A stretch of 64,000 nt of DNA, taken from Thermoproteota archaeon. GTDB taxonomy: Archaea; Thermoproteota; Thermoprotei_A; Sulfolobales; Acidilobaceae. The position numbers and the translations under genes are program-made. Every line of letters begins with the position of its first letter. Position 1 is the stretch's first letter. The notes beneath the pieces were generated by a model, which was not told the origin of the DNA, searched no databases, and saw only the letters and a list, made by a program, of their open reading frames with translations. Location: positions 2,753 through 66,752 of the forward strand of contig JAUQQR010000001.1 in assembly GCA_030549835.1 (NCBI GenBank), in the 5' to 3' direction. Of the stretch, positions 1 through 64,000 are shown piece after piece.

Positions 1-912
1 CCAGTCTCTGTAGGATCATATATCGTATTAACTATTGCAGCAGTGCTTGCATTATTATTTCTTCTAACTAGGAGGTCAACATTTTATTTTCTATCTGACT
101 CTTCAATAAAGATTGGAATCCCTCTAGCTTTAGCCTCTTTTCTAACTGGTAGTATATGGGCTATGGAATCTTGGGGTGCCCTATGGAGTTGGGATCCGAG
201 ACAGGTTAGTATATTATTCCTGCTAATAGCATATACTCTATACTTTGCTGTTAAGAATAGTGTTAGAGATCCTGATAGGAGACCCTCTATAGCTATGGCT
301 TATGCTTTCGCTGTTTACGCTACAGTACCATTAAGCTTTATTATACCTAGGATTGTTGAAAGCTTACACCCTACACCTGAACAGACTAGAGAGTTTATAG
401 CTGGAGATCCTCAACTCTTTCTATCAAGGCTTTTCATATTAAGCTTAATATCTATAACCATTATACTCTTAGCATATACTTACAAGCATAGAGTTAAAAG
501 TATTGAGTCAAAAATTATAACCTACACTCCACTAATAATTGTACTACTACCTTTAACTATAATATCATTATATGGGCTTACATTATCATTGGGGCTCGTA
601 GAACCTACAGGTAAAGTTCTAGATGCTAGGGTAGAAAATGATAAAATATGGTTAAAAATAGAAAGCAAAGACTCTACTATTGAAGGCTATTATACTGGAA
701 GACCTCCAATAACACCACTTGAAGTTGAGATAAGTGGAGAGAGGAAGATTACCTTAATTGATAATATTGTAGCTTACAGTTATAGTGATGGGTTTTTTAC
801 TAAGTTAAGAGTTGTTAATCACCCTGTTGTCTACATTAATACTATAATCTACGCTATACTCCTCCCATTAGCAGTAATAGCTTCAACTAGAGGTGAGAGA
901 CTTGAAAGTTAA
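1..912 (+). CDS. ccmC: Cytochrome c maturation (System I) heme-handling membrane protein, CcmC-like; 5' end runs off the window
   Basis: The frame of ORF 43..912 stays open back to base 1. It has the Trp-rich WWD motif WGALWSWDPRQV, flanking TM helices and a conserved His (ESLHP). An extra C-terminal TM, a soluble segment of about 85 aa and a final TM are not expected in canonical CcmC. Confidence 0.7.
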   Translation, partial: PVSVGSYIVLTIAAVLALLFLLTRRSTFYFLSDSSIKIGIPLALASFLTGSIWAMESWGALWSWDPRQVSILFLLIAYTLYFAVKNSVRDPDRRPSIAMAYAFAVYATVPLSFIIPRIVESLHPTPEQTREFIAGDPQLFLSRLFILSLISITIILLAYTYKHRVKSIESKIITYTPLIIVLLPLTIISLYGLTLSLGLVEPTGKVLDARVENDKIWLKIESKDSTIEGYYTGRPPITPLEVEISGERKITLIDNIVAYSYSDGFFTKLRVVNHPVVYINTIIYAILLPLAVIASTRGERLES

Positions 913-1309
913 AATAATAGTCTTAGCTATACTACTATTCATAGTTATATTTATTGCAGCATATGTAGCCTCAACTTCTAGAGGCTACCTAGATGTATCA
1001 GAACTCAAAGGATTTAGTGGAGGTTCTGTAAACGTTATAGGGTTAATAGTTGACTATAATATTAGTGGCGATAAGCTAGAAATTATCTTAGAAGGTAGGA
1101 GAGGTGATAGGGTTCTCTTAGAAATTCCTTTAACTTTATTCAATTCAGCTCATAGTAAACCGCCAGGTCCATGGATTATAGGGAAGAGTATTGGTATTAG
1201 AGGATACTACGTGAACTCTAGCAATGATAATTTATTAGGGGTTATTAGGGTAGATGAGATACTAAGCCCCTGCCACGAGTCTTATAAGGCTCCACCGGCT
1301 AGAACCTAG
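893..1309 (+). CDS. ccmE: Heme chaperone CcmE, archaeal CxxxY variant
   Basis: N-terminal membrane anchor followed by an OB-like beta-rich domain. The C-terminal ILSPCHESYKAPP aligns with the bacterial VLAKHDENYMPPE, with Cys in place of the heme-binding His. It overlaps the ccmC stop by 20 nt. Confidence 0.7.
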   Translation: MRDLKVKIIVLAILLFIVIFIAAYVASTSRGYLDVSELKGFSGGSVNVIGLIVDYNISGDKLEIILEGRRGDRVLLEIPLTLFNSAHSKPPGPWIIGKSIGIRGYYVNSSNDNLLGVIRVDEILSPCHESYKAPPART

Positions 1310-1314
1310 TAAAA

Positions 1315-3387
1315 TTACCTCTTCCTTAAACCATATGTGATTGTTAAAATTAATTGTAGGATTACTGCTAGCCCAGCGTTAAACCATAATATCCAAATGT
1401 ATGGTATAGTTTTAACTCTTAATACTAGTTCTTTAGGCGAGCTCCATTCCTCTGTGAGATTATAGAGTTTAAGGAGAGCTAGCGTATACTCTATTGGGTT
1501 TAAGTCTACTATAATTCTAGGATCGCCTACCTCAGATTTAAGCCTTGAAGCTATAAATATGGAAGCTAAAGCTATCTTCTCCTCAAATCTCTTACCTTTA
1601 AATACTTCACTCAAGTAGCCTAACTCTGCGTCTGTTATAGTTACCCGGCTAGTTAGCTGGTATATTTTGGGGTATACAGCTATATAATAGTCTGATAAAC
1701 CACTCCTAACTATAATAGGTCTAGGAACGAGACCTTTAACTCCAGCTAGCTCTCCACCTATATCATACCTTAGCTTAACTTGAGCGGGTACGCCCTCAAC
1801 ATTAACTAGTGTATTAAGCTCTAATACTCTAGGTATCCTAATGTTTATGCAAGCCTCTAATCTAGGTAGACAACTAGATTGAGTTATACCGTCTAGCTTG
1901 AGAGTTTTTAGTGTATAGTATAACTCTCTAGCTTGCGGGTTATTCTGGTGTATAGCGTATGCTTTTAGTATTGTAAAGTTTGATGTAAATGGTATTTTCA
2001 GATTACCTACCTGGCCTTCAACTAATAATTTATCCCCTATCCTTAATATGTTATATACTATTAAGGTTCTATTGTTTACTTCAATGTTTAGATATGGACT
2101 TAAATTGATAACCTCATCAGGCATGCTGCCTATTAATACCCCATTAATCTCCAATACACCTAGAACTATAGACTCCATAATACTCAATCTTAACTTTAAT
2201 GTAGCATTTCTAACTAGTATACTACCTCCTGGATATTTGAATTCAATACTCTCAATATGTAAACCCTCATCTGCTAAATCTAGCACACCAACCTCTAATA
2301 GAGTTCTCTTAGCTTCATCAACGGCCTCTGCATACGTCGTAGAGTATAGTATTGTATACTCTAATAGCTTTTTAGCTGTTTCCATAAGCTTATTATCCCT
2401 AGCAATTATAGTGCTTAAATTCATAGTACTACTCTCGGTCTTGAAACTAATACTCTCAACCATTAAACCATTACTTTCTAAGCCTAACTCTGCTCTTATT
2501 GTAGAGTAGTATCCCTGATTATATGCGAAGGGGGCACTCAGAGCTATACCTATTACTGCTAATACTAGGAATAGATGTACTAATGTTTGGAGAGCTCTCC
2601 TAAAAGACCTCCTAGTAGCCCATAGTATACTTGATAATGCTAAGATTATAGAAGTGTATGCTGAGCCTATGATAAGTGAAGCTATTAAGATATTAATGTA
2701 TAAGCTACTCAATGGAGAGTAAGTATAGTTTTTGAGAATTACTACTATAGCTCCTAAAGTAATGAGTATAAAGTACCCGGAGATTAATGGAATATATAGC
2801 CTCGGGTCTAGTAAGCTGTGAGTATACGCTATTGGCGTTATAGCAAGAGCTAGGATTAATGCTGGAGCTAGAAGTGGAGTATATAATCTAATAGCTGAAT
2901 CAAATGCTGGAGCAGATATAGAGAATAGCCCGGTTAAGCTTCCTAAAAGTGATGGTAGTAATGCTCCTATTAATATGAGGGATGAGTATGTAGTTAAAAT
3001 AATTGATAAAACTAGGCTGAGATCATACAAACCATTAATCTTTACATTAACCTCCTTAAAATACATGTATGAGGCGAAAGCTATGAGAGCTATTGAAGCC
3101 AAACACACGTAAGCTGTTAAAGCTTGAGGTGATGCGAAACCATGGATTGGAGATAAACCGGATCTAACAACCATAAAACCATAGTATACTGATGCCAGAC
3201 TAGAAGCGATGAAAAGACCATAGAGTTTATGGGATAAAGCGAATGAATGCATAGATGCTGTAATAAGGAGCCATGGGATTAGCTGAATTACCTCAACAGG
3301 ATCCCAAGCCCAGTAACCACCCCAGCCTAGAGTCTCATAACTCCATAAACCCCCAAAGATTAAAGCTAGAGAGAGTAGCCCAAGCAA
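1315..3387 (-). CDS. ccmF: Cytochrome c heme lyase CcmF, WWD-domain and C-terminal portion (starts at TTG just after a frame break)
   Basis: GWGGYWAWDPVE WWD motif near the N-terminus of the ORF, many TM helices, and a soluble insert of about 300 aa. The expected N-terminal CcmF part of about 200 aa lies in the adjacent ORF in another frame. Confidence 0.75.
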   Translation of the reverse strand: MLGLLSLALIFGGLWSYETLGWGGYWAWDPVEVIQLIPWLLITASMHSFALSHKLYGLFIASSLASVYYGFMVVRSGLSPIHGFASPQALTAYVCLASIALIAFASYMYFKEVNVKINGLYDLSLVLSIILTTYSSLILIGALLPSLLGSLTGLFSISAPAFDSAIRLYTPLLAPALILALAITPIAYTHSLLDPRLYIPLISGYFILITLGAIVVILKNYTYSPLSSLYINILIASLIIGSAYTSIILALSSILWATRRSFRRALQTLVHLFLVLAVIGIALSAPFAYNQGYYSTIRAELGLESNGLMVESISFKTESSTMNLSTIIARDNKLMETAKKLLEYTILYSTTYAEAVDEAKRTLLEVGVLDLADEGLHIESIEFKYPGGSILVRNATLKLRLSIMESIVLGVLEINGVLIGSMPDEVINLSPYLNIEVNNRTLIVYNILRIGDKLLVEGQVGNLKIPFTSNFTILKAYAIHQNNPQARELYYTLKTLKLDGITQSSCLPRLEACINIRIPRVLELNTLVNVEGVPAQVKLRYDIGGELAGVKGLVPRPIIVRSGLSDYYIAVYPKIYQLTSRVTITDAELGYLSEVFKGKRFEEKIALASIFIASRLKSEVGDPRIIVDLNPIEYTLALLKLYNLTEEWSSPKELVLRVKTIPYIWILWFNAGLAVILQLILTITYGLRKR

Positions 3388-3943
3388 AACCTAACATAAC
3401 CCTAGAGTAGTATACGTTATGAAAGTATAATGCGAAGGATGAGGCGATTAAGGCGTAAGATAAGAAAGTGGCTAGGGGATGAGGGTAAACCCAGGGATTA
3501 AGGAGGAGTGGGTTTAAGCCTAAACCACTATCAATACTAGCATCTAGTGATTCGAAAGCTCCATTAATGAAAGCTAATATTAATCCTGATAAGACAGTTA
3601 AAGTAAATATAGATTTAGTAGCCTTAGATTCAAGATTCCAAAAAGCTAATGCTATAACTGATAATATCGTAGAAAATAAGAGTAAACTACCACCACCATT
3701 ACTCCAACTAGCAGCAACTCTATAGTATATTGGGAGTTCATGGTGAGAATTATAGTAAACAACACTTAACGTATAATCACTAATAACAAACAATAAGATG
3801 AAAATAGTGAATGATACTATAACAAGCAAATGACTAAGAACATATAGTAAGTTACGAGGCCTAAAGAGAGTATAGTAGAAGTTAGCAATTAAAAACAATA
3901 TAGTAAGCAAATAAATGAACCCAAGCCAGTGAATACCAAACAC
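3335..3943 (-). CDS. ccmF: CcmF N-terminal fragment (about 200 aa, multi-TM), in a different frame from the WWD part
   Basis: Hydrophobic multi-TM protein ending 20 codons after an MLG shared with the downstream ORF. Its length matches the segment that precedes the WWD motif in full-length CcmF. Confidence 0.6.
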   Translation of the reverse strand: MFGIHWLGFIYLLTILFLIANFYYTLFRPRNLLYVLSHLLVIVSFTIFILLFVISDYTLSVVYYNSHHELPIYYRVAASWSNGGGSLLLFSTILSVIALAFWNLESKATKSIFTLTVLSGLILAFINGAFESLDASIDSGLGLNPLLLNPWVYPHPLATFLSYALIASSFALYFHNVYYSRVMLGFAWATLSSFNLWGFMEL

Positions 3944-4060
3944 TTATTACACCATAATGCGCTAGCAGACTTAAACTTAAAAACCTAGATTCATACATAG
4001 TGACGACGAGAAGATCCATAGATAATATTGAATTTATAGAATGTGTGGCTAGACATTAAT

Positions 4061-4069
4061 AATTATAAA
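4061..4069 (+). promoter_or_regulatory. TATA-box-like element upstream of tRNA-Thr
   Basis: aattataaa is centred about 32 nt upstream of the mature tRNA 5' end. The same spacing is seen at the other two tRNA genes. Confidence 0.35.
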
Positions 4070-4096
4070 CTTTGACCTATAGTTATCAAAATGAGT

Positions 4097-4171
4097 GCCG
4101 CGGTAGCTCAGCCTGGATAGAGCGCCGCCCTGGTAAGGCGGAGGTCCCGGGTTCGAATCCCGGCCGCGGCT
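4097..4171 (+). tRNA. tRNA-Thr (anticodon GGU)
   Basis: Hand-folded cloverleaf. The acceptor GCCGCGG/CCGCGGC is a perfect 7 bp, the anticodon loop is CTGGTAA, and the T-arm is CCGGG-TTCGAAT-CCCGG. No intron and no encoded CCA. It is a GC-rich island in AT-rich DNA. Confidence 0.93.
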
Positions 4172-4183
4172 TTAATAATCTGG

Positions 4184-6604
4184 CTATCTAGGTTTCCATT
4201 TCGATAGCTGGTAGCTACTTAATGTTACTGTTATAGAGCTTAATGCCATAGCTGCTGCAGCCATTTCTGGTCTTAATGTTATACCTATTGGCGCTAGTAC
4301 TCCTGCTGCTATCGGGACTAGGATTATATTGTATATGAATGCCCAGAATAGGTTGAAGTATATTCTCTTCCTAGTTTTATCCGAGATCTCTAGTATTAGA
4401 GGTATTTTCTTTATATCAGCATCTGTTATTATTATGTCTCCAGCCTCTTTACTTATATCTGCTCCTGTACCCATCGCTACCCCAACATTTGCTCTAGATA
4501 AGCTTGGAGCATCATTTACCCCGTCGCCTACCATCATTACTTTAAATCCTTTTCTCTGTAACTCCTTTACTATTTCAGCTTTAGCTTCTGGGTCTAGCTC
4601 TGCGTAGACATCTGTTATTCCTATCTTCGACGCTATACTCTTAGCTGTCTCCACCTTATCACCTGTTAGCATTACTAACTTTAAGCCTCTCTCTCTGAGC
4701 TCTCCTATTGCTTCTATAACTCCATCTTTTATCTTATCAGCTATTCCTATCAAGCCTATTAGTCTTGATCCTTTAGCAACATAGACTACTGTAACTCCCT
4801 CACTCATAAGCTTTGATGAAATATCAGCGAGAGGCTCTATGTTAACTTCTAATCCTGCCATGAGCTTAGAGTTGCCAACACCTATAGTTTCACCTTCTAG
4901 ACTAGCAATTAAACCCATACCAGGTATGGACTCGAAGCTTTCAGGATCTCGGGGGTACTTACCATACCTAGAGAGATACTCTTCTAGTATAGCCTTAGCT
5001 ATTGGGTGCTCGCTTAGCTTCTCAGCTATTGCAGCATATGCTAGGACATGATCTACTGTATAGTTACTGGAAGGTATTACTGCTACAACTGTAGGTTTAC
5101 CTAGAGTTAGTGTACCTGTCTTATCGAATGCTATGAGGTTAACACTATTAATCCTCTCTAAAACCTCGACATTTCTAACAACTACTCCACTCCTAGCAGC
5201 TATGTTAACTCCAGCTACTACAGCTGTTGGTGTAGCTATGCCTAGCGCGCATGGACATGCTACTAGGAGAACTGAGGCCATAAATACTAGGGATCTCTCT
5301 AAGCTAGCCCCAACTACAAAGTACCATATTATAAATGTTATTATAGCTATAGACATTATTATCCAGGTAAATATTCCAGCTATCCTATCAACTATCCTCT
5401 GAATACTTAACTTCCCAGTCTGAGCTTGTGATACTAGCTTAGCAATCTGAGCTAGAGTAGTCTCACCCCCAACTCTAGTAGCTATCACGTAGAGCCATCC
5501 GCCTGTTACTATTGAGCCAGCATAGACAGGATCTCTCTCACTCTTCTCTCTAGGTATAGGCTCTCCTGTAAACATACTCTCATCTATATAAGCTTTACCT
5601 TTAACAATAATACCATCGACTGGAATCTTCTCACCCTGCCTTACAACTATAATATCACCAACCTTTACCTCACTTATAGGTACCTTAATCTCCCTACCTC
5701 CTCTAACTACGTAGGCTTCTTGAGGTTGAATCTCCATTAGCTTCTTAACAACCTCACCAGTGCCTAGCTTAGCCCTAGCCTCTATGTATCTACCTGTAAT
5801 CACGAATGCTATTATTAATGCTGCAGCTTCATAGTAAACATCTCCATTAAGTAAGCCAAGTGTAACTGCTAGACTATACACGTATATAGAGCCTGTTCCT
5901 AGGGCAACTAGAGTATCCATATTAGCTGTTAAATTCCTAAAAGCTCTATAAGCACCTTGATAGAATCTCCTCCCAGGCATGAATAGTACTATACTAGAGC
6001 CTATGAGTCCTAAGAACTCATAATATGGGCTTGGGAAGCCGTGGAATATATGTATAATCATTGATATGAATAACGTGAAGCCTATAGCCAATGATACTAT
6101 AGACCATCTAAGCAGATAGCTGAGCTCTAGTCTACTAAAATCCTCAAGCATAGCCTCTCTCATTATACTAGCTTTATAGCCTAGACTTGCAAGAATCCCG
6201 ATAATATCCTCTACAGATCTAGACTCTGGGTTTAGGGATATAATTAGAGTTCTAGTAAGGTGAGATGCACTAGCATCAATAACACCAGGTATTCTTTTAA
6301 GCTTAGATTCAATAATACTCTCATCTTCAATAGAAACCATGTTCTCAACAAGAATAGTAACCTCCTTACGGTAAACATCATACCCAGCACTTCTAATAGC
6401 CCTAACAATATCTCTTAAACTAGTAACTCTAGAGTCGTAGGATACTGTAGCCTCATTAGAGGCTAGGCTAACCTGAGCTCTAGAAACACCCCTAACACCC
6501 TTAACAGCTTTCTCAATAGTTAGGACACACGTAGCACAATGCATACCAATAATTTTTAACTTCTCAGTGGTAATACTAGAGTTATCTGAGATCATATACT
6601 CCAC
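4184..6604 (-). CDS. copA: Copper-translocating P1B-type ATPase
   Basis: N-terminal HMA domain with GMHCATCV and a second HMA-like domain. Also has the TM CPC motif (ACPCALGIATP), DKTGTLT, SEHP and GDGVNDAP. Confidence 0.9.
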   Translation of the reverse strand: MEYMISDNSSITTEKLKIIGMHCATCVLTIEKAVKGVRGVSRAQVSLASNEATVSYDSRVTSLRDIVRAIRSAGYDVYRKEVTILVENMVSIEDESIIESKLKRIPGVIDASASHLTRTLIISLNPESRSVEDIIGILASLGYKASIMREAMLEDFSRLELSYLLRWSIVSLAIGFTLFISMIIHIFHGFPSPYYEFLGLIGSSIVLFMPGRRFYQGAYRAFRNLTANMDTLVALGTGSIYVYSLAVTLGLLNGDVYYEAAALIIAFVITGRYIEARAKLGTGEVVKKLMEIQPQEAYVVRGGREIKVPISEVKVGDIIVVRQGEKIPVDGIIVKGKAYIDESMFTGEPIPREKSERDPVYAGSIVTGGWLYVIATRVGGETTLAQIAKLVSQAQTGKLSIQRIVDRIAGIFTWIIMSIAIITFIIWYFVVGASLERSLVFMASVLLVACPCALGIATPTAVVAGVNIAARSGVVVRNVEVLERINSVNLIAFDKTGTLTLGKPTVVAVIPSSNYTVDHVLAYAAIAEKLSEHPIAKAILEEYLSRYGKYPRDPESFESIPGMGLIASLEGETIGVGNSKLMAGLEVNIEPLADISSKLMSEGVTVVYVAKGSRLIGLIGIADKIKDGVIEAIGELRERGLKLVMLTGDKVETAKSIASKIGITDVYAELDPEAKAEIVKELQRKGFKVMMVGDGVNDAPSLSRANVGVAMGTGADISKEAGDIIITDADIKKIPLILEISDKTRKRIYFNLFWAFIYNIILVPIAAGVLAPIGITLRPEMAAAAMALSSITVTLSSYQLSKWKPR

Positions 6605-6702
6605 CTATTAACGATAAAGTTGAAGAATAACTTAATACCTATAGTATATATTATTAGCGATAATATAGATAATCCCTAGCTATTAACTTTCGCTATAATA
6701 AG

Positions 6703-7254
6703 TTAAGGTATGCTAAGCCTCCCGTATATAGATGTTGCTAAGAGTATGAATCCTGTCGCTATTGTTGCTAGAACTGGTGATAGTAGTATACCTGATAATA
6801 GTAGGGTATAGCCTGCTATCATATACATGTTTTCTCTAGATTTAAAAGCTAGTATTCTTAGAGACTCTGCTATCATATAAAAGCCTACTATTAGGGTTAA
6901 ATGTACCCCAACTATTAATATAAGTTGTGGTATATTTGCACTATCTATCATATACGGCACATCCGGTAATAGCGTTATTAAAGCTATACTACTAGTAGTA
7001 AGCCTAGCATAGCTTGCCATATAAGCTAGTATAAATGATACTATAGATAGAACTAATCCATTCTTTAAAAACTCGCCCATTGCTGGACTATCATAGACTA
7101 TTGAGAGCCTATGTATAGCTAGTGAGACTATTAATAGACCTAAAATCCATGAGAGTAAGCTTAACATAGGCATGTCTACTATGAAGAGTAGAGATGAGGC
7201 TATCATGAGGAAACCTCCAGTAAATATCTCTAATTTCTGAACTCTAAAGTACAC
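6703..7254 (-). CDS. Integral membrane protein, unknown function
   Basis: 183 aa with about 6 hydrophobic helices. No motif recognised. Confidence 0.4.
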   Translation of the reverse strand: MYFRVQKLEIFTGGFLMIASSLLFIVDMPMLSLLSWILGLLIVSLAIHRLSIVYDSPAMGEFLKNGLVLSIVSFILAYMASYARLTTSSIALITLLPDVPYMIDSANIPQLILIVGVHLTLIVGFYMIAESLRILAFKSRENMYMIAGYTLLLSGILLSPVLATIATGFILLATSIYGRLSIP

Positions 7255-7361
7255 TTATAGGTTACCCATCTAGAAATTACTACTATTAAACTATTTATAT
7301 TTAACATAGTAAGACTTAAAGCTTGATATGAGGTTGTATCAGCAATTGACTACTAATAGCT

Positions 7362-9059
7362 TTAAGTATTCTTTAGAGCATCATAACTACTTATTTCATT
7401 TAGGAAGCTTACTATTCTCCTATACATATCTATCCTATTCACTTCTTTTCTTATGCTATGACCCTCGTCTTCGTATATTTTAATCTTATATTTTTTACCA
7501 TATACTCTAAGCTTTTCTACTAACTGCTCTACTTCATATACCGGGCATCTTGGATCATTAGCTCCATGTATTAGGAGTATTGGTGCTTTTACCTTATCAA
7601 TGTGGAATATTGGTGATCTATCGTAGAATAGGTTTGGATCCATTTTAATAGCATCATAGGATTTAAGATAATCAGCTTCTCTCTCATACTCAGTATACCA
7701 GTTATAAAATCCTACTATAGCTACTCCACCATCCCAGATCTCTGGCTCTTTAACTAAAGCTAAAGCCGTTAGATATCCCCCATATGATGCTCCTAGAACG
7801 TAAACTCTCCTAGAGCCCATATTCTTAGCTAGCCTCCACGCTTCAATAATATCTCTAAGATCTCCTCCTCCAAGGTCCTTATCGTTTAAGTGTAGAAATC
7901 TCCTCCCATACCCAGTACTACCTCTATAGTTTGGAGCAATAACTATATATCCGTGCAACGCTAATAGCTGGCATAGGGAGCACCAAGTATCATATATGTG
8001 AGCATCTGGACCTCCATGAATATATATCACAGTGTCTCTATTCCACTCAGTAGGCTTGAAGACAACTGCTTCTATAGGTAAACCATCAAAACTATGATAT
8101 GATACTATATGGACTCCTACAAGCCTACCTCTAAGCTCTCTAGGTGTAGTATCGATGACAATCTTCCCATCGACAACTAGCATACTAGGAGTAGTAGACG
8201 AAGACTTAATATATGCTATCATATCTTTATCAACGCTAAGCTCTTCAACATTTAAATCTATATCTTCAATACTCTGACCCTTAAGCCTCCTCAAAATATT
8301 TCTCCCTCTTAAGTACTCTATGAATAGTATACTATCACCTAGATATGTTGGCTGATATTTCTCACTACTACTCCTATAAACCCATCTCCAGGATCTAGTA
8401 TTCAACTCATACTCACCAATATCAAGCCAATTATAGGTATTAGATGTGAATAGGAATCTCCTATTCTCTACATCAACATCCCCAATTAGCGTCTCAGAGT
8501 TATTGAAGTGTAGTAGAAGCTCATCATTAAGGGTATTAATGTCTACAATCCTAACTTCAGTATTATAAAAGCCTTTCACATAGACTATCTCACTATTAGA
8601 TATCCAGTCATAGATAAATATAGGTTCACTCCACCTAGTAACTTCCCTTATCTCTCCCCCATCATAAACGTGTATTTGAGACGGTTTCCCACCTCTATTT
8701 GAGGTAAAGGCTAGTAGATCACTATTAGGGCTAAATCTAGGATTAGTATGATAGTATTTAGGATTCCTCGTTACATCCTCCTCCTTAGCTGAGCTTAAAT
8801 CTCTAACTACAACTTGGAAGTTCTCATCACCTGCTCTATCTTTACAGTAAGCTATGAGATCACCTCTAGGACTAATTGTAGGATATAGGAATGAGTCCAA
8901 ACCACTAGTAACTTTCTCAATAAGATTATCCTTAACCCAGTATATAAAAACATCCCATTTACCATCTCTATTCCAATTAAACAATGAAGCATGTACTCTA
9001 GAGTTCACATCTACATTCATAATAAATCTTATCTTACCAAGAACTTCAATAATATCCAT
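7362..9059 (-). CDS. S9-family serine peptidase (acylaminoacyl-peptidase / prolyl oligopeptidase type) with N-terminal beta-propeller
   Basis: GASYGG nucleophile elbow, HGANDPRCP (Asp) and EDEGHS (His) in a C-terminal alpha/beta hydrolase domain. The N-terminus has TolB-like propeller repeats. Confidence 0.8.
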   Translation of the reverse strand: MDIIEVLGKIRFIMNVDVNSRVHASLFNWNRDGKWDVFIYWVKDNLIEKVTSGLDSFLYPTISPRGDLIAYCKDRAGDENFQVVVRDLSSAKEEDVTRNPKYYHTNPRFSPNSDLLAFTSNRGGKPSQIHVYDGGEIREVTRWSEPIFIYDWISNSEIVYVKGFYNTEVRIVDINTLNDELLLHFNNSETLIGDVDVENRRFLFTSNTYNWLDIGEYELNTRSWRWVYRSSSEKYQPTYLGDSILFIEYLRGRNILRRLKGQSIEDIDLNVEELSVDKDMIAYIKSSSTTPSMLVVDGKIVIDTTPRELRGRLVGVHIVSYHSFDGLPIEAVVFKPTEWNRDTVIYIHGGPDAHIYDTWCSLCQLLALHGYIVIAPNYRGSTGYGRRFLHLNDKDLGGGDLRDIIEAWRLAKNMGSRRVYVLGASYGGYLTALALVKEPEIWDGGVAIVGFYNWYTEYEREADYLKSYDAIKMDPNLFYDRSPIFHIDKVKAPILLIHGANDPRCPVYEVEQLVEKLRVYGKKYKIKIYEDEGHSIRKEVNRIDMYRRIVSFLNEISSYDALKNT

Positions 9060-9421
9060 ATATCTAGACCCAACTATACTATTCTCCTAAGACCTAAAAT
9101 TAATTTCCTAGCCTCCTAGACTAGAATTATAACTTCGCCTAATTTAGATAAGATCTAAGATCTAAATCTAGTTAAACTTACCAAACTCACTATTAATAAG
9201 AAGTATAGTTTAAGTCTAATATCCATGAGTATAATGGTCTTGACTTAAAATAGCTACGCTTCTAATCTCTCCTATTCTAAGAAACTAGATTTTAGCTATA
9301 TTATTAGACACTTATCTTGCTAGCTCTTCTTTTAAGTTATTTAAACTATAATTCTATACTCTTAGTGAGTAATGTATTTGGATGCTACTGAATGATATTA
9401 GATGCCTAGTTTTTAAGCTGT

Positions 9422-10537
9422 TTACACTATGGGTATGGGGTATCCTATTGACTTACCTATGTATTGGCCTCTTATATTTAGCTTATATTTACATCTCGGA
9501 CATCTCCCATCTTGGGTTAGCTTATAATCTGTTACCATGAATCCATATCTCTCTATTACTTTGTAGCCGCAGTTAGGGCAGTATGTATGTTCTAGTGGGT
9601 GGCCTGGGACATTGCCTATGTATACGTGTTTTAGGCCTTCATTTATAGCTATCTTTGCTAGTTTCTCTAGTGTTGCTACTGGAGTCCATGGGATATCTGT
9701 TAGTTTATAGTCTGGATGGAATCTTAGTAGGTGGAATGGTGTTTCAGGGCTTAGATTCTCTAGTATCCATCTCGCCATTTTCCTTATATGAGCCTCCTCA
9801 TCTCCATACTTGGGTACTACGAGGTTTGTTATCTCTATCCACCAGCCTTTATCTCTCATTGCTATTAGAGTCTCATATATCTTGTCAGGATCTCTAACAT
9901 TCATTATCTTATTATAAAACTCTACACTACCCCCTCCTTTGAAGTCTACTGTTGCTGCATCCATTAGATTACCTAGCTGGTCTACAGTCTCGGGTGTCAT
10001 ATAGCCGTTTGTTACCATAGTATTGAATAGGCCTTTCTTATGTGCTAGTTTAGCTGTATCTTCTAGGAACTCGTAGAATATTGTAGGCTCGTTATAAGTA
10101 TATGTTATACCTTGAGCGTCATAGGCTATAGCTAACTCTACTATCCTATCAGGCGTGAATTGAACCCCCATAAGGCCCTTCTCAAGCCTACTCTGACTAA
10201 TCTCCCAGTTTTGACAGAATTTACAGAAAAAGTTACAGCCCACAGTGGCTATACTTAATACACTACTAGCTGGGTAGTAGTGCATTAAAGGCTTCTTCTC
10301 AATCGGATCTATATTAACTGCTGTGAGTAGACCATAAACCATAGTGTACAGCTTACCATCAATATTTAATCTAACACCACAAACGCCATACTTACCGGGA
10401 GCTATGAGACAGCGCCTATGACATAGGTAGCATTCAATCCACCCATCCCTACCCTCAACAGGCTTCCATAGTTTAGCTTCTCTAACATGTGGTCTTTTTA
10501 AAATCTCAACTCTAATACTCAAATCAATATAACCCAA
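9422..10537 (-). CDS. amrS: AmmeMemoRadiSam-system radical SAM enzyme (PflA-like activase family)
   Basis: IDPIEKKPLMHYYP and the CNFFCKFCQNWEISQ CX3CX2C cluster, an N-terminal Cys cluster, and a C-terminal CPNCG...CPRCK zinc ribbon. Confidence 0.8.
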   Translation of the reverse strand: MGYIDLSIRVEILKRPHVREAKLWKPVEGRDGWIECYLCHRRCLIAPGKYGVCGVRLNIDGKLYTMVYGLLTAVNIDPIEKKPLMHYYPASSVLSIATVGCNFFCKFCQNWEISQSRLEKGLMGVQFTPDRIVELAIAYDAQGITYTYNEPTIFYEFLEDTAKLAHKKGLFNTMVTNGYMTPETVDQLGNLMDAATVDFKGGGSVEFYNKIMNVRDPDKIYETLIAMRDKGWWIEITNLVVPKYGDEEAHIRKMARWILENLSPETPFHLLRFHPDYKLTDIPWTPVATLEKLAKIAINEGLKHVYIGNVPGHPLEHTYCPNCGYKVIERYGFMVTDYKLTQDGRCPRCKYKLNIRGQYIGKSIGYPIPIV

Positions 10538-10667
10538 TAGTATATTCTAGTACTTAGCCTTTAAAAACACTAGTATTAAGTGTAATTATGAATTATAGTA
10601 TAGTAACATTAAATATTATTAGAGATAGAATTATAAGTGTTTTTAAATTCCCGCTCTATAAATAATA

Positions 10668-12053
10668 TTGGCGGTTAGTTTGAGCTCATCGAATAAACAT
10701 GAAACAATATTTAGGTTTGGTATTGATGGATTAGATGAATACTACTATGGTGTCCTAACACCTGGAACGATAATAACCGTAGCAGGACATCCTGGATCTG
10801 GGAAGACAACTTTTGCATCTCAGCTTTGCTATAGTAATGCTACTGAGGGTAAGAAGTGCCTCTATATTAGCACCCAGGAGCCTGAGGAGAAGTTTATGAA
10901 GCATATGGCTAGGCTTGGCTTTAACTTTGAAGTACTTCTCGCCTCTGATACTTTTAGATTTGTTAGGTTTCCTCTAATTAGTAGTGAGGAAGCCCTAGAT
11001 AGTCTTTTAGAGTCTATAACTAACTTAGTCGTAGAGTTTAAGCCTAAAATAATAGTAATAGATAGTGTTACACCTATAACTAAGGCTATACAATCTGATA
11101 TTAAGAGGAGAGCTATGCTACAAAACTTCTTCTATAACATAGCATTCGATATTAAAGGAGCTATAGTACTAGTAGCTGAGATACCCTTAGGTAAAGAGTA
11201 TATAGAGGAGGCTGGAGATGTAGAGTTTGTAGCTGACGGTATCATAATACTAAAGCATAGCATAGAATATGGTCTTTTATCTAGGAGGATGGAGATTAGG
11301 AAGCTTAGAGGAGCACCAATAGAAGTATCAGAGGTACCATTCACAATACAAGCTCCTGAAGGTATAGTGGTCATGATGCCACCTAAGTCTCTTAAACCAA
11401 AGTATTATTTGAAGTATTTTAGAACATTATGCCAGGAATTAGATGAGAAGATAGGGCCTCTAAGGTCTGGTGAGCTAGTTTTAATAGCCGGTCCTCCCCA
11501 CAGGCTCCTACTAGGTTCTATAATAAAATGGGCTCTAAGAGTAGCTCGTGAGAGTAACGCTAAACTAGCTATTATAACATATAAGGGGGTAGAGGAGGAA
11601 GTTAAGGAGATTACCGAGACTTTTTCTAAAACACTAAGTCTAAGCTCAGATAATATAAACGTGGCTATCTTAAATGCTGCTATACTTAGCCCTGAAGCAT
11701 TACTTAGCTCAGAGATTAATATCATATCTAAGATTAAACCCGATATAATCATCCACTATGGTACAGAGACTCTGAGAATCTTATATGCTAAAATATACCC
11801 AGGCTTATTCGAGAAATATAAGTTAATAGGTAAATCTCTACTAAGAAAATATAATGTGTTAACTATTGAAATACAAAGTATAACTGATATTAGTGAGGTC
11901 AGTGCAGATCTAAACTTAGCCGATACAGTTATACTCTTAGGAGAAAACGTAAAAGGGTTACCTGAAGGAAAACTTATAGCTTATAAAGCTATTGAGGATA
12001 AGAGATACATAGACAGCTTAGAAAAAATAGAAAAGTGCATCCCTATATCATAA
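10668..12053 (+). CDS. KaiC/RadA-like RecA-superfamily ATPase, two-domain, second domain degenerate
   Basis: Walker A GHPGSGKTTFASQ and Walker B IIVIDS in domain 1. Domain 2 has LIAGPPHRLLLGS where a P-loop would be. Confidence 0.65.
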   Translation: MAVSLSSSNKHETIFRFGIDGLDEYYYGVLTPGTIITVAGHPGSGKTTFASQLCYSNATEGKKCLYISTQEPEEKFMKHMARLGFNFEVLLASDTFRFVRFPLISSEEALDSLLESITNLVVEFKPKIIVIDSVTPITKAIQSDIKRRAMLQNFFYNIAFDIKGAIVLVAEIPLGKEYIEEAGDVEFVADGIIILKHSIEYGLLSRRMEIRKLRGAPIEVSEVPFTIQAPEGIVVMMPPKSLKPKYYLKYFRTLCQELDEKIGPLRSGELVLIAGPPHRLLLGSIIKWALRVARESNAKLAIITYKGVEEEVKEITETFSKTLSLSSDNINVAILNAAILSPEALLSSEINIISKIKPDIIIHYGTETLRILYAKIYPGLFEKYKLIGKSLLRKYNVLTIEIQSITDISEVSADLNLADTVILLGENVKGLPEGKLIAYKAIEDKRYIDSLEKIEKCIPIS

Positions 12054-12191
12054 AGTATTAATAGTAGAATATATACCATTAATAATAGAAAAGCTCTTAG
12101 ACAATCTTGTATATACAATTTGATACCATTCATGTTAGCAAAACTTAATAGTTGAGATTCACAAGTTATACAAGGCTTAGAGGAGATTTAA

Positions 12192-13301
12192 TTGAAGAAT
12201 TTAATTAGAGACGCTTATGGAAGAGAGCTTAATAGTTTACGCTTACTAGTCACTTCTGAATGTAACTATAGGTGCTTCTTCTGCCATCTAGAGGGTGATC
12301 CTCTAGGTGAGCCTGCAAGACCTGGATCTAAGCCTCCACTATTAACACCTGAAGATTATAGTATAGTAGCTGAGGCTGCATGGAAGCTTGGAATACGTAG
12401 TTTTAAAATTACTGGAGGAGAGCCTCTAATTAGGAGAGATATTGTTAGTATAGTGGAGGCTGTTAACTCTTCAGCTCCGGGATCTGATATATCAATGACA
12501 ACTAATGGTGTGCTCCTAGAATCTCTAGCATCTAATCTTAGAGATGCTGGCTTAAAGAGGATTAATGTATCACTACATAGTTTGAGAAGGGATAGGTATA
12601 AGTTTATTACAGGTGTTGATGGACTTGATAGAGTTTTGAGAGGTTTAGATGCAGCTATTAATGCTGGATTTAGGGTTAAGATTAATGCTTTAATACTTTA
12701 TGGTGTTAACCATGATGAGGTTTTCGATTTAGTAGAATTCTCTAAAGTAAAGGGTGTGATATTACAGCTAATAGAGCTTATTCCAGTAGGTTTAGGGGCT
12801 AAGCTACTTAAGACGCATAGATTCTCTCTAGCAAGTATTGAGGAGAAGCTTAGAGAGCTAGGGGCTAGAGTTGAGGTTAGACAACTACATTATAGACCTA
12901 TATATAGGTTACCGAATGGTGCAATTGTAGAAATTGTTAGACCATACTCAAACCCAATATTCTGCTCAGGCTGTAATAGGCTCAGAATAGACTCATCTGG
13001 TAGGCTGAGTCCATGTATAAACTGGAGAGGTGAGAGGATTAGTATTCTCGAGTATATAAGGAGGGCTAAGAGTAGAGAAGAAGCTGTCCTATATGCTATG
13101 AAGGCACTCATAGAGGCTAACTGGCTTAGAAGACCCTTCTACTTATTCAAAAGAGATACCATAATGCCTCAACAAACAATTAGAATTAATGGCACGCGCC
13201 TCCTGATACCTAAGAAGACTTTAGACTTAGAGGGGTTCGAGGAACTAAGAGCCCAGAAGCTAGTAGTAGGAGGCCTAGAATCCACAGCCCATAGCTTATA
13301 G
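12192..13301 (+). CDS. moaA: GTP 3',8-cyclase (molybdenum cofactor biosynthesis protein A)
   Basis: CNYRCFFCH radical SAM cluster, a C-terminal CSGCNRLRIDSSGRLSPC second cluster, and GGEPL. The ORF runs about 45 aa longer than I expect and overlaps the convergent gene. Confidence 0.85.
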   Translation: MKNLIRDAYGRELNSLRLLVTSECNYRCFFCHLEGDPLGEPARPGSKPPLLTPEDYSIVAEAAWKLGIRSFKITGGEPLIRRDIVSIVEAVNSSAPGSDISMTTNGVLLESLASNLRDAGLKRINVSLHSLRRDRYKFITGVDGLDRVLRGLDAAINAGFRVKINALILYGVNHDEVFDLVEFSKVKGVILQLIELIPVGLGAKLLKTHRFSLASIEEKLRELGARVEVRQLHYRPIYRLPNGAIVEIVRPYSNPIFCSGCNRLRIDSSGRLSPCINWRGERISILEYIRRAKSREEAVLYAMKALIEANWLRRPFYLFKRDTIMPQQTIRINGTRLLIPKKTLDLEGFEELRAQKLVVGGLESTAHSL

Positions 13302-13950
13302 TACCTAAGCTACTACCAATAACAGCTAGTAGGATGCCGGCTGTAGACGTGAGGGTACCATAGAATACTAATCTGGAGTCTCTCTTAAAAGGACAGCCTA
13401 CTCTCTCTATATATGATCCGGCTACTACCGATAATAGTATGACAATGAGTGTAGCCATGAGCCCAATAGCTATACCCCACACTACTGGGACTATAGCTGC
13501 TATCGCCATGGAGAGGGTGTGGATTCTCCTAGAGGCTATAAAGGCTAGAGTAGTATATGCTATAAGAGTAGCTGATAAGAATAGAGGATTCCATGTAATA
13601 GTAGAGAGTAATGCTAGAACTACTCCTAAACCTGCTACTATAATATCAGGCCTAAAACTCTTATAGTAGCGTGCTTGAATTATTGGAAGTATTAGGAGAA
13701 CTCCTACCAGTATACTACTATTAAGTAGCTTTAAAGCTAAAATTATAGCTAGAAACATGCCTAAATAACCTAAGGCTACTAATCTAGAGTCAAGTAGTAG
13801 GATGACAAGAGATACAGCTACGGATAATAGAGCATATGAGAGTAGAGTTTCAATAGTGAGTAAGCCAGTCAGAGATATTAGGGCTAGTAATCCAGATAGA
13901 GCTAAACCAATACAACCTATAATCCTATGCTCACTACACGCTATGCTCAT
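13210..13950 (-). CDS. Polytopic membrane protein, unknown; apparently co-transcribed downstream of ctaB
   Basis: 246 aa with 7-8 hydrophobic helices, 10 nt downstream of the heme O synthase gene. Confidence 0.4.
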   Translation of the reverse strand: MSIACSEHRIIGCIGLALSGLLALISLTGLLTIETLLSYALLSVAVSLVILLLDSRLVALGYLGMFLAIILALKLLNSSILVGVLLILPIIQARYYKSFRPDIIVAGLGVVLALLSTITWNPLFLSATLIAYTTLAFIASRRIHTLSMAIAAIVPVVWGIAIGLMATLIVILLSVVAGSYIERVGCPFKRDSRLVFYGTLTSTAGILLAVIGSSLGTISYGLWILGLLLLASGLLVPRTPLSLKSS

Positions 13951-13960
13951 TTGTGAAACC

Positions 13961-14854
13961 TCATAGAAGTAAGCTTATAATGATATAGTTTGAGATTAGG
14001 AACTCTAACGGCAGGACTATATATACAATTGCTAATGTTGGAGTAGCGAATTTATATATTTTGAAAGCCTCCTCTCTTGAGGGGCCCCTATAGAATCTTA
14101 ATACTCTTAAAGTAGCTAAACTTATTAATATTAGTGTTAATGCTAGTGCAATTAAGCCATATTTCAGATAGTAGACTAGAGTGGCCATTGCTATAGCCAT
14201 TAGAGCTAGGAAGATTAGTATAACTATGGAGAAGACTCTATGGCTATAACTTAATGAAACCATTGGAATCTCAGCCCTCCTATAGTCGTCTCCGTAAGAG
14301 TAGGCTAGGAACCATACGTGGAGAGGTTGCCAAGCGAATACTATGCTAGCCAATAGTATCCCAGGTAGTGTTATTGAGCCTGCCCCCGCAGCCCACCCTC
14401 CTAAGGCTGGCATAGCTCCAGCTATACTACCAAATATTATGTTTAGGGCTGTGAACCTCTTACTCAACTCTGTATAGGCTATAATGTCAAAGTATAACCC
14501 TGCGAGGACTGCAGATAAAACATACTTGTTTATACTAGCCGCTATAGTCACCCCTAAGACTAGGAGTATTACTGTGCCTAGTAGGGCTTCATCTAAGCTT
14601 AGTCTACCAGATGGTAGAGGCCTTCTCCTAGTCCTAGCCATTACAGAGTCTACATCATAGTCTAAGTACATATTTAATGCTGTAACTCCGCCAACAGTAG
14701 CGAACCCCATTATTGTTAATTTAGTTAAACTTATAAAATCAAGGGGGCCTCCAGCAACAATATATGATCCGTACATTGTTAATAGTAGTAGCGCGAGCTG
14801 CCTAGGCTTAGTGAGCTCTATAAAACTCCTAAGCTTAACTATAGCATCACCCAC
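13961..14854 (-). CDS. ctaB: Protoheme IX farnesyltransferase (heme O synthase), UbiA superfamily
   Basis: NMYLDYDVDSVMARTRRRPLPSG prenyltransferase motif, a second Asp-rich region (YGDDY), and about 8-9 TM helices. Confidence 0.8.
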   Translation of the reverse strand: MGDAIVKLRSFIELTKPRQLALLLLTMYGSYIVAGGPLDFISLTKLTIMGFATVGGVTALNMYLDYDVDSVMARTRRRPLPSGRLSLDEALLGTVILLVLGVTIAASINKYVLSAVLAGLYFDIIAYTELSKRFTALNIIFGSIAGAMPALGGWAAGAGSITLPGILLASIVFAWQPLHVWFLAYSYGDDYRRAEIPMVSLSYSHRVFSIVILIFLALMAIAMATLVYYLKYGLIALALTLILISLATLRVLRFYRGPSREEAFKIYKFATPTLAIVYIVLPLEFLISNYIIISLLL

Positions 14855-14923
14855 GCTACTATCCCATAATTTCTCTAAACTTAAATCTTTAAATCCCTTA
14901 ATATATAGCTATATTTAGTGTAG

Positions 14924-15652
14924 GTGCACTATATGGGTATTCCAGTGGGTGATGATAATATTATAGTTAGAGAGGCTCCCATAGTAAATACTACGCTTAT
15001 AGTACTCAATATATTAGTCTTTATAATTGCAGTATTGTTCCCATGGCTTCTCCTCCCAGGCGCTAGATCATATGCTGACATCGTATATAGTCTGGGATTT
15101 ATCCCACTATACTTTATTAGTGGTGAAAGGCTCTACGCTTTAATAACTTCTATGTTCCTGCACGGTAACCTAATACATCTAATAGGTAACATGTTATTCT
15201 TATACATATTCGGTGACAACATTGAGATTGTTATGGGTAGAGTAAGATACCTAGTATTCTACCTCTTATCTGGGATAATAGCATCAGTTATACACACTAT
15301 AACCGTTATACTATTTGATCCACAAGCCCTACTAGTACCGGCTATTGGAGCCTCTGGAGCCATATCTGGAGTTCTAGGAGCATACATCGTATTATTCCCC
15401 TGGAGTAGAGTTAGAATTGTAACAATGTGGGGCTGGATACCAGTCTTTATGAGCCTCCCAGCAATACTCTACATAGGCTTATGGTTCATATACCAGCTAT
15501 TAATGGGTCTAACTACAGCTATAGGAGGAGTCTCTATTGGAATAGCATTCTGGGCCCATATAGGGGGATTCATAGCAGGCCTTATAATCGCACCACTACT
15601 AGCAGACCGTAGGAAAGTTCTAGCTGCTAGAAGCGTAATCGAATACTACTAA
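14924..15652 (+). CDS. Rhomboid-family intramembrane serine protease
   Basis: FLHGNLIHLIGNMLFLYIFG (HxxxN), GASGAISG catalytic Ser, and AHIGGFIAG catalytic His. Confidence 0.8.
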   Translation: MHYMGIPVGDDNIIVREAPIVNTTLIVLNILVFIIAVLFPWLLLPGARSYADIVYSLGFIPLYFISGERLYALITSMFLHGNLIHLIGNMLFLYIFGDNIEIVMGRVRYLVFYLLSGIIASVIHTITVILFDPQALLVPAIGASGAISGVLGAYIVLFPWSRVRIVTMWGWIPVFMSLPAILYIGLWFIYQLLMGLTTAIGGVSIGIAFWAHIGGFIAGLIIAPLLADRRKVLAARSVIEYY

Positions 15653-15662
15653 CATTAACAAT

Positions 15663-15980
15663 CTAACCCTCAATAGTAACCCCCGCCCCCACCCCCTCTA
15701 AAGCAGAGACAAGTATACTAGCCATTTTAACAATACTAGACGAATCTGAACCCTCAATAGTAATAATCATTGAACCCTCAAAACCAACAATCAACTCACC
15801 CCTAGGCGGAGTTAACAGTAAAGAAACCTTAACGAGAACATCATCACAATTTGCTAAAACCCATGAAGCCTTCTCTACAACAATACACTGAGAATCCCTA
15901 AGAGACCTCGAAACCACCCTCAATAATCCAGGTATCTCTACAGGACTGGGAGTAAAAGCTCTAAACTGAACCCTATACAC
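15663..15980 (-). CDS. Hypothetical 105-aa protein (faint resemblance to Pcc1/KEOPS-type small proteins only)
   Basis: GTG start directly after the repeat copy. ITIEGSDSSSIVKMASILVSAL vaguely recalls the Pcc1 C-terminal helix. No firm motif. Confidence 0.35.
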   Translation of the reverse strand: MYRVQFRAFTPSPVEIPGLLRVVSRSLRDSQCIVVEKASWVLANCDDVLVKVSLLLTPPRGELIVGFEGSMIITIEGSDSSSIVKMASILVSALEGVGAGVTIEG

Positions 15981-16250
15981 CCCAATCCCCTCATCTCCTC
16001 TCTATTCTCTCTCCTCTCCTATCCCACTTACATTCTTTCTCTAAAGCTAACCGCACCTCTACTCTGTGCTTCGCCATGGCTACTATCCACTCCACACAGA
16101 GTCATGTGTATTCTTCTGAGCATAGCTGAGCAGAGCATGCATCTAACCTAGACCCTGGGGAGCTTAGAGCAATACCCCTCATTGCTCTTCAGACCCTTCC
16201 TAGGATAGGCTCATGAGTTAGAGCTTATAAACATTTCCTCGAGATATCAA
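15981..16250 (-). repeat. Diverged copy of the dispersed TATA-bearing repeat family, oriented toward the 105-aa ORF
   Basis: Blocks shared with 58729..58993 and the 44.7/45.4-kb arms: gaggaaatgtttataagctc, catgac..tgtggagtgg, gcgaagc and gagatgagg. Contains a perfect 8-bp hairpin (16166..16188) and a G-free C/T tract (15981..16045). Confidence 0.6.
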
Positions 16251-16353
16251 GAAGACAGCTTTAATGTTATGATAGAGTAGGGCAGGCTTGGAAAAATATA
16301 TTTATATATGAGGATTTATATGTGTTGCTGTTATTTATACTAGTTGGTGTTTT

Positions 16354-17256
16354 GTGTTGAGTGAGGTTTTAGAGGGCAGGCTTTTAGAGTCTGTTGTTAG
16401 ACTTATTGAGATTGCTGCTACTGATCTTCCTAGTGATGTTGAGGATGCTCTTGTTAGAGCTTTTAGCGTTGAGGATAATCCTAGTGCTAAAAGTTTTCTC
16501 AAGGCTATGATTGATAATGTTGGTATTGCTAGGAGTAAGAGACTACCTATATGTCAGGATACTGGCATTGTTATGTTTTATGTTACTGTTGGGGATAAAT
16601 TCCCGTATACTAGCTTATTGCCATCTATACTTAGTAGGGCTGTTGTTGAGGCTACTCGTAGGGTTCCTCTTAGGCCTAATACTATTGATGTTTTCTCTGG
16701 TAGAAATCCAGGCGATAATACTGGTAGGTATATGCCTTGGGTTGAGTGGGAGTTTGTTGAGGGTTTAGATACTGCTGATGTGACAGTATTACTTAAGGGT
16801 GGTGGTAGTGAGATTATTGGTAGAGCTAAGACTCTTATACCAGCTGAGGGTATTAAGGGTGTTATCAAGTATGTTATTGAGGCTGTATATGATGCTGGGC
16901 CACAGCCTTGTCCTCCCATCATAGTTAGTGTTGGGATTGGGCCTACTGTTAGTATTGCTATGAAGCTTGCATCTAAAGGCCTCTTAAGGCCTATAGGTAT
17001 CAGGCATTCTAACCCAGATGTTGCTAAGTTAGAGGAGATGCTCCTAGAAGCTATAAATAGCATTGGTTTTGGAGTCCATGGAATGGGGGGTAAGGTCACA
17101 GCTTTAGATGTTCACGTTGACTACGCTGCTAGACACCCAGCATCTCTAAGTGTAGCAGTTGTTATAAATTGCTGGGCTGCTAGGAGAGCATCAATGAGAA
17201 TATACCCTGATGGTAGAGTAGAGTATATTACACACCCAAAGTATAATATGGGGTGA
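16354..17256 (+). CDS. Fe-S type hydro-lyase alpha subunit (class I fumarate hydratase / tartrate dehydratase family)
   Basis: LPICQDTGIVMFYV and GGGSE motifs typical of the FumA N-terminal domain. 4-nt overlap with the beta subunit gene. Confidence 0.8.
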   Translation: MLSEVLEGRLLESVVRLIEIAATDLPSDVEDALVRAFSVEDNPSAKSFLKAMIDNVGIARSKRLPICQDTGIVMFYVTVGDKFPYTSLLPSILSRAVVEATRRVPLRPNTIDVFSGRNPGDNTGRYMPWVEWEFVEGLDTADVTVLLKGGGSEIIGRAKTLIPAEGIKGVIKYVIEAVYDAGPQPCPPIIVSVGIGPTVSIAMKLASKGLLRPIGIRHSNPDVAKLEEMLLEAINSIGFGVHGMGGKVTALDVHVDYAARHPASLSVAVVINCWAARRASMRIYPDGRVEYITHPKYNMG

Positions 17257-17867
17257 GCGTTATGGCCGAGTATATGATGAGAACACCTCTAAGTGAAGAT
17301 GATGTTAGGAAGCTAAATATAGGTGATATAGTCTACATTACGGGGATAGTAGTAACAATGAGAGATACAGGGCATAAGAGAGCTGTAGAGCTACTATCTC
17401 GTGGAGAGAAGCTACCAGTAGACCTCAAAGACCTCGTACTATACCATGCAGGACCTATAGTTAGAAAAGTTAATGACAAATGGGAAGTCGTAGTAATAGG
17501 TCCAACAACAAGTACGAGAATGGAAGTCTATGAGCCTGAAGTAATCGAGAAGACAGGAGTAAGAATGATTATAGGTAAGGGTGGTATGGGCCCTAAGACT
17601 GCTGAAGCATGTAGACGCTATGGAACAGTATATACAGTATATCCTGGAGGAGCAGCAGCACTACAAGCAAGCCAGGTTAAGAGGGTAATAGACGTATACT
17701 GGCTAGACCTGGGAGTACCCGATGCTATGTGGATACTTGAAGTAGAGAATCTAGGACCACTAACTGTCGTTATAGACTCGAAAGGGAGAAACTTATATGA
17801 TAAGATATATGAGGAGGCTAGAAAAAGAATAGATTATGAGATATACCCTAAACTTGGAATAAAGTAG
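17253..17867 (+). CDS. Fe-S type hydro-lyase beta subunit (class I fumarate hydratase C-terminal domain)
   Basis: GxIVTMRDxxHKR, YHAGP, IGPTTSxRM and GKGGMG motifs. Translationally coupled to the alpha subunit. Confidence 0.8.
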   Translation: MSVMAEYMMRTPLSEDDVRKLNIGDIVYITGIVVTMRDTGHKRAVELLSRGEKLPVDLKDLVLYHAGPIVRKVNDKWEVVVIGPTTSTRMEVYEPEVIEKTGVRMIIGKGGMGPKTAEACRRYGTVYTVYPGGAAALQASQVKRVIDVYWLDLGVPDAMWILEVENLGPLTVVIDSKGRNLYDKIYEEARKRIDYEIYPKLGIK

Positions 17868-17873
17868 TTTACA

Positions 17874-19022
17874 TTATTTAAAGATATATAGCCTAGATGG
17901 TTTTTCTCCAGGCATTAATGGTAGTAGTTGTATAGCTAGAACATATAGTGCTGGCCATATTATTATAGAACCTAATATAATTAATATCTCACTACCCGTT
18001 ATAGTATAGCTAGCTTCTCTAATTACACCTGCTAGAGGCTCTAATGCTTTAAGCTGGTGAACAATAATCTGTAAGTACATATTATATGATGATGTAATGA
18101 GTACTAATATAGATGCTAGGATTACCGGTAGATACTTGCCAGTAGTGAATGAGTATAGAGCTAGTATAAATGGAGCTATAATCCCTAAGACCACTACAAC
18201 AACCCAGAATCCTAGAGAGTATACACCAGTAACTATCTCACTATAAGTTAGCCAAGCTGTACTATATCGAGCTGTCACAATATTCCAGAGTAGGAAAAAT
18301 GCTAAGATTGGGAGCATTAAAGCTAGGATAAATCCATAGTACCTTGATAGGAATTGTATTAATTCAGTTTTACCCCTTAGAGCTAGCATTATGAATAGAG
18401 CTTGACCTGAGGCCCCTAATAGTATTGCAATAGCTATAAAGTATGGTGCTAGTAAACCATACCATCCAGGGATAGCAATTATTGACCCATATATTTGTGC
18501 TAAATTACTAATAGCAAGTATTGTAGTTATTAAGACTAGAGCTGCAATTACTAGCTTAATCCACTTTAAAGGCCTCACTAGCTCAATAGAGCCTACTCTA
18601 ATAAAGAATACTAACTTTACAATTAAGAATATTAATAGTATAGTATATAGTAGAGTCATCCAAGCTATCCTAGAATCAGGATTAAAGTATACATAGATCT
18701 TCCAGAAGTCTAAAGGCCTACTTACCCCTGCAAATTTTATTAAGAACGCGGATATTAAAGTAGCAATGGAGAATAATACACCTAGCTTAGCAATATTCAC
18801 AAGCTCCATCTTTGGCCCTCTATAGCCAAATAAAGCATATATACTATTAACTATACTTGAGCCTAAAGCCATTATAGCAAAGATAGCATATCCTACTACC
18901 AGGGATCCCCAGGATACCTCATGAATAGCTTTCCTAGTAAAACCTATACCTATAAGTATTAAACCTATTATGATGGCTAGTATAGATAAGATTTCAAGTG
19001 TTAACCTCTTCACTATCCTCAC
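17874..19022 (-). CDS. NrfD/PsrC-type membrane anchor subunit of the Mo-oxidoreductase
   Basis: 382 aa with about 10 TM helices. 4-nt overlap with the Fe-S subunit gene. Third gene of an A-B-C operon. Confidence 0.7.
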   Translation of the reverse strand: MRIVKRLTLEILSILAIIIGLILIGIGFTRKAIHEVSWGSLVVGYAIFAIMALGSSIVNSIYALFGYRGPKMELVNIAKLGVLFSIATLISAFLIKFAGVSRPLDFWKIYVYFNPDSRIAWMTLLYTILLIFLIVKLVFFIRVGSIELVRPLKWIKLVIAALVLITTILAISNLAQIYGSIIAIPGWYGLLAPYFIAIAILLGASGQALFIMLALRGKTELIQFLSRYYGFILALMLPILAFFLLWNIVTARYSTAWLTYSEIVTGVYSLGFWVVVVVLGIIAPFILALYSFTTGKYLPVILASILVLITSSYNMYLQIIVHQLKALEPLAGVIREASYTITGSEILIILGSIIIWPALYVLAIQLLPLMPGEKPSRLYIFK

Positions 19023-19588
19023 CCTTTAACTATGAAGTATTTAGGTTCTGTTCCCAATAATTCTAGAGGTCTCTCGCTCTTACTCTTAGATATCTTAATA
19101 CTAATACTACTATTAGGGTCATCTATGTCTCCGAAGTCTCTAGCATTTGCCGGGCATACTGATACACATATAGGCTTCCTACCACCTCTTATAATATCAA
19201 TACAAACCGGACCTGGACACTTCTCTGGTAGTAGAGTTGTTGGGTGTAGCCATCTAGCCCCGTATGGGCAAGCTACTATACATGCCTTACAACCAATACA
19301 CTTAGTTTCATCTAGTAATACTAGCCCGGTATCCCTATCTATGTGGCTTGCACGTGTAGGGCATACTAATACACATGGTGGTTTATCACAGTGGAAGCAT
19401 GAGACTAATCTTAGCTCTGGTCTCCCTACCTCTCTAATAACTACTCTAATATTGCCTCCAAGCCACTTCATCATAGGGTTAGGCTCTTCAAATCTCATAA
19501 TTTCGCTATAGTTACTACCAGCACATGATACTACACATGCCATACACGCAATACACTTAGTTGAATCCCAGAGGTATGCAAGCCTCAT
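19019..19588 (-). CDS. 4Fe-4S ferredoxin-type electron-transfer subunit (PsrB/DmsB-like)
   Basis: Four Cys clusters (CIACMACVVSC, CFHCDKPPCVLVCP, CIGCKACIVACP, CVSVCP). Overlaps both neighbouring genes by 4 nt. Confidence 0.85.
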   Translation of the reverse strand: MRLAYLWDSTKCIACMACVVSCAGSNYSEIMRFEEPNPMMKWLGGNIRVVIREVGRPELRLVSCFHCDKPPCVLVCPTRASHIDRDTGLVLLDETKCIGCKACIVACPYGARWLHPTTLLPEKCPGPVCIDIIRGGRKPICVSVCPANARDFGDIDDPNSSISIKISKSKSERPLELLGTEPKYFIVKG

Positions 19589-22086
19589 AGCTTCCTCACC
19601 CTAACACTACTATTACTTGCTCCTCCCCCAACAATCGGGACAACGTAGTCTTTTGAGAACCAGTGCGGGTTGATCCCCTCTCTCGCAAAATGATTCTGTG
19701 GTAGTAGCTTAGATCTCCTACCCCACATTTGAGAATACACGAATAATACTCCTTCTCTAACTCTATTGGTAACCTTAACTCTAGCTACTGCTTTGGCTCT
19801 AGTATCTATTCCTTCAAGCTCTATTAGATCTCCATCTCTTATTCCTAGCCTCTCAGCATCTCTAGGATTCATCCATATACTTCTATCACCTACGTACTTC
19901 ATAGGCTCCATTAAGCTAGCGTGAACACTAGTTAGTGGACCCTTACCATTTACTAAGTAGAATTCGTTAGGCGCCTTTGGTAAAGTGTATGCTGGAGGTG
20001 GACTATAGTCTGGTAGTGGGTCTAGCTTATTTGCTAAAGCTGTTAAAGAATAAATCTCTATTTTCCCACTAGGGGTACCTAATGCTGTCTTATATGGTCT
20101 AACATAATATTCTTTCCTCTTAAGTATATAGTACCCCTTCTCGTTAAGCTCTCTAGTGAAAGCCTCCTTATCTAGCTTCCATGTAGCTACGAGCTTAGAT
20201 ATTATGCCTTCATTTAGCTTATGTAAAAACTCCTCTTCATACTTCTTATAATTAGCGTACTCACTACTCCAACCAAGTGCTACAGCTCTTTCTGGGAAGG
20301 CTCTTCTAACTATTTCAAACATTACCCAGAGAGCATCTCTAACATCATAACCTTCAGGAGGGATTATAACCCTATTTTCAACCTGGACTGAGGCATGTAG
20401 GGTCCACTTAGTTGACCTTATCTCATCTCTCTCAAGGAATATAGTGTCAGGGAGTACATAGTCTGCATAATCAACATCTTCCTGTGGCAATATATTAATT
20501 ATGACTAGTAAGTCAAGCTTCTTATAAGCCTCAATAACCTTGCTAGTATTCATATCTCTCATTATAGGTGATGTTCCTATCACGAAAAGAGCCTTAATTG
20601 GGTATGGATCCTCCTTAATTATAGCATCTAAGATAGCATCAAAGGTTGAAGGTGTAAGCCTGTATTTTACTCTATCAACTCTCGGTGCTCCTACGTCTCC
20701 AAATAGCTCCTCTGGCATCCTTGCATCATATACTGTCTCAGCATACCTCTTACCCTCAATAGTCCTAACTGTAATAATTGATGGGAATCTTGCCGACTCT
20801 GCATAGCATAAGCCTCCAGGCTTATCAATATTACCAATAAGAGTATTTAATATGAGTATAGCTCTAACATTATCGTAGTCATTACCATTTTTGGCTGTGT
20901 ACCATGTATCGTCAGCTACACCTCTATATAGAGCAAATTCTCTAGCTATTCTCCTAATAGTCCTAGCATCTACTCCAGTAATTTTCTCAGCTTCTTCTGG
21001 CTTATACTTAGAAGCTCTCTCTTTTAGTAGTATAAAGGCTGTTTTAACATCGATTTCTCTATCATCTTTAAGTTTAACCTTACCAGTATATAGTAGATCT
21101 GGGTCTGCTGCAGCTTTATGGTCTACGAGTCCATTGACCTTTAAATCCCATACTAGGTACTTGCGTGTATCACCACCTTCAATTATATCTGCTTCTGTTA
21201 ATGGTGATTCATCAGGCTTGATTAGGAATGGAGCATTTGTATATCTCTTCAAGAACTCGGCATCATATAAGCCTTCCTCTATAATAACATGTATTAAGGA
21301 TAAAACGAAGGCAGCATCAGTTCCAGGAATTATAGGAACCCACTCTACATTACCAAATCCAACCTCTGGCATTCTAGGATCTACAACAACTATTCTCAGC
21401 TTCTCATTAGATGTAGCTCTATTCACAACACCCATAGACGCTGTACTTAACGTCCTCCCAATTAGTAGTAGATAGCTAGCATTCTCATAATCAGGATCTA
21501 TAGTAGGCGGGCCTCCAGCACCTAGAACATGACCTCTAGCCACTGTACCATTTGCATGACACATCGAAACATGACTAATTACATTAGGTGTTCCAAGTAG
21601 ATAAGAGAATAGCGGCATATAATAGCTCCACACATCATGATGAGTTATAGCTATAGCTTTATAACCATATTTCTCAACAATTGATCTAAGTTTTGATGCT
21701 ATTTCATTAAGAGCCGTATCCCAATCAACTTCTACAAATCTAGCCTCACCTCTCTCTCCAACTCTCTTCATAGGCTTCTTTAATCTAAGCGGGCTATCCC
21801 AAAGCCATTTTAGAGAAGAGCTCCTACCACAAAGACCAGGCTGAGGATGACCTAGGATAGGCCGGACTCCTGCTGGCCTCCCATAATTCACTAAAACTTC
21901 AATTCCACATAATGCTCCACACATACCACAGTAAGTTTTAACCCATCTAACTTCAGGAGCTAAACTAGCTCCCTTAGCCTCCTCTCTCCTAATACTATCG
22001 ACTATGACCTTAGAAGCTGGGAGTGAAATAGTTAAGGCTGTTAATCCTGCAGCTTTAATGAAATCCCTTCTTTTCAGCTTCACCAC
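19585..22086 (-). CDS. Molybdopterin (Mo-bisPGD) oxidoreductase catalytic subunit, TAT-exported (polysulfide/thiosulfate/tetrathionate-reductase-like)
   Basis: Twin-arginine signal KRRDFIKAAG, an N-terminal CGMCGALCG Fe-S motif, and 833 aa of DMSO-reductase-family architecture. The substrate cannot be assigned from sequence by eye. Confidence 0.85.
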   Translation of the reverse strand: MVKLKRRDFIKAAGLTALTISLPASKVIVDSIRREEAKGASLAPEVRWVKTYCGMCGALCGIEVLVNYGRPAGVRPILGHPQPGLCGRSSSLKWLWDSPLRLKKPMKRVGERGEARFVEVDWDTALNEIASKLRSIVEKYGYKAIAITHHDVWSYYMPLFSYLLGTPNVISHVSMCHANGTVARGHVLGAGGPPTIDPDYENASYLLLIGRTLSTASMGVVNRATSNEKLRIVVVDPRMPEVGFGNVEWVPIIPGTDAAFVLSLIHVIIEEGLYDAEFLKRYTNAPFLIKPDESPLTEADIIEGGDTRKYLVWDLKVNGLVDHKAAADPDLLYTGKVKLKDDREIDVKTAFILLKERASKYKPEEAEKITGVDARTIRRIAREFALYRGVADDTWYTAKNGNDYDNVRAILILNTLIGNIDKPGGLCYAESARFPSIITVRTIEGKRYAETVYDARMPEELFGDVGAPRVDRVKYRLTPSTFDAILDAIIKEDPYPIKALFVIGTSPIMRDMNTSKVIEAYKKLDLLVIINILPQEDVDYADYVLPDTIFLERDEIRSTKWTLHASVQVENRVIIPPEGYDVRDALWVMFEIVRRAFPERAVALGWSSEYANYKKYEEEFLHKLNEGIISKLVATWKLDKEAFTRELNEKGYYILKRKEYYVRPYKTALGTPSGKIEIYSLTALANKLDPLPDYSPPPAYTLPKAPNEFYLVNGKGPLTSVHASLMEPMKYVGDRSIWMNPRDAERLGIRDGDLIELEGIDTRAKAVARVKVTNRVREGVLFVYSQMWGRRSKLLPQNHFAREGINPHWFSKDYVVPIVGGGASNSSVRVRKL

Positions 22087-22225
22087 ACCTCACCATCTAC
22101 TGTATATATAGAGATAGATTTAAGTCTTACGTATATATTTGTTTATTAACTTATAAAATATTGCCTATATCTTTATTATGTAGAAACAGAGTCTTAGGAT
22201 TAAAGGTATTTGGTTAATGGTAGTG

Positions 22226-23245
22226 TTATATTTTTATAACTGCTGCTCCTACTATCTTACCTTCTTTTATTATCTTCAATGTTTTGTTTAATTCTTCAAT
22301 CTTGTATTTTTGATATTTTACTTTTATCCTTATTTTTTCAGCTATTTTTAGGTATTCTCTTACGTTTAGTCTAGTTACGTTTGCTACTGTTTTTACCTCT
22401 CTCTCCATCCATAGGTGTTTTGTGTAGTCTAGGGTTATTGGTGTTCTCTTTCTTATGACGTTAACTACTAGTCTTCCGCCTGGTTTTATTAGTTCTAGTA
22501 TTCTTGGTATTATTTCACCTACTGGTGTGAAGTCTATTGCCCTATCTAGTTTCTCTGGAGGGTCTTCTTTTGGGTGTCCTACCCAGTCTGCTCCTAGTTC
22601 TCTTGCGAGCTCCATGTGTTCTATACTTCTCGTTAATACTATTACTCTACTGTTTGGATATAGATTCTTTATGACCTGTATTATCTGGTGTGCTGATGCT
22701 CCGAAGCCCACTAAACCTATGCTCATCCCGTCTCCCATGTCTGCTAGCTTTAATGCTCTATAGCCTATAGCTCCAGCACATAGTAGTGGGGCTGCCTCTA
22801 GATCATCATAATTACTAGGTATCCTATAAACATAGTCTTCATGAGCTACCATGTATTCAGCATAGCATCCATCAATATGACATCCTGTCCCCTTAAACTC
22901 CTCACATAGATTCTCTAACCCAGCCACACAATACCTACACTTACCACAACTCCGCCCAATCCATGCAACACCAACCCTATCGCCAATACTAACCTTTGAT
23001 ACCTCATCTCCAATTTTAACAATATAACCTACAGCTTGATGTCCCGGGATAACTGGAAGCTTCCCTATAACTCTACCCTCAATAACATCAATATCTGTAG
23101 GACATAAGCCACAAGTAGAGACTCTTATCAAAACCTCTCTAGACCTAGGCTCAGGGACATCCACATCCATAAGCTCTAAAGGATCTCTCCCAACAGAAAC
23201 CTCACAATACCTCCTCAAAACCATAGCCTTCAAACCATACACCAT
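22226..23245 (-). CDS. Zinc-dependent alcohol dehydrogenase (MDR family)
   Basis: CGLCPTD, GHQAVG, structural-zinc CGKCRYCVAGLENLC, and a GFGASAH Rossmann motif. Confidence 0.85.
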   Translation of the reverse strand: MVYGLKAMVLRRYCEVSVGRDPLELMDVDVPEPRSREVLIRVSTCGLCPTDIDVIEGRVIGKLPVIPGHQAVGYIVKIGDEVSKVSIGDRVGVAWIGRSCGKCRYCVAGLENLCEEFKGTGCHIDGCYAEYMVAHEDYVYRIPSNYDDLEAAPLLCAGAIGYRALKLADMGDGMSIGLVGFGASAHQIIQVIKNLYPNSRVIVLTRSIEHMELARELGADWVGHPKEDPPEKLDRAIDFTPVGEIIPRILELIKPGGRLVVNVIRKRTPITLDYTKHLWMEREVKTVANVTRLNVREYLKIAEKIRIKVKYQKYKIEELNKTLKIIKEGKIVGAAVIKI

Positions 23246-23392
23246 ACTATTAACTCTATTCCAACTACTAAATTCATTTACTCTCTAGGAACTATTAGCT
23301 TAGATTAGAGTATTGGAGAGGACTAAAATAGCATCTATAAACTACAAGTCTCTAGAATTAAAATGACGAAACTAAACAATACTAGCTAAAGA

Positions 23393-25177
23393 TTAGTATA
23401 TTATGTGACGTGTTAATATTAGTGTTAATAACCCTAGTATTGTTGCCCCATCATCTCCTAGTAATGCTACTAGCCATAATGGTAGTAGCCCTGTTAGTCC
23501 GCCCGTTAGTGCAACTATCTTAACTATTACGGCTATAGTTAATGCTGCTATTAGAGTACTCATATGTACCCTAGATTCTCTAATGATATCTGGTAATTGA
23601 TGTACTCCCTCAACTAGTACGGCATCAGCAACAGCTACTACAGCGTCTATATTCCCTACAGCTACCCCGGCATCAGCAACAGCTAAGGCCACAATATCGT
23701 TTACACCGTCACCTACTGCTAATACTCTCTTACCCTGCTCTCTAATACTATTTACTAATCTCATCTTATCTTCTGGGCTCATCTCATAATAATACTCTCT
23801 TACCCCAAACATTCTGGCTATACTTTCAACTTTACCACGCTTATCTCCACTAGCTATTATAATCCTCTCATTTAGGTTGCTGATTACATTTATAGTTTTA
23901 GGGTTTATGTACTCCTTTAAACATATATAGCCTAAATCTCCATCTATAGATATGTAGATTGTAGATTCTAGCTCACTGCAAGGTTTATAGTCGCTATTTA
24001 AATTTAGAAGTCTACTACTCCCCATTACTACTCTTCTACTATCTACTACTCCCTCAACTCCAAGCCCTATCTTCTCGCTAAAATTATCTACCTGTAATTT
24101 CTTTTGAGATATTTTAGATAATGTTCTGGAAAGTGGATGTAGTGATACTGAGGCTAGAGAAGCTATTATTGATTTAAAGTATTCCTCATCTATATTATCT
24201 GGAGGTTTAATTCTAGTAATCTCATAGTCTCCTAATGTTAGAGTCCCAGTCTTATCTAAAATAATCGTATCTACTCTAGCTATAGCCTCTAGAGCTCTAC
24301 CTCCTCTTACCACGATACCTCTCCTAGCTAGGATTGCAGTTGTATATGCTGCTGAGAAGCTTGAGTTTATTATAAATGCAGAGGGGCAAGCTACTATGAA
24401 TATAGAGACTGCTCTGAGAGGATCTGTTAGAATATACGCTACTATAAATGAAGCATAAGCTATCACAGCCCAAGGCTTTAGAAGCTTATCTAATACTCTT
24501 TCAACTAAGCTCTTCTCCTCTAAAGATTCTAAGGCTAACTCTACAATTCTATAGAGAGTAGACTTAGATATAGGCCTTAGAACTTTGACTCTCATTAAGT
24601 TACCACTAACATTAATGTAACCACTAGAGACATAGTCTCCAGTAGTGACATATCTAGGCTCAGATTCACCAGTAATAAGTGATGTATTAACATAACCCTC
24701 AGATAAGGCTATCCCATCACAAGGTACAGCCTCGCCATGCCTAACAATAACAACATCGCCATACTTAAGCGAATCACTGCTGACAATCTTATGTGAGCCT
24801 CCAGCATCAACTATAACCTTTGAGGGTATGAGGGCTATGAGTTTATCGAGCCTCCTCTTCGCATATAACTCAGCAATATCCTCTATGAGCTCTGCAAGAG
24901 AGTAGAGGAACATGACAATAAGCCCCTCAAAATAGAATCTATGAGCTAAGGTGACGAAGCCTGCTGAGCTCATTAACGCATACTCTACATTAAATCTACG
25001 AATAGTAACTATACCATACACTAGATTAAGAACTAAGAAGAGTGTAGGAATTGATAGTAAAATAGGTCTAAAACTATAGCCTATCCCAGTAATACTAGCT
25101 AAGATTCCAGTTATTGATGGTATAAGCATGAATATTAGCCAGGATACTTTACTATAAGCATCCATAAATCTATCCAA
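23393..25177 (-). CDS. P1B-type heavy-metal ATPase, short form without an N-terminal metal-binding domain and with an atypical CPS TM motif
   Basis: DKTGTLT, SLHPLS (the HP motif of P1B pumps), GDGVNDIVAL, and TGES. TM6 reads ACPSAFIINSS instead of CPC..ATP. The annotated TTG start may really be the ATG 4 codons in. Confidence 0.8.
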   Translation of the reverse strand: MDRFMDAYSKVSWLIFMLIPSITGILASITGIGYSFRPILLSIPTLFLVLNLVYGIVTIRRFNVEYALMSSAGFVTLAHRFYFEGLIVMFLYSLAELIEDIAELYAKRRLDKLIALIPSKVIVDAGGSHKIVSSDSLKYGDVVIVRHGEAVPCDGIALSEGYVNTSLITGESEPRYVTTGDYVSSGYINVSGNLMRVKVLRPISKSTLYRIVELALESLEEKSLVERVLDKLLKPWAVIAYASFIVAYILTDPLRAVSIFIVACPSAFIINSSFSAAYTTAILARRGIVVRGGRALEAIARVDTIILDKTGTLTLGDYEITRIKPPDNIDEEYFKSIIASLASVSLHPLSRTLSKISQKKLQVDNFSEKIGLGVEGVVDSRRVVMGSSRLLNLNSDYKPCSELESTIYISIDGDLGYICLKEYINPKTINVISNLNERIIIASGDKRGKVESIARMFGVREYYYEMSPEDKMRLVNSIREQGKRVLAVGDGVNDIVALAVADAGVAVGNIDAVVAVADAVLVEGVHQLPDIIRESRVHMSTLIAALTIAVIVKIVALTGGLTGLLPLWLVALLGDDGATILGLLTLILTRHIIY

Positions 25178-25206
25178 AAGTATTCACCAAGCCTAAAGCA
25201 TACTTT
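25177..25206. promoter_or_regulatory. Candidate NikR-type operator: perfect 7-nt inverted repeat with a 16-nt spacer
   Basis: AAAGTAT-N16-ATACTTT sits in the divergent spacer between the ATPase and the NikR-like gene. AAGTATTCA recurs at about 25234. Confidence 0.3.
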
Positions 25207-25279
25207 AGAAAAAATTAATAAGCTTAAATATTAAGTATTCATAAAGGTTATTATTAAATTTTATTAAGTTTTAGTTTAG

Positions 25280-25705
25280 ATGTTAATATATGGGGGTTGT
25301 GCTATGACTATCATAAGTATATCGATACCAGATGTTTTAGTAGAGAAGATTGATGAAGCAGTAGGTATCCTAGGTTATACTTCTAGATCTGAGTTTATTA
25401 GAGAGGCTATTAGGAAGCGTGTTGAGGAAGCTGAGGTACTTAGAAGTGATGCTAAGAGTATATTCATTATTATGGCTCTAAGTGATCATAGTAAATATAA
25501 AGCTTCAGATGCGAAGATCTTAGAAATAATACACTCTTACCAGCCTGATATTAAAGCCTTTTACCATTTAATAATACGAGATTTCTTATGCCTAAATATT
25601 GCTATTATTGAGAGCTTCTCAAATATAGCATTTAATCTTGTAAGAGAGCTTAGAAGTGTGAGGGGGGTCATTGATATTCAAGTATATAGATTGAGGTATC
25701 CCTAG
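25280..25705 (+). CDS. nikR: NikR-like ribbon-helix-helix metal-responsive repressor (probable true start at the ATG at 25304)
   Basis: MTIISISIPDVLVEKIDEAVGILGYTSRSEFIREAIRKRV matches the NikR/CopG RHH N-terminus. The C-terminal ACT-like domain has a few His/Cys. Confidence 0.65.
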   Translation: MLIYGGCAMTIISISIPDVLVEKIDEAVGILGYTSRSEFIREAIRKRVEEAEVLRSDAKSIFIIMALSDHSKYKASDAKILEIIHSYQPDIKAFYHLIIRDFLCLNIAIIESFSNIAFNLVRELRSVRGVIDIQVYRLRYP

Positions 25706-25726
25706 CAGTGGGCGGGGTTAAATATA

Positions 25727-27187
25727 TTGATTAAGTGGACTGCAGTCTTATCTTCAATATCTGCTCTTATGCTTGTCTTATCTATTTTAGCTTCATTTAA
25801 TGGTCTAGTCTTTACTATATTGTCTAGTGATCCTTTAGAGTATAATTCTAGTATTAGATTTCTCTTAGCGTCTCTTACTTTAATGCTCATATCGCTACTT
25901 GTATATGTTGCCTTTAAGAATTATATTATCACTGATATTACAGAGGCTTATATAGTCGTAAGCTTATACTGGTTTCTAGCACCTTTAGCTTCTAGTATTA
26001 TACTCTATGCTAGTATAGGCTTGAATATTATTGATGGTTTCTTTGAATCACTAAGTGCTCTTAGCGGGGCTGGGTTAACTGTTATTATTCCAGAGTCTAT
26101 GCCTAGAGTTATATTAATGTGGAGATCTATCCTCCAGTGGGTTGGTGGTATAAGTATAGTTGTTATCGGTGGAGCTCTACTACCCTTCCTCCACGCTATT
26201 ATTAGGAGTATTTACCTAGTTGAGGTTGGGGCTAGGCTAGCGCCAAGAGTTATATCAACGATTAGAGTACTCTTCACAATATATATTATATTAACAGTTT
26301 CTAGCATATTACTACTTTATATTTCAGGTATGGATCTATTTAATGCTTTAAATCATGGATTAACAGGAATAGCTACTGCTGGAATGTCAACAAAGAATAC
26401 AGGCTATACATTCTGGTATGAGAATGGCTATATTATAGCAGTAGTATTAACAATATTTATCATGATATTAGGAGCTACAAACTTTCAAGACCTAAACTTA
26501 CTCATTAGAGGGAAAATTAGAGCATTTATAGACTCTATTGAGGTAAGGGGGCTGATAGCCTTTATAGCTATACTATGGCTAATAGCCTTTATTATATCAG
26601 TGGTTGAGGGGAAAACAGAGGAACTTCTACCCTGGACTTTTAATCTAGTATCTGCAATAACAACAACAGGATTCCAGATAGGCGATTTAAGAGTAGAATC
26701 TGAGTCTTATAAGATTATCCTAGTATTAGCTATGGCTATAGGGGGGCCAACATTCTCTACAGCAGCTGGGCTTAAGGTGAAGAGGGTTATAATAGCTATT
26801 AAAGCAGTATACTGGGAATTCTCTCGGCCACTAGCACCTCCTAGAGCTCTTAGAGTTTTCAGGGTTGGAGATAGAGAGTTTACTGAGAAGGATATAGCAA
26901 TCGTATACTCCTACATAACACTCTATATTATAGTATTAATATTTACGTCATTGATAATTAAGATTTTAGTAGACTATTATAAGCTAGGTGATTACACGTA
27001 TATAGATGTTCTACTAGATACTACATCTGCACTCTCATGTGTAGGCCTTTCTACCGGAATTATATCGCCAAGTACTCCACTAGTAATTAAGCTAATCCTA
27101 ATGGTCCCAATATACCTTGGAAGACTAGAATTCCTACCTATATACCTACTTATAAGCCTCTACTCTAGGAGGAAAATTGTATTATAG
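25727..27187 (+). CDS. trkH: TrkH/KtrB-family K+ transporter membrane subunit
   Basis: 486 aa, polytopic, with repeated pore-loop-like segments (SGAGLT, TAGMST, TTTGFQ, CVGLSTG). Followed by a TrkA-like gene. Confidence 0.8.
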   Translation: MIKWTAVLSSISALMLVLSILASFNGLVFTILSSDPLEYNSSIRFLLASLTLMLISLLVYVAFKNYIITDITEAYIVVSLYWFLAPLASSIILYASIGLNIIDGFFESLSALSGAGLTVIIPESMPRVILMWRSILQWVGGISIVVIGGALLPFLHAIIRSIYLVEVGARLAPRVISTIRVLFTIYIILTVSSILLLYISGMDLFNALNHGLTGIATAGMSTKNTGYTFWYENGYIIAVVLTIFIMILGATNFQDLNLLIRGKIRAFIDSIEVRGLIAFIAILWLIAFIISVVEGKTEELLPWTFNLVSAITTTGFQIGDLRVESESYKIILVLAMAIGGPTFSTAAGLKVKRVIIAIKAVYWEFSRPLAPPRALRVFRVGDREFTEKDIAIVYSYITLYIIVLIFTSLIIKILVDYYKLGDYTYIDVLLDTTSALSCVGLSTGIISPSTPLVIKLILMVPIYLGRLEFLPIYLLISLYSRRKIVL

Positions 27188-27267
27188 CGTTTTAAGCTAA
27201 TGTGATCTAGTTAACTGCTAACTATTTTACTGTTAACTCATAGAAATATTATCTAGGATAATACAGA

Positions 27268-27912
27268 TTGAATATTCTCATCATTGGAGCTATAAAAGAC
27301 GTATACCCTATAGTAGAAGAGCTAGCTAGGACCGGTAATCATATAGTTATAGTTGATAATAGTAAAGAGAGAGCTAGCTACTATACTAGTAAATCTATAG
27401 ATATAGCTATACACGTATTAAATCCGATAGACTACGATGCCCTTGTAGAAGTGGGGCTCCCGAGGGCCGACATAGTACTAGCTATACACCCGTCAGATAC
27501 TGTTAACTTTATAGTAGGCATGTATGCTAAAAACCTCAATATACCTAAGATAATAGTTCTAATTTCAGATGAGAAGCTTGCAAGAATACTATTAAATTTA
27601 GGCATCACGAGAGCCGTTATAGCTAAGAATAGGTTGATAAATAGAGGCTTAATCGAGGCACTCTATGATGTGAAGATTATAGATGTAGATGAAGACAACT
27701 ACTTGATTTTAATAGATAGTAATGTGAGAAGCGAGCTTATAGGATTGAGTATAGGGGAAATTGTGGAGAAGCTATTTAAAGTAGTAGCAGTGATTAGTGG
27801 AGAAGAACGTAGAGTAGTTATAGATAAGTATCATATAGTAGAGAAAGGTGATAAGATAATAGCATTAATATCAAGAAGCGAGCTTACAAAAATATTAAGA
27901 ATACAAGCTTAA
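27268..27912 (+). CDS. trkA: TrkA/KtrA-like RCK-domain regulatory subunit
   Basis: N-terminal Rossmann-like ILIIGA.. (degenerate GxGxxG) plus a C-terminal TrkA-C-like domain (GEIVEK...GDKIIAL). Adjacent to trkH. Confidence 0.7.
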   Translation: MNILIIGAIKDVYPIVEELARTGNHIVIVDNSKERASYYTSKSIDIAIHVLNPIDYDALVEVGLPRADIVLAIHPSDTVNFIVGMYAKNLNIPKIIVLISDEKLARILLNLGITRAVIAKNRLINRGLIEALYDVKIIDVDEDNYLILIDSNVRSELIGLSIGEIVEKLFKVVAVISGEERRVVIDKYHIVEKGDKIIALISRSELTKILRIQA

Positions 27913-27981
27913 ACTACCTAAAAATTTTTAAAACTCAAATATTTATAGGTATACTCTATACTATAGTGGGATGGTGGAGAC

Positions 27982-28797
27982 TTGAATATAAGTGAATTAA
28001 TACAAGCAATTGGAGGCTACTCATATTTAATCTTCACAGTTACAGGTATAATCTTAATCCTACTGGCATCATTTATTTCTTACTCTATAGCTTCAAGGAT
28101 ACTATTTAGGCTTAGAGTTAGAAGACTTCTAGATAAGAGTATTGAGGAAGCTCTAAGGCTAGTTATAGCATTATTGATTGCTGCTATAGCATTACCACTA
28201 ATACTATCCCTATTATTCAGTATCCCATACGGATTACTAGTATCTGTCTCGCTATTAGTGTTACTCCTAGTTTCACTAATCCTAGCTGGGAGAGAGTATC
28301 TAGCTAATATACTTTCATACCTGCTTGTATCAGTATCTGGAGTAGTAAGAGAGGGGGAGTATGTGAGGATAGACTTACAATCTAATAGCTATGAGGGTAG
28401 AGTTTTATTAAGTAAAGGAGAGTACCTAGCTTTACAGACAGATCACGGTCATATAATCTACATACCTTACAGTAAACTACATAGTTCTACTATAATTAAG
28501 CTTGCAAGTGCTATTATAAACTTAAGAGTAAGGATTAAGGGAGAGAATATAGAAGTCGATAGAGTAGTAAAAGATGTAGAGAATGCTATAGCTAACTGTA
28601 AATTCATAGATAGGAATAGCATCTCAGTAAAGATTTCAGGAGTATCTGAGGAGAATTCTACGAGAGTACTAACATTACTAGTAGAAGCTAGAACACTTAA
28701 CTTAAGGAATATTGACAAGGCTAGAGAAGAGCTTATAGAGACATTAGTGGAGAATTTACCCTACGAAGCCTCTCTGAGTATTAGTAGAGGAGAATAG
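27982..28797 (+). CDS. MscS-like small-conductance mechanosensitive channel (tentative)
   Basis: 3 N-terminal TM helices followed by EGEYVRI...GRVLLS...ALQTDHGHIIYIPYSKL, which resembles the MscS beta-domain signature. Confidence 0.5.
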   Translation: MNISELIQAIGGYSYLIFTVTGIILILLASFISYSIASRILFRLRVRRLLDKSIEEALRLVIALLIAAIALPLILSLLFSIPYGLLVSVSLLVLLLVSLILAGREYLANILSYLLVSVSGVVREGEYVRIDLQSNSYEGRVLLSKGEYLALQTDHGHIIYIPYSKLHSSTIIKLASAIINLRVRIKGENIEVDRVVKDVENAIANCKFIDRNSISVKISGVSEENSTRVLTLLVEARTLNLRNIDKAREELIETLVENLPYEASLSISRGE

Positions 28798-28798
28798 T

Positions 28799-30115
28799 TT
28801 ATGATAGTAGGTCTAGTAGGGTTAGTATTTTTGGAGCTTCTTTCTCATCAAAACAGTAGTAGACTTTAGAGTACTGTTTTCTAAACTCTTCTACCTCACT
28901 CCTAACCTCTACTGGGTCTTTTTTAACAATTAATACTTTATAGAATAACTCTGCTATATATGACATTTCACTTTCTTTCATTCCTATTCTTGTTACTTCT
29001 TGTACCCCCAGTCTTATTCCACTTGGATCTCTTACCGCTTCTGGAGGATCTATTGGTAGTAGGTTCTTATTTACTATTATATTTGCTTCTTCTAGTCTCT
29101 TAGCTGCCCATGCTCCGCCTCCTAGGTTCTTAACGTTTATTAGTACTTGGTGGCTTCTAGTATATCCTAGCTTTTCTCCGAGTACATTGAAGCCATATGA
29201 TGCTAGTTCTTCTGCTAGTTTTCTAGCATTATATACTATTTGTTTAGCATATTGTTCTCCATACTCTTTCATTTCTAATGCTGTTATTAGTGTTGCCGGT
29301 ATTCTATGTAGGTGGTGATTACTTACAAACCATGGGAATATAGTTTTACTAACACTCTTATATGTAGCTTCATCTCTGAAAGCTATTAGTCCCCCTTGGG
29401 GTCCTGGGAATGTTTTATGTGTTGATGATGTCATAACGTCAGCACCATTGTCTAGAGGGTTACGCCAAACACCCCCTATTATTAATCCTAGGACGTGTGC
29501 TGAGTCATACACGAGTTTGCCCCCAACACTATGAATAGCTTCACTTATTTCTTTAACCGGATGCGGGAATAAGTATACGCTCCCTCCTAGTACTGCGAAT
29601 TTAGGCTTAACACTACCTATTACTTTTATAGCTCCATCTATATCAACATTCATTTCTTCCTCGTTATAGGGTAGGTCTACTTGTCTTATGCCTAAAGCTC
29701 CCAGTGTGCCGAACTTTGTATGGCTTACGTGGGCTCCCGCCTGTACTGGGGCTATTACAGCATTATCTCCAGGTTCTGCTAGAGCTCTAAAGACTGCAGC
29801 ATTAGCTATTGTACCACTAATGGGTCTAAGTTCTACCATATTAGTATTAAGCATTGATCCTATAACTCTCTCAGCTAATACCTCGAGCTCATCTATGAAT
29901 CTAGTACCTTGATAGTACCTCTTGAATGGTCTACCTTCAGCATATCTATGCATAAAGTCGCTTAGGTAGGCTTTAAGGGCTAGAGGACTCATAATATTCT
30001 CGGCTGCAATTAAATTTATAGACTTTGAAACTCTCCAAATATTATTCTCGTTAATGAAGCCTACTATAGTTTCAAGTATACTCTTAACATTAGCTTCACT
30101 CAAGAGATACACCAT
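28799..30115 (-). CDS. glyA: Serine hydroxymethyltransferase
   Basis: [16 protein letters not shown]-lysine motif, [14 protein letters not shown] and GxHVSH motifs. Confidence 0.9.
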
Positions 30116-30181
30116 ATGTTTATATCATGAATAAGAGTTTTAAATATTCTAGAGTTATGTTATAGTTAAAGGTGTAAGTTT

Positions 30182-31006
30182 ATGCCTAAATTCCCCATAG
30201 ATGGTAGTGATAGAAAGCCTATTGGGAGATCGGGTGAAGCAATATCAGCTATTGGCTTAGGGAGCTGGGCTATAAGAGATTACAGGAGAGCTTTTGAAGC
30301 CTATACTCTAGCACTTAGCCTGGGTATAGATAATATTGATACAGCTGAAATGTATGATAATGGGAATGCTGAGAGGTTTATAGGGGAAGTATTGAGGGCT
30401 GTGGGTAGAGATAAGGTCTTTATAACGACGAAACTCTTACCTAATAAGTTTAGGAGTAGAGACTCTGCTATAAAAGCAGCTAGACTATCACTTGAGAGGC
30501 TAAATGTTAAATATGTAGATCTAATACTAATACACTGGCCCGATAACCAGACTCCTATAGAAGAACAGGCTAGAAACCTTGAAGCTATAGCTATTGAAGG
30601 CTTAACTAGGTATATTGGTGTTAGTAACTTCACTGTAGAGGAGTTTAAGAGAGCACAAGAAGCATTAAGCAGATATGAGCTGGTAGTAAATCAAGTTAAG
30701 TATAGCCTCTTAGATAAGAGTATTGAAGATGATATGCTACCATACGCTATAAATAATAATATATTAATACAAGCGTATACACCGCTTGAGAGAGGAGAAG
30801 TATTAAAGGACAAGCTAGTTAGAGAAATAGCAGATAAATATAATAAGACACCAGCACAAATAGCATTAAACTTCATAATATCAAGACCTAGAGTAATAGC
30901 TATACCAAAAGCTGAGAAGATAGAACATATTAGAGAATTAGCTGGCACAATGGGGTGGAGACTTAAGAGTGAAGATATAGAGCTACTAGAGAAGCTTACT
31001 AAATAA
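30182..31006 (+). CDS. Aldo/keto reductase
   Basis: DTAEMYDNG, LILIHWP, IGVSNF and YSLLD motifs. Confidence 0.85.
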   Translation: MPKFPIDGSDRKPIGRSGEAISAIGLGSWAIRDYRRAFEAYTLALSLGIDNIDTAEMYDNGNAERFIGEVLRAVGRDKVFITTKLLPNKFRSRDSAIKAARLSLERLNVKYVDLILIHWPDNQTPIEEQARNLEAIAIEGLTRYIGVSNFTVEEFKRAQEALSRYELVVNQVKYSLLDKSIEDDMLPYAINNNILIQAYTPLERGEVLKDKLVREIADKYNKTPAQIALNFIISRPRVIAIPKAEKIEHIRELAGTMGWRLKSEDIELLEKLTK

Positions 31007-31070
31007 ACTTAACAGTTAAACCCCAATACTACTATATGCTATTCTAAACCTACAACTACTATAAACCTAG

Positions 31071-31436
31071 ATGAGGGTTAAGCTTAAATGGGCTATGAAA
31101 TTGATGGAAGCCACACTATACGTAACCATTAATACTAGAGAGGATACAGTTAAAGCCATCCTAGAAGCTATAAGTAAGCTTAGGGAAGAATATGGGATCA
31201 GAATCTACCTTAAAATAGTAGATATAAGCCTAACACATAACATCATCATAGAGAAACCATTACTAGAAGTTAACGGGAGAATAATCGTAATAGATGAAAC
31301 CCAGAAAAACATAATAGAAATAGTTACAGACAACATCATAGTAGCACTACTAGGAAGCATATTTATAGATGAAAAACACGCTACTATACCTATTGGGAAA
31401 GATAGACCTGAAACCATAGAGGGAGTAATAAGCTAA
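31071..31436 (+). CDS. Hypothetical protein (thioredoxin_3-like layout without the CxxC)
   Basis: 121 aa. The pattern ..IYLKIVDI....PLLEVNGRIIV resembles small MTH895-type thioredoxin folds, but the redox cysteines are absent. Confidence 0.3.
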   Translation: MRVKLKWAMKLMEATLYVTINTREDTVKAILEAISKLREEYGIRIYLKIVDISLTHNIIIEKPLLEVNGRIIVIDETQKNIIEIVTDNIIVALLGSIFIDEKHATIPIGKDRPETIEGVIS

Positions 31437-31470
31437 ACTACCATAGGGAATAATACTACTCCTACTCTAC

Positions 31471-31479
31471 AAAAATTTA
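31471..31479 (+). promoter_or_regulatory. TATA-box-like element upstream of tRNA-Leu
   Basis: aaaaattta is centred about 32 nt upstream of the mature 5' end. Confidence 0.35.
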
Positions 31480-31506
31480 GGTTCTAGACCTATGTTATCA
31501 TATTGG

Positions 31507-31594
31507 TGCGGGGGTGCCCGAGCCAGGTCAAAGGGGGCGGGCTTAAGACCCGTTGGCGTAGGCCTGCGTGGGTTCAAATCCCACCCCCCGCACC
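31507..31594 (+). tRNA. tRNA-Leu (anticodon UAA), long variable arm, genomically encoded CCA
   Basis: Acceptor GCGGGGG/CCCCCGC, anticodon loop CTTAAGA, long variable arm, and T-arm GTGGG-TTCAAAT-CCCAC. The 3' end reads A-CCA. Confidence 0.93.
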
Positions 31595-31714
31595 AATTAA
31601 ATCCCATAAAATCCCATAACCAAGCAATCAGAAAAGACTGAAAGTTTCAGGAAGGAATTAAGAGATTGAGAGAGCCTTAAAAATAATTATTAAGGAGGCT
31701 TTAAGAGTAGGAGT

Positions 31715-32842
31715 TTAGCTCTCAATCTTCTCTACTATAAATCCTCTTATTAACGCTAAATATGCCGCAAATGTGAATACTATTATTGAGAATATTAGAA
31801 ATCCTAAGATAACGTATACTAGAGATGCTGGAATATCCATGTAGAAGTTGAAGAATGCTGATATTGGTACTCCACTTTCACCTAATACGGCGATATATGG
31901 GTATCTTGGAGCATTATTAATAAACTCTCCTAGAAATACTATTAGTAAAGCTATGGGGCCTAAATACTTCGTATAGCCTATTATGGTTTTCCTCCTTCTT
32001 ACACTAAACCAGGAGTATAGCGAGAGGATTAATAATAATAGTACTAAGATTAGCTTCAGGGCAAAGAGTGGAGCATATGGTCCAAACGTTATATTATTGA
32101 ATATGTACGTGGATCTACTATATATAGTGAGATAGTATAGCGGTCCTGCAATGAGCTGTGCGAGGAGGAATAGTATACCATACTTTAAGCCTATCTCCAC
32201 CCACCTTACATTATTTTCTAGGACCATTATAGATGCAATAACAAACCCGCCTGTTGATATAACAGCGAATACTGTATGAGCGTATAGTGACCAGTATAGA
32301 GGGGAAGTATAGGCATACCATAGCGGAGGAGTATTTCCAGCTAAGAATACTGATATAGTGTGTGGGTATGATAGCTCCGAGAATAATGTTCTAAATCCTA
32401 GAGGTACCCCAAAACCTGATAATGCCATAATAAAACCAATTGTACTATGAGCTCTCTCAGAAATCTTACCCCAAGTATACCAGAATATTGCAATAGAGGG
32501 TATCCTAATCATTATGCTTACTATTGCTATCGTTATCGGAGTAAATAATACATTTGTTGCTAGTGCAACAAGACCTGGGAAGAACCCTACGAGGACTACA
32601 GTTATTATCGTGCCCCAGACACCTGAGAATAATTCAGTGACAATCATTAGCCTAAATGCTTTCCTTGCAAAGAGTTCTAGCTCACCATCAGATCTCTTAT
32701 ATGCAAGCCACCTATAAACTGCTGTTATTAAGCCTACACCTAGAGTTATAGAGACGAAGATTATGTGAATGAGTACTGCTAAGCCTAATACTGTAAATCC
32801 TAGTAACTGAGCTGGTGTAACTACTACTTCTCCACTACTCAC
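31715..32842 (-). CDS. Cytochrome bd-type oxidase second subunit, a CydA paralog (CydA'-like) rather than a canonical CydB
   Basis: The N-terminus LIHIIFVSITLGVGL mirrors IYFHAIFVSITLGFPL of the upstream CydA. 375 aa, polytopic, starting 4 nt after the cydA stop. Confidence 0.6.
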   Translation of the reverse strand: MSSGEVVVTPAQLLGFTVLGLAVLIHIIFVSITLGVGLITAVYRWLAYKRSDGELELFARKAFRLMIVTELFSGVWGTIITVVLVGFFPGLVALATNVLFTPITIAIVSIMIRIPSIAIFWYTWGKISERAHSTIGFIMALSGFGVPLGFRTLFSELSYPHTISVFLAGNTPPLWYAYTSPLYWSLYAHTVFAVISTGGFVIASIMVLENNVRWVEIGLKYGILFLLAQLIAGPLYYLTIYSRSTYIFNNITFGPYAPLFALKLILVLLLLILSLYSWFSVRRRKTIIGYTKYLGPIALLIVFLGEFINNAPRYPYIAVLGESGVPISAFFNFYMDIPASLVYVILGFLIFSIIVFTFAAYLALIRGFIVEKIES

Positions 32843-32846
32843 CCAT

Positions 32847-34475
32847 TCATCGCCTCCCGCTAAGGAATCTCTCTAGTAGTTGTGTAAACACTGCGTGCCT
32901 AGAAGCTACTATGTACATTGCATATATTCCTGCTACGTTAATAGCTATGATTATAGCACTAGCAAAAATGGTAAACTCGAGTGTTCTAGCATAATCTACT
33001 ACTGTTACAACCTCAGATGGATATATGAGACCATATATTGTCCAAGGCTTTCTACCAACTTCTCTAACATACCATCCTAGCACAGCTGCTAGTGCAACAC
33101 CTAGAGCTATCAGTATAGTGAGTATGAATATACTCTTCGCATAATCTCCTCTACCAATAATATTTACAAGTCTCCTAGATATGCTTGAAACTAATGGTAT
33201 CCTATACATGACTCCAGCTAGTAGTATCGCTGATATAAATGCTATAACTCCGCCAAATATCTTAGTGTAATATGCTATATTCACAGCCCTAATTTTAGGC
33301 TCTACACTCTTGAGATCACCTATACAAACATCTGATACTTTTGTAGATAGAACATTGTCAAGTCTTTGCGTATCTAACTTTATACCTAGGTTATTAGAGA
33401 TTTCTAATAGGTTCTCCCTAGTTAATCCTAGGCTATTAGCTAGCTCACCTAGTGTAATAGTCTGCTCTCTACAAGATGCATAGAATCTATCGAATCCTAT
33501 TATTGGATGATTGGGATCACCATAGGCTAGAAATCCTATAATTGGATTGTGATAAGTCGTATAAGCCCCCTCCATCATAGCAAACTTAACTGGATTATAA
33601 TATGCTACGTTAACACCCATATAGTGCCCTATGATTGTTGGCTGAATTAATATTAGTATTAGTAGGATAGGATAAAATACTCTTATAATCTGTGCATACT
33701 TCACATCTTTAGACTTATAGAGTCTATATGAGAATCCTAGGAGTGCTATTGATAATCCTACTATTAAAGCTGCAACTATATTATGCGCTACAGACACCCA
33801 CGCATATAAACTATAGAATGCTATATAGGGATCATTTAATATTATCCCTACGACATTAGATGCTTCAGGAGTCTGTATTATTTCTTGGAGTGGTAAGCCT
33901 GACGCTAATAATAGTATTTTCAATGCTACTAACTTCTGAGCATCTACAGCTAAAGGACCATACTCTGGTAGGAAGGGGTATAGAGCACCAGGTATAGTAG
34001 CAACCCCCCAGGGAACATTCATCCATGAATTTACAGTAGTGATGAGCAAACCTGAGTATACGGCGAAAACCCAGTAAACGCCTAGGATTAGAATACTTAT
34101 CATAGGCCTAACTCTACCAAGAGTTACTATGAAAAGTATCAGGAACGCTATCTCATTAGCAAATGCTATTAGCTCTAATGCTAGTGGAGCAAAGAAGAAT
34201 GACGCTATAGCAGCTATAGTCCCCGGCCACACCTGTACGAGTCCAAACTCTACAAGCGTCCCTGTTATAGCCCCTAGAGCAAAGTTCACAGCAAGGACAT
34301 AGGTTAGTATCCTAGCTGCTCTCATATACTCAGAGGCTCCTGTCCTACTATATGCAAAAAGAAGAGCCATAATAGCTAGTGGGAAGCCTAAAGTAATTGA
34401 TACGAATATAGCGTGGAAATATATGCCTATCGCAGATAATGCTAGTAAGTATTCTACTCCTAGTGATTCAGCCAC
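32847..34475 (-). CDS. cydA: Cytochrome bd-type quinol oxidase subunit I
   Basis: N-terminal FH..F....LG heme-ligand helix, 542 aa with a large hydrophilic loop (Q-loop position), and CydA-like TM topology. Confidence 0.8.
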   Translation of the reverse strand: MAESLGVEYLLALSAIGIYFHAIFVSITLGFPLAIMALLFAYSRTGASEYMRAARILTYVLAVNFALGAITGTLVEFGLVQVWPGTIAAIASFFFAPLALELIAFANEIAFLILFIVTLGRVRPMISILILGVYWVFAVYSGLLITTVNSWMNVPWGVATIPGALYPFLPEYGPLAVDAQKLVALKILLLASGLPLQEIIQTPEASNVVGIILNDPYIAFYSLYAWVSVAHNIVAALIVGLSIALLGFSYRLYKSKDVKYAQIIRVFYPILLILILIQPTIIGHYMGVNVAYYNPVKFAMMEGAYTTYHNPIIGFLAYGDPNHPIIGFDRFYASCREQTITLGELANSLGLTRENLLEISNNLGIKLDTQRLDNVLSTKVSDVCIGDLKSVEPKIRAVNIAYYTKIFGGVIAFISAILLAGVMYRIPLVSSISRRLVNIIGRGDYAKSIFILTILIALGVALAAVLGWYVREVGRKPWTIYGLIYPSEVVTVVDYARTLEFTIFASAIIIAINVAGIYAMYIVASRHAVFTQLLERFLSGRR

Positions 34476-34787
34476 ATTACCACCTCAAAATTTATCTTAA
34501 TTATAATATGGCCTAATATATTTGTATTATAATGAATAATTTGTTAGAATATAAGTAAAAGTATAATAAATTTTAAGTTAAATCTAGAATGTCACATGTA
34601 CGTCTCACTGAACCCAATCAATGACTCATTATATGATATTCCATGTTTTATGATAGCTTATATTAGCTGTATCAGTTTAACTATGTTTTCCTACACTTAT
34701 TTGATAATCTATGTGTTAACTTCTAGTGCCATATTTTAGAGTTGCTTTGTGGGTTTAAGGCTAAGTCTAGTGGTTCTAATGCTGTTA

Positions 34788-35573
34788 TTATGTGATGCTT
34801 AGTCCTCCATCAACTGGTATGAGGTTTCCTGTTATGAATGATGCTCTTTCTGAGGCAAGGAAGGCTACTAGCGATGCTAGTTCTCTTGGATCTCCTACTC
34901 TACCTAGGGGTATTTTTGATGCTCTTCTCTTTATAGCCTCTTCTACGCTTATACCTAATCTTTTAGCGTCTACTTCAGCTAATTCTCTTACTCTATCAGT
35001 TAGTATTAGTGAGGGTAGGATAGCGTTTACTGTTATGTTGAATTTAGAGAGCTCTAAAGCTAACGTCTTCACTAAGCCTGCTATTACAGTTCTCATAACG
35101 TTACTTGTAGCTAGATTCTCTAGTGGCTTAACTAGTGTTATAGAGCCTATAAATATGATCCTACCCCACCTTCTAGGTATCATTAGCTTAGATGCCTCCC
35201 TAGAGACTATTATAGAACTTAAAGCTAGAAGCCTATACGTATCATCCCAATCATCATCACTTATATCATAGAAGCCTCCAGGTTTAGGGCCTCCAGTACT
35301 ATAAACCAGAATATCAAGCCTACCATAATTTCCCCTAATATAATCGAATAACTTGTAGATATCACTCTTAACTCTTAAATCTCCAGTAAAAGTATCAATA
35401 GATACGTTAGCAGCTTCCCTAATACTACTCTTAGCAACTTCAAGCTTAGATTTATCTCGTGAAAATAGAATAATATCACAACCCTCAAGAGCAAGCTCAA
35501 AAGCTGAGGCAAAACCTAGGCCAGAGCTCCCTCCAGTAATAAGAGCTAATTTACCTCTAAGACCCAAATCCAT
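34788..35573 (-). CDS. Short-chain dehydrogenase/reductase (FabG-like)
   Basis: TGGSSGLGFA cofactor motif, a Ser/Tyr-x3-Lys region and PVDGG at the C-terminus. Confidence 0.85.
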   Translation of the reverse strand: MDLGLRGKLALITGGSSGLGFASAFELALEGCDIILFSRDKSKLEVAKSSIREAANVSIDTFTGDLRVKSDIYKLFDYIRGNYGRLDILVYSTGGPKPGGFYDISDDDWDDTYRLLALSSIIVSREASKLMIPRRWGRIIFIGSITLVKPLENLATSNVMRTVIAGLVKTLALELSKFNITVNAILPSLILTDRVRELAEVDAKRLGISVEEAIKRRASKIPLGRVGDPRELASLVAFLASERASFITGNLIPVDGGLSIT

Positions 35574-35682
35574 AGATACACACCAGATATGCTAGAGTAG
35601 TATTAAAGCAAATATCTTAATATGAAAGATTATCTTCCGGAACCAGTACTCTGAATGTGTCAGCATATTATTAATTATCAGT

Positions 35683-35726
35683 AGGGTTGATAGTTGCTTT
35701 GGTGCGTTAGGTTTATAAGGGTTTTT
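35683..35726 (+). repeat. 5' fragment of the dispersed repeat (includes its first TATA-like box), pointing antisense into the nrdJ 3' end
   Basis: agggttgatagttgctttggtgcgttaggtttataagggttttt matches the first 44 nt or so of the copies at 62518 and 58993 (reverse complement) with about 3 differences. It ends 3 nt from the nrdJ stop codon. Confidence 0.5.
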
Positions 35727-35731
35727 AGAGG

Positions 35732-38722
35732 TTATCTTTCACATGTTTTACATGTTGAGTTCTCTGTTATCTCGAGTACTATTTCTTCTCCTTTAGTTTC
35801 TTCTTTAACCTCAAATATCTCCTTTAACTTTCTATCTCTCTCTGTTTCTACTGGTTTTAATGTTTTCTTTATGAGCGTCATTCTTGATGGTTGTGTTTTC
35901 TCTTTCTTCTTTCTTATTAATCTTCTTACTCCTGCTTTCTCTTTACCTCCGAATACTATTACTTGTGCTCCTTTACTTTCATCTCTATATACCGTGAATC
36001 CCTTTAATCCTCCTAGCCATGCTAGTATGTATACCATGTAGACGTCTTCGATTAGAGAGTCTTTATGTAGGTTTACTGTCTTACTTATAGCTTGATCTAT
36101 GTATAGCTGTGAGGCTATCTGATGTGATACATGGTACCATAGGTCGAAGTCCATTGCTGTGCTATATTTACGGGCTAGAGTTGCTAGGGCTTTTATGAAG
36201 CTCTCTGGTATGTTAAGTTCTCTTAGCTTAGCCTCTATCTCTGGTAGGGCTCTCCTTAGGCTCCCTTTATTCTCTCTTATCATATCATATACTAGCATTA
36301 TGGTATTATTATCTATATTATGCTTCCGGGCTTCTCTTAGTAGGTCTTTTCTAAATTCTCTATTAATCTCTAGGAATGACCCTATAGCTACCTGCCTCTT
36401 GAATACTAGAGCGAAGTAAGGCTCTATACCACTACTAGCTCCAGCTATTATGCTTATTGTGCCAGTAGGTGCCACAGTAGTTGTAACAGTATTCCTTGGA
36501 GCCTTAGCTCCAATAATTCTACCATAAGATCTTAGAGTCGTCCAAGCTCTAATAGGCTGGTATACTGCAAGGGCTAGGAGCATTTCAGGGCTTTTAGCAA
36601 CCTCTAATGGGCTAGCTTGTAGAGCTCTCCATAAATGCTCTCTAGTTATACCGAAAACATCTCTTAACACCTTCTCTAGAGTCTCTATAGGTATGAGTCT
36701 AAGAGCTCCATCACTCTCCACTCTTAATGCTGCTAATCCTCTAAACTTAGCCCTCACATCTTCCGGTATCCTTATATCCTCGTGGTACTTAACTTTAACC
36801 CATCCATCTTCAAATTTCATAACATAACCTGCCTTAACTAATGCTGGGATGTGAAGCTCTACGAGCTCTTCCGGATCTCCTCTCTCAATACACTCGAAGG
36901 CTCTCCAATCATAATGTTTACACTCAAATGCTGGAGCATGACCTAGCTCAGCTCCAAGCTCCCAACTCCTCTTCCAGCTAAATACTTCTAAAGCAGCTGA
37001 TACTATCATAGTAAATGCTACAGCCTCATCACTATCATATGGGTATCCTATCTCAGCTAGAGCATCAGCTAATCCCATAAATCCTAATCCAATCTTCCTA
37101 GTCATAAGATTAACTTTATAGTGCCTCGGGTCTGGGTGGTTGTTTAAGTCTATAGCTGCATCCATAGAGTCAATTATTAAGTGTATATCCTCATAGAATC
37201 TATCTACTCTAAACCTCTTATTCTCAATATACTTCGCTATGTTAAAGCTCCCGAGGTTACAGTTCTCGAATGGATATAATACCTGCTCTGAGCACGGGTT
37301 TGTAGCTACTAGTACTCCAAGCCATGGAGTTGGATTCCACTTATTATGGTTATCGAAGTATACTACGCCGGGGTCTCCTCCAGCCCATGCATTCTCAACA
37401 ATCTCATCCCATAATATTCTAGCATTAATCCTCCATATGTAAGTGTTCTTAGCTTCAATATTCGGATTTAAGCCTCTAGCTTTAGAGTAGTCCTCATAGT
37501 CTCTTAAAGCTTTAACTCTAGCATCTTCTAGAACATCCTCATATATGTTTAGGTATGGATTACTTAAGAGCCACCTATGCTTCTCAATAAGTTCTCCTAG
37601 TCTACCTAAGCCTGTAGCCTTACTAACACTATAGTGTATCTTATATAATCCATTACTAGCCGAGTATCTAGGATTAACCATCCACCAGTAATCATCATCT
37701 AATACTGCCTTCATGAATAAATCATTGATACCAACGCTTATGTTAAAGTTTGTTAAGTTAGCATCCTGTAATGGGGGCTTTTTAGCTTGTATAAATCCTG
37801 CATCTTCAACAGTCCAATATCCATTTCTTACCATATTCTCAATTATTGTTTTAATGTTTCTATCAACCTCGTAACCTTCGGATTCAATCTCCTCTATGAG
37901 CCTCTTAGTAGCCTCTAATATGTTGTTTATCTGGGGTGGCATCTTATTCCTTAGAGCAACATATGGGTCGAAGCCTGGCGTATATATGTCTGGATGCCAT
38001 ACATGCATTATGCCCATGTTAGCTCCTCTACGCTTACCTCCTTGTTTTACAAGCTCTGTTATTACATCATATAATTGCATAAAGCTTATAGGCCCACTAC
38101 TCCAGCCACTCGTACCCTTAACAATATCCCATCTAGGTCTAAGCTCGCTAAAGCTAAACCCTTGGCCTCCACCCCACTTAAATGTCATAGCTTGGACTAC
38201 GCCTGCATCCATTATAGCTCTCATATCATCATATACTGGAGTCACATAACATGCTGATAGTGTACCTCTAGCTCCATCAACATACATGTTGAAGAGAGTT
38301 GGACTATTAAACATGAAGTATCCATCTACCAGTAGCTTATATAGCTTCTCAGAGTCTACCCTACCCTTAAAGCCTAGAGCAACACGGGCCATGACCATAC
38401 TTGGAGTCTCTGTATATAAACCATTAGAACTTCTACTCATATACCTAGCCATTAAAACCCTTATAGCATTATAAGTAAACTTCATATCATCAGGGCAAGG
38501 CTCACTAATACGGCCCTCTAGGTACATCTTAATACATTCTGGGAAAGGAGCTAAGAGTCCTCCATTTAAAGCCTTCCCAGAGTAACTTCTAGAAACCTCA
38601 TCATATATTCTTTTAAGTAAGCTAATCTTAGCTTCAACTTCAGCCTCAGGTCTAACTGAAGACTCTTGTATTAGCTTTAATTCAAGCTCCTCACTCAAAC
38701 TATAACCCCCCATTACTCTCAC
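35732..38722 (-). CDS. nrdJ: Class II (adenosylcobalamin-dependent) ribonucleotide reductase
   Basis: 996 aa with NPCSEQ, TVAPTGT, SACYV and GGGQGFSFS motifs and a C-terminal CxxC tail (CKTCER). Confidence 0.9.
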   Translation of the reverse strand: MRVMGGYSLSEELELKLIQESSVRPEAEVEAKISLLKRIYDEVSRSYSGKALNGGLLAPFPECIKMYLEGRISEPCPDDMKFTYNAIRVLMARYMSRSSNGLYTETPSMVMARVALGFKGRVDSEKLYKLLVDGYFMFNSPTLFNMYVDGARGTLSACYVTPVYDDMRAIMDAGVVQAMTFKWGGGQGFSFSELRPRWDIVKGTSGWSSGPISFMQLYDVITELVKQGGKRRGANMGIMHVWHPDIYTPGFDPYVALRNKMPPQINNILEATKRLIEEIESEGYEVDRNIKTIIENMVRNGYWTVEDAGFIQAKKPPLQDANLTNFNISVGINDLFMKAVLDDDYWWMVNPRYSASNGLYKIHYSVSKATGLGRLGELIEKHRWLLSNPYLNIYEDVLEDARVKALRDYEDYSKARGLNPNIEAKNTYIWRINARILWDEIVENAWAGGDPGVVYFDNHNKWNPTPWLGVLVATNPCSEQVLYPFENCNLGSFNIAKYIENKRFRVDRFYEDIHLIIDSMDAAIDLNNHPDPRHYKVNLMTRKIGLGFMGLADALAEIGYPYDSDEAVAFTMIVSAALEVFSWKRSWELGAELGHAPAFECKHYDWRAFECIERGDPEELVELHIPALVKAGYVMKFEDGWVKVKYHEDIRIPEDVRAKFRGLAALRVESDGALRLIPIETLEKVLRDVFGITREHLWRALQASPLEVAKSPEMLLALAVYQPIRAWTTLRSYGRIIGAKAPRNTVTTTVAPTGTISIIAGASSGIEPYFALVFKRQVAIGSFLEINREFRKDLLREARKHNIDNNTIMLVYDMIRENKGSLRRALPEIEAKLRELNIPESFIKALATLARKYSTAMDFDLWYHVSHQIASQLYIDQAISKTVNLHKDSLIEDVYMVYILAWLGGLKGFTVYRDESKGAQVIVFGGKEKAGVRRLIRKKKEKTQPSRMTLIKKTLKPVETERDRKLKEIFEVKEETKGEEIVLEITENSTCKTCER

Positions 38723-39018
38723 TTAAACTATATTTAACGAAATACAGAGTCAAAGTAGAGTTAGAGAGTCTAGCGTATTTTTGCTTTGGTAACCGTATGT
38801 AAAAGACCATCTCTTCTCCTGCATCAACTGCCACATTTGTAGTAATAGCTAAGCTAATCTCCATACTAGTTATTTCATACTGCCTGGTAGCTATAAGACT
38901 ATCCTGAGATATTACCCACCAAAGGCCCCCTACTTAGATTAGCCACGCCCTATTCATAGGTATTACTAGCTAACTTTATAACTCCTATGGAACCTATTAT
39001 TATAGGGGTTAGTCCTTT

Positions 39019-39840
39019 ATGTCTAAAGCTCTTAGAAGAGGTAAGAAGGAAGATATCCAAACATCTAAGATAAGAGAGCCAGCTACAGCTAAAACAGCTA
39101 TGAAAGTAGCTAAGACTGAGACTGTTAAGAGGGCTTCTGCAAAACAGAAGGATACTCTAGCTAGTAGAGAAGAAGTTAATAGGCTTGTAGTAGAAGTATC
39201 AGAGAGTATATTAGAGGAGTTTGACTTAAAGAATCTATTTACAGTACAGGATATCAGAGATATTGTAGAGAACACTATAAGAGATTATGTCGAGAGTGGT
39301 AAGAAAATTGAAGCTAAGAGTTTAATTAAAAGATTTGAGATCTATAGAGATGAACTCTACAAATTCCTAGCATCTAAAATTATATCAGAGAATAGAGAGT
39401 TAAATAATGAAATTATAGAATTTATAGTTTATAGAGCACCCGAAATTGCTGGGAAAGCTACACCACTCCTCTATAAAGCTTCTATAGGAGCCCCCCACAT
39501 TATTGCTAGTCTAAGAGAGTTATGGGAAAGATATGGAAACCCTACTCTACTAAGATGTCCTAGGTGTATGTTTAAATCTCTAACACCAGACTTCTACTGC
39601 CTAGTATGTGGAGCTACGCCTGGAGAAGCTGAGATTAAAACCATCATGAGATTCGAGGATGAGCTTAGATATGCTGCATCACAATGGCATTCAAATCTCA
39701 TAATTGAAGCTCTAAACTCTGGCTACGTTTACTATGACGGTGAGATTAAACCCCCTAGTCTAGTAAAGAACCGTACTGGAGTGTTATTCCATCTATCTAC
39801 TAAAGAGAAGAATATTCTAAGAGAGATTTTAAATAAATAA
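39019..39840 (+). CDS. Hypothetical protein with a Lys/Glu-rich N-terminus and an internal zinc ribbon
   Basis: CPRCMFKSLTPDFYCLVCG. No family recognised. Confidence 0.4.
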   Translation: MSKALRRGKKEDIQTSKIREPATAKTAMKVAKTETVKRASAKQKDTLASREEVNRLVVEVSESILEEFDLKNLFTVQDIRDIVENTIRDYVESGKKIEAKSLIKRFEIYRDELYKFLASKIISENRELNNEIIEFIVYRAPEIAGKATPLLYKASIGAPHIIASLRELWERYGNPTLLRCPRCMFKSLTPDFYCLVCGATPGEAEIKTIMRFEDELRYAASQWHSNLIIEALNSGYVYYDGEIKPPSLVKNRTGVLFHLSTKEKNILREILNK

Positions 39841-39906
39841 ATCTATATTATAGCCAAACATATATGTTCTAACTTAAAAGGCTGAGCAATCCACCTATTA
39901 TAATGG

Positions 39907-40317
39907 GTGCTCGTAAAAGTGAGAGCTCTAAGAAAAGGTGTTAAGGGCGAGCTTCCATGCGAGCATGCAGCTAGAGCTGTATTCCCATCTATTAGAGCTA
40001 GTCTAGCTAAGATTCTAATAGAAGAGTATAATCTTAACAGATATAGTGTTGCTAAGATTCTAGGTACTACTCCTGCAGCCATAACTCAATACTTAGAGGG
40101 TAAGAGAGGAGATAAGTATATTAAAAAAATACATTCTAATAATAAGCTCCTAGAGATTCTAAGGAAAACTGCAAAAGATATTACATCCTCCTATGAAGCA
40201 ACAGGTAAGGTAGACTATATATTATACCAGAAAGCTTTCTGTAATATATGTAGTAAGATTAACGAGTTAGCAGTAGATCGAGGATGCCCAGCTACAATAT
40301 TTAATAAAGTAAACTAG
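39907..40317 (+). CDS. Small HTH-type transcriptional regulator (tentative)
   Basis: NRYSVAKILGTTPAAITQYLEGKRG helix-turn-helix, followed by C-terminal Cys residues (CNICS...GCP). Confidence 0.45.
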   Translation: MLVKVRALRKGVKGELPCEHAARAVFPSIRASLAKILIEEYNLNRYSVAKILGTTPAAITQYLEGKRGDKYIKKIHSNNKLLEILRKTAKDITSSYEATGKVDYILYQKAFCNICSKINELAVDRGCPATIFNKVN

Positions 40318-41207
40318 CTTATAGTCTTTAAACACCTTAATATATTAGAGACTAAAGCCTCTAACTCCTCACATGCTAGGTATGCTGCTGCATAGTTATA
40401 GTATGGGGCACCTAGTCTAGAGAATAGTGTTAAAACCTTACCTTTATGGTTAAACTTATACCCAAGTGCTGTAGCCTCATGTCCCCTAACTATTAACCTT
40501 GTTTTAGTTAAGTTTAGAGAATACTCTGTAACCCTAGGCCCCCATAGGCTCCCAGCACCTCTAGGGTTTGGAGCCTTATACTCTATAAATTCTGATGGAT
40601 CATTCCATAGTATCTCCTCTAAACTACCTCCCCTATCCCATGCTAGGTATTCTAGGGGGTCTATAGCTTCAGTTATTGTCGGAGGTCCTCCATGTAATGC
40701 TAATATATGGTTTCTAATTATTAGAGCATGAGGTAGCTTATCGAAAAATCTCCTTGAATGAACATATAAGTCGTACCCTATAGATCCGTAGATCTCAAGT
40801 AAAGCTTCACGGTAATCGTGGGGATAAGGGTCTAGACCTTGAGGTGGCTCATGATTACCTCTTAGCAGTATAATCTTCTCTCCTAACTGCTTCTTTAGAT
40901 CATATAGTCTCGCTAGGGTTGCAATTTGACCTTCAGGGGGACCTCTATCAATATAATCTCCTAGAAATACTACTAACCCCCTACCTATTACCTCCAACTC
41001 TTCTAAATTACCTAGTATCTTATCTAATGTATTGTAGTCTCCATGTATATCGCCTATAACTGCTATAGGCCCATTAAAATATTCTAATACTATAACTCCT
41101 CCTCTCCTAAACCCTGTAAGATATCCTCCCTTAGACTCCTCACTATCCATTGTATTGATTAAATCCTCTAATATATCCTTAAACTTACCTACACTAGGTA
41201 GATTCAT
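40314..41207 (-). CDS. PPP-family Ser/Thr protein phosphatase (archaeal PP1-like metallophosphoesterase)
   Basis: GDIHGD, GDYIDRG and GNHE signature triad plus downstream His motifs. Confidence 0.8.
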   Translation of the reverse strand: MNLPSVGKFKDILEDLINTMDSEESKGGYLTGFRRGGVIVLEYFNGPIAVIGDIHGDYNTLDKILGNLEELEVIGRGLVVFLGDYIDRGPPEGQIATLARLYDLKKQLGEKIILLRGNHEPPQGLDPYPHDYREALLEIYGSIGYDLYVHSRRFFDKLPHALIIRNHILALHGGPPTITEAIDPLEYLAWDRGGSLEEILWNDPSEFIEYKAPNPRGAGSLWGPRVTEYSLNLTKTRLIVRGHEATALGYKFNHKGKVLTLFSRLGAPYYNYAAAYLACEELEALVSNILRCLKTIS

Positions 41208-41377
41208 AGTTTAAGCCACCAGAATATTAACATAGTTAAGAATAGAAATTAATTATTATATAGGGGTATATGCTCATAGATGTCGGATTAAGGTCTGATC
41301 TCCTCCCCGCCCTAAAGGGCTAAGCTTTCGGTTGTAACTTTTATAAGCTGAAATATACATTATAGTATTTTGGTTGT

Positions 41378-42352
41378 GTGGCTGTAGAGTGGATGCTAAT
41401 GGAGTCTAAATCTTCAACGGAAACACTATATAAGGTTATTGGAGCTATTTATGGTAATGTAAAAGATTTTACAGTCCTAGATTATCCTAGAAGTCCTTCT
41501 AGGAGGAGTATCGACGTGGGGTTAAAGCTTAAAGATGGGAGGCTTACTCTCCTGAAAGTTGTAGATGACTTAAACTACGTATCTAAGGCTGAGATTGAAG
41601 AGTTAAAGTCTATTGCTTCAGCTATGAATGCTGGAGCATTAATAGTTGCTAGTAGAGTTGGAGGTAAAGAGTTACTAGATGATATGGCTTATGAGAAACA
41701 TGGTATTAAAGTTATTACACCAGAAACTCTTAGAGGCCTAGTATCTGGGAAGGTAAGTATATATGTCTACCAGAGCGGGGAGACATTCAAGGTTAAGGTT
41801 AATAGTGAGATTTTAAGGAGGAAGAGGCTAAAACTAGGATTAAGTCTAGGTAATGTAGCACACGCTATTGGAGCATCTAGGAGAACAGTATATGAGTATG
41901 AGAGGGGAAGTATAGAGCCAGCCCTAGATAAGGCTCAGAAATTAGTAGAAATGTTCGGTGAAGACATACTAGTATCTATAGACGTATTTAAGAGAGTAAA
42001 GCATAGTGAGGCTATGAGAATTAAACCAGACTTAGACTGTGAGAATATAATATTAAAAACACTCTCACAGACAGGGTTCAGAGTAGCTCATGCTAAGAAA
42101 ACAACATTTGATATCGTAGGTAATAGAGGTGGAGTTAAAATATCACTAGTAATAAGGCATGGCAGAGAGAGTATAGATAGCATTATTAATAAGTATATTA
42201 ACTCAAAGAGGCTAAGTAGAGTAGCGGAAACTAAAAACTATACTGTAATTGATGATAATGATATATTAAGATTATTAAAAAAGGAAGACATAGAAGCATA
42301 TACTACAAGAGAGATAATAGATATTATAAAGAGAGAGTTAAAGGAATCTTAA
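41378..42352 (+). CDS. Archaeal HTH (XRE-type) transcriptional regulator with flanking uncharacterised domains
   Basis: The central LKLGLSLGNVAHAIGASRRTVYEYERGSIEPALDKAQKLVEMFG is a Cro/C1-type HTH. The length of about 320 aa fits the conserved archaeal family of putative HTH-type regulators. Confidence 0.6.
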   Translation: MAVEWMLMESKSSTETLYKVIGAIYGNVKDFTVLDYPRSPSRRSIDVGLKLKDGRLTLLKVVDDLNYVSKAEIEELKSIASAMNAGALIVASRVGGKELLDDMAYEKHGIKVITPETLRGLVSGKVSIYVYQSGETFKVKVNSEILRRKRLKLGLSLGNVAHAIGASRRTVYEYERGSIEPALDKAQKLVEMFGEDILVSIDVFKRVKHSEAMRIKPDLDCENIILKTLSQTGFRVAHAKKTTFDIVGNRGGVKISLVIRHGRESIDSIINKYINSKRLSRVAETKNYTVIDDNDILRLLKKEDIEAYTTREIIDIIKRELKES

Positions 42353-42389
42353 ACCTCAAGCCTGTAATAACTCGACGAGATGAAGACTA

Positions 42390-42950
42390 TTGGCTAATAG
42401 TTACTTCATAACTGGAGCTCCTGGAGTAGGTAAGAGTACTATATTCATGGAGATAGTTAGAAATTTAAAAAATCTAGGGTGTATTGTAGGTGGAATATAT
42501 GCGCCTGAGGTTAGAGCTCGAGGACTAAGAGAAGGATTCCAGATAGTAGATATTGAGAATAATGCTAGAGGGTGGCTAGCTAGAGTAGGGGCTCCAGGGA
42601 GACTGAGAGTAGGTAAGTATACTGTCGTAGTTGATGATGTCTTAAAAGTTGGAGTCCCAGCTTTAGAGAAAGCTATTAAGAACGCGCACGTAATAGCTAT
42701 AGATGAGATAGGGCCAATGGAGCTATTAGTACCTCAACTTAAAGAATCTATTATTAAAGGATTAACATGTAGTAAGCCTATCGTGGCCGTAATTCATAGG
42801 AAATTATCTAGTATTAATCCAGAGATTTATGATATTATATTATCCCTGGGTCCTATTGTAGAGGTTACTATAGATAATAGATCTATATTATTAAGACAAG
42901 CTGGGAAGGTGGCTTTAAGTATTGCTAGGGAGGCTGGCTGTAGTAAGTGA
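42390..42950 (+). CDS. THEP1-type nucleoside-triphosphatase
   Basis: Walker A GAPGVGKST and Walker B AIDEIGPMEL. About 180 aa, as in MJ1559-type NTPases. Confidence 0.7.
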   Translation: MANSYFITGAPGVGKSTIFMEIVRNLKNLGCIVGGIYAPEVRARGLREGFQIVDIENNARGWLARVGAPGRLRVGKYTVVVDDVLKVGVPALEKAIKNAHVIAIDEIGPMELLVPQLKESIIKGLTCSKPIVAVIHRKLSSINPEIYDIILSLGPIVEVTIDNRSILLRQAGKVALSIAREAGCSK

Positions 42951-44106
42951 GGGTAAGATTATAGCATACATACCAGACCCGAAAAGTCTAGTTATATCTG
43001 GGAGACTTGAACCAGCATGGCTTCCAGTATTTTATAATCCAGCTATGGAGTTTAATAGAGATTTAAGTGTAATAATCTTATCAGTGTATATTGATAAGTA
43101 TGCTCCACATAAGCCAGTAAATATTGTTGAGCCTCTAGCAGCTACTGGTATAAGGTGTCTTAGGTATGCTGTTGAAGTTGAAGGTGTTAATAAAGTATAC
43201 TGTGGCGATATAGATGTTAAAGCATATAGACTCATAGAGGCTAATATAGGGTTAAATAATCTATGGGATAAAATAATACATACCCTATCAGAAGCTAATG
43301 CCTACATGTATAAGCTTAAGGCTATAGGTGTTCCTATCTTAGTAGTAGATATTGATCCCTACGGTTCACCAGCTCCATTTATTAATGCATCATTAAACCT
43401 CATAGGCAATATGGGGCTACTCATGGTTACAGCTACTGATACTGCTGTATTAGAAGGCTCTAAGAGACTTAAAGCTTTAAGGAGATATCAGATTAATACT
43501 TATAAGATACCACAGTCTAGAGAAGTAGCTGTTAGAGCATTAATAGGGTATATAGCTAGGGTAGCAGCTGGACACGATAAATGGATTAAACCCCTACTAT
43601 CAGCATATATAGATTACTATATTAGGATTTACCTATTAATAGGTAGGAGTGCTCGTAAAGCTCAGGAAATGCTAGATAAAGATATAGGATACGCGTACTA
43701 CTGTAAAGACCTAGCATATGTTACAACAGACCCCAACATCAACGATAATATTAAATGCCATAACAAGATAATGTTAGGCCCGCTCTGGACTGGAGATATT
43801 TTTGATGGAAACCTCCTTGAAGAAGTTACTAGTAGACTAGAATTATATAGTTACATTGGGACTTATAAGAGGATAGTAAGGCTCCTAGAGGTGTTGAGGG
43901 GAGAAGCTAAAATTCAGAGATATATACATCAAAGGCTAGATGCGATAGCTTCTACTTTAAAAACCAAAACACCACCTAGAGATAAGGCTATAGAGGCTTT
44001 GATTAGTAGAGGATTTAAAGCTACCCCTACTCATTTCACTCCTACAGGGCTTAGAACAGATGCCCCGCCTAATGTATTAATAGATACGCTTTTCCTTACT
44101 AGCTAG
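42922..44106 (+). CDS. trm1: tRNA (guanine26-N2)-dimethyltransferase
   Basis: FYNPAMEFNRDLSV, LAATGIRCLRYAVE and DIDPYGSPAPFI motifs. TTG start overlapping the upstream gene by 29 nt. Confidence 0.85.
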   Translation: MLGRLAVVSEGKIIAYIPDPKSLVISGRLEPAWLPVFYNPAMEFNRDLSVIILSVYIDKYAPHKPVNIVEPLAATGIRCLRYAVEVEGVNKVYCGDIDVKAYRLIEANIGLNNLWDKIIHTLSEANAYMYKLKAIGVPILVVDIDPYGSPAPFINASLNLIGNMGLLMVTATDTAVLEGSKRLKALRRYQINTYKIPQSREVAVRALIGYIARVAAGHDKWIKPLLSAYIDYYIRIYLLIGRSARKAQEMLDKDIGYAYYCKDLAYVTTDPNINDNIKCHNKIMLGPLWTGDIFDGNLLEEVTSRLELYSYIGTYKRIVRLLEVLRGEAKIQRYIHQRLDAIASTLKTKTPPRDKAIEALISRGFKATPTHFTPTGLRTDAPPNVLIDTLFLTS

Positions 44107-44478
44107 CATCTTATCTATCCATGAATCTAATAATATACATGTCATAGGCTCATAGAATCCGCCAAGCTCGCATTGATCTATATAGGGGCATACAGTACAT
44201 GGTATTCCAAGTATACTCTCTATGTTAACATGTAGTACTGGATCTCTACTATTACTTTCAACTATATATAATTTAAATGTTTTACGACCATTAACTAGAA
44301 CCTTCTCCCTCCTTATGAGACCCTTCTTTAAAAGTCTCTGAACAAGACGTGATCCTTCTCTACTATCTAACTCTAGCTTTTTCCAAAGCTCACTTTGATA
44401 CATTACTCCACCATTACTTTTAATTAGACCCAAAGCTTTACTCTCATATGACTCTAGCTGTTTTACCAAGCTTAACAC
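44077..44478 (-). CDS. TFE-beta / RPC34-like winged-helix protein with a C-terminal 4-Cys (Fe-S) domain
   Basis: Winged helix (SELWKKLELDSREGSRLVQRLLKKGLI) followed by PCTVCPYIDQCELGGFYEPMTCILLDSWI. This matches my recollection of the RPC34/TFE-beta C-terminal cluster pattern. Confidence 0.55.
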   Translation of the reverse strand: MLSLVKQLESYESKALGLIKSNGGVMYQSELWKKLELDSREGSRLVQRLLKKGLIRREKVLVNGRKTFKLYIVESNSRDPVLHVNIESILGIPCTVCPYIDQCELGGFYEPMTCILLDSWIDKMLASKEKRIY

Positions 44479-44658
44479 CTTATAAATACCCTACCTTTAA
44501 TAAATGTATACGGCAGAGTTTAAATAAAGTATCAATTATAGCCTTAAATAATCATTGTTAAAACTCTGTGCTTTAATACATCTCTAATAAATTGCTAGTA
44601 ATCACTCTACTGCCGAATGCAACGTTTCCGGACTCTATAGCTATTTATATTAGCTGAT

Positions 44659-44936
44659 GCCTAATGTAGCTGTCTCGAGTTTTATAGTTATTCATACTAG
44701 TTTATATCATTCTCCTGCTATAGAGGAAATCTCGTAAACTACCCCTACTATCCCTAATGCTGAGGGCCACCTGGTGAGAGAGTAGAGAGCTTATAAATGA
44801 AAGCCCTCCCCAAAGGGTAGCATTACTCAAAATGTGGAGTGTCCAGAGGCCACCCTAAAAGCCTCCAGAGGGTGATGCAAATCCAAGGCCAACGCAGGAG
44901 AATAAGAGATGAGGCGATGATATCAAAGCTGAATCC
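44659..44936 (+). repeat. Left arm of an 892-bp inverted-repeat cassette (a member of the dispersed repeat family)
   Basis: 29-nt perfect terminal match to the reverse complement of 45522..45550. A 57-nt near-identical core (44755..44811) contains gagagCTTATAAAtg. Further shared blocks run up to the ORF stop codon. Confidence 0.8.
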
Positions 44937-45191
44937 TTAGCTCTTCTTCTTAGCTTCACTAGCATGCTTCTTGAATATGGTGCTCCACATTGTAGGCTCG
45001 ATATCCATAACCCATAGGGGGATCTTCTTGACTAGCTCGTAAGCCTCCTCCCAGCCCTCTAAGCTTAGGGATGCTGCTAGCTGTTCTAGTGTCATCTCAG
45101 TCCTCTTATACTTTCTTAGTATCTTCAGTGTTTCCTCGTTGATCTCAATATCTTTATCCCCAACTCTGATAACTAACCTATCTTCACTCAA
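44937..45191 (-). CDS. Hypothetical 84-aa protein enclosed by the inverted repeats
   Basis: TTG start with its own TATA-like ctatttataagg about 40-50 nt upstream. Charged, with a KKKS tail. No family recognised. Confidence 0.4.
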   Translation of the reverse strand: MSEDRLVIRVGDKDIEINEETLKILRKYKRTEMTLEQLAASLSLEGWEEAYELVKKIPLWVMDIEPTMWSTIFKKHASEAKKKS

Positions 45192-45261
45192 TACTCTATA
45201 ACACCCGGTATAATAGCATAGTAGCCTAGAAGCCTTATAAATAGGTGTTATGGGCTGCGTG

Positions 45262-45550
45262 GGATTCAGCTCTTATATAGATTTATATCGGGTGATTTCA
45301 TAGCCTCATCCCTTGTTCTCCTGCATCCCGCTCGGGTTTTCATCGGGCTTAAGGGCGTTCAGGTGACCCCTAGGCACACCACATTTTAAGTATTCATAGA
45401 GAGCCACCCTAGGGGAGGGCTTCTATTTATAAGCTCTCTACTCTCTCATCAGGTGGCCCTCAGCATTAAGAATAGGTAGATATGGATTATAATCTTCAAT
45501 GATATAAACTAATATAAACATCTATAAAACTCGAGACAGCTACATTAGGC
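45262..45550 (-). repeat. Right arm of the inverted-repeat cassette
   Basis: Its reverse complement aligns block by block with 44659..44936: the 29-nt terminus, the 57-nt core at 45412..45468, aaaatgtgg.., gcaggagaa.aag.gatgagg, and agctgaatcc. Confidence 0.8.
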
Positions 45551-45606
45551 TTGGCTGTAATTCAGCAAGTATTCTTATAGGGTTTAAGCTAGTAGATGCT
45601 TAATAG

Positions 45607-45837
45607 GTGTATGGTTTGCCTCTAGAGATTACTAGTTTAGATAGATTCATTGAGATAGCTAAGAGGGCTGAGGAGTGTAGGGTTAAGAGGGTGAGGAAGA
45701 GTAATATTGTTAAGATTAAAGCTAGGACTAAGAGATACCTATACACATTTAAGACTACAGAAGATAAACTCCAGGAGGTTCTAGGTAAAATCTCGTGTAA
45801 GCAGGTTATTGATGTTGATAAGCAGAGTAAGAGCTAG
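45607..45837 (+). CDS. rpl38e: Ribosomal protein L38e
   Basis: RYLYTFKTTEDKLQEVLGKIS aligns with eukaryotic RPL38 [21 protein letters not shown]. 76 aa and basic. Confidence 0.75.
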   Translation: MYGLPLEITSLDRFIEIAKRAEECRVKRVRKSNIVKIKARTKRYLYTFKTTEDKLQEVLGKISCKQVIDVDKQSKS

Positions 45838-47099
45838 AAGCTTATAGATTCTCCTACACCTGGATTTAGGACTTCAAATCCAAATTCCTCGGTTATCTTA
45901 GATGCTAGGATACTCTGAGCCTTCGGCACACCATGTACTAGTATTACTTTCTCGATATTCTTCATGTTTTTAAGGAGCTCAAGTATACCCCTCTGGTCTA
46001 TATGACTTGAGAAATCAAACCACTCTACTCTAGCCCTAATAGGTATCTCTTCCTGGAGTGCAAACCCCGTCTCTAGTATCTGTCTACCAGGAGTCCCCCT
46101 ACCCTGAAAGCTTACTAGGAATAATGCGTTTCTAGGGTTATCAGCTATTTTCCTTAAATAGTATAGGCTAGGTCCACCCTTAAGCATACCTGAGCTTGCA
46201 ATTATAACCCCAGATTCCTTATAAGCCATCTTCCTGTCATGCCACCCTCTAACTATGTTAAACTCTCTCATAGCCTTAACTAGTAAGCCATACATTCTAA
46301 TATAGCCTGGGTTTTGTAAGTAGAGCTCAGCAACATCCCTAATCATTCCATCAACCCATATAGGCCACCCTGGATCTCTCTCTGCTAGAATACATAGGAT
46401 CTCCTGCCCTCTACTCACACTAAAAGCTGGAATTAAGACTACTCCGTTACCCTCAACAACTTCCCTAATAGACTCATAGAATCTACTCTCAGTCTCCACT
46501 CTCGGGGGGTGATTTGTTGATCCATATGTAGACTCTATAATGACAATATTAGCCTCTAGGTCTCTAAGCTCAGCAGGCCTCATAAGCTTAGTCTCCATAA
46601 CGTTAACATCACTAGTATATAGTATAGTCTTATCTCTAGCCTCAATGAGAACACTAGCACTACCAGGAATATGGCCTGAGGGTAAGAGCTTAAACTTAAA
46701 ATCGCTAACCTCAACAATCTCTCCATAGTTTAAATGAGTACCTCTAGCAATCATCTCAGCTACAATACTCTCATCGAAGGGCAGGTTAGGCCCGCTAAGC
46801 TTAATCATATCATAGAGGAGTAGCCTTGAAACATCTAGGGTTAGGGATGTAGCATATAGGGGAGGCCCACTACTAATATAGAGCATAGGAGCCGCCCCCA
46901 CATGGTCTAGGTGGCTATGAGTTAAAATAAGCGCAGACAAATCCCTAGGCCTAACATGCTCTGGAAATATAGGATTATCTCTCTCATCAAAATTAACACC
47001 ATAATCTAAGAGTATAGAACCACCACTACTTTCAACTAGGATAGCAGCCCTACCAACCTCCCTCCCACTACCAAGTACCCTAATATTACCGCTACTCAT
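45834..47099 (-). CDS. Beta-CASP metallo-beta-lactamase RNase (aCPSF2-like)
   Basis: THSHLDHVG motif, and a 421-aa MBL plus beta-CASP layout without N-terminal KH domains. Confidence 0.8.
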   Translation of the reverse strand: MSSGNIRVLGSGREVGRAAILVESSGGSILLDYGVNFDERDNPIFPEHVRPRDLSALILTHSHLDHVGAAPMLYISSGPPLYATSLTLDVSRLLLYDMIKLSGPNLPFDESIVAEMIARGTHLNYGEIVEVSDFKFKLLPSGHIPGSASVLIEARDKTILYTSDVNVMETKLMRPAELRDLEANIVIIESTYGSTNHPPRVETESRFYESIREVVEGNGVVLIPAFSVSRGQEILCILAERDPGWPIWVDGMIRDVAELYLQNPGYIRMYGLLVKAMREFNIVRGWHDRKMAYKESGVIIASSGMLKGGPSLYYLRKIADNPRNALFLVSFQGRGTPGRQILETGFALQEEIPIRARVEWFDFSSHIDQRGILELLKNMKNIEKVILVHGVPKAQSILASKITEEFGFEVLNPGVGESISF

Positions 47100-47133
47100 G
47101 CTATTTCACAATTAATAAATGAAATTAAGCCTA

Positions 47134-47496
47134 TTAAGTACCACTAAGAGATTTAGAGAGGAGGATTAAGCCATACGCTACTATTAGTGTTAATAGATCT
47201 AAGTCTATATCTCTAAACTCTCTGATAACACCTAGTGTGTGTTTACACCTAGTACATACCCTATAAGTAACCTCTCCTATAATGTATAGGTTAAATAATT
47301 TTTTATCACTATTACCACATACTGGGCATACATATTGATCGAGTGTATAGGAGTATCCGCAGAGGCATCTAAGCTCAATAACATCTCTAGAGAATACCTC
47401 GCCCCTCTCCCTCTTAAATAAACCAAGTATCGGATATAAGCCACATATAGGACATCTGCCTGATAAGTGCCTTAAATCTAAGTGTTTATCCCTCAA
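47134..47496 (-). CDS. Zinc-ribbon protein with an FdhE-like Cys pattern and a C-terminal TM helix (tentative)
   Basis: The pattern CPICG ... RCLCGYSY ... CPVCG ... CTRCKH resembles the rubredoxin-like C-terminal half of FdhE. It is divergent from an fdhD-like gene. Confidence 0.3.
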   Translation of the reverse strand: MRDKHLDLRHLSGRCPICGLYPILGLFKRERGEVFSRDVIELRCLCGYSYTLDQYVCPVCGNSDKKLFNLYIIGEVTYRVCTRCKHTLGVIREFRDIDLDLLTLIVAYGLILLSKSLSGT

Positions 47497-47698
47497 ACTC
47501 TCAAGAGAACTCTCCTAGCTATAAAGCTTACTATTGATTGAGCTTCTTGAATGTCTATACTCCTAATAGCATCTAAGCGTATATCGCCAAAGTCTATGCC
47601 TCTACTCTTAGCTTGGGCTTTAATGGACTCAACTATATCCCTAAGAGTATTCTCCAATACTAAATATTATAGGTTGAGCTTCACTCCTCAACTCTACC

Positions 47699-48411
47699 TT
47701 GACTCTAGTAGACTCCACTATAGCTATTGATGAGAGACTAGACTTATACACTAATGGCAAATTATATACTATGCTTGTTTTAACCTCAGCTCATATTGAG
47801 GAAACAGTATTAGGTGTTCTTATAGGTGATGGTCTAGTATCATCATTATCTGATATTGAGAAAATTGATTTTGACTTAGAGAGTAGAATTACTCAGGTAT
47901 ATTTAAAGGTAAATATTGAACCTAAGAGGTTATTTGTAGAAGATTAGCAGCTAAAGGATTAATAGTGAATTCTAATCTCAAAGTCTCTTGGAAGACTATA
48001 GTCGATATTTTCCTAGATTTTAATAGGAGAACAATCTCTATTACTAAAGGTTTAGCTATGCACACATCAGGCATATATGATTTAGTAAATAGGAGAGCTA
48101 TCATAGCTCATGATGTTAGTAGGCACACTTCTATAGCTAAGCTAGTAGGCCTAGCAGTAACTCATAATATAGCTACTGAAAACTCAATAGTAATCACAAC
48201 TGGGAGAGCATCATCAGATATGGTTATTAGGAGTGCAAATATTAAAGTGCCAATAGTTATATCAACTAGAGGTCCACTCTATAGTGGTTTAACAGCAGCG
48301 TCAATGCTAAGAGTTACACTAATATCATATATTAGGAGAGGAGATGCTATTAGAGGGCTTAGAGTACTTACATACCCAGAGAGAATTATAGATTATTCAA
48401 AGAATTCCTAA
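47699..48411 (+). pseudogene. fdhD: FdhD-like sulfurtransferase split by a frame change (ORFs 47699..47947 and 47965..48411)
   Basis: The N-terminal part has DERLDLYTNG...LTSAHIEETVLGVLIGDGLV. The C-terminal part has AHDVSRHTSIAKLVG and TTGRASSDMVIRSANIKVPIVIS. The second frame is open from 47926 but has no usable upstream start. Confidence 0.6.
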
Positions 48412-48423
48412 TAGATTTTAAAG

Positions 48424-48432
48424 TTTTATATA
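48424..48432 (+). promoter_or_regulatory. TATA-box-like element upstream of tRNA-Phe
   Basis: ttttatata is centred about 30 nt upstream of the mature 5' end. Confidence 0.35.
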
Positions 48433-48457
48433 CTCCGGTTATAATATAATCTTAGGG

Positions 48458-48529
48458 GCCGCCGTAGCTCAGCGGGAGAGCGCCCGGCTGAAGACCGGGT
48501 GGTCGGGGGTTCGAATCCCCCCGGCGGCA
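48458..48529 (+). tRNA. tRNA-Phe (anticodon GAA)
   Basis: Acceptor GCCGCCG/CGGCGGC, anticodon loop CTGAAGA, and T-arm GGGGG-TTCGAAT-CCCCC. No intron and no encoded CCA. Confidence 0.93.
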
Positions 48530-48687
48530 TTTTGCTTCTTGGCGTGTTTGCTTCTATTTATCTGCGTTTGTATATGTTGGGTTTCCGTTGTTAGTTATCT
48601 CTTTTAGTCTTTTGTCTAGTTTTTGTTTCATTTTTTGCCTAAAAGCTTAAATAGGAGTAGCTTTAGTATAGTTTTAGGTGTTTTGTT

Positions 48688-49758
48688 TTGTGTGCTGCTA
48701 GACCTGAGAGTAGTGTTGGTATTCGTGGTTGGGGTGTTTATATTCCTAGGTTTAGGATTTCTATGGTTGAAATTGCTAGGGAGTGGGGTTGGAGTGATTA
48801 TCAGTGGAAGGCTCTTGGTATGGTTGAGAGGTCTGTTGCTGGGCCTGATGAAGACTCTACGACTATGGGTGTTGAGGCTTCTATTAATGCTCTGAAGAGA
48901 GCTAATATTAACCCGAGCGATATTGGTGCTGTGTTTTTTGGCTCAGAGTCTAAGCCTTATGCTGTCAAGCCTAGTGCTACTATTATAGCTGAAGTGTTGG
49001 GTATAACGCCTTTAACTATGGCTAGTGATTTGGAGTTTGCTTGTAGAGCTGCTAGTGAGGGGTTGAGAGCATCTATTGGTCTCATAGCCTCAGGTATGGT
49101 TAAGTATGCTCTAGTAGTTGGTAGTGATACTTCTCAGGCTAATCCAGGCGATGTCTTAGAGTTTACAGCTTCTAGCGGGGCGGCAACACTCATATTAGGA
49201 GGTAGTAGTGGGTCAGCAGCATATTTTGAGGGTAGTTTCTCATATATTACAGATACCCCAGACTTCTGGAGACGTGAGGGATCCCCCTACCCTAGGCATG
49301 GTGAGGGTTTTACGGGTGAGCCGGCGTACTTTAAGCATATAGTAGAGGCTGTAAGGGGGTTAATGGATTCTCTAGGCTTAAAGCCATCAGACTTCAACTA
49401 TGCTGTATTCCATCAGCCTAATGGTAGGTTCCCATTAAAGGTTGGGGAAATGCTTGGATTCAAAGCTGAGCAGATTAAGCTAGGCCTAGTTACTCCAATA
49501 ATAGGCAATACCTATAATGGCAGTGCTCTCATAGGCTTAGCTAGAGTACTAGACTATGCTAAGCCAGGAGAGAGGATACTAGTAGCACCCTTTGGTAGTG
49601 GTGCAGGGAGCGATGCTTATAGCTTAATAGTCACAGATAGTATTGATGAGAGTAGAGAGAGGGCTCCAACAGTAGACTATTATATTAAGAATAAAGTTAT
49701 GATAACCTACTCTCAGTACTCTAAGTTTAGGAGGCTACTGAGAGTTATTAGAGAATAG
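48688..49758 (+). CDS. Archaeal hydroxymethylglutaryl-CoA synthase
   Basis: VGIRGWGVYIPRFRI start region, catalytic Cys context EFACRAASEG, and FHQPNG. About 350 aa. First gene of the thiolase/HMGCS/DUF35 trio. Confidence 0.85.
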   Translation: MCAARPESSVGIRGWGVYIPRFRISMVEIAREWGWSDYQWKALGMVERSVAGPDEDSTTMGVEASINALKRANINPSDIGAVFFGSESKPYAVKPSATIIAEVLGITPLTMASDLEFACRAASEGLRASIGLIASGMVKYALVVGSDTSQANPGDVLEFTASSGAATLILGGSSGSAAYFEGSFSYITDTPDFWRREGSPYPRHGEGFTGEPAYFKHIVEAVRGLMDSLGLKPSDFNYAVFHQPNGRFPLKVGEMLGFKAEQIKLGLVTPIIGNTYNGSALIGLARVLDYAKPGERILVAPFGSGAGSDAYSLIVTDSIDESRERAPTVDYYIKNKVMITYSQYSKFRRLLRVIRE

Positions 49759-49768
49759 GTGGCGTAGC

Positions 49769-50899
49769 ATGGCTTACATAACAGGGGCATCCATGATTAA
49801 TATTGATAGGCACTATGATAAGAGTATTAGGAGGCTAGCATCTGATGCTGTATTTAAGCTAGACAGTAGTAGTGTAGAGAACGTAGACTATGTCATTGTA
49901 GCATCTAGTATATCCTACCTTCAGGAGCCACAGCTAGACTTAGCCTCATATATAGCGTCAGCGTTAGGATTAAGGAATGCTAGGGCTTTTAACGTTGAAG
50001 CCGGGGAGGTTTCTGGTGCTACGGCAGTACTAATGGCTAAATCTCTGGTTGATAGCAGGTTAGCATCTAAAGTCTTAGTTGTTGGTGTTGATAAACTATC
50101 GAATTATCCGTCAGCAGTAACATATAAGCATATATCCCTGCTTAATGACTCTGAGAGTGAATCTCTCTATAGTATAGGTTTAGGTGGTATAGCTGGCATA
50201 CTTATGAGGCTATACATGGAGACTTATAAGGTTGACAGGTTAACATTAGCATACTGGCCTGCACTTATGCACTCTAATGCTAAGCTTAACCCATACGCTA
50301 TGTTACGCTTCACAATAACACCTGAGAAGGTCTTAGACGCTATGCCTATAGCAGATCCTATAACTCTACTAGATACATTCCCTATAGGTGATGGTGCTGC
50401 AGCTCTAGTAGTAGAGTCTAAACCTAGAGATGCTCTAGCAGAGATTGTAGCTGTAGAGTCTGCAGTAGGGTACCCTAGTATAACTTTAAGCCCAGATCCT
50501 CTAAGAATAGATTCTCTAGAGTTAGCCTACAGTAGGTTAACTGAGAAGCTCGACTTAAAGAGGATTGATGTTATTGAGCTCCACGACTCATACACTATAT
50601 CAGCTATACTCCAGCTAGAGTCATTAAGACTAGCAGAGAGGGGTAAAGCTGCTGAAGCTGTAGCAAATGGATACTTTACAGTAAATGGAGACGGTCCAGT
50701 TGTTAATCCTAGTGGTGGCTTAAAAGCTAGAGGTCACCCTATAGGAGCTACTAGTGTATACCAGGTTGCTGAGGTAGCATCACAGATAGCTGGTATATTT
50801 CCTGGATTGAAAGTTCCGGATGCTAAGAGTGGACTTGTAGTATCAGTTAATGGTTTTGGCTCAAACTCCTACGTAGTATACCTTAGAGGTGTAGAGTAG
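49769..50899 (+). CDS. Acetyl-CoA acetyltransferase (archaeal thiolase)
   Basis: NPSGGLKARGHPIGATSVYQ and the C-terminal GFG..S motifs. 376 aa. Confidence 0.85.
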   Translation: MAYITGASMINIDRHYDKSIRRLASDAVFKLDSSSVENVDYVIVASSISYLQEPQLDLASYIASALGLRNARAFNVEAGEVSGATAVLMAKSLVDSRLASKVLVVGVDKLSNYPSAVTYKHISLLNDSESESLYSIGLGGIAGILMRLYMETYKVDRLTLAYWPALMHSNAKLNPYAMLRFTITPEKVLDAMPIADPITLLDTFPIGDGAAALVVESKPRDALAEIVAVESAVGYPSITLSPDPLRIDSLELAYSRLTEKLDLKRIDVIELHDSYTISAILQLESLRLAERGKAAEAVANGYFTVNGDGPVVNPSGGLKARGHPIGATSVYQVAEVASQIAGIFPGLKVPDAKSGLVVSVNGFGSNSYVVYLRGVE

Positions 50900-51298
50900 A
50901 TGCTGTCTAAGAGCCCGCCAGTAGTTTGGAGGAGTAGAATATATAGGTATAGGCTTATAGGGTGTAAGTGTAAAAACTGTGGTAGAGTACATTACCCACC
51001 AGCTAGTGCCTGCCCATACTGTAGCTCTAGAGACTTAGAAGAGGTAGAGCTCCCAAGAGTAGGGAAAGTCTTAAGCTATAGTATAGTATATGCTGTAGAT
51101 AGTGATGCTAGAGAGAGAAGCCCAGTTATACTGGGCCTTATAGATCTCGGAGTTACAAGAATTATAGCTGAAATAACAGACGCTAACCCCGAAGATATTA
51201 AAATAGGATCACAGCTAGAAGCAGTGTTTAGGAGGATTGGAGAAGATGGAGAGACAGGAGTAATCATATATGGTTTAAAGTTTAGACCAGTAATCTAA
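50900..51298 (+). CDS. DUF35 OB-fold / zinc-ribbon scaffold protein of the thiolase-HMGCS complex
   Basis: CKNCGRVHYPPASACPYCSS zinc ribbon followed by an OB-fold segment. It starts 1 nt after the thiolase stop. Confidence 0.8.
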   Translation: MLSKSPPVVWRSRIYRYRLIGCKCKNCGRVHYPPASACPYCSSRDLEEVELPRVGKVLSYSIVYAVDSDARERSPVILGLIDLGVTRIIAEITDANPEDIKIGSQLEAVFRRIGEDGETGVIIYGLKFRPVI

Positions 51299-51310
51299 GG
51301 TGAACTTAAA

Positions 51311-52564
51311 GTGGAGAAGACTCTAAATATAGAAGAGATTATATCTAAGATTGATAAGGGAGAAGTCTCTCTAAGCAAGCTTGAAGAGCATCTAGGAAAT
51401 GCTAACCTAGCAGTCCTAGCTAGGAGAGTATACTTAGAGAAGAAGACTGGGGTTAGTATGCCTAGCATAGCTAGTACTATAATAGACTTTGAAGAGGTCT
51501 ATGGCCGTAATATTGAGAATGCTATAGGAGCAGTACAGATCCCTGTAGGTATTGTAGGCCCCCTGAGAGTTGATGGAGAATATGCTAGTGGGGAATTCTA
51601 TGTACCCCTAGCAACTACTGAAGGAGCACTTATAGCAAGTGTTAATAGAGGTGTTAAAGCTATAACACTTAGTGGTGGTGCTAAAACTAGGGTTTTGAAG
51701 GATGGTATGACTAGAGCTCCTCTAATATGGACTCCTAGTGTTGAGGAGGCTTTAAGATTCATAGAGTGGACTAAAAGTAATATAGAAGCATTTAAAGCTA
51801 AGGTAAGCGAGGCTACAAGGCATGGTAGCCTAATTGATGTGCAGCCATTTATAGTAGGTAACCTAGTATGGCTAAGACTAGTCTATAAGACGGGGGATGC
51901 CATGGGGATGAATATGGCTACATTAGCTAGTGACAAGATATGCTCATATATAGAGTCATCATATGATGGCCCTGCTAGATGTATATCTTTAAGCGGGAAT
52001 ATGTGTACTGATAAGAAGCCAGCTATCATAAATAGACTCTTAGGTAGAGGTAAATATGTCATAGCTGAGGCAGTAGTAAGAGAGAATATAGTAGAGAATA
52101 TTCTCAAAGCTAAACCTGAGCTCATACACTATATCAACATTACTAAGAACTTATTAGGGAGTGCAGTAGCTGGTAGTAATAGTTTTAATGCTCACTATGC
52201 CAACATTATAGCGGCTATATTTATAGCAACAGGGCAAGATGCTGCTCAAGTGGTAGAGAGTAGTATGGGGTTCACATGGACAGAGCTTAGAGATAGAGAT
52301 CTATACATATCAGTAACTCTACCAAGCCTTGAAGTAGGCACTATAGGTGGAGGCACTAGGCTCCCAGCACAGAGGGAAGCATTAAGACTACTAGGTGTAG
52401 AGGGGGGAGGGAATCCGCCAGGAGTTAATGCATTAAAGTTTGCAGAGATAATAGCAGCTACAGTATTAGCTGGAGAATTAAACCTACTAGCAGCTCTAGC
52501 CTCAGGACACCTAGCTAGAGCTCATGAGAAGTTTGGTAGAGGGGTAGTGAGGGTTAAGCGTTGA
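51311..52564 (+). CDS. hmgA: HMG-CoA reductase (class I type)
   Basis: ATTEGALIASVNRG, GDAMGMNM and GTIGGGT motifs. Confidence 0.9.
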   Translation: MEKTLNIEEIISKIDKGEVSLSKLEEHLGNANLAVLARRVYLEKKTGVSMPSIASTIIDFEEVYGRNIENAIGAVQIPVGIVGPLRVDGEYASGEFYVPLATTEGALIASVNRGVKAITLSGGAKTRVLKDGMTRAPLIWTPSVEEALRFIEWTKSNIEAFKAKVSEATRHGSLIDVQPFIVGNLVWLRLVYKTGDAMGMNMATLASDKICSYIESSYDGPARCISLSGNMCTDKKPAIINRLLGRGKYVIAEAVVRENIVENILKAKPELIHYINITKNLLGSAVAGSNSFNAHYANIIAAIFIATGQDAAQVVESSMGFTWTELRDRDLYISVTLPSLEVGTIGGGTRLPAQREALRLLGVEGGGNPPGVNALKFAEIIAATVLAGELNLLAALASGHLARAHEKFGRGVVRVKR

Positions 52565-52607
52565 ATATTAAGGTTTCGCTTAAAATAAGACACATTTAGG
52601 AGTATAG

Positions 52608-52931
52608 ATGAAAGCTAATGCTAAGCTTGAGTATTATAGTGCATATCCACGTATAAGAGAAGAGATATTAGTAGGGCCCCCTAAGCTTACTAGATTTGAG
52701 AAAGCTAGGATTATAGCTATTAGAGCACTACAGTTGAGTAGAGGAGCTCCTCCTCTAGTATCTCCTGAAGCTGTGAGATCTACAGATCCAGTTATTATAG
52801 CTAAGTATGAGGTTGAAAACGGTATTCTACCAGTATCTATCTTGAGATACACGAGCTCTGGGTTAAGGCAGAGTATTCCTTTATCATTACTAGTTAAGCT
52901 TACTCGTGAAGTGGCTGGTAGAATTGAGTGA
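52608..52931 (+). CDS. rpoK: DNA-directed RNA polymerase subunit K (Rpo6)
   Basis: LTRFEKARIIAIRALQLSRGAPPLV and the EVENGILPVSILRY motifs. Confidence 0.8.
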   Translation: MKANAKLEYYSAYPRIREEILVGPPKLTRFEKARIIAIRALQLSRGAPPLVSPEAVRSTDPVIIAKYEVENGILPVSILRYTSSGLRQSIPLSLLVKLTREVAGRIE

Positions 52932-53997
52932 GCATACTCTAAATATATGTAGATCTATAGTCTCTGAGTATTTCGAGATTCTAGGCGAGTACAGCTATGG
53001 GTCTAGGCTAGACTTAATACTAGGACTCCCAAAGAAGTGGGACAACTTAGAGGATACTCTCACAAACCTATACCCTAAGCTAACAGCTAGTAACTGTAAC
53101 CCGCTACTTTCACGAGATGAGAGAGGTTTAGTATTATATGTATTCGAGGGGAGAGAGTCTCATAATTTAGCTATTAATATTGGATTAGCTATTACTACTC
53201 TATTCACAGTATTCTTATCAGGTCTAGCCTTATCGGGGGCCAGAGAGTCTCTTGTAGGAGCTCAAGGACTAGCTTGGAGCCCTATAGCATACGTTATAGG
53301 ACTACTAATACCTCTAATTATACATGAGCTCGGTCACTGGAGTTTTATGAGACTATATAAAACTCCGTCAAGTTTACCATACCTAATCCCAGCTCCACCA
53401 TTACAGTTAGGATTCTTAGGTACTTTTGGGGCAGTTATAAATCTCAGGTGGCTCCCACCTTCTGGTAACTCTCTATCTTTAATGGCTTTAGCCGGTCCTC
53501 TCGCGGGATATATTGTGGCTATTCCTCTAGCAGTTTATGGTGTTTTAAGTTCAGTATCTGTAACTACTCTCCCTGAAGGTACTTTAACTTTAAATATTGT
53601 TCCTCTATCTTTCATTATTATTCATAGCTTAGCATGGCGTGGTGAAGGCTATATGCTCTTAAGTCCGCTAGCGTTTGCTTCCTACGTCGTATTCTTTGTT
53701 ACATTCCTAAACCTTATACCTATAGCTATGCTTGATGGGGGGCATATTGTGAGAGGTGTTGCCGGCTCTATAGCTCACAGTATTATTAGTAGGCTATTTA
53801 TTCTAGTACTCGTAGCTATGGCTGTTTTTAATCCTAACTTCATATTCTTTGCACTCATAGCCATACTATTATACTTTATATCCGGGGGTAAGCATCCGGG
53901 TCCAGCTATGAAGGTAGAGAGTAGTCCAAATGTGAGCTTAATAACCTCAATACTATATGGGGTTCTCCTGGTCTTAACAATTCCAATACCGTTATAA
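52906..53997 (+). CDS. M50-family site-2 protease (membrane metalloprotease)
   Basis: HELGHW (HExxH) in a TM helix and NLIPIAMLDGGH (NxxPxxxLDG). Confidence 0.8.
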   Translation: MKWLVELSEHTLNICRSIVSEYFEILGEYSYGSRLDLILGLPKKWDNLEDTLTNLYPKLTASNCNPLLSRDERGLVLYVFEGRESHNLAINIGLAITTLFTVFLSGLALSGARESLVGAQGLAWSPIAYVIGLLIPLIIHELGHWSFMRLYKTPSSLPYLIPAPPLQLGFLGTFGAVINLRWLPPSGNSLSLMALAGPLAGYIVAIPLAVYGVLSSVSVTTLPEGTLTLNIVPLSFIIIHSLAWRGEGYMLLSPLAFASYVVFFVTFLNLIPIAMLDGGHIVRGVAGSIAHSIISRLFILVLVAMAVFNPNFIFFALIAILLYFISGGKHPGPAMKVESSPNVSLITSILYGVLLVLTIPIPL

Positions 53998-54017
53998 GCT
54001 TATAGTGGGTTAATATA

Positions 54018-56087
54018 GTGAGCCAGTATAAGTGTAGACTCCCAGCTAATTACATAGTGTTAATAGCAGAGAAGCCTAGAGCTGGGGAGAGAATAGCTAA
54101 AGCTCTAAATGCTACGCCTCTAAAGTGTAGTATTAACGGGATACCATACTGGATACTTAGAGTTAATACCTCAAACCTTATAATAGTCTCAAGTGCAGGC
54201 CACCTCTTTGGACTATATACAAGTTATAGGGGATTCCCAGTATTTGATTATACTTGGAGACCTATATGGGAATTTGATAGTAAAGCTTCGCATCTCAAAA
54301 AATTCTATAAAACACTTGAAGTAATCCTACCAAAAGCTTCATCTTATATTAGTGCTTGTGATTACGATATTGAAGGTAGTGTCATATGCTATAAGATTAT
54401 AGAGGCTCTAGGAGACCCTAGCAGATCTCAGAGGATGAAGTTCTCAGCACTAGCAGTTAAGGATATTACGGTAGCATTTAATAATCTCCAACCTCTAGAT
54501 AGAGAGATGATTGAAGCTGGATTAGCTAGGAGTGAGCTAGACTGGCTATGGGGTATTAATGTATCAAGAGCTCTCATGGAGGCTGTTAAGGTAGCTACTG
54601 GAAGGAAAGTAGTACTTAGTGCTGGTAGAGTTCAGAGCCCTACTCTAGTAGAAGCTGTTAAGAGATGGGAGGATATTAACCTACACGTTCCTCAACCTAA
54701 AATCTCGCTAGTAGTTAGTATTAGAAGAGGTAGATTAGGGTTTAAAGCGCGTCTAGTAGACTCAAGTATACTCACTAAACGTAGTGCGGAGGGTATTAAG
54801 AGAGAGATCTTAGAAAGTAGGAGGCTTATAGTTGATAAGTATATAGTAAGTAGTGAGCATGTAGATCCACCTCCAGCATTTAATCTTGGAGATTTACAGA
54901 GAGAGGCAGCTAGGATATACGGGCTATCACCTATGAAGACTCAGGAGATAGCAGAAGATCTATACCTAGAAGCTCTCATAAGCTACCCTAGAACTAATAG
55001 CCAGAAGCTCCCCTCAACAATAGATTATATGAGTATAATGAGTAAGCTAGAGAATAATCCTGAATACTCTAGCTTAGTGAAGAGTCTTCTAATAGAAACA
55101 AGTGGCGTTCTAAAACCAGTACAAGGTAAAATGGATGACCCAGCACACCCAGCAATATACCCTACAGGTGAAAAGCCTAATAAGCTTAGCAATTATCAAA
55201 AACTAATATATGACCTTATAGTTAGAAGATTTCTAGCAGCATTCTCTAAGAGAGCTATTATAGTAAGACAGAAGACTGAACTTAGAGACTCTACAGGTAG
55301 GGTTTATGAAGCATACGGTGTTAGAGTTATTAGTGAGGGATGGCTCAGATACTATCCATTCCTTAAACCTAGAGAGCTCATATTACCAGAGCTATCTAGG
55401 GGAGATACTGTAGTTATAGATAACGTCAAATTAATAGTAGCTTGGAGTAAGCCTCCAATAGGAATATCTAAAATATCACTATTAAAATGGATGGAGAGTG
55501 TAGAGATAGGTACAGAATCTACGAGAGCTAGGATAATAGAGACTTTATTTAAAAGAAACTACTTAAAGCAAGAGAAGGGGAGAGTTATAGTAACAGATCT
55601 AGGCTATACAATAGCATATATAATAAGAGAGCTGTTTCCAGAACTCTCAACAGTAGACTTAACAAGAAATTTTGAGAAAAAACTAGAAGACATAAGATAT
55701 AATAGAGTATCTAGGAGAAATGTTATAGATGAGGCGAAGAAAACCCTCATAAACCTAATAGCTAGCTATAAGCTAAGACTGAATAAAGTAGGTGAAGACA
55801 TAGCGGTAGCACTTAAAGCCAAACAACCTATAAAGCCATGCATAATATGTGGTAGAGAATCATTAAATACAATAAAATCACTAAACCTCTGCAATTACCA
55901 CCACAAAGCGCTAGCTAAGCTGAGAGAAATATTACCAAAAATAGAGGGAACCCTAGAAATCCAGCCAGAGAAGGCTATAGAAATACTAGCCAATAAGAGA
56001 AGGTTAAGCGGGAAATGGGTAATCGATATAGCTAGTAGGGCTCAAACAGACTATAAACTTAGAGAATTAATACTAAGACCCGAGTAA
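54018..56087 (+). CDS. Type IA DNA topoisomerase (Topo III / TopA-like)
   Basis: TOPRIM start (VLIAEKP, DYDIEG), the active-site SYPRTNSQ tyrosine region, and a C-terminal Cys/His finger (CIICG...CNYHH). Confidence 0.85.
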   Translation: MSQYKCRLPANYIVLIAEKPRAGERIAKALNATPLKCSINGIPYWILRVNTSNLIIVSSAGHLFGLYTSYRGFPVFDYTWRPIWEFDSKASHLKKFYKTLEVILPKASSYISACDYDIEGSVICYKIIEALGDPSRSQRMKFSALAVKDITVAFNNLQPLDREMIEAGLARSELDWLWGINVSRALMEAVKVATGRKVVLSAGRVQSPTLVEAVKRWEDINLHVPQPKISLVVSIRRGRLGFKARLVDSSILTKRSAEGIKREILESRRLIVDKYIVSSEHVDPPPAFNLGDLQREAARIYGLSPMKTQEIAEDLYLEALISYPRTNSQKLPSTIDYMSIMSKLENNPEYSSLVKSLLIETSGVLKPVQGKMDDPAHPAIYPTGEKPNKLSNYQKLIYDLIVRRFLAAFSKRAIIVRQKTELRDSTGRVYEAYGVRVISEGWLRYYPFLKPRELILPELSRGDTVVIDNVKLIVAWSKPPIGISKISLLKWMESVEIGTESTRARIIETLFKRNYLKQEKGRVIVTDLGYTIAYIIRELFPELSTVDLTRNFEKKLEDIRYNRVSRRNVIDEAKKTLINLIASYKLRLNKVGEDIAVALKAKQPIKPCIICGRESLNTIKSLNLCNYHHKALAKLREILPKIEGTLEIQPEKAIEILANKRRLSGKWVIDIASRAQTDYKLRELILRPE

Positions 56088-56371
56088 GAATACAATAGCA
56101 TTAAACTACACTTCTCCTAGATAGCTCCTCGATCTTAATTAATGAGACACTCATTTAGTCACTCCTAGATGGTACCTAGAATCTAGTTAACCATACTGTG
56201 CTATATAGTTTTAGAGGCTATGAGAATACTCGGGTAGGCTGAGCTCTACTTAGCTAGAATTGATAGCGACCTGTAAGTTTGCTAGGTAGTGGTGTAAGCT
56301 TCTAGCTATGAGAGTATACTTAGGAGCTAATAGTTTGTTTAGCTCTTTGAGCTTTAGAGGCTTTTATAGTT

Positions 56372-56653
56372 TTAAGCTTTATACTTTGAGACTAGCATAC
56401 ACTCGCCGTTAATATTAGCTCTGAGCTTACAGACATAGAATCTACATTTAAAACCTATACATTGGCTCCCTAATAATAGGCATGTTGCTATTTTGACCTG
56501 GAATCCTCTAATAGTACTCTTTGATATGACTAGTGAATCTTTTAGGCATGTATAGTAGGGGCATGCTGGGTTACACTTTAATCCCAGGGGGGAGGGTTTG
56601 GGGTTTAAGTTTTCAATATTGAGGACTCCATAGTTCTCTATATTTATTTTCAA
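56372..56653 (-). CDS. Small Cys-rich hypothetical protein (9 Cys in 93 aa)
   Basis: CNPACPYYTC ... CLLLGSQCIGFKCRFYVC ... C. Last gene of the 58723->56372 operon. No family recognised. Confidence 0.3.
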   Translation of the reverse strand: MKINIENYGVLNIENLNPKPSPLGLKCNPACPYYTCLKDSLVISKSTIRGFQVKIATCLLLGSQCIGFKCRFYVCKLRANINGECMLVSKYKA

Positions 56654-56673
56654 TATTCACACCTTACTTAGTA

Positions 56674-57219
56674 TTATAGTTTAACCCATTTAAACATTAT
56701 ATAGATAGGTTTACCATCTCTAGCTAGGAATGCTAATGTGAATGTCTTCCTAACACTATGCCCAACTCTCCCAGCTCTTATAATTTCTATAGGATCTAAA
56801 TTCTCATCTCTTCTATAGATGTGAACTATGTAAGGGGCATGTTCTAAGCCAGGTCCTATCCTGTATACTGTGAAGGCGCCTCCATATTTTAAGCCTGATC
56901 TCACTATTAATTCCTTCTCTCTTAGGTCCTTATATATTTGGTATATTATGTATTCATTCTCACTTTTTAAAGCTATTCTTCTAAGCTCATCAATATCTAG
57001 AGCCTTACCCTGCATATCTACTACTTTTAGCTCCCCCTTCTCTACTAAATATAGTGCCTCTATTAGGCTTAGTTTTAGTGGGGCATTAAAATCTGCTCTC
57101 TTAGGCTTCTTTACTCCGATAGGTGTACCGTAGAAGCTCTTAGAGTATAGTCTCCTTGAAGATTCAAAGTCTGGTACTATAATAGAGTCATCTATAAGGT
57201 ATGCTATGTGGCACGTCAT
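56674..57219 (-). CDS. endA: tRNA-splicing endonuclease, catalytic-type subunit
   Basis: SKSFYGTP, EALYLVEKGEL, GGAFTVYR, HAPYIVHI and GHSVRK. This matches the Tyr/His/Lys catalytic pattern. 181 aa. Confidence 0.75.
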   Translation of the reverse strand: MTCHIAYLIDDSIIVPDFESSRRLYSKSFYGTPIGVKKPKRADFNAPLKLSLIEALYLVEKGELKVVDMQGKALDIDELRRIALKSENEYIIYQIYKDLREKELIVRSGLKYGGAFTVYRIGPGLEHAPYIVHIYRRDENLDPIEIIRAGRVGHSVRKTFTLAFLARDGKPIYIMFKWVKL

Positions 57220-58031
57220 ACTCTTAATCCCCTAACCTTACCTATAGTCTTTGAAGTATTTAGGGCTAAAGTTTTATCTAAAGAAGCAATAACGTCGCCA
57301 ACAACCTCTACTCTAGTAATAGTAGAGTCTAGAGGCTCGCCTCTAGAATTGAAAGCTTCTCCTCCACACTCCCTAATAAATCCTAAGGCTGCAGCTACAT
57401 CAACATTCCTAAGTCTCATCCTAGCATCTATGAATAACTTAGATGCTCCTATAGCGGTATAGCATATCTCTAAAGCTGCACTACCCAAGCTCCTAATCTT
57501 ACAATCTCTCATATCACTCTTAATGAAGTCTAATATAGTAGAAGCTATAGCAGGATCCTCTACATAAGCGAATATAAGGCACTTGTTATCCTTGAACCTC
57601 ATAGCAGGAGAACCTCCATGATAGCACCCTTTACCTCTACTAAATGAGAAAGTATTACCGTAAAATACTGGAGCTACAGCTCCAGCAATAACACTACTTA
57701 AGTTAAAATCTAGAGAGAAAGCAAGTGATACTGAAGCCCAAGAGATACAGTGTGAATAGTTAGAGCTACCATCTAGAGGATCAATTATGGTTATTAAATC
57801 ACCATCACCAAAGAATCCTCTCTCCTCAGATATACCCTTAACTCTTAGATTCTCACCTCTTAGAGCATCTATTATATAATCTTCTGCTATCTTATCAGCT
57901 ACTATGGTTTCACCCCTAACGTTAGCCATATACTCGCTAGTACAGGCGTAATCTCTAAGGAGGCCTGCAGTCTCTTCTGCTATCTTAACAGCTACTCTCC
58001 TCAAATCTTCAGGATCATATGTTAAACTCAT
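57216..58031 (-). CDS. suhB: Inositol monophosphatase / fructose-1,6-bisphosphatase family phosphatase
   Basis: IIDPLDGSSNY and the VDVAAALGF (WD.AAG-like) motifs. Confidence 0.8.
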   Translation of the reverse strand: MSLTYDPEDLRRVAVKIAEETAGLLRDYACTSEYMANVRGETIVADKIAEDYIIDALRGENLRVKGISEERGFFGDGDLITIIDPLDGSSNYSHCISWASVSLAFSLDFNLSSVIAGAVAPVFYGNTFSFSRGKGCYHGGSPAMRFKDNKCLIFAYVEDPAIASTILDFIKSDMRDCKIRSLGSAALEICYTAIGASKLFIDARMRLRNVDVAAALGFIRECGGEAFNSRGEPLDSTITRVEVVGDVIASLDKTLALNTSKTIGKVRGLRV

Positions 58032-58723
58032 GGGGACACCACTATACTACTAGCTTCAACCTGGGGATTAATATTTCTCGTAATATCTATAACTATACTA
58101 ATAGCATTAACTACCAGATCTCTAGGTACGCCGGGGACACCGCAGCCTACCACAATTGCCTTCTTAGTGTCTAATGTGATCATTGACTCTCTAGAGTCTC
58201 TATGAGGATATATGTGTATTACTAATCCTCTAGAGTCTACTATTATAGGTAAGCCGGCCTCTAACACCTCTAGATTCTGAGAGCCTATAGGCTTAAATTT
58301 CTCTCCACTCATACTAAACCTCAATATCATAGGTGTACTAATCTTATCTAAATCATATATTCCTATAGGTACTAGTGTCTTAATACTAGCAATATTACCT
58401 GAGTCAACTAAGCTATTAATCCTAGGTAACCTATCACCGCGTAGAATACGCCTAGCTAAAGCCTCAGAGCTAGGCCTAACCTTAGTCGGATCTACTCCAA
58501 GCCTCCACAAGAATCTTCTATATGCTTGAATAATTGGATTCTCAGTAAGCCTCTTAGGATCTCCAATACGCTCTTTAACTTCACTCTCAGCTTCTAAAGC
58601 TAACTCCTCAATCAAGGGGTGTCTTTCAATAACCCTGATATTTGATAGTATACTATAAGCAGCGAATACACCAATTGATATTAGATCAGGGGTAATACTA
58701 AGTAAAGCCAATCTAGGTCCCAT
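58028..58723 (-). CDS. B3/B4 tRNA-binding-domain protein (PheRS-beta B3_4-like, stand-alone)
   Basis: The region IQAYRRFLWRLGVDPTKVRPSSEALARRILRGDRLPRINSLVDSGNIASIKTLVPIGIYD matches the B3_4 domain pattern. Confidence 0.7.
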   Translation of the reverse strand: MGPRLALLSITPDLISIGVFAAYSILSNIRVIERHPLIEELALEAESEVKERIGDPKRLTENPIIQAYRRFLWRLGVDPTKVRPSSEALARRILRGDRLPRINSLVDSGNIASIKTLVPIGIYDLDKISTPMILRFSMSGEKFKPIGSQNLEVLEAGLPIIVDSRGLVIHIYPHRDSRESMITLDTKKAIVVGCGVPGVPRDLVVNAISIVIDITRNINPQVEASSIVVSP

Positions 58724-58728
58724 ATATT

Positions 58729-58993
58729 CCGTTTCCCATCCTAGGTTTTTGTATACTCCTAGGGTAAGTTGTGCCTCCTGCCCCGCGCTTCGCAGCTGCT
58801 ACCAAGCCACTCCACTCGGAGGTCATGGGAACCCTTCGAGCCCAACGGCATAAGGGCTTACATCTAATTTTTTATCCCTAGAATAGGATGAGAAATTAAA
58901 TCTTATAAACATTACCTCCCTAGTATAGTAGTACTTCTCCAAAAATCCTACAAAACCCTTATAAACCTAACGCACAAAACAGCTATCAACCCT
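58729..58993 (-). repeat. Full-length copy of the dispersed repeat, forming the leader directly upstream of the B3/B4-suhB-endA operon
   Basis: Its reverse complement is about 90 percent identical (by eye) to 62518..62699 apart from a segment of about 75 nt. It has two tttataag boxes and a GC-rich core. It ends 5 nt from the ATG at 58723. Confidence 0.75.
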
Positions 58994-59036
58994 AAATATA
59001 AGGTTTAAATTTAAATAGTATAAGCGAGGTTTAACT

Positions 59037-59489
59037 ATGAGTAGAGCTAAGTTAAGCCAAGAAATTGTTAGTATAGCTATGATTATAGGTATAGTCATTA
59101 TCTACATTATATTTAGATTTCAAGGTGGAGGACTTGCAGCAGTTGATGGTAAGAGTATGGAGCCACTATTACATACTGGAGATCTAGTAGTAATTATTAA
59201 GAAGAAAGATGTAAGAGAGGGCGATATTATAGTCTTTAAGTCTGGAGATAGATACATAATACATAGGGTTATATACGTATATGAAAATCATGGTTACAAG
59301 TGTTATGTAACTAAGGGGGATAATAATATATCTCCAGACTCTGGAGATCCTAGAAGGTGTCCTCCAGTATATGGGTTTAATATAGCTGGATACCCTGAAG
59401 ATGTAGTCTTAGGTGTAGTTGTATCTATAAGAGGTGCTCCAGTAAAGGTGCCATATATTGGTGGTGTAACACTCTTAGTTAGAGGTTAA
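59037..59489 (+). CDS. Archaeal signal peptidase I (S26 / Sec11-type)
   Basis: N-terminal TM, DGKSMEPLLHTGDLVVI (catalytic Ser), IIHRV and GDNN motifs. Confidence 0.75.
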   Translation: MSRAKLSQEIVSIAMIIGIVIIYIIFRFQGGGLAAVDGKSMEPLLHTGDLVVIIKKKDVREGDIIVFKSGDRYIIHRVIYVYENHGYKCYVTKGDNNISPDSGDPRRCPPVYGFNIAGYPEDVVLGVVVSIRGAPVKVPYIGGVTLLVRG

Positions 59490-59540
59490 GACGTGTATCT
59501 ATAGGCTTCCACCTTATAATAGCTTTTAGGATTACTTTGG

Positions 59541-60134
59541 GTGTGGAGTAGTTTGATTAATAGTATATCTGTAGCTATAACTGGATCAAGTGGTATTAGA
59601 GTCTCTCTTAGATTTCTTGAGGTAGTTCAGTCTCTAGGTCTAGAGGTTAAAGGTATAATAGTGACTGATGGTGCTTATAATGTAGCATTATATGAGGAGG
59701 ATTATAAGCCTGAAGAATTGAGAGAGAAGCTTTCAAAAATCTCAAGAGTATATGGTGATTATGACTTCACTTCTCCTCTAGCAAGTTCTAGTAATCAGCC
59801 AGATTCTATGGTTATAGTTCCTGCTAGTATGAAGACTATAGGGTTAATAGCCAATGGTATACCATCAACTCTTACTAGTAGAGCAGCTCTAGCTATACTA
59901 AGGCTTAAGAGAAAGCTTATAGTAGCTCCACGCGAGACTCCTCTAGGCATAGCCGAGCTTAGAAATATACTTAGACTATCTCTCATGGGTGCAACTATAG
60001 TACCTTTAACTCTATCATTCTATATTAAGCCTAAAAGTATAGATGACTTAGTAGATTTTAGCGTAGGGAAGATACTGGATACACTAGGAATTAAAACATC
60101 TATTTATAAGAGGTGGGCTGAGGTAGAAGATTAA
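59541..60134 (+). CDS. ubiX: Flavin prenyltransferase UbiX
   Basis: [22 protein letters not shown] and APRETPL motifs. Confidence 0.85.
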
Positions 60135-60185
60135 CTTAAGTTATATAAGCTTCAAAACCTATGTCCAACAATAGGATGACTTAGA

Positions 60186-60590
60186 GTGTCAGTATACCAT
60201 GGAAGAGACTTAAAGAAACCGACTGGAGGAGCTAGGAGTAGGAATTATAAGGTTAAGAGGAAGGCTATGACGGGTAAACTTCCAACAAATACACTACTCT
60301 CTAGCAGGAGTGAGGTTATAGTGGATAGATGTAGAGGGGGGAGCATAAAGGTTAGAGCTGTTAGAGTAGCATATGCTATAGTTTCAAACCCTAAAACAGG
60401 GAAAGCAGAGAAGGCTAAGATAGTTAAGGTCTTAGAAGTCCCGGCTAATAAAGAATATGCGAGAAAAGGTGTAATAGTTAAGGGGGCAATAATAGAGACG
60501 AGTGTTGGGAAAGCAGTAGTAACATCTAGGCCAGGGCAGGATGGAGTAGTTAACGCAATATTAATAGAAGAGGCTAAATTAGAGAGATGA
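60186..60590 (+). CDS. rps8e: Ribosomal protein S8e
   Basis: The HGRDLKKPTGGARS start is typical of S8e. 134 aa and basic. Confidence 0.9.
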   Translation: MSVYHGRDLKKPTGGARSRNYKVKRKAMTGKLPTNTLLSSRSEVIVDRCRGGSIKVRAVRVAYAIVSNPKTGKAEKAKIVKVLEVPANKEYARKGVIVKGAIIETSVGKAVVTSRPGQDGVVNAILIEEAKLER

Positions 60591-60901
60591 GTATAGGTAA
60601 AGAACTAAAAGGTAAGAAGATAGTAGTATGGCCAGTATACATAGATGAAATTGTAAGTAGAAGTTCTGGGAGGAGGATACCTAAGAGTAAAGCTGTTAGA
60701 AAACCTACAATAGATGAGATTAAAAACGCAGCAGAACTTTTAGGCCTAAATCCTCAAATTGAGAAGAAATCTTATCCTAGAGAATGGTGGGATTATAGAG
60801 TGAGAGTCTTAGTAGATAAAGTAGCACCTAAAAGGAGAATATTAGAGCAAATAGCCTCTAAAATCCTAGAGTTGAGAGGAAAGTCTAAGCTTCACTCCTA
60901 A
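60587..60901 (+). CDS. srp19: Signal recognition particle protein SRP19
   Basis: VVWPVYIDEIVSRSSGRRIPKS motif. 4-nt overlap with rps8e. Confidence 0.85.
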   Translation: MSIGKELKGKKIVVWPVYIDEIVSRSSGRRIPKSKAVRKPTIDEIKNAAELLGLNPQIEKKSYPREWWDYRVRVLVDKVAPKRRILEQIASKILELRGKSKLHS

Positions 60902-61625
60902 GCCTTAGAATATCTTTAAGTAATGGTATACTATGTATTTTATCTTCACTTAATAAACTCCATATTAGCCCTTTAGGTCTCTCTCCTCTATTTTCTACTC
61001 TAATAATTCTAGATGGGGTCACAATATAGTCTATAGGGACATCATAGGGGTCTTGCGGTATTCTATCTCTAAGTACCTGTAGATTGTGGACTGTTGTTGC
61101 TATCTTAATATCTGGATCTATGAGTTTAAGAGTTAGTAGTATAGCATACTCTAGCTCACCGTAACCCTCACCTTTACCGAGTCTTTCTCCATAAATATTT
61201 ACTACAACACTACCCTCAACTATAAAGTCTACTCTTTCTACTCTCCTAATAATTTCATTAATAGTTCTAAGCTTAACTCCAAGCTTAAAAGCCCCCCTAA
61301 TTGTTGAGGCTAGTCCATATAGCCTACTAGGTATTAGGTTTGGATCTAGTAGTATAAAGCCTTCACTAATTCTCGGTGTAGGCATTAGTAAGATTTTATT
61401 TTCATTTAAAGCTCTTAATCTAACCCATCTCTGTGGACTATCAGGATTTACTTTAATTACCTTAGCATTTCTCCACTCAGAAAGTCTTGTCAAGAGCTCT
61501 GCAGCTCTCTCTGCTCCTTCAAAGTTAGGTATTCTACCATGAGGTGGTAGTGGGGGTCTAGCTACACGCTTCTTAAGTAGAGTATCCCAAATAGTGTGTC
61601 TTAGGTGTTCTTTAGACTCTTTCAC
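60885..61625 (-). CDS. 5-formyltetrahydrofolate cyclo-ligase family protein
   Basis: HGRIPNFEGAERAA ... VNPDSPQ ... LMPTPR ... GKGEGYGELEY matches the MTHFS-family layout. Confidence 0.6.
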   Translation of the reverse strand: MKESKEHLRHTIWDTLLKKRVARPPLPPHGRIPNFEGAERAAELLTRLSEWRNAKVIKVNPDSPQRWVRLRALNENKILLMPTPRISEGFILLDPNLIPSRLYGLASTIRGAFKLGVKLRTINEIIRRVERVDFIVEGSVVVNIYGERLGKGEGYGELEYAILLTLKLIDPDIKIATTVHNLQVLRDRIPQDPYDVPIDYIVTPSRIIRVENRGERPKGLIWSLLSEDKIHSIPLLKDILRLRSEA

Positions 61626-62360
61626 CTAGAAAATCCTCCTCAATACTCTTAATGTTTCAAGTCCGCTGTTGAAGTCTAGGGGTGAGGATAATAGTATGCC
61701 ATCTGGGTCTAGGCTTAAGCTTTTAAGCGTATCAGCTAGTCTTATAGCTTCTTGAGGCTCACATAGCTTATCTCTACCTAGTAATCTCAATAATTTATCT
61801 CTATTCTTCTCAGTCATGAGAATAATGTAAGGATATATTTTTGAGTTATAGGTTTTCGCCTCTCTAACTATATACTCTAAAACGTCTATATTGTTACTAG
61901 TTAAGTTTAATAATAGGTAGAAGCTAGCTCCTACTCTTAACCTCTTCATTATCTCATCAATACTCTTTCTTAAGCTAAGAGTCAGGCCAGGATCTATGTT
62001 GAGTTTTAAGCTTCTCACAGTACCAACAGCGTCTTCTGGCTCTATATCTCTTATAATTGTAGAGCCCTTAACAATATCACCTCTAATAAATAATATCCTC
62101 TCTACACCACATAAAGTTAAGCTCCCTACAATAGATTCTAGGGCAGCTCTACTAACATCTATAACCCTAAGGTGGGCTATAACCCTAGTATTCTCAGCTA
62201 TACTCTTGACAAGACAACTCACTATTGGAGAAGAGAACCTAGATGTACCCATAGGCGAGTCTGGGATATCTATCCAATCTACCAACTCAGCAATACTACT
62301 AACTCTATACCTGAGACTATCCCTACTCTTTACGGGTTCTAACTCAAATAAGATCTCCAA
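61626..62360 (-). CDS. Methylenetetrahydrofolate reductase-like protein (short MetF/MTHFR family; tentative)
   Basis: IPDSPMG..R.S, AHLRVID and ILFIRGD resemble the MTHFR TIM-barrel motifs. Its stop abuts the start of the cyclo-ligase gene. Confidence 0.5.
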   Translation of the reverse strand: MEILFELEPVKSRDSLRYRVSSIAELVDWIDIPDSPMGTSRFSSPIVSCLVKSIAENTRVIAHLRVIDVSRAALESIVGSLTLCGVERILFIRGDIVKGSTIIRDIEPEDAVGTVRSLKLNIDPGLTLSLRKSIDEIMKRLRVGASFYLLLNLTSNNIDVLEYIVREAKTYNSKIYPYIILMTEKNRDKLLRLLGRDKLCEPQEAIRLADTLKSLSLDPDGILLSSPLDFNSGLETLRVLRRIF

Positions 62361-62517
62361 CTTCTAAACCTAAGAGTATTGAAATTATTAGAGCCTATAA
62401 AGTTAAAAAGCTTAAAACTTCTCAATACAACCTGAAAGCTTCGTAGTTTAGGGCAGAGACTATAAAGTATAGTCCATAATCTCTATAATTTTTAGTGTAT
62501 TATAGAGATAGCCGTGA

Positions 62518-62699
62518 AGGGTTAATAGCTGTTTTGGTGCGTTAGGTTTATAAGGGTTTTTGTAGGATTTTGGAAAAGTACTACTCTACTAGGGAGGTAA
62601 TGTTTATAAGCCTTATTCTCTCATCCTATCCTAGAGATAAAACTGCGAAGCTCGGAGCAGGAGGCACAACCCATCCTAAAAACCTAGGATGGGAAACGG
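62518..62699 (+). repeat. Short copy of the dispersed repeat with no ORF downstream
   Basis: Matches the reverse complement of 58729..58993 but lacks an internal segment of about 75 nt. Has tttataag boxes at 62547..62554 and 62603..62610. Ends in the hairpin cccatccta-aaaacc-taggatggg. Confidence 0.75.
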
Positions 62700-62987
62700 C
62701 TATTCTCAACCATGCCTAGAGCTTAAGAGTACTAGGCATGCTATATTCATGTATTATGCCTTCCACGGCTATCCATAGCCTAAGACTGGGCGCAGGGCTG
62801 AACTCAGTAAAAACTGGGAATGTAGCCCTAAACCTCTCCAGAACACTCACCCTTTAGGGCGGAGAGGAGGTCAGTCTTCCTATCTGAGACACATTATTAT
62901 ACTTGCTTTTCTAAGTATTTCAAGACTAGCTTTATAATAACTGCTAATAGCATTAAGTATTCGTAAAGTGGGGAGAGTTTGCTATGG

Positions 62988-63887
62988 TTAGACTCCATGA
63001 GATCCGAGATATAAGCCTATCATAGATATAAACATTAATATTAATATCCTCTTCTTATGGTTTAATATCTCAACTTTAGTAGGACTTCTAACTAGTTTTA
63101 TAGACTCATATACTACAATAATGTCTATGGGTATTATTACCGTTAAGTATGGAATAGAGTTAACTACACCTAGTATTGGGGGGATTAAGCTTATGGTTAC
63201 TGATGATATGTAGAGAGTTGAGGCTAACTTAGCAGCTGTATTTTCTCCGTAAGTATTGGCTATTGTCTTAACTCCAACTTTTAAATCGCCTTCTACATCG
63301 ATTATACCCTTAGCAATCTCTCTTCCAAGTACTGATAGAAATATCATTAGCCAGTATAGAAATGCTCTCATGTAATCACTACTACTCCACTCACCTGGGA
63401 GATAATAGTTCGCAAGTACTACTCCATAGACTAGAGGGAACGCTGTTAGAAAAGCTACAATTATATTCCCTATTAGTAATATCTTCTTACCTATAGCATT
63501 ATAGAAGTTAGCTAAAGCTAGGAAATATAGAGCTGTAATAGTTGTTAGAGGTACTGGTTGGACATTTAATGTTGATGTTAAACCTATAATTGCATATACT
63601 AATGAAGCTCTTAAAGCCGTATGTATATCAATCCTCCCAGAGGGTATAGGTCTCCATGGCGTGTTAAGCTTATCTGCCTCAACATCGAAGACATCATTTA
63701 TAGTCATAATAGAGAATACTATCATTAACCCAGCTACAGTAATAGCTAGAGCATCACCTAGAGGAATAAATACTGGAATATCGCCTGTCATAATGGCCAA
63801 GCCAAGAAATATAGATAAAACACCTAGTACAGCATTCATAGGCCTACCGAGCTCTAATAATGATAAGATAATCATAACTATACGCAT
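62988..63887 (-). CDS. UbiA-family prenyltransferase (digeranylgeranylglyceryl-phosphate synthase-like)
   Basis: NDVFDVEADKLNTPWRPIPSGRI motif and a second Asp-rich region (IIDVEGD). About 8 TM helices. Confidence 0.75.
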   Translation of the reverse strand: MRIVMIILSLLELGRPMNAVLGVLSIFLGLAIMTGDIPVFIPLGDALAITVAGLMIVFSIMTINDVFDVEADKLNTPWRPIPSGRIDIHTALRASLVYAIIGLTSTLNVQPVPLTTITALYFLALANFYNAIGKKILLIGNIIVAFLTAFPLVYGVVLANYYLPGEWSSSDYMRAFLYWLMIFLSVLGREIAKGIIDVEGDLKVGVKTIANTYGENTAAKLASTLYISSVTISLIPPILGVVNSIPYLTVIIPIDIIVVYESIKLVRSPTKVEILNHKKRILILMFISMIGLYLGSHGV

Positions 63888-64000
63888 AGAGTAGCACCTT
63901 TTTCTTAACAGCTCATCTGTCGGTTCATGTTAGTTTACATCACCATCTCTTTGTTAACCTCTAGTATCCACTTTAAAGTAATACTAAACGTTGCTCTCAT

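Follow-up and report, generated by a model that had tools for sequence, protein, structure and literature searches.

The locus and its features

The window, by which we mean the whole stretch of DNA analysed here, comprises 64,000 nt from an uncultured hot-spring archaeon (Thermoproteota, Acidilobaceae). It carries genes for metabolic enzymes, a copA gene and a psr-like operon, and two of its spacers contain tRNA genes. Coordinates are collected in Table 1, where T share is T out of T+A at silent sites and spacer jumps are given as the TA skew of the + strand over the 300 nt left and right of the spacer. An assembly artefact is ruled out, as more than 25 assemblies obtained independently carry this sequence, at 99-99.9% identity.

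Table 1. Compositional zones, flanks and spacers in the window
Feature	Position	Strand	Observation
T-versus-A skew sawtooth of the + strand	1..64000	.	A-rich to T-rich jumps at unit boundaries, decay within units (100-nt profile and logistic model)
Fumarate hydratase alpha/beta unit, T-rich 5' zone	16354..17138	+	T share 0.84; change point 785 nt from unit start
Fumarate hydratase alpha/beta unit, A-rich 3' zone	17139..17867	+	T share 0.33; second cistron without reset
Zn-alcohol dehydrogenase (ADH), T-rich 5' zone	22800..23245	-	T share 0.71
Zn-alcohol dehydrogenase (ADH), A-rich 3' zone	22226..22799	-	T share 0.12
copA, T-rich 5' zone	6246..6604	-	T share 0.88; per-gene z = -7.2
copA, A-rich 3' zone	4184..4900	-	Last-quartile skew -0.46
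HMG-CoA synthase / thiolase / DUF35 / HMG-CoA reductase unit (four genes), T-rich 5' zone	48688..49070	+	T share 0.95
RpoK / M50 peptidase / topoisomerase I unit, A-rich 3' zone	55457..56087	+	T share 0.23
nrdJ, A-rich 3' zone	35732..36407	-	T share 0.13; 3-kb gene with neutral middle
SDR gene	34788..35573	-	T-rich to A-rich switch about 296 nt from start (0.78 to 0.29)
Radical-SAM gene	9422..10537	-	Switch at about 455 nt (0.69 to 0.16)
glyA (SHMT), A-rich 3' zone	28799..29429	-	Convergent neighbour across 1-nt spacer
Radical-SAM non-coding 3' flank	9260..9421	-	A-rich sense skew kept for about 160 nt; no T-tract terminator
SDR non-coding 3' flank	34640..34787	-	A-rich sense skew -0.33, -0.33, -0.30 in 50-nt bins
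Jump spacer with tRNA-Thr (4097-4171)	3944..4183	.	-0.34 / +0.27
Jump spacer between divergent units	15981..16353	.	-0.31 / +0.25
Jump spacer between tandem minus-strand units	22087..22225	.	-0.07 / +0.50
Jump spacer with tRNA-Phe (48458-48529)	48412..48687	.	-0.08 / +0.27 around 48530-48687
Weak-jump spacer	10538..10667	.	-0.06 / +0.06

An earlier note on this DNA had described abrupt compositional jumps in named spacers. These are present at 3944-4183, 15981-16353, 22087-22225 and 48530-48687, but the one at 10538-10667 is weak. The 150 nt upstream of the HMG-CoA synthase start (48688) are already T-rich.

Silent-site composition along genes

We pooled the fourfold-degenerate sites of 61 ORF-derived genes in deciles of relative position, and the resulting profile is not flat. 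T3 falls from 0.487 to 0.321 and A3 rises from 0.307 to 0.469, both monotonically, while C (near 0.11) and G (near 0.08) stay level (C3 0.114 versus 0.108, G3 0.077 versus 0.091). Purines accordingly climb from 0.41 to 0.57, and the 5' zone is pyrimidine-rich. In the window the odds of T over A change about 4-fold; in L052, a relative in which the pattern is roughly three times as strong, the change is about 40-fold. The hand counts of the earlier note were exact: valine is encoded by GTT 22 times and by GTA 2 times in the first 225 codons of 16354..17256, and by GTA 15 times and GTT 6 times in 17253..17867. The parallel shift claimed for Ile, Gly, Leu and Ala is borne out as well, and Thr behaves likewise.

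Synonymous codons were shuffled within each gene, holding fixed the amino-acid sequence and the gene-level codon usage. The pooled z was -12.7 and the observed value was reached in none of 1000 shuffles, so that the shift is synonymous, as had been claimed, and amino-acid composition is ruled out as its source. The predicted sign occurred in 44 of the 61 genes; z lay below -2 in 19 and above +2 in none. Strong genes include copA, ADH, those for the radical-SAM, SDR and HMG-CoA synthase proteins, nrdJ, fumA and glyA, and roughly one third of the units in the window are without effect. Among the genes listed earlier as showing the pattern, copA, glyA and nrdJ are thus strong, but in the psr-like operon the effect is weak (z = -0.5, -0.6 and -2.1). 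The ADH start taken from the longest ORF is wrong, giving 339 aa against 332 aa in the NCBI calls.

The skew of the first minus the last third of genes is +0.31 in the window and about +0.05 or lower in most of 41 other archaeal and bacterial loci. A generic trait of archaeal genes is ruled out with about 40 control loci. Full-text literature searches returned no description of such a gradient, in agreement with the earlier note. Codon-usage, dN/dS and gene-finding models that assume uniform composition within genes will go astray on this DNA, as the long antisense "shadow" ORFs illustrate.

The transcription unit as frame of reference

We show that the pattern is a composition field at the nucleotide level, anchored at both ends of each transcription unit (TU). 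The link to transcription units follows from the skew jumps, which fall at unit boundaries. Position relative to the TU fits better than position relative to the gene (dLL 141 versus 84 in the window, 186 versus 118 in L052), and when both are fitted jointly the TU-relative term is -1.23 and the gene-relative term -0.12. The proposal that the transcript and not the ORF is the unit, with second operon genes failing to reset, is therefore upheld; 17253..17867, for example, stays A-rich.

A two-ended logistic model of T-versus-A was fitted, and the + strand was also profiled in 100-nt bins. The earlier picture of a smooth gradient is right in its T-to-A direction but not in its shape, which is that of two zones reaching about 0.4-0.8 kb from each unit boundary, T-rich at the 5' end and A-rich at the 3' end, with a neutral middle in long units. 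Coefficients in the window are about +0.85 to +0.87 (5') and -0.97 (3'); pooled, they are +1.06 and -1.06, with a best decay length of 400-800 nt. Neither depends on the orientation of the neighbour (5': divergent +1.04, tandem +1.09; 3': convergent -1.19, tandem -1.14), and the equality of tandem and convergent values gives no support to a downstream bidirectional promoter alone, or convergent read-through alone, as the source of the 3' zone. The strengths of the two zones covary across units (Spearman -0.38, p = 0.02) and across lineages, and zones beside spacers of at least 100 nt are about twice as strong as those beside short or zero spacers.

Genes on the + and - strands show equal effects. 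The mirroring reported for minus-strand genes is present, but it is automatic, because a T-rich-then-A-rich pattern is its own reverse complement, and it offers no independent proof of polarity. On the + strand of ADH, 22800-23245 is C/A-rich as described (A 0.34, C 0.32, G 0.10), and 22226-22750 is T-rich (T 0.46) but not "nearly A-free" (A 0.17). Silent-site composition alone marks TU boundaries independently of ORFs in unculturable organisms, and for this clade it allows operons and their boundaries to be predicted at no cost.

Substitution classes and flanking DNA

Slopes are alike in all nine T/A codon families, in all Y- and R-ending twofold families and in all next-base contexts. Along genes, T/(T+C) at twofold sites falls from 0.74 to 0.61 and A/(A+G) rises from 0.50 to 0.62. 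Codon positions 1 and 2 shift too, as does amino-acid usage, with Lys rising from 0.039 to 0.092 in L052. Non-coding 3' flanks keep the skew for 100-150 nt. The order of favoured bases is T > G > C > A. C depletion and G enrichment accompany the rise of T at twofold sites and in L052, where the earlier wording of G+T against A+C holds; at the fourfold sites of the window, the exchange is between T and A only.

Distribution among lineages

The pattern marks out one narrow clade, made up of uncultured "Acidilobaceae" archaea. In about 40 further loci from Thermoprotei it is weak or flat; these include Aeropyrum pernix, where, as in other relatives, there is a modest effect at the 3' end alone. 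The T-rich zone of one and the same gene can be present or missing according to genomic context, the zone at 48688..49070 being missing from orthologues in related species, and an accessory operon found in some strains only is without the pattern. A trait that differs between such close lineages is open to comparative genomics.

Termination as a possible source of selection

In archaea the signal for termination is a nascent RNA rich in U, read either intrinsically, as oligo-U, or by the factor FttA/aCPSF1. The factor prefers U-rich RNA both in binding and in termination (PMC11616081). As the inward-reading strand is T-rich and A-poor at both unit ends, transcription into a unit, from whichever end, yields U-rich, A-poor RNA, which is the composition expected of transcripts to be terminated, and transcription out of a unit yields A-rich, U-poor RNA. 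As the cause of the field we lean slightly, and tentatively, towards weak selection that acts on how much U the nascent RNA contains and is tied to U-dependent termination, ahead of the mutational reading considered below. Transcripts that are antisense, untranslated or the product of read-through would be cut short within some hundreds of nt by inward-facing U-rich zones; sense transcripts covered by ribosomes would get through them, and the U-poor final stretch would let licensed polymerases complete the unit. Such diffuse zones appear to accompany, and perhaps replace, ordinary T-tract terminators in this clade.

In the 3' flanks of the graded lineages, T5+ runs occur in 4%, a tract with six T in eight in 10% and A-tracts in 23%, against 38% (T5+) and 54% (six T in eight) in controls of equal AT content. 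The first T-rich tract is often met 120-220 nt beyond the stop. Within coding zones, T5+ runs at 5' ends (7 versus 27 expected) and A5+ runs at 3' ends (18 versus 61) are 3-4-fold depleted relative to periodic shuffles. Discrete oligo-U signals are consequently not enriched, and A- or T-runs are ruled out as embedded terminators. Selection on silent sites over hundreds of positions, strong enough to move amino-acid usage, would be unusual; the 5' zone is just as strong at divergent junctions, which receive little read-through; and the ribosomal-protein cluster of L052, which is T-rich from end to end, is a better fit to transcription-linked mutation. Like the depletion of runs, these three points weigh against selection.

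A more far-reaching form of this reading appears doubtful to us. Each TU would be flanked on both strands by inward U-coding zones of about 0.5 kb in which FttA or oligo-U aborts ribosome-uncoupled polymerases (antisense, read-through and untranslated sense), largely replacing point terminators and reshaping codon and amino-acid usage. Bacterial Rho terminates on C-rich, G-poor untranslated RNA, and we know of no genome in which composition zones at unit ends have been shown to serve factor-dependent termination. The proposed mechanism would resemble termination by Rho or FttA (PMC11616081) in reading the bulk composition of accessible nascent RNA, with antisense and untranslated transcripts as favoured targets. 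If selection is the cause, termination or quality control rather than translation would be a dominant force on synonymous sites, and even on amino-acid content, genome-wide, an archaeal counterpart of Rho-mediated silencing written in bulk composition.

A possible mutational footprint of transcription

It is possible, though in our view slightly less likely, that the field is instead a footprint of damage. Polymerases would enter units both ways from AT-rich spacers, making untranslated, R-loop-prone transcripts (sense before ribosome coupling, spurious or antisense at 3' ends), and the exposed non-template strand would be damaged towards T by depurination (with A inserted opposite the abasic site), deamination of adenine and cytosine and oxidation of guanine at high temperature. 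For an exposed strand, DNA damage chemistry predicts the sink order T > G > C > A, which is the order observed. A nucleotide-level pressure, uniform across codon families and contexts and also present in non-coding flanks, is likewise what damage predicts; mirror symmetry, a fixed length scale and independence of the neighbour follow naturally; and the doubled effect beside spacers of 100 nt or more, the L052 ribosomal-protein cluster and the strain-specific operon, as if not yet ameliorated, all favour it.

The mutational reading nevertheless requires rate asymmetries, from about 3:1 up to more than 10:1, with a reversal of sign inside a unit, with a T share as extreme as that at 48688-49070. 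Deamination of the non-template strand, proposed by the earlier note, may play some part in the 5' zone, but it cannot account for a 3' zone of equal strength and opposite sign. A further suggestion made there, that antisense transcription initiates in 3' flanks, is still viable as a cause and requires antisense exposure to outdo sense exposure at the 3' ends of most expressed units. The 5' zones of the window show no depletion of C3. T-tract terminators that are needed should have withstood the pressure of mutation, yet they are missing. Most other hyperthermophiles sampled do not show the pattern. SNP density is not higher in end zones (5' 4.8, middle 6.6, 3' 7.1 per kb), which, like the flat C3 and G3 at fourfold sites of the window, speaks for selection over damage.

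Polymorphism was polarised with a sister clade as outgroup, using 194 and then 351 SNPs, an underpowered sample whose hints differ by zone definition. With zones defined by unit ends, third-position mutation-rate ratios of 1.26 (5') and 0.77 (3') lean as the mutational reading predicts. In A-domains defined by composition, 44 mutations led away from A/C and 26 towards, in conflict with it (p = 0.04), a difference open to regression to the mean. Derived-allele frequency in the underpowered set of 351 SNPs was 0.525 "towards" the field and 0.451 "against" it (p = 0.15), an excess short of significance, which counts against selection.

Transcription-associated strand asymmetry was reportedly described by Green 2003, Touchon 2003 and Polak & Arndt 2008. 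At human CpG-island promoters it likewise favours T over A on the non-template strand at silent and non-coding sites, and there also G over C, being strongest near the start site and extending both ways (PMC2817419, PMC2927911). Our data share a TU-polarised skew at silent and flank sites but not a single sign along the whole unit: the sign reverses within the unit, in an equal and opposite 3' zone. They differ from the human case further in their far larger amplitude, nearly still fourfold GC skew, 0.5-kb scale and prokaryotic setting. In vertebrate mitochondria a silent-site gradient is said to be set by single-stranded time (Reyes 1998, Faith & Pollock 2003). That gradient, too, is positional, at silent sites and of comparable amplitude, but it is genome-scale, replication-driven and transition-dominated with strong GC skew, unlike the unit-scale T/A exchange found here. 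If mutation is the cause, this would be the strongest transcription-linked strand asymmetry known to us in a cellular chromosome, and it would mean that the gene ends of a hyperthermophile are pervaded by R-loops or by antisense transcription directed inwards.

Replication, translation and cryptic promoters

Conflict between replication and transcription, in which forks stall at unit entry and the single-stranded lagging template turns T-rich at the entry end, strikes us as improbable. By the standard lagging-template argument we find that it gives the right sign at both ends, and it would be anchored to units and scale with transcription. However, left and right ends are equal in both gene orientations at the two loci compared (the window and L052), which rules out unidirectional forks and means that conflict would need equal fork traffic both ways; exposed DNA is expected behind the stall point and not 0.5 kb within the unit, and SNP density is not raised overall in the end zones. 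In replication N-domains and bacterial leading-lagging skew, the skew jumps upwards at discrete sites, declines from one to the next, and has its keto-rich strand pointing away from the jump. Our sawtooth shares these features (reviews PMC3269012, PMC3269016). It differs in that skew switches at every TU boundary, every 1-4 kb or so, and not at origins or termini, and in having two decaying end zones instead of a linear N shape.

Selection at the level of translation, through a codon ramp, tRNA choice or low 5' mRNA structure together with purine loading or A-rich codons near the stop, is very improbable. Purine loading, or Szybalski's rule, is said to be uniform along the mRNA in thermophiles (Lao & Forsdyke 2000). 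Here an A-rich sense strand is found in the 3' zone only; the 5' zone is U-rich, that is, pyrimidine-loaded, and there is no whole-strand purine excess. The 5' codon ramp, or reduced 5' structure, reportedly covers about 10-50 codons per ORF (Tuller 2010, Eyre-Walker & Bulmer 1993, Hooper & Berg 2000). Our zones share with it a position-dependent synonymous usage at gene starts, but they cover 130-260 codons, belong to TUs and are uniform across codon families with different tRNAs, which rules out tRNA- or codon-specific selection. Internal cistrons do not reset and the gene-relative term is near zero once TU position is fitted, ruling out a per-ORF ramp, and the skew runs on into non-coding flanks. 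Folds, moreover, are more stable for native sequences, at -764 kcal/mol, than for their synonymous shuffles, at -695 +/- 18 kcal/mol (120-nt windows summed, 70 C), so minimal mRNA structure is ruled out and the earlier suggestion of selection on 5' structure with 3' purine loading finds no support. Mutation rates at 5' ends are treated elsewhere (PMC12725619).

A weak preference of coding sequences for codons that are A-rich or end in A as the 3' end approaches is documented as universal and ascribed to reduced RNA structure around the stop (Zahdeh & Carmel 2019, PMC6892556). It may account for the modest 3'-only effect in A. pernix and other relatives, and A-ending codons rise towards gene ends here too, A3 reaching 0.47 in the last decile. 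In contrast to that preference, our 3' zone spans 250-700 nt, ignores ORF boundaries and internal stops in operons, extends beyond coding DNA, and has a T-rich 5' zone as its mirror image. Lower structure around the stop does not explain it, native sequences being more structured than shuffles.

Avoidance of cryptic promoters, to which AT-rich archaeal DNA is prone (PMC10883916), or of fragile UpA steps, either of which T/A separation would serve by cutting intragenic TATA-like boxes or UpA, is scarcely credible and ruled out by motif counts against gene-wide synonymous shuffles: TTTAWA (69 versus 72) and its complement (60 versus 68) are not rarer, and both TATA (z = +6.8) and TpA (z = +25) occur in excess.

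Form of the gradient

Here we report that in the genes of this archaeon the sense strand is T-rich at the 5' end of a transcription unit and A-rich at its 3' end. This T/A field operates at the level of nucleotides; it is mirror-symmetric, anchored to the units and confined to one clade. Pooled over relative gene deciles in the 61 longest non-overlapping ORFs of the window, T at fourfold sites drops from 0.487 to 0.321 while A climbs from 0.307 to 0.469, with C (near 0.11) and G (near 0.08) both flat. The profile thus bears out the T-to-A trend described in an earlier note made from the sequence alone, whose hand counts of codons were reproduced exactly. When codons were swapped among same-amino-acid positions inside each gene, none of 1000 shuffles matched the observed value (pooled z = -12.7); gene by gene, z was below -2 in 19 genes and above +2 in none. 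Neither protein content, already discounted in that note, nor overall codon usage therefore accounts for the gradient. Its strength is uneven. It is missing from about a third of the window's units and very strong in copA, nrdJ, fumA, glyA and the genes for alcohol dehydrogenase, a radical-SAM protein, an SDR, HMG-CoA synthase, a P-type ATPase and a beta-CASP nuclease; in strong genes the silent positions are nearly all T, then nearly all A.

Transcription units were defined as same-strand genes with gaps of at most 30 nt, and T versus A at fourfold and isoleucine sites was fitted by logistic models. Unit position was by far the better predictor: dLL was 141 against 84 for gene position in the window, and 186 against 118 in L052, a contig of a strongly graded relative. 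The gene term disappeared once unit position was fitted jointly. This sustains the earlier suggestion that the transcript rather than the ORF is the relevant unit, and it dismisses a per-ORF translational ramp or start-codon structure. The data are fitted best by a pair of end effects that decay exponentially over 400-800 nt, with equal and opposite 5'/3' coefficients (+0.85/-0.97 in the window; +1.06/-1.06 pooled). Change points place the flip of units of about 1 kb at mid-unit; long units are T-rich over their first 350-800 nt, neutral in the centre and A-rich over their last 250-700 nt.

The end effects are about twice as strong next to spacers of at least 100 nt, and alike for divergent, tandem and convergent neighbours. 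They are also the same on plus- and minus-strand genes, which rules out unidirectional replication through the window and L052. The gradient is its own reverse complement, so that every unit has the same look on the plus strand, and a strand read 5' to 3' from either unit boundary inward is T-rich. The mirroring of minus-strand genes to which the earlier note drew attention is accordingly present, and automatic.

Action on nucleotides

The pressure acts on nucleotides rather than codons. Slopes are alike in all nine T/A codon families (-0.7 to -1.7), a similarity that eliminates tRNA-specific selection, and the identity of the next base does not influence them. Along units, every Y-ending family at twofold sites moves from T to C and every R-ending family from G to A; first and second codon positions move in the same direction, as does amino-acid usage, and controls are flat. 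Where a unit is strongly graded, its A-rich skew on the sense strand extends 100-150 nt into the non-coding 3' flank, and 5' flanks tend to be T-rich. At its fourfold sites the window essentially swaps T for A; the first description, an opposition of G+T to A+C, applies to twofold sites and to L052.

In coding regions across the window, homopolymer runs of T or A (five or longer) fall 3-4 fold short of a codon-position-preserving shuffle, a depletion that rejects oligo-T or oligo-A tracts as embedded terminators. Both TpA and TATA clearly exceed their numbers in synonymous shuffles of these regions, the reverse of what avoidance of TATA-like boxes or UpA steps would give, and native sequences fold more stably than synonymous shuffles, which discards mRNA-structure minimisation. 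T at third positions is favoured ahead of an A-starting codon (0.66) and disfavoured ahead of T or G (0.32-0.36). The gradient had also been held to account for antisense shadow ORFs within real genes (150-194 aa; see table). Two lie in T-rich 5' zones; another belongs to an A-rich 3' zone, and the explanation by NNT codons therefore fits only some of them.

Distribution across lineages and contexts

L052 (GC 0.47; organism under ENA ERZ6864471), which carries a 72%-identical alcohol dehydrogenase, repeats this architecture at about threefold strength, with quartile skews of +0.43, +0.27, -0.20 and -0.49, coefficients of +2.09/-2.88, and a three-gene operon running unbroken from +0.84 to -0.87. 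Grading is also present in metagenome contigs whose FEN1 shares 78% identity or more with the L052 protein (+1.14/-1.04 in L086, +1.02/-0.64 in L088, +0.79/-1.86 in L089). The gradient is weaker in sister lineages (L070, L071, L075), Aeropyrum pernix K1 has a modest 3' effect only (+0.21/-0.57), and coefficients of about 30 further Thermoprotei loci spread around zero.

The gradient tracks genomic context, not gene identity. The T-zone of HMG-CoA synthase is missing in orthologues placed in other contexts, and an NTP-transferase gene has a T-rich 5' end only when preceded by a long spacer of its own. FEN1 retains its gradient in four lineages; a molybdopterin-oxidoreductase operon present in clade-B strains only has none. 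In the ribosomal-protein/eIF6/prefoldin cluster of L052 (14165-18158), most genes are T-rich throughout with several apparent resets, suggesting promoters within the cluster or a T bias linked to expression.

Possible causes

The gradient is linked to transcription, not translation. Our preferred reading, tentative and ahead by a narrow margin, is weak selection on the U content of nascent RNA. U-rich nascent RNA triggers archaeal termination, intrinsic and FttA-dependent alike (PMC11616081). The RNA of a polymerase entering a unit from either end would be U-rich and A-poor, and would be a substrate for U-dependent termination unless covered by ribosomes; a polymerase finishing the unit would make U-poor RNA. 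The end zones would then go together with a loss of point terminators. Within 60 nt past stop codons, graded lineages have T5+ in 4%, 6T in 8 in 10% and A-tracts in 23%, against 38% (T5+) and 54% (6T in 8) in equally AT-rich control lineages, and a T-rich tract often first appears 120-220 nt 3' of the stop. In the window's 3' flanks, T-tract terminators directly behind stops are almost lacking and A-runs, such as AAAAA at most 10 nt away, are commoner, the opposite of what related AT-rich archaea have.

The main rival, only slightly less likely, is a mutational origin: transcription that runs inward, untranslated and prone to R-loops, would at high temperature leave the non-template DNA single-stranded and so imprint the field. 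This accounts for the symmetry of the field, the base order and the ungraded accessory operon. It requires very large rate asymmetries with sign reversal, and antisense exceeding sense exposure at 3' ends. Deamination of the non-template strand, as proposed in the earlier note, could contribute at 5' ends and cannot yield an equal and opposite 3' zone; contrary to plain deamination, the share of C at third positions is not reduced where T peaks in the window.

Polymorphism bears on this choice. SNPs were polarised inside each strain clade with the other clade as outgroup (n = 351). Composition-defined A-domains had 44 changes away from A/C and 26 towards (p = 0.04), an excess that would speak against mutational equilibrium, in a design prone to regression to the mean. 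In zones defined by unit ends the counts were balanced, and third-position rate ratios of 1.26 (5'), 1.34 and 0.77 (3') lean weakly towards mutation. Allele-frequency spectra of the 351 SNPs did not differ significantly, and SNP density was not elevated in end zones. Replication-transcription conflict is improbable, trailing both selection on U content and the mutational account, and explanations at the level of translation, which trail both as well, can hardly be credited.

Relation to known phenomena

A literature search found no description of a unit-scale, sign-reversing pattern of T and A at third positions in prokaryotes. The nearest known phenomena include transcription-associated strand asymmetry, with a bidirectional form at human CpG-island promoters (PMC2817419), a weak, universal tendency towards A-rich codons close to gene ends (PMC6892556), 5' codon ramps, purine loading and replication skew sawtooths. 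The gradient has features in common with all of them, and from every one it differs in one or more defining features; we class it with transcription-linked compositional asymmetry.

Source population and gene content

The window is archaeal. Among its genes are those for nrdJ, a beta-CASP ribonuclease, an HMG-CoA synthase of archaeal type, a class I fumarate hydratase of two subunits and three tRNAs. Identical proteins occur in more than 25 MAGs and metagenome contigs of hot-spring origin that bear the label "Acidilobaceae archaeon"; the source organism is uncultured. The MAGs containing this sequence include GCA_038840895.1, GCA_038892535.1 and GCA_038887095.1. Its population, recovered in many independent hot-spring assemblies (NCBI MAGs, JGI, ENA, Logan), falls into two strain clades; compared across L042-L085, one differs from the window by 0.06-0.4% and the other by about 0.7%.

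Coordinates of selected features in the window and in L042, a clade-B locus
Feature	Sequence	Positions	Remarks
tRNA-Thr (GGT)	window	4097-4171	long spacer with skew jump
tRNA-Leu (TAA)	window	31508-31595	long spacer with skew jump
tRNA-Phe (GAA)	window	48458-48529	long spacer with skew jump
3' flank (example)	window	9260-9421	no T-tract terminator; A-runs commoner
3' flank (example)	window	34476-34787	T-tract terminators nearly absent; A-runs commoner
3' flank (example)	window	35574-35731	T-tract terminators nearly absent; A-runs commoner
Shadow ORF	window	2048-2509	
Shadow ORF	window	16578-17099	
Shadow ORF	window	19032-19511	
Shadow ORF	window	20891-21475	
Shadow ORF	window	34792-35271	A-rich 3' zone
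FdhD remnants	window	47134-48411	split: 82-aa and 148-aa ORFs
Clade-B operon	L042	2011-8643	molybdopterin oxidoreductase, Fe-S protein, cytochrome b, intact 262-aa FdhD

Skew jumps coincide with long spacers holding tRNA genes for all three tRNA genes of the window. At the site of the window's FdhD remnants, strains of clade B have the operon of roughly 6 kb. The beta-CASP ribonuclease (421 aa; 45834-47099) aligns with the aCPSF1/FttA model over the model's C-terminal two-thirds only and is thus without KH domains and aCPSF2-like; no FttA orthologue was found within the 64-kb window. The nrdJ product (35732-38722) has about 230 residues in excess of the span of the TIGR02504 model, a candidate insertion or intein, and in one strain the gene is broken into 889-aa and 142-aa ORFs (L077, 6649-9842). 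A cytochrome c assembly-family gene adjoining copA (region 1315-3387), compared in L056, L057, L059 and the window, is unbroken in some strains (834 aa) and two ORFs in others.

Follow-up and report, generated by a model that had tools for sequence, protein, structure and literature searches.

Inverted copies of a lineage-specific non-coding repeat flank the ribosomal protein gene aS33 in an Acidilobaceae species

What are the two inverted arms that bracket an 84-aa open reading frame (ORF) between a TFE-beta-like gene and rpl38e in this Acidilobaceae genome, and does the gene between them belong to them? In a sequence-only reading of the 64,000-nucleotide stretch analysed here (the window), the locus was proposed to be a foldback or MITE-like insertion that had captured a small gene, a sense/antisense regulatory module, or a long-hairpin RNA locus. 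The ORF is a native ribosomal protein gene, and the arms are probably, although with considerable room for doubt, copies of a lineage-specific, non-coding dispersed repeat of ~280 bp, that is, miniature non-autonomous insertion elements lying as an inverted pair and plausibly IS607-derived. The features of the locus are given in Table 1.

Table 1. Features of the aS33 locus, in window coordinates unless otherwise given
Feature	Position	Strand	Description
TFE-beta-like gene	44077-44478		MarR/Rpc34-like winged-helix protein with four cysteines
Left arm	44659-44936	+ (family orientation)	278 bp, non-coding; homology to right arm
Left-arm terminal AT-rich block	44659-44711		53 nt, 92% identical to partner 45498-45550 (repeat search)
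Left-arm core block	44748-44816		69 nt, 90% identical to partner 45407-45475 (repeat search and alignment)
Left-arm GC-rich inner module	44818-44936	+	Partner 45262-45400, minus strand
aS33 gene	44937-45191	-	Small-subunit ribosomal protein, 84 aa; PDB profile match
Native aS33 promoter and 5' UTR (predicted)	45192-45261	-	Sequence inference
Right arm	45262-45550	- (family orientation)	289 bp, non-coding; homology to left arm
rpl38e (Ribosomal_L38e)	45607-45837
Inverted segment, aS33 to UbiA	44937-63887		~19 kb, in the opposite orientation to that in related genera
IS607-family tnpA	L088 9173-9820 (about 64068-64715 in extended coordinates)		Outside the window, starting 68 nt past its right end

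The repeat pair and the gene between its arms

The arms are inverted copies of one another, with 74.3% identity over 276 nt (blastn of the arms against the window, E 3e-42; aligned span 44659-44925 against 45550-45293). In the arm-to-arm alignment the homology runs in both arms from GCCTAATG... to ...AGCTGAATCC, and the repeat search finds further ordered blocks of homology besides the terminal and core blocks. The core blocks contain CTTATAAAT, with GAGAGCTTATAAAT in the left-arm core. The inner half of the arm has a GC content of 48–62%, against 22–35% in other intergenic DNA, and the inner module terminates in what may be a small hairpin, GAUGAGGC/GCUGAAUC, that has tandem G.A. Were an arm to be excised as a circle, the junction would read ...GCTGAATCC joined to GCCTAATG....

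The inverted repeat, its near-identical core and the end of the left arm immediately before the ORF, the stop codon of which starts at 44937, are all as described in the sequence-only reading, and the self-BLASTN that it had suggested as a check does return the arm-to-arm match. The 29-nt termini that it reported as perfect are so in the window and in one other strain; in most strains 28 of the 29 positions match, site 45529 in the right-arm terminal block being polymorphic. Other contigs of the species, 13 of them from NCBI MAGs and one from JGI, have the identical layout, so the structure is not an assembly artefact. Indeed, 15/15 assemblies of this species carry the two arms at unchanged positions, with no presence/absence polymorphism, and give no sign of recent mobility.

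There is no Pfam or NCBIfam match to the 84-aa ORF. A profile of 20 homologues matches PDB 9fhl chain d, 'aS33' (E 7e-29, over residues 4–73), this reference being the chain in the S. solfataricus 30S structure (9fhl_d). The formerly unannotated ORF can thus be named as the recently discovered ribosomal protein aS33, which has been described as restricted to Thermoprotei (PMC11698992). Within Thermoprotei, 59 loci related to the ORF were found, with homologues in Acidilobales, Desulfurococcales, Fervidicoccales, and Sulfolobales.

Together, rpl38e and aS33 make up a conserved divergent gene pair, the two adjoining in about 14 related loci, and aS33 has kept both its orientation and the ancestral synteny beta-CASP-L38e-aS33. 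It is 70–80% identical to its relatives, compared with 68–79% for L38e and 70–74% for beta-CASP. Conserved synteny with beta-CASP and L38e, and a divergence equal to theirs, mark aS33 as native and vertically inherited, and the suggestion that a small gene had been captured is mistaken. Being native and in its ancestral place, the gene did not arrive with the arms as a package; nor is it cargo moved to a new site between two copies, as in a composite transposon or mobilization unit.

The proximal TATA-like box proposed for the ORF is present, as CCTATTTATAAGG at 45231-45245 on the minus strand upstream of aS33, and GGGTG lies 12–16 nt upstream of the TTG start. The predicted promoter is inside the arm-bracketed segment, where TTTATAAG reads in the direction of the gene. 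The left arm is placed between the aS33 stop codon and the upstream region of the TFE-beta-like gene; this winged-helix gene and Ribosomal_L38e are the neighbours that had been named before.

Empty sites in related genomes and the inversion junction

The spacer between rpl38e and aS33 is 415–424 bp in this species against about 80–135 bp in its relatives, and in silico deletion of the right arm leaves a spacer of 126–135 bp. Judged by these lengths, the conserved divergent spacer has received the right arm as a clean insertion of 289 bp. Arm-like sequence is absent from 409 kb of 72 loci from other species (nhmmer), an inverted repeat flanking aS33 was found in none of 59 genome loci, nor in the further contigs examined, and in relatives the arm was not found as native DNA upstream of TFE-beta. 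The sequence-only reading had tied its mobile-element interpretation to an empty site in related genomes, and every related genome examined shows one. These comparisons support the view that the arms are lineage-specific insertions.

The gene orders aS33-(GNAT)-Amidohydro_2 and UbiA-TFEbeta-Trm1 are seen in relatives, and aS33-arm-TFEbeta-Trm1 and Amidohydro_2-tnpA-UbiA in this species; aS33 never precedes TFE-beta/Trm1 in relatives. Both changes are accounted for by a single inversion, which has the left arm at one junction and an IS607-family tnpA at the other. This gene matches NCBIfam NF033518 (IS607 family transposase) with 225 bits against a cut-off of 110 and encodes HTH_17/MerR and Resolvase domains. 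It is 18.5 kb from the cassette, within 18 kb of which no recombinase gene was found. The earlier statement that there is no transposase is correct for the window, but not for the DNA just past its right end.

Similarity between the arms and the surroundings of tnpA extends to both sides of the gene. Arm positions 45–129 resemble the upstream region (p 0.002) and a 16-nt exact match from the core block, TGATGAGAGAGTAGAG, recurs there, while positions 152–223 resemble the downstream region (p 0.02), collinear and in the same orientation as the upstream match. The chained-alignment test of the arm against the tnpA flanks gives p 0.04–0.06, and nhmmer reports no similarity between them at E 0.1. 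From these alignments, a link of the arms to IS607 would be a weak one. To our knowledge, there is no study of the mobilisation of transposase-less serine-transposase derivatives.

The arms had been assigned to a repeat family. No further arm copy is present in the window, but one diverged partial copy lies ~27 kb away, outside it, upstream of the rRNA operon (L088, about 803–975). This third copy shares the inner module (SW 49 against a null maximum of 40 in 3000; nhmmer E 0.011), which gives two full copies and one diverged partial copy in about 74 kb searched. Across all JGI metagenomes the core 22-nt pattern matches this locus alone, and the terminal 19-mer has no match in a genome collection that does not include this species. 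A second, unrelated repeat family (fam2, 260–345 bp) fills spacers that are 18–115 bp in relatives, and its core module is also present upstream of tnpA. A viral or plasmid origin of the arms is rejected, there being no blastn match in phage or plasmid collections and no match in exact-pattern scans of viral contigs.

The arms are short (a classical MITE being under about 500 bp) and non-coding, as in a classical MITE, with stops in all six frames. Coding potential is rejected on these stops and because the 21/25-codon micro-ORF shared by the arms, in which 2 changes are synonymous and 2 are not, is interrupted in the third copy; a search of 5.8 billion proteins with a six-frame pseudo-protein gave no match. 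No terminal inverted repeats are present within the left arm (head 45 nt against reverse-complemented tail 45 nt, p 0.78), and the same comparison in the right arm gives p 0.03 for a match that is internal and AT-rich, not terminal. The repeat search likewise finds no intra-arm inverted repeat. Around the left arm there is TTAGCT at 44650-44655 and 44937-44942 (chance about 0.01), and near both ends of the right arm GGCTG (chance about 0.03); both are short and are offset by 0–4 nt from the homology boundaries. With no terminal inverted repeats within the arm, and flanking repeats this short and ambiguous, a classical MITE or foldback element is not supported.

These same flanking motifs could be template-switch microhomologies, which would suit a local inverted duplication in which a lineage-specific intergenic arm was copied across aS33 by template switching or fold-back repair, followed by gene conversion and with no transposition at all. 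The shared start and end positions of the arms are what would be expected of a duplicated segment, terminal inverted repeats are lacking, and only two full-length copies are known, next to one another. This origin is nevertheless unlikely, as the third copy and the core fragment near tnpA make this a dispersed sequence, the filling of short spacers by fam2 points to a general insertion process, and the source of the first arm would be left unexplained.

Gene conversion between the arms and possible functions

Strain differences are concentrated in the arms, where there are 31 variable sites in 567 bp compared with 5 in the surrounding 733 bp (p 1e-7). At approximately 18 of these sites, in roughly 8 tracts and including a 7-nt indel, the variant is the sequence of the other arm. 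Most of the differences are thus arm-to-arm gene conversion, and the locus offers a clean natural case, from a hyperthermophilic archaeon, of short-tract conversion where inverted repeats lie close together. Other point changes amount to 1.9% in the arms against 1.0% in other intergenic DNA; they are no rarer in the arms, and the 'conserved' blocks are also affected. The polymorphism of the arms gives no sign of purifying selection on the blocks.

That recombination between the arms clearly happens, that they are inverted repeats with near-perfect 29–53-nt termini, and that a serine recombinase gene is found at a distance of 18.5 kb are features to be expected of an invertible switch, in which a site-specific recombinase or homologous recombination would flip the aS33 segment and change its expression. 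Such a switch is extremely unlikely here. Only one orientation is seen in 15/15 assemblies, the aS33 promoter is inside the segment and flipping would therefore not switch the gene, the recombinase is an IS607-type transposase that is not adjacent, and the exchanges that are seen are non-reciprocal conversions.

The arms had been thought to carry inward-facing promoter cores, giving an antisense transcript from the left and a sense transcript from the right, which was an inference. Proximal promoters that share the 8-mer read TTTATAAG in the direction of their gene, five of them in the window and the sixth that of tnpA (L088), and it is by this rule of the genome's own promoters that the arm cores point outward. 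From their sequence the putative promoter-like cores are more likely to act outward than inward. Read outward, the left-arm terminal block has the TATA-like CTATAAAAC.

This orientation bears on the possibility that the arm is a cis-regulatory DNA module, its GC-rich inner module and TATA-like core coordinating the expression of the rRNA operon, aS33, rpl38e, and the TFE-beta-like gene. Outward, the core and terminal block resemble promoters of this genome (CTATTTATAAG, for instance, and AAACATCTAT, which is also seen in the S8e promoter), and the genes that lie in that direction are rpl38e and the TFE-beta-like gene. In two places, before aS33 at the right arm and before the 16S-23S operon at the third copy, the inner module ends ~20 nt upstream of a TATA in the same orientation. 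However, all of the related genera do without the arms, the same genes there having compact promoters of their own, strains vary in the blocks with no purifying selection, the left arm read inward faces the 3' end of aS33, where there is no gene to control, and three copies are insufficient for a regulon. A module of this kind is quite unlikely.

The arms could alternatively act as RNA, either as an imperfect arm duplex of ~217 bp in a read-through aS33 transcript, where it would be a panhandle or processing stem affecting stability, processing or translation, or as a small non-coding RNA of ~110–200 nt from each arm, although this is distinctly improbable. The predicted arm-arm hairpin has -424 kcal/mol on the sense strand against -388 on the antisense strand, transcription from the ancestral aS33/rpl38e TATA would begin close to where the right arm has its outer end, and a GC-rich half in the AT-rich genome of a hyperthermophile is typical of structured RNA. 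The small tandem-G.A hairpin is common to all three copies and includes one compensatory pair. Folding into a long hairpin in silico is, however, a trivial consequence of the repeat, single arms fold no better than shuffled sequences (z -0.9 to +0.2), and the two- and three-sequence consensus folds are weak. T-runs soon after the aS33 stop codon may also end transcription before the arm is complete.

Substitutions between the arms favour G.U-compatible changes by 23:9 (p 0.02), which might have been taken as selection for an RNA duplex. The unrelated fam2 inverted pair, which is 3.5 kb apart and cannot form one RNA, has the same bias (9:2), so it reflects mutation and selection on a duplex is rejected. 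A bulge-helix-bulge (BHB) processing stem of the rRNA type is likewise rejected, with no opposed 3-nt bulge pair among the 20 internal loops of the predicted duplex. Rfam at gathering thresholds finds three tRNAs elsewhere in the window and nothing in the arms, and at E 10 the locus has only chance-level matches, with 17.5 bits and E 2.6 for the best C/D entry. The arms do contain GAUGA/CUGA box-like motifs; taking either 10–12 nt complementary to rRNA or an Rfam match as the mark of a C/D guide, the C/D box sRNA is rejected, only chance-level 9-mers matching the genome's own 16S and 23S rRNA. A replication origin with ORB-like repeats is also rejected, since there is no orc1/cdc6 nearby and ORB sequences match over a heptamer at most.

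The arms abut the aS33 transcription unit exactly, and two of the three copies are just upstream of promoters of ribosome components. Their placement appears non-random, and the exact abutment, the ribosomal promoters and the GC-rich half would also fit a functional element. With low probability, the arms may be a device of ribosome synthesis, either a panhandle that controls the aS33 mRNA or an inner module that couples rRNA and aS33/L38e expression. As a panhandle, they would control how the mRNA for a ribosomal protein sited at the mRNA exit channel is processed, how stable it is or how it is translated; in the coupling form, the inner module would be a species-specific DNA site or a small RNA with the tandem G.A hairpin. 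If true, the lineage would have invented its own means of regulating a ribosomal protein gene, which would be the more interesting outcome.

A probable insertion-element origin and its known counterparts

If the arms are instead insertion elements, as is preferred here, each would lack terminal inverted repeats and would plausibly derive from an IS607-family (serine-transposase) element, with no transposase of its own. One copy would have inserted into the divergent rpl38e-aS33 promoter spacer and the other directly 3' of the aS33 stop codon, at the junction of the ~19-kb inversion, the opposite end of which carries the IS607-family transposase gene. The gene for aS33, with its own promoter, would merely have come to sit between them. 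Because they are inverted and only 325 bp apart the arms recombine, patches of one being copied onto the other time after time by gene conversion, which produces the mosaic of near-identical blocks and unalignable stretches. No dedicated cellular function would be needed. As possible side effects, the arms could bring promoter-like sequence close to aS33, rpl38e, and the TFE-beta-like gene, form a 5'/3' panhandle in any aS33 transcript that reads through, and serve as a substrate for more inversions. On this explanation, a single Acidilobaceae species, as yet uncultured, would have had its housekeeping promoter spacers colonised by miniature insertion elements, which would have marked an inversion breakpoint and would now be evolving in concert, all of which is ordinary genome natural history.

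Long inverted repeats that bracket a gene for translation and may form a long helix recall the processing stems of archaeal 16S and 23S rRNA. The arms differ in having no bulge-helix-bulge motif and in being absent from all relatives, and co-transcription is only putative here.

Composite units include the integron mobilization units, with two 288-bp elements around blaGES-5, and MITE-flanked integrons. The likeness is in two inverted, non-coding copies of ~280 bp that bracket a single short gene, but in those the whole unit is mobile and the cargo foreign, whereas aS33 is native and in its ancestral place.

The MITEs of Sulfolobus of the SM1-SM4 type have terminal inverted repeats and target-site duplications, and IS605-type elements are marked by subterminal hairpins together with a 5' target motif that is fixed. 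The arms are similar to Sulfolobus MITEs and IS200/IS605-derived palindrome-associated elements in being small, non-autonomous, intergenic and crenarchaeal, but terminal repeats, subterminal hairpins and a fixed target motif are not evident in them. The IS200/IS605 and IS607 families have neither terminal inverted repeats nor target duplications, and the arms also are without terminal inverted repeats.

A ~260-nt repeat that is like the DNA preceding one-ORF IS607-family transposases occurs in 14 copies in Staphylothermus marinus (Anderson et al. 2009, PMC2678158). Both hosts belong to the same broad group of crenarchaea, and the repeats in both are non-coding, of about 260–280 bp, resemble DNA upstream of a one-ORF IS607-family tnpA, and include truncated copies. 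The 14 repeats of S. marinus are reported to be flanked by inverted repeats (PMC2678158), whereas only 3 copies are known of the arms, which show no terminal inverted repeats, and the similarity of the arms to the tnpA flanks is weak, S. marinus being compared by description only. If the IS607 link is true, the arms would join the repeats of Staphylothermus marinus as a second example of serine-transposase elements with derivatives that have no transposase.

The inverted repeat and the gene it encloses

Two inverted repeats, referred to here as the arms, bracket an ORF of 84 aa and match one another at 74.3% identity over 276 nt (blastn, E 3e-42), with no comparably close match elsewhere in the 64 kb window by blastn. 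The inverted arms described in the sequence-only reading are borne out, as are the left arm's end at the ORF, where its final base immediately precedes the stop codon, and the proximal TATA-like box, which sits between the ORF start and the right arm, the latter stopping 70 nt upstream of that start. The terminus, described as a perfect 29-nt repeat, is inverted, but matches at 28 of 29 positions in most strains. The similarity is a mosaic of blocks with barely alignable stretches between, the indels being 15, 1, 7, 2 and 20 nt. This layout is shared by 13 MAG contigs and by a JGI metagenome contig from the species, the 1.3 kb region being 98–99.9% identical among them, so the cassette is not an assembly artefact; that this inverted pair serves as an invertible switch is hardly credible.

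Coordinates of the features (L088 is a record extending past the right end of the window, with its own coordinates)
Feature	Position	Strand	Remarks
Left arm	44659-44936		inverted copy of right arm, ~280 bp
Right arm	45262-45550		inverted copy of left arm, ~280 bp (289 bp)
AT-rich terminal block of arms			53 nt, 92% identity between arms
Core block of arms			69 nt, contains GAGAGCTTATAAAT, 90% identity between arms
Further shared block			around AAAATGTGG
Further shared block			GCAGGAGAA.AAG.GATGAGGC.ATGA.ATCA
Last shared block			AGCTGAATCC
84-aa ORF	44937-45191	minus	
TATA-like box	45231-45245		
Third arm copy	L088 about 803-975		about 27 kb right of cassette
16S rRNA	L088 1411-2909		
23S rRNA	L088 3114-6205		
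tnpA	L088 9173-9820	minus (window orientation)	68-715 nt past right end of window
fam2 long copy	58729-59037	+	inverted pair with next, 3.3-3.5 kb apart
fam2 long copy	62361-62705	-	
fam2 other copy	35658-35733	-	
fam2 other copy	16059-16240	+	
fam2 other copies	L088 8958-9015, 9108-9144		
Inversion junction	44479-44936		
Inversion junction	just beyond 63887		L088 8855-10000

There is no Pfam or NCBIfam match for the ORF, and a profile of 20 homologues matches PDB 9fhl chain d, 'aS33', over nearly its full length (E 7e-29). [quoted passage not shown] The distribution in the homologue lists agrees with this range. The order beta-CASP nuclease, rpl38e (minus), aS33 (plus) is present in every locus where aS33 is at least 70% identical, and identity to relatives is similar for aS33 (70–80%), L38e (68–79%), and beta-CASP (70–74%), so the aS33 gene is native and vertically inherited. 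It is not the captured small gene that had been suggested.

Between fdhD and beta-CASP (about 47134-47760; 7429-8058 in the strain records L001-L008), the gene calls are strain-dependent: a single ORF of 209 aa, one of 132 aa, or a pair of 54 and 120 aa. Short fdhD-like calls vary too, being either a pair of 148 and 58 aa or one of 82 aa. The variation points to decaying genes or to frameshift polymorphism.

Insertion sites and the 19 kb inversion

The arms are lineage-specific additions, restricted to one species. There is no inverted repeat around aS33 in 59 genome loci, nor in the additional contigs fetched, and nhmmer arm profiles found no arm-like sequence in other species in 409 kb from 72 loci. 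Relatives carry the empty site that it had been proposed to look for, their rpl38e–aS33 spacer being about 80–135 bp, against 415–424 bp here. Without the right arm the spacer would be 126–135 bp, with a TATA box at either side, one for rpl38e and one for aS33, so that the right arm is a clean insertion between two divergent promoters.

A synteny break coincides with the left arm. The gene order in relatives is aS33-[acetyltransferase]-Amidohydro_2 and, elsewhere, p244-UbiA-TFEbeta-Trm1; here it is aS33-arm-TFEbeta-Trm1 and, 19 kb off, Amidohydro_2-tnpA-UbiA-p244, and the acetyltransferase gene 3' of aS33 is missing. A single inversion of the UbiA...aS33 segment (44937-63887, ~19 kb) would interconvert the two orders.

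On balance, the arms would seem to be miniature transposase-less elements, plausibly IS607-derived, that inserted into the promoter spacer and right after the aS33 stop codon, one of them in association with the 19 kb inversion; the closeness and inverted arrangement of the copies would then have led to frequent gene conversion.

A second repeat family, fam2 (about 260–345 bp), is unrelated to the arms in sequence. The long copies occupy spacers that are 18–115 bp in related genera and enclose housekeeping genes (signal peptidase, flavoprotein, S8e, SRP19, 5-FTHF cyclo-ligase, MTHFR-like), and the core module is found twice upstream of tnpA, once within its promoter; in filling short spacers and lying near tnpA, fam2 behaves like the arms. 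It carries two TATA-like boxes, and copy 58729 has an additional 74-nt GC-rich insert (58796-58870).

Gene conversion, promoters and possible RNA structure

The arms evolve by gene conversion. Across 15 assemblies, the 567 bp of the arms contain 31 variable sites and the 733 bp around them contain 5 (p 1e-7). About 18 of the arm sites, spread over roughly eight tracts, have a variant identical to the other arm's state. In the JGI strain, 44812-44823 of the left arm is replaced by the right arm's sequence, with a 7-nt insertion (TGGCTCT), and arm identity is 78.5%. Conversions in both directions are seen at 44799/44800, 45423/45424, 45449, 45388, and 45471. The leftover point changes, about 11 (1.9%, versus 1.0% in neighbouring intergenic DNA), also strike the 'conserved' blocks. 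Recent conversion therefore explains the near-identical blocks better than purifying selection; there is no sign of constraint in the variation across these assemblies, and the arms may well have no function. Strains L001 and L007 share a linked double change in the right-arm core (45455 and 45458), GGCC to AGCT in a palindrome, of which the other arm is not the source; several nucleotides may have mutated together, an unseen copy may have been the donor in a conversion, or a restriction site may have been lost.

A third copy, shorter, diverged, and mainly restricted to the GC-rich inner module, lies ahead of the single 16S-23S operon, 60–160 nt upstream of its AT-rich promoter region (nhmmer E 0.011 in 74 kb; Smith-Waterman score 49, where 3000 random windows reached at most 40). 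The arms belong to a small dispersed family; that they arose by local inverted duplication, close and inverted as they are, is unlikely. The third copy is oriented to the rRNA operon as the right arm is to aS33, as might be expected of a cis-regulatory module common to ribosome-related genes. Such a module is distinctly unlikely; rpl38e, the TFE-beta-like gene, and aS33 each keep their own predicted proximal promoter. The octamer CTTATAAA is quasi-palindromic, and six proximal promoters bearing it (5 in the window and that of tnpA in L088) read TTTATAAG in the gene direction. Read in this way, both the arm cores and another TATA-like site, which lies in the terminal block, would point outward, toward rpl38e and the TFE-beta-like gene, opposite to the inward direction previously proposed. 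A consensus TATA box, GGTATTTATAAGG (minus strand, 44479-44491), abuts the first possible TFE-beta-like starts (GTG 44478, TTG 44469), and this gene has either a start further downstream (TTG 44433) or a different, more distal promoter box.

In their inner halves the arms are 48–62% GC, versus 22–35% in other intergenic DNA, the window being 38% G+C. GC-rich stretches in an AT-rich hyperthermophile genome are a classic hint of structured RNA, and the entire cassette is predicted to fold into an imperfect duplex of ~217 bp (-424 kcal/mol in aS33-sense RNA versus -388 in antisense). An RNA-level element is nevertheless improbable. There are no ORFs and no Rfam match in the arms, the folding of a single arm is no better than that of shuffled sequence, whichever strand is taken (z -0.9 to +0.2), and all that the consensus fold of the three copies yields is a small hairpin, GAUGAGGC/GCUGAAUC, which has a tandem G.A and a single compensatory pair. 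C/D-like boxes are present, without guide complementarity to the organism's own rRNAs, and there is no bulge-helix-bulge motif in the duplex.

Arm-to-arm transitions favour G.U in the aS33-sense strand (23:9, p 0.02), and the fam2 pair, across convergent operons, has the same bias (9:2), which rules out RNA selection as its cause and indicates regional mutation asymmetry. In both pairs, positions with A or C in the left copy have G or T in the right, which suggests that a C-to-T mutation bias acts specifically on the minus strand throughout the region.

Possible relationship to IS607-type elements

The tnpA product is a serine recombinase of 215 aa with HTH_17/MerR and Resolvase domains, scoring 225 bits against the NCBIfam 'IS607 family transposase' (cut-off 110). 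The gene stands alone between Amidohydro_2 and UbiA, with no adjacent tnpB, and its downstream flank reaches within about 20 nt of the UbiA start codon. Arm positions 45–129 are similar to its upstream DNA (p 0.002), including an exact 16-mer, TGATGAGAGAGTAGAG, and positions 152–223 to its downstream DNA (p 0.02). The two stretches of similarity keep their order and orientation, the pattern expected of a derivative that has lost the transposase gene. The chained-alignment test gave p 0.04–0.06, and nhmmer did not report the similarity; the arms are possibly related to an IS607-type element, the link being weak.

IS607-family elements are not known to carry terminal inverted repeats or target duplications, and the lack of terminal inverted repeats within the arms is consistent with this. 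Short direct repeats border the left arm (TTAGCT, chance about 0.01) and the right arm (GGCTG, chance about 0.03). RGCT is present at all four arm junctions and could be a preferred target, a recombination core, or a chance recurrence.

A published precedent for arms related to an IS607-type element comes from Staphylothermus marinus, where, besides five IS607-family elements, there are 14 copies of a ~260-nt repeat similar to the DNA upstream of the one-ORF transposases (PMC2678158). The arm sequence family is new; the kind of element is already known.

Follow-up and report, generated by a model that had tools for sequence, protein, structure and literature searches.

Dispersed GC-rich repeats of an uncultured Acidilobaceae archaeon are probably gene-less derivatives of an IS200/IS605-type insertion sequence

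The GC-rich, TATA-bearing repeats dispersed through a 64-kb stretch of DNA from an uncultured Acidilobaceae archaeon (the window; 38% G+C) form a family which, with a probability that we put at roughly 80%, is made up of gene-less elements derived from an IS200/IS605-type (OrfB/TnpB) insertion sequence, of the kind described as PATEs and SMN elements. What is new here is the presence of such a family in this uncultured archaeon; the kind of archaeal mobile element is already known, and the family is not a new class of regulatory RNA. The only feature that is possibly new is a conserved and covarying hairpin that resembles a K-turn.

Proteins encoded in the window match metagenome-assembled genomes labelled Acidilobaceae archaeon. 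For comparison we used DNA of close strains, whose genes are 99–100% identical, and of genus-level relatives (~57% protein identity), the comparison loci together amounting to ~0.5 Mb. The copies of the repeat are named A to K; A, B, C and D lie in the window and E to K outside it. To make a family profile for nhmmer we used copies A, F, G, H and I, all five full-length, and left C out; extra copies were sought by scanning metagenome contigs with the signature GAGG-N5-6-TTTATAAG-N15-CTATYCTAG.

Copy A (58729–58993, minus strand) is a full-length type I repeat of 265 nt, found by blastn and by nhmmer (E = 3e-92), with boundaries taken from the alignment of the copies. Copy B (62518–62699, plus strand; blastn and nhmmer) is a type I repeat with internal deletions. 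The initial annotation had estimated by eye that B is about 90% identical to A and lacks some 75 nt; blastn bears this out over 126 nt (90.5%, E = 1e-35) with ~74 nt missing, and adds a further 67 nt that are only 77.6% identical and a second loss of ~10 nt. B is without the tnpB-like core and the K-turn hairpin, and retains both TATA modules and the 3′ palindrome (62670–62693). Copy C (15981–16240, minus strand) is a diverged type II repeat without the 5′ module. Its similarity is significant: the profile that excluded C finds it at E = 7.9e-11, and the covariance model matches it at 16050–16146. On the minus strand it carries a BRE/TATA (16221–16240), an extra hairpin (16166–16188) and the K-turn hairpin (16052–16110). 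Copy D (35683–35731, plus strand; blastn and nhmmer) is a 49-nt fragment with the 5′ module only, 90–93% identical to the 5′ end of the family.

Outside the window, the signature scan recovered the orthologues of B, C and E and four new full-length type I copies, F, G, H and I, at other loci on metagenome contigs. Two more copies are J (L046:7492–7291, type II) and K (L066:885–1147, type I), and a decayed fragment of the family lies at L044:621–689. Copy E, a diverged type II repeat, is found just past the end of the window on the upstream flank of an IS607-family serine transposase gene (L006:3994–4641; NCBIfam NF033518, 227 bits) and in the opposite orientation to it. This gene lies just beyond position 64000 and adjoins the UbiA gene; no tnpB follows it. 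The family thus numbers at least 11 copies, seven of them outside the window at other sites in strains and metagenomes of the same lineage, and B, D, J and the L044 fragment are truncated.

The copies are of two types. Type I (A, B, D, F–I and K) has a ~105-nt 5′ module with a first TATA box, and type II (C, E and J) has no 5′ module and an extra hairpin. Type I copies are mutually 84–95% identical, and copy length is 182–266 bp. The GC enrichment that had first been reported is confirmed, with a core G+C of 0.53–0.60 against 0.38 in the window, and the reported order of motifs (TATA, ctatcctagg, ttagatg, catgac..gtggagtgg, gcgaagc) is present in A and C. The combination of GAGGnAAnnTTTATAAG, 15 nt and CTATYCTAG occurs three times with at most one mismatch, where ~0.5 occurrences would be expected even at three mismatches.

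Of seven members originally listed, A, B, C and D are real. The two arms of a cassette, at 44659–44936 (plus strand) and 45262–45550 (minus strand), had been included and do not belong: they give no nhmmer match at E ≤ 1 and only 6.3 bits with the covariance model. A stretch at 38808–38851, put forward as a possible member, has no similarity to the family. The arms are similar to each other (82% identical over ~280 nt) and are a separate inverted repeat, outside the family. They surround an 84-aa ORF without a Pfam match, which has a MarR-like gene on one side and the L38e gene on the other. Both arms contain a TATA-like box, and a weak C/D-like motif (GCGATGAT..CTGA) is found at the inner end of each.

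As far as sampled, the family is restricted to one lineage. It is absent from the ~86 kb of the comparison loci that come from four other genus-level relatives. A core-motif scan of a genome collection, apparently without the lineage of the window, returned five unrelated bacterial matches only; two pattern scans of viral contigs gave chance matches only, and a plasmid collection gave no match to the family.

The evidence for a transposon origin comes principally from the core of the repeat. Positions 120–194 of copy A align, on the sense strand, with the 3′ end of the IS605 OrfB genes of the Sulfolobus viruses STSV2, STSV3 and STSV4, the identity to the STSV2 gene being 84% over 75 nt (blastn, E = 1e-11). 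The STSV2 OrfB protein is a TnpB (Pfam Cas12f1-like TNB and RuvC domains; NCBIfam guided_TnpB). The whole tnpB 3′-end homologue in A spans 58768–58867 on the minus strand, by blastn and by the covariance model (112.7 bits). In tblastn the STSV2 TnpB matches A at 58783–58857, in what read as decayed codons for ..KKLDVS..HDP.VEWL.., and it matches every type I copy that retains the core, always at residues 388–422. Copy I is the best preserved (70% over 33 residues, E = 2.6e-8); the others are frame-shifted, and in most copies the tnpB frame is broken by indels and stops.

The core of A also matches the annotated SMN2 element (“miniature non-inverted repeat”) of virus SMV1. The initial annotation had allowed that its finding would fail if the family corresponded to a known insertion sequence or MITE entry; given the matches to the IS605 OrfB/TnpB 3′ end (E = 1e-11) and to SMN2, the claim of novelty for the family falls. 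At the locus where STSV2 has its full OrfB element, STSV1 has a deletion derivative that keeps exactly the segment starting at TTAGATGTGAGCC, the same start as the family homology. This derivative (L068:100–430, compared with L064 of STSV2) is unannotated and lies between ORF53 and ORF52; what it retains is the left flank region and, from tnpB, the final ~125 nt, together with the right end.

SMN elements, the Sulfolobus mobile non-inverted repeat elements, occur in plasmid pMGB1, virus SMV1 and S. islandicus; SMN1 is 320 bp long and depends on ISC1733, and SMN2 is probably mobilised by an IS200 transposase. The present repeats resemble them in size (250–320 bp), in having no terminal inverted repeats and no genes, or only small broken ORFs, and in that mobilisation in trans by an IS200/IS605-type transposase is thought for both. 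With SMN2 (251 bp in SMV1) they have in common the segment AGATGTGAGCCCCGTGCCGTTGGGCTCGAAGG..CCCATGACC (86.7% over 45 nt, E = 1e-4), and SMN2 also terminates in a palindrome and AAAC. The two differ in that there is no alignment outside a ~60-nt segment and the very end, that SMN2 has a plain hairpin where the family has the K-turn-like one, and that the double BRE/TATA 5′ module of the family is missing from SMN2. The host here also belongs to the Acidilobaceae, given as another order than Sulfolobales, and no mobility has been observed for the present family.

The ends of the repeats are consistent with this assignment. The palindrome at the 3′ end of A (58735–58765, minus strand) reads ACCCTAGG..CCTAGGATGGG and is followed by a terminal AAACGG, an arrangement that resembles a transposon right end; for the family as a whole the palindrome is CCCATCCTAGG..CCTAGGATGGG, then AAAC. 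Aligning the termini of six full copies as inverted repeats gives scores of 6–8, where shuffled sequence gives 6.5 ± 1.1, and none of the six is bordered by a direct repeat (2 nt or longer) that could be a target duplication. The suggestion of MITE-like mobile promoter-plus-leader modules appears broadly right to the extent that the repeats are probably transposon-derived and carry a promoter and an RNA module, and wrong as regards a classical MITE. The family is like the classical MITEs (Sulfolobus SM1–SM4), Correia and ERIC elements and the “putative mobile promoters” in being short, multicopy and intergenic, with promoters that can drive neighbours; classical MITEs and Correia elements, however, have terminal inverted repeats and target duplications, and the family has neither. 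A tRNA or SINE origin was discarded, ARAGORN finding nothing at the copies, as was a small protein: the ORF that starts in the second TATA box varies in length and frame among copies.

PATEs are non-coding, have near-terminal palindromes and are without terminal inverted repeats or target duplications; they may retain disrupted C-terminal tnpB coding remnants and often encode omega RNAs that require TnpB in trans. The repeats share with these IS605/IS1341-derived elements of Haloquadratum and Geobacillus stearothermophilus the lack of terminal inverted repeats and target duplications, the near-terminal palindrome and a length too short to code, and, with some of them, C-terminal tnpB remnants with disrupted ORFs. 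The correspondence is not complete. The left-end palindrome and conserved targeting oligonucleotide of PATEs are not found here: on the 5′ side there is only a weak candidate hairpin around the second TATA box, type II has no 5′ module, and no known transposon left end could be matched to the 5′ module. There is no conserved 4–6-nt targeting sequence (TAM) at the 5′ boundary, where the left flanks differ (..tattt, ..cgtga, ..tgtag, ..atatt, ..aggct, ..attat); this would be less surprising if an IS607-type serine transposase had moved the copies. The copies also have canonical archaeal promoters ahead of the omega-RNA-like part, and no parent insertion sequence was found. Neither tnpB nor a Y1 tnpA was found in the window or in the ~0.5 Mb of comparison loci, in which tblastn with the STSV2 TnpB finds remnants only, and a search with the remnant peptide among 5.8 billion proteins recovered only another copy of the element (K).

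Two promoter-like elements precede the core in A. The upstream TATA module (TATA1; 58951–58973, minus strand), with the octamer TTTATAAG at 58958–58965, is part of the 5′ module common to A, B, D, F–I and K and is a putative promoter by its consensus. The second, a BRE/TATA (TATA2; 58896–58918, minus strand), reads GAGGTAATGTTTATAAG, with the TATA at 58902–58909; its GAGGnAAnnTTTATAAG does not vary across the two types. In the tRNA and gene promoters of the window, 23–27 nt separate the TATA octamer from the start. Applied to TATA2, this spacing predicts a start in A ~23 nt downstream of the box, at GGGAUAAAA, where the tnpB homology begins. Invariant columns make up 80–85% of the promoter part and 50–65% of the RNA part; a better-conserved promoter is not what one would usually see where selection acts on the RNA alone.

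The predicted RNA contains a long hairpin, P2-P3-P4, at 58771–58832 in A (minus strand), with a UGGA, a C-stem hairpin, a 3-nt bulge (UGC) and a GAAG. The core folds in the order P2, internal loop, P3, UGGA, C-stem hairpin, 3-nt bulge and GAAG (z = −3.6). Measured over 13 variants, which include three tnpB 3′ ends of Sulfolobus viruses, pairing is 93.4% in P3 (the lower helix), 92.3% in the C-stem and 84.6% in P2, and the compensatory exchanges include CG to UA and UA to AU in either direction. The GA of the non-bulged strand and the GA of the bulged strand are invariant in all 13 variants; the bulge is 3 nt long in every one, and position 3n is G in 11 of them. A K-turn is defined as a 3-nt bulge with tandem G:A/A:G pairs between canonical and non-canonical helices. 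At the level of the sequence the core hairpin conforms to this definition and is a candidate for binding L7Ae. No link of TnpB guide RNAs to K-turns or L7Ae appears in the literature that we searched.

These properties could be taken to mean that the repeats are host sRNA genes that bind L7Ae through the K-turn and have nothing to do functionally with transposition, the similarity to tnpB being incidental or due to capture. Such RNA genes would account for the K-turn-like motif with its invariant GA/GA core, 3-nt bulge and helices 92–93% paired with covariation, and for the promoter that each carries; many archaeal RNAs are bound by L7Ae. In Sulfolobus viruses, however, the motif is part of the coding sequence at the 3′ end of intact tnpB genes, and therefore it came with the transposon. 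The copies moreover decay, the hairpin being lost in B and J, and they show no C/D boxes, no H/ACA pocket or ACA geometry and no match in Rfam. We regard this explanation as very unlikely, and we gave up an early view of the repeats as K-turn sRNAs standing on their own once the tnpB homology had emerged.

The known classes of small RNA were considered individually. A C/D box sRNA should have a C box RUGAUGA and a D box CUGA near its ends, guides of ~12 nt and a length of 50–70 nt; no RUGAUGA occurs in the copies, and no C/D match in Rfam rises above noise. As an H/ACA sRNA the fold has the K-turn-bearing upper stem only, with an internal loop of ~5 × 5 nt, and the ACA is missing in C, B and F. 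The comparison with Rfam that the initial annotation had proposed matched no family: a search of the whole window at gathering thresholds returned three tRNAs and noise only, and permissive searches with A, B, C and the cassette arms found nothing above noise.

If the repeats descend from a TnpB element, the core has a ready counterpart in the TnpB guide RNA (omega RNA or reRNA; sotRNA in haloarchaea). In S. islandicus an reRNA overlaps the IS605 tnpB in sense, extending from the coding region across the right end, and the family core, like the reRNA of TnpB7 there, has its origin in the 3′ end of the tnpB ORF and the right end. The RNA predicted here is structured too, with helices kept by covariation. 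In contrast to these RNAs, no copy of the family has a tnpB in cis, the right-end motif is GGGAAAC(GG) where S. islandicus IS605 has TTCAC, Rfam models do not recognise the family, and the K-turn-like motif has not been reported for such RNAs in the literature searched.

It is conceivable, although we think it rather unlikely, that the copies are active orphan omega RNA genes with promoters of their own, which would work with a TnpB or a nuclease-dead TnpB-like protein encoded elsewhere, use their 3′ flanks as guides and together make up a dispersed trans-acting set. In favour are the homology to the omega/reRNA scaffold, at whose very start a canonical BRE/TATA is positioned, and the helices, which compensatory changes have preserved though the ORF has been destroyed; the omega RNAs of PATEs, according to the literature, must act with TnpB in trans. 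Against this, no tnpB was found in the DNA searched, the core or a helix has been lost in several copies (B and J; H1 in F), conservation is lower in the RNA part than in the promoter part, and no TAM-like flank is conserved. In its most ambitious form, the proposal would be that the guide RNA of a crenarchaeal TnpB clade (STSV1, STSV2, STSV4 and the Acidilobaceae family) contains a true K-turn, which would make L7Ae a candidate cofactor of the TnpB-omega RNA complex, and that the promoter-equipped, gene-less copies are live trans-acting guide genes or domesticated regulators, not dead relics; to this we would give little credence at present.

The surroundings of the copies bear on a different possibility, that the repeats are a family of cis-regulatory leaders or mobile promoters selected to control the genes downstream, comparable to a riboswitch or a Correia element. 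Copy A fills the divergent intergenic space between a signal peptidase gene and the B3/4-SuhB-EndA operon, which includes the tRNA-splicing endonuclease, and its 3′ end lies 5 nt ahead of the B3/4 ATG; no other promoter is evident for this operon. The purine-rich tail of copy C terminates at the GTG of a 105-aa ORF. Thus, of the copies that had been described as ending at start codons, A and C do so. At the ribonucleotide reductase gene (nrdJ) the opposite is seen: D adjoins its stop codon, antisense and directed into the gene. The 105-aa ORF (15663–15980, minus strand) belongs to no Pfam family; its first codon, GTG here, is ATG in an orthologue from a metagenome (L040), and this agrees with a real start.

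Two abutted start codons, together with promoter modules that are the best-conserved part of the element and the existence of “putative mobile promoters” in prokaryotes, speak for selected leaders or promoters. The placement of the whole family does not. The repeats had been said to lie usually in sense upstream of genes, yet only four of the 11 (A, C, I and K) share the orientation of the gene that follows. The other seven have no sense gene downstream: D is antisense, and B (which faces the UbiA gene), E, F, G, H and J each converge with their neighbour. The genes that follow the copies are not related to each other. Nor is the element conserved where a leader should be, since it is missing upstream of the B3/4 orthologue in four genus-level relatives (L013, L016, L059–L062 and L063), where a simple TATA ~30 nt upstream is used; in L013 and L063 that orthologue is preceded by a 115-nt spacer with a plain TATA. 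A conserved leader or riboswitch was rejected on this absence in other genera and on the lack of any match in Rfam, and we consider selected control of downstream genes unlikely in general.

Two other GC-rich stretches were noticed near these loci. Immediately downstream of B, positions 62700–62900 (plus strand) are GC-rich, strongly structured and non-coding (minimum free energy −66.1 kcal/mol, z = −3.7), with a perfect 9-bp hairpin at ~62711–62741 and a multi-branch fold at ~62780–62880; the stretch is 97.6–98.9% conserved between strains and has only a weak HgcC-like match in Rfam (14.9 bits, E = 0.56). The promoters of B may drive it as an ncRNA in its own right. In one genus-level relative a different GC-rich unit lies upstream of the B3/4 gene (L059:150–450 and L061:1330–1750), in the intergenic space that A fills in the window. 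The unit is tandemly duplicated in L061, is dissimilar to the family and has C/D-box-like motifs (GUGAUGC .. CCGA .. GAUGAGG .. CUGA); its only match in Rfam is a weak sR47-like one (14.7 bits).

The copies were also compared between strains. Looking for presence/absence polymorphism, as had been proposed, revealed none for A, B, D and E in as many as 10 strains, D being fixed in 10, so that mobility is a matter of historical inference. Flanking genes and other non-coding DNA are 97.6–100% identical between strains, against 87.7–96.3% for A and 93.4–94% for B, and within strains whose flanks are 99–100% identical A and B differ by 4–12%. The differences have sharp boundaries and form mosaic patterns that resemble other copies. 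This mosaic excess of divergence indicates gene conversion between copies, although part of it could be assembly noise at repeats in metagenome-assembled genomes. In one assembly (L046:9700–10090; GCA_038867435.1) synteny with all other strains breaks exactly inside A, and the 5′ end of the element and everything upstream come from another locus, one that carries a gene for a tRNA-binding protein and a cluster of ribosomal protein genes. Recombination between copies or a mis-join at the repeat may account for this.

The explanation that best accommodates these results is as follows. A full copy of ~265 bp consists of a ~105-bp 5′ module with a TATA box, a second canonical BRE/TATA and then ~150 bp whose probable source is the final ~35 codons of tnpB together with the right end of the transposon, a stretch which in intact elements encodes the scaffold of the TnpB guide RNA (omega/reRNA); the near-terminal palindrome and AAAC(GG) close the copy. 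The copies would have spread in the past through a transposase acting in trans, would now be fixed, and appear to have been homogenised and reshuffled by gene conversion. Each would be transcribed from its own TATA2 into a structured, omega-like RNA of ~150 nt whose long hairpin contains the K-turn-like motif. Where a copy abuts a gene, as A does the B3/4-SuhB-EndA operon and C the 105-aa ORF, it would supply the only evident promoter, and a convergent copy would give rise to antisense read-through.

For annotation, GC-rich intergenic islands with TATA boxes such as these would be explained as the remnants of transposons and not as a new class of regulatory RNA. For the biology of the genome, they suggest that the ends of TnpB elements, stripped of their genes, can persist as promoter-carrying units that exchange sequence with one another and drive or oppose the genes beside them. 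Should the K-turn-like hairpin prove real and the orphan copies turn out to be expressed, they would link archaeal guide RNAs to L7Ae and would be guide RNAs encoded apart from their nuclease.
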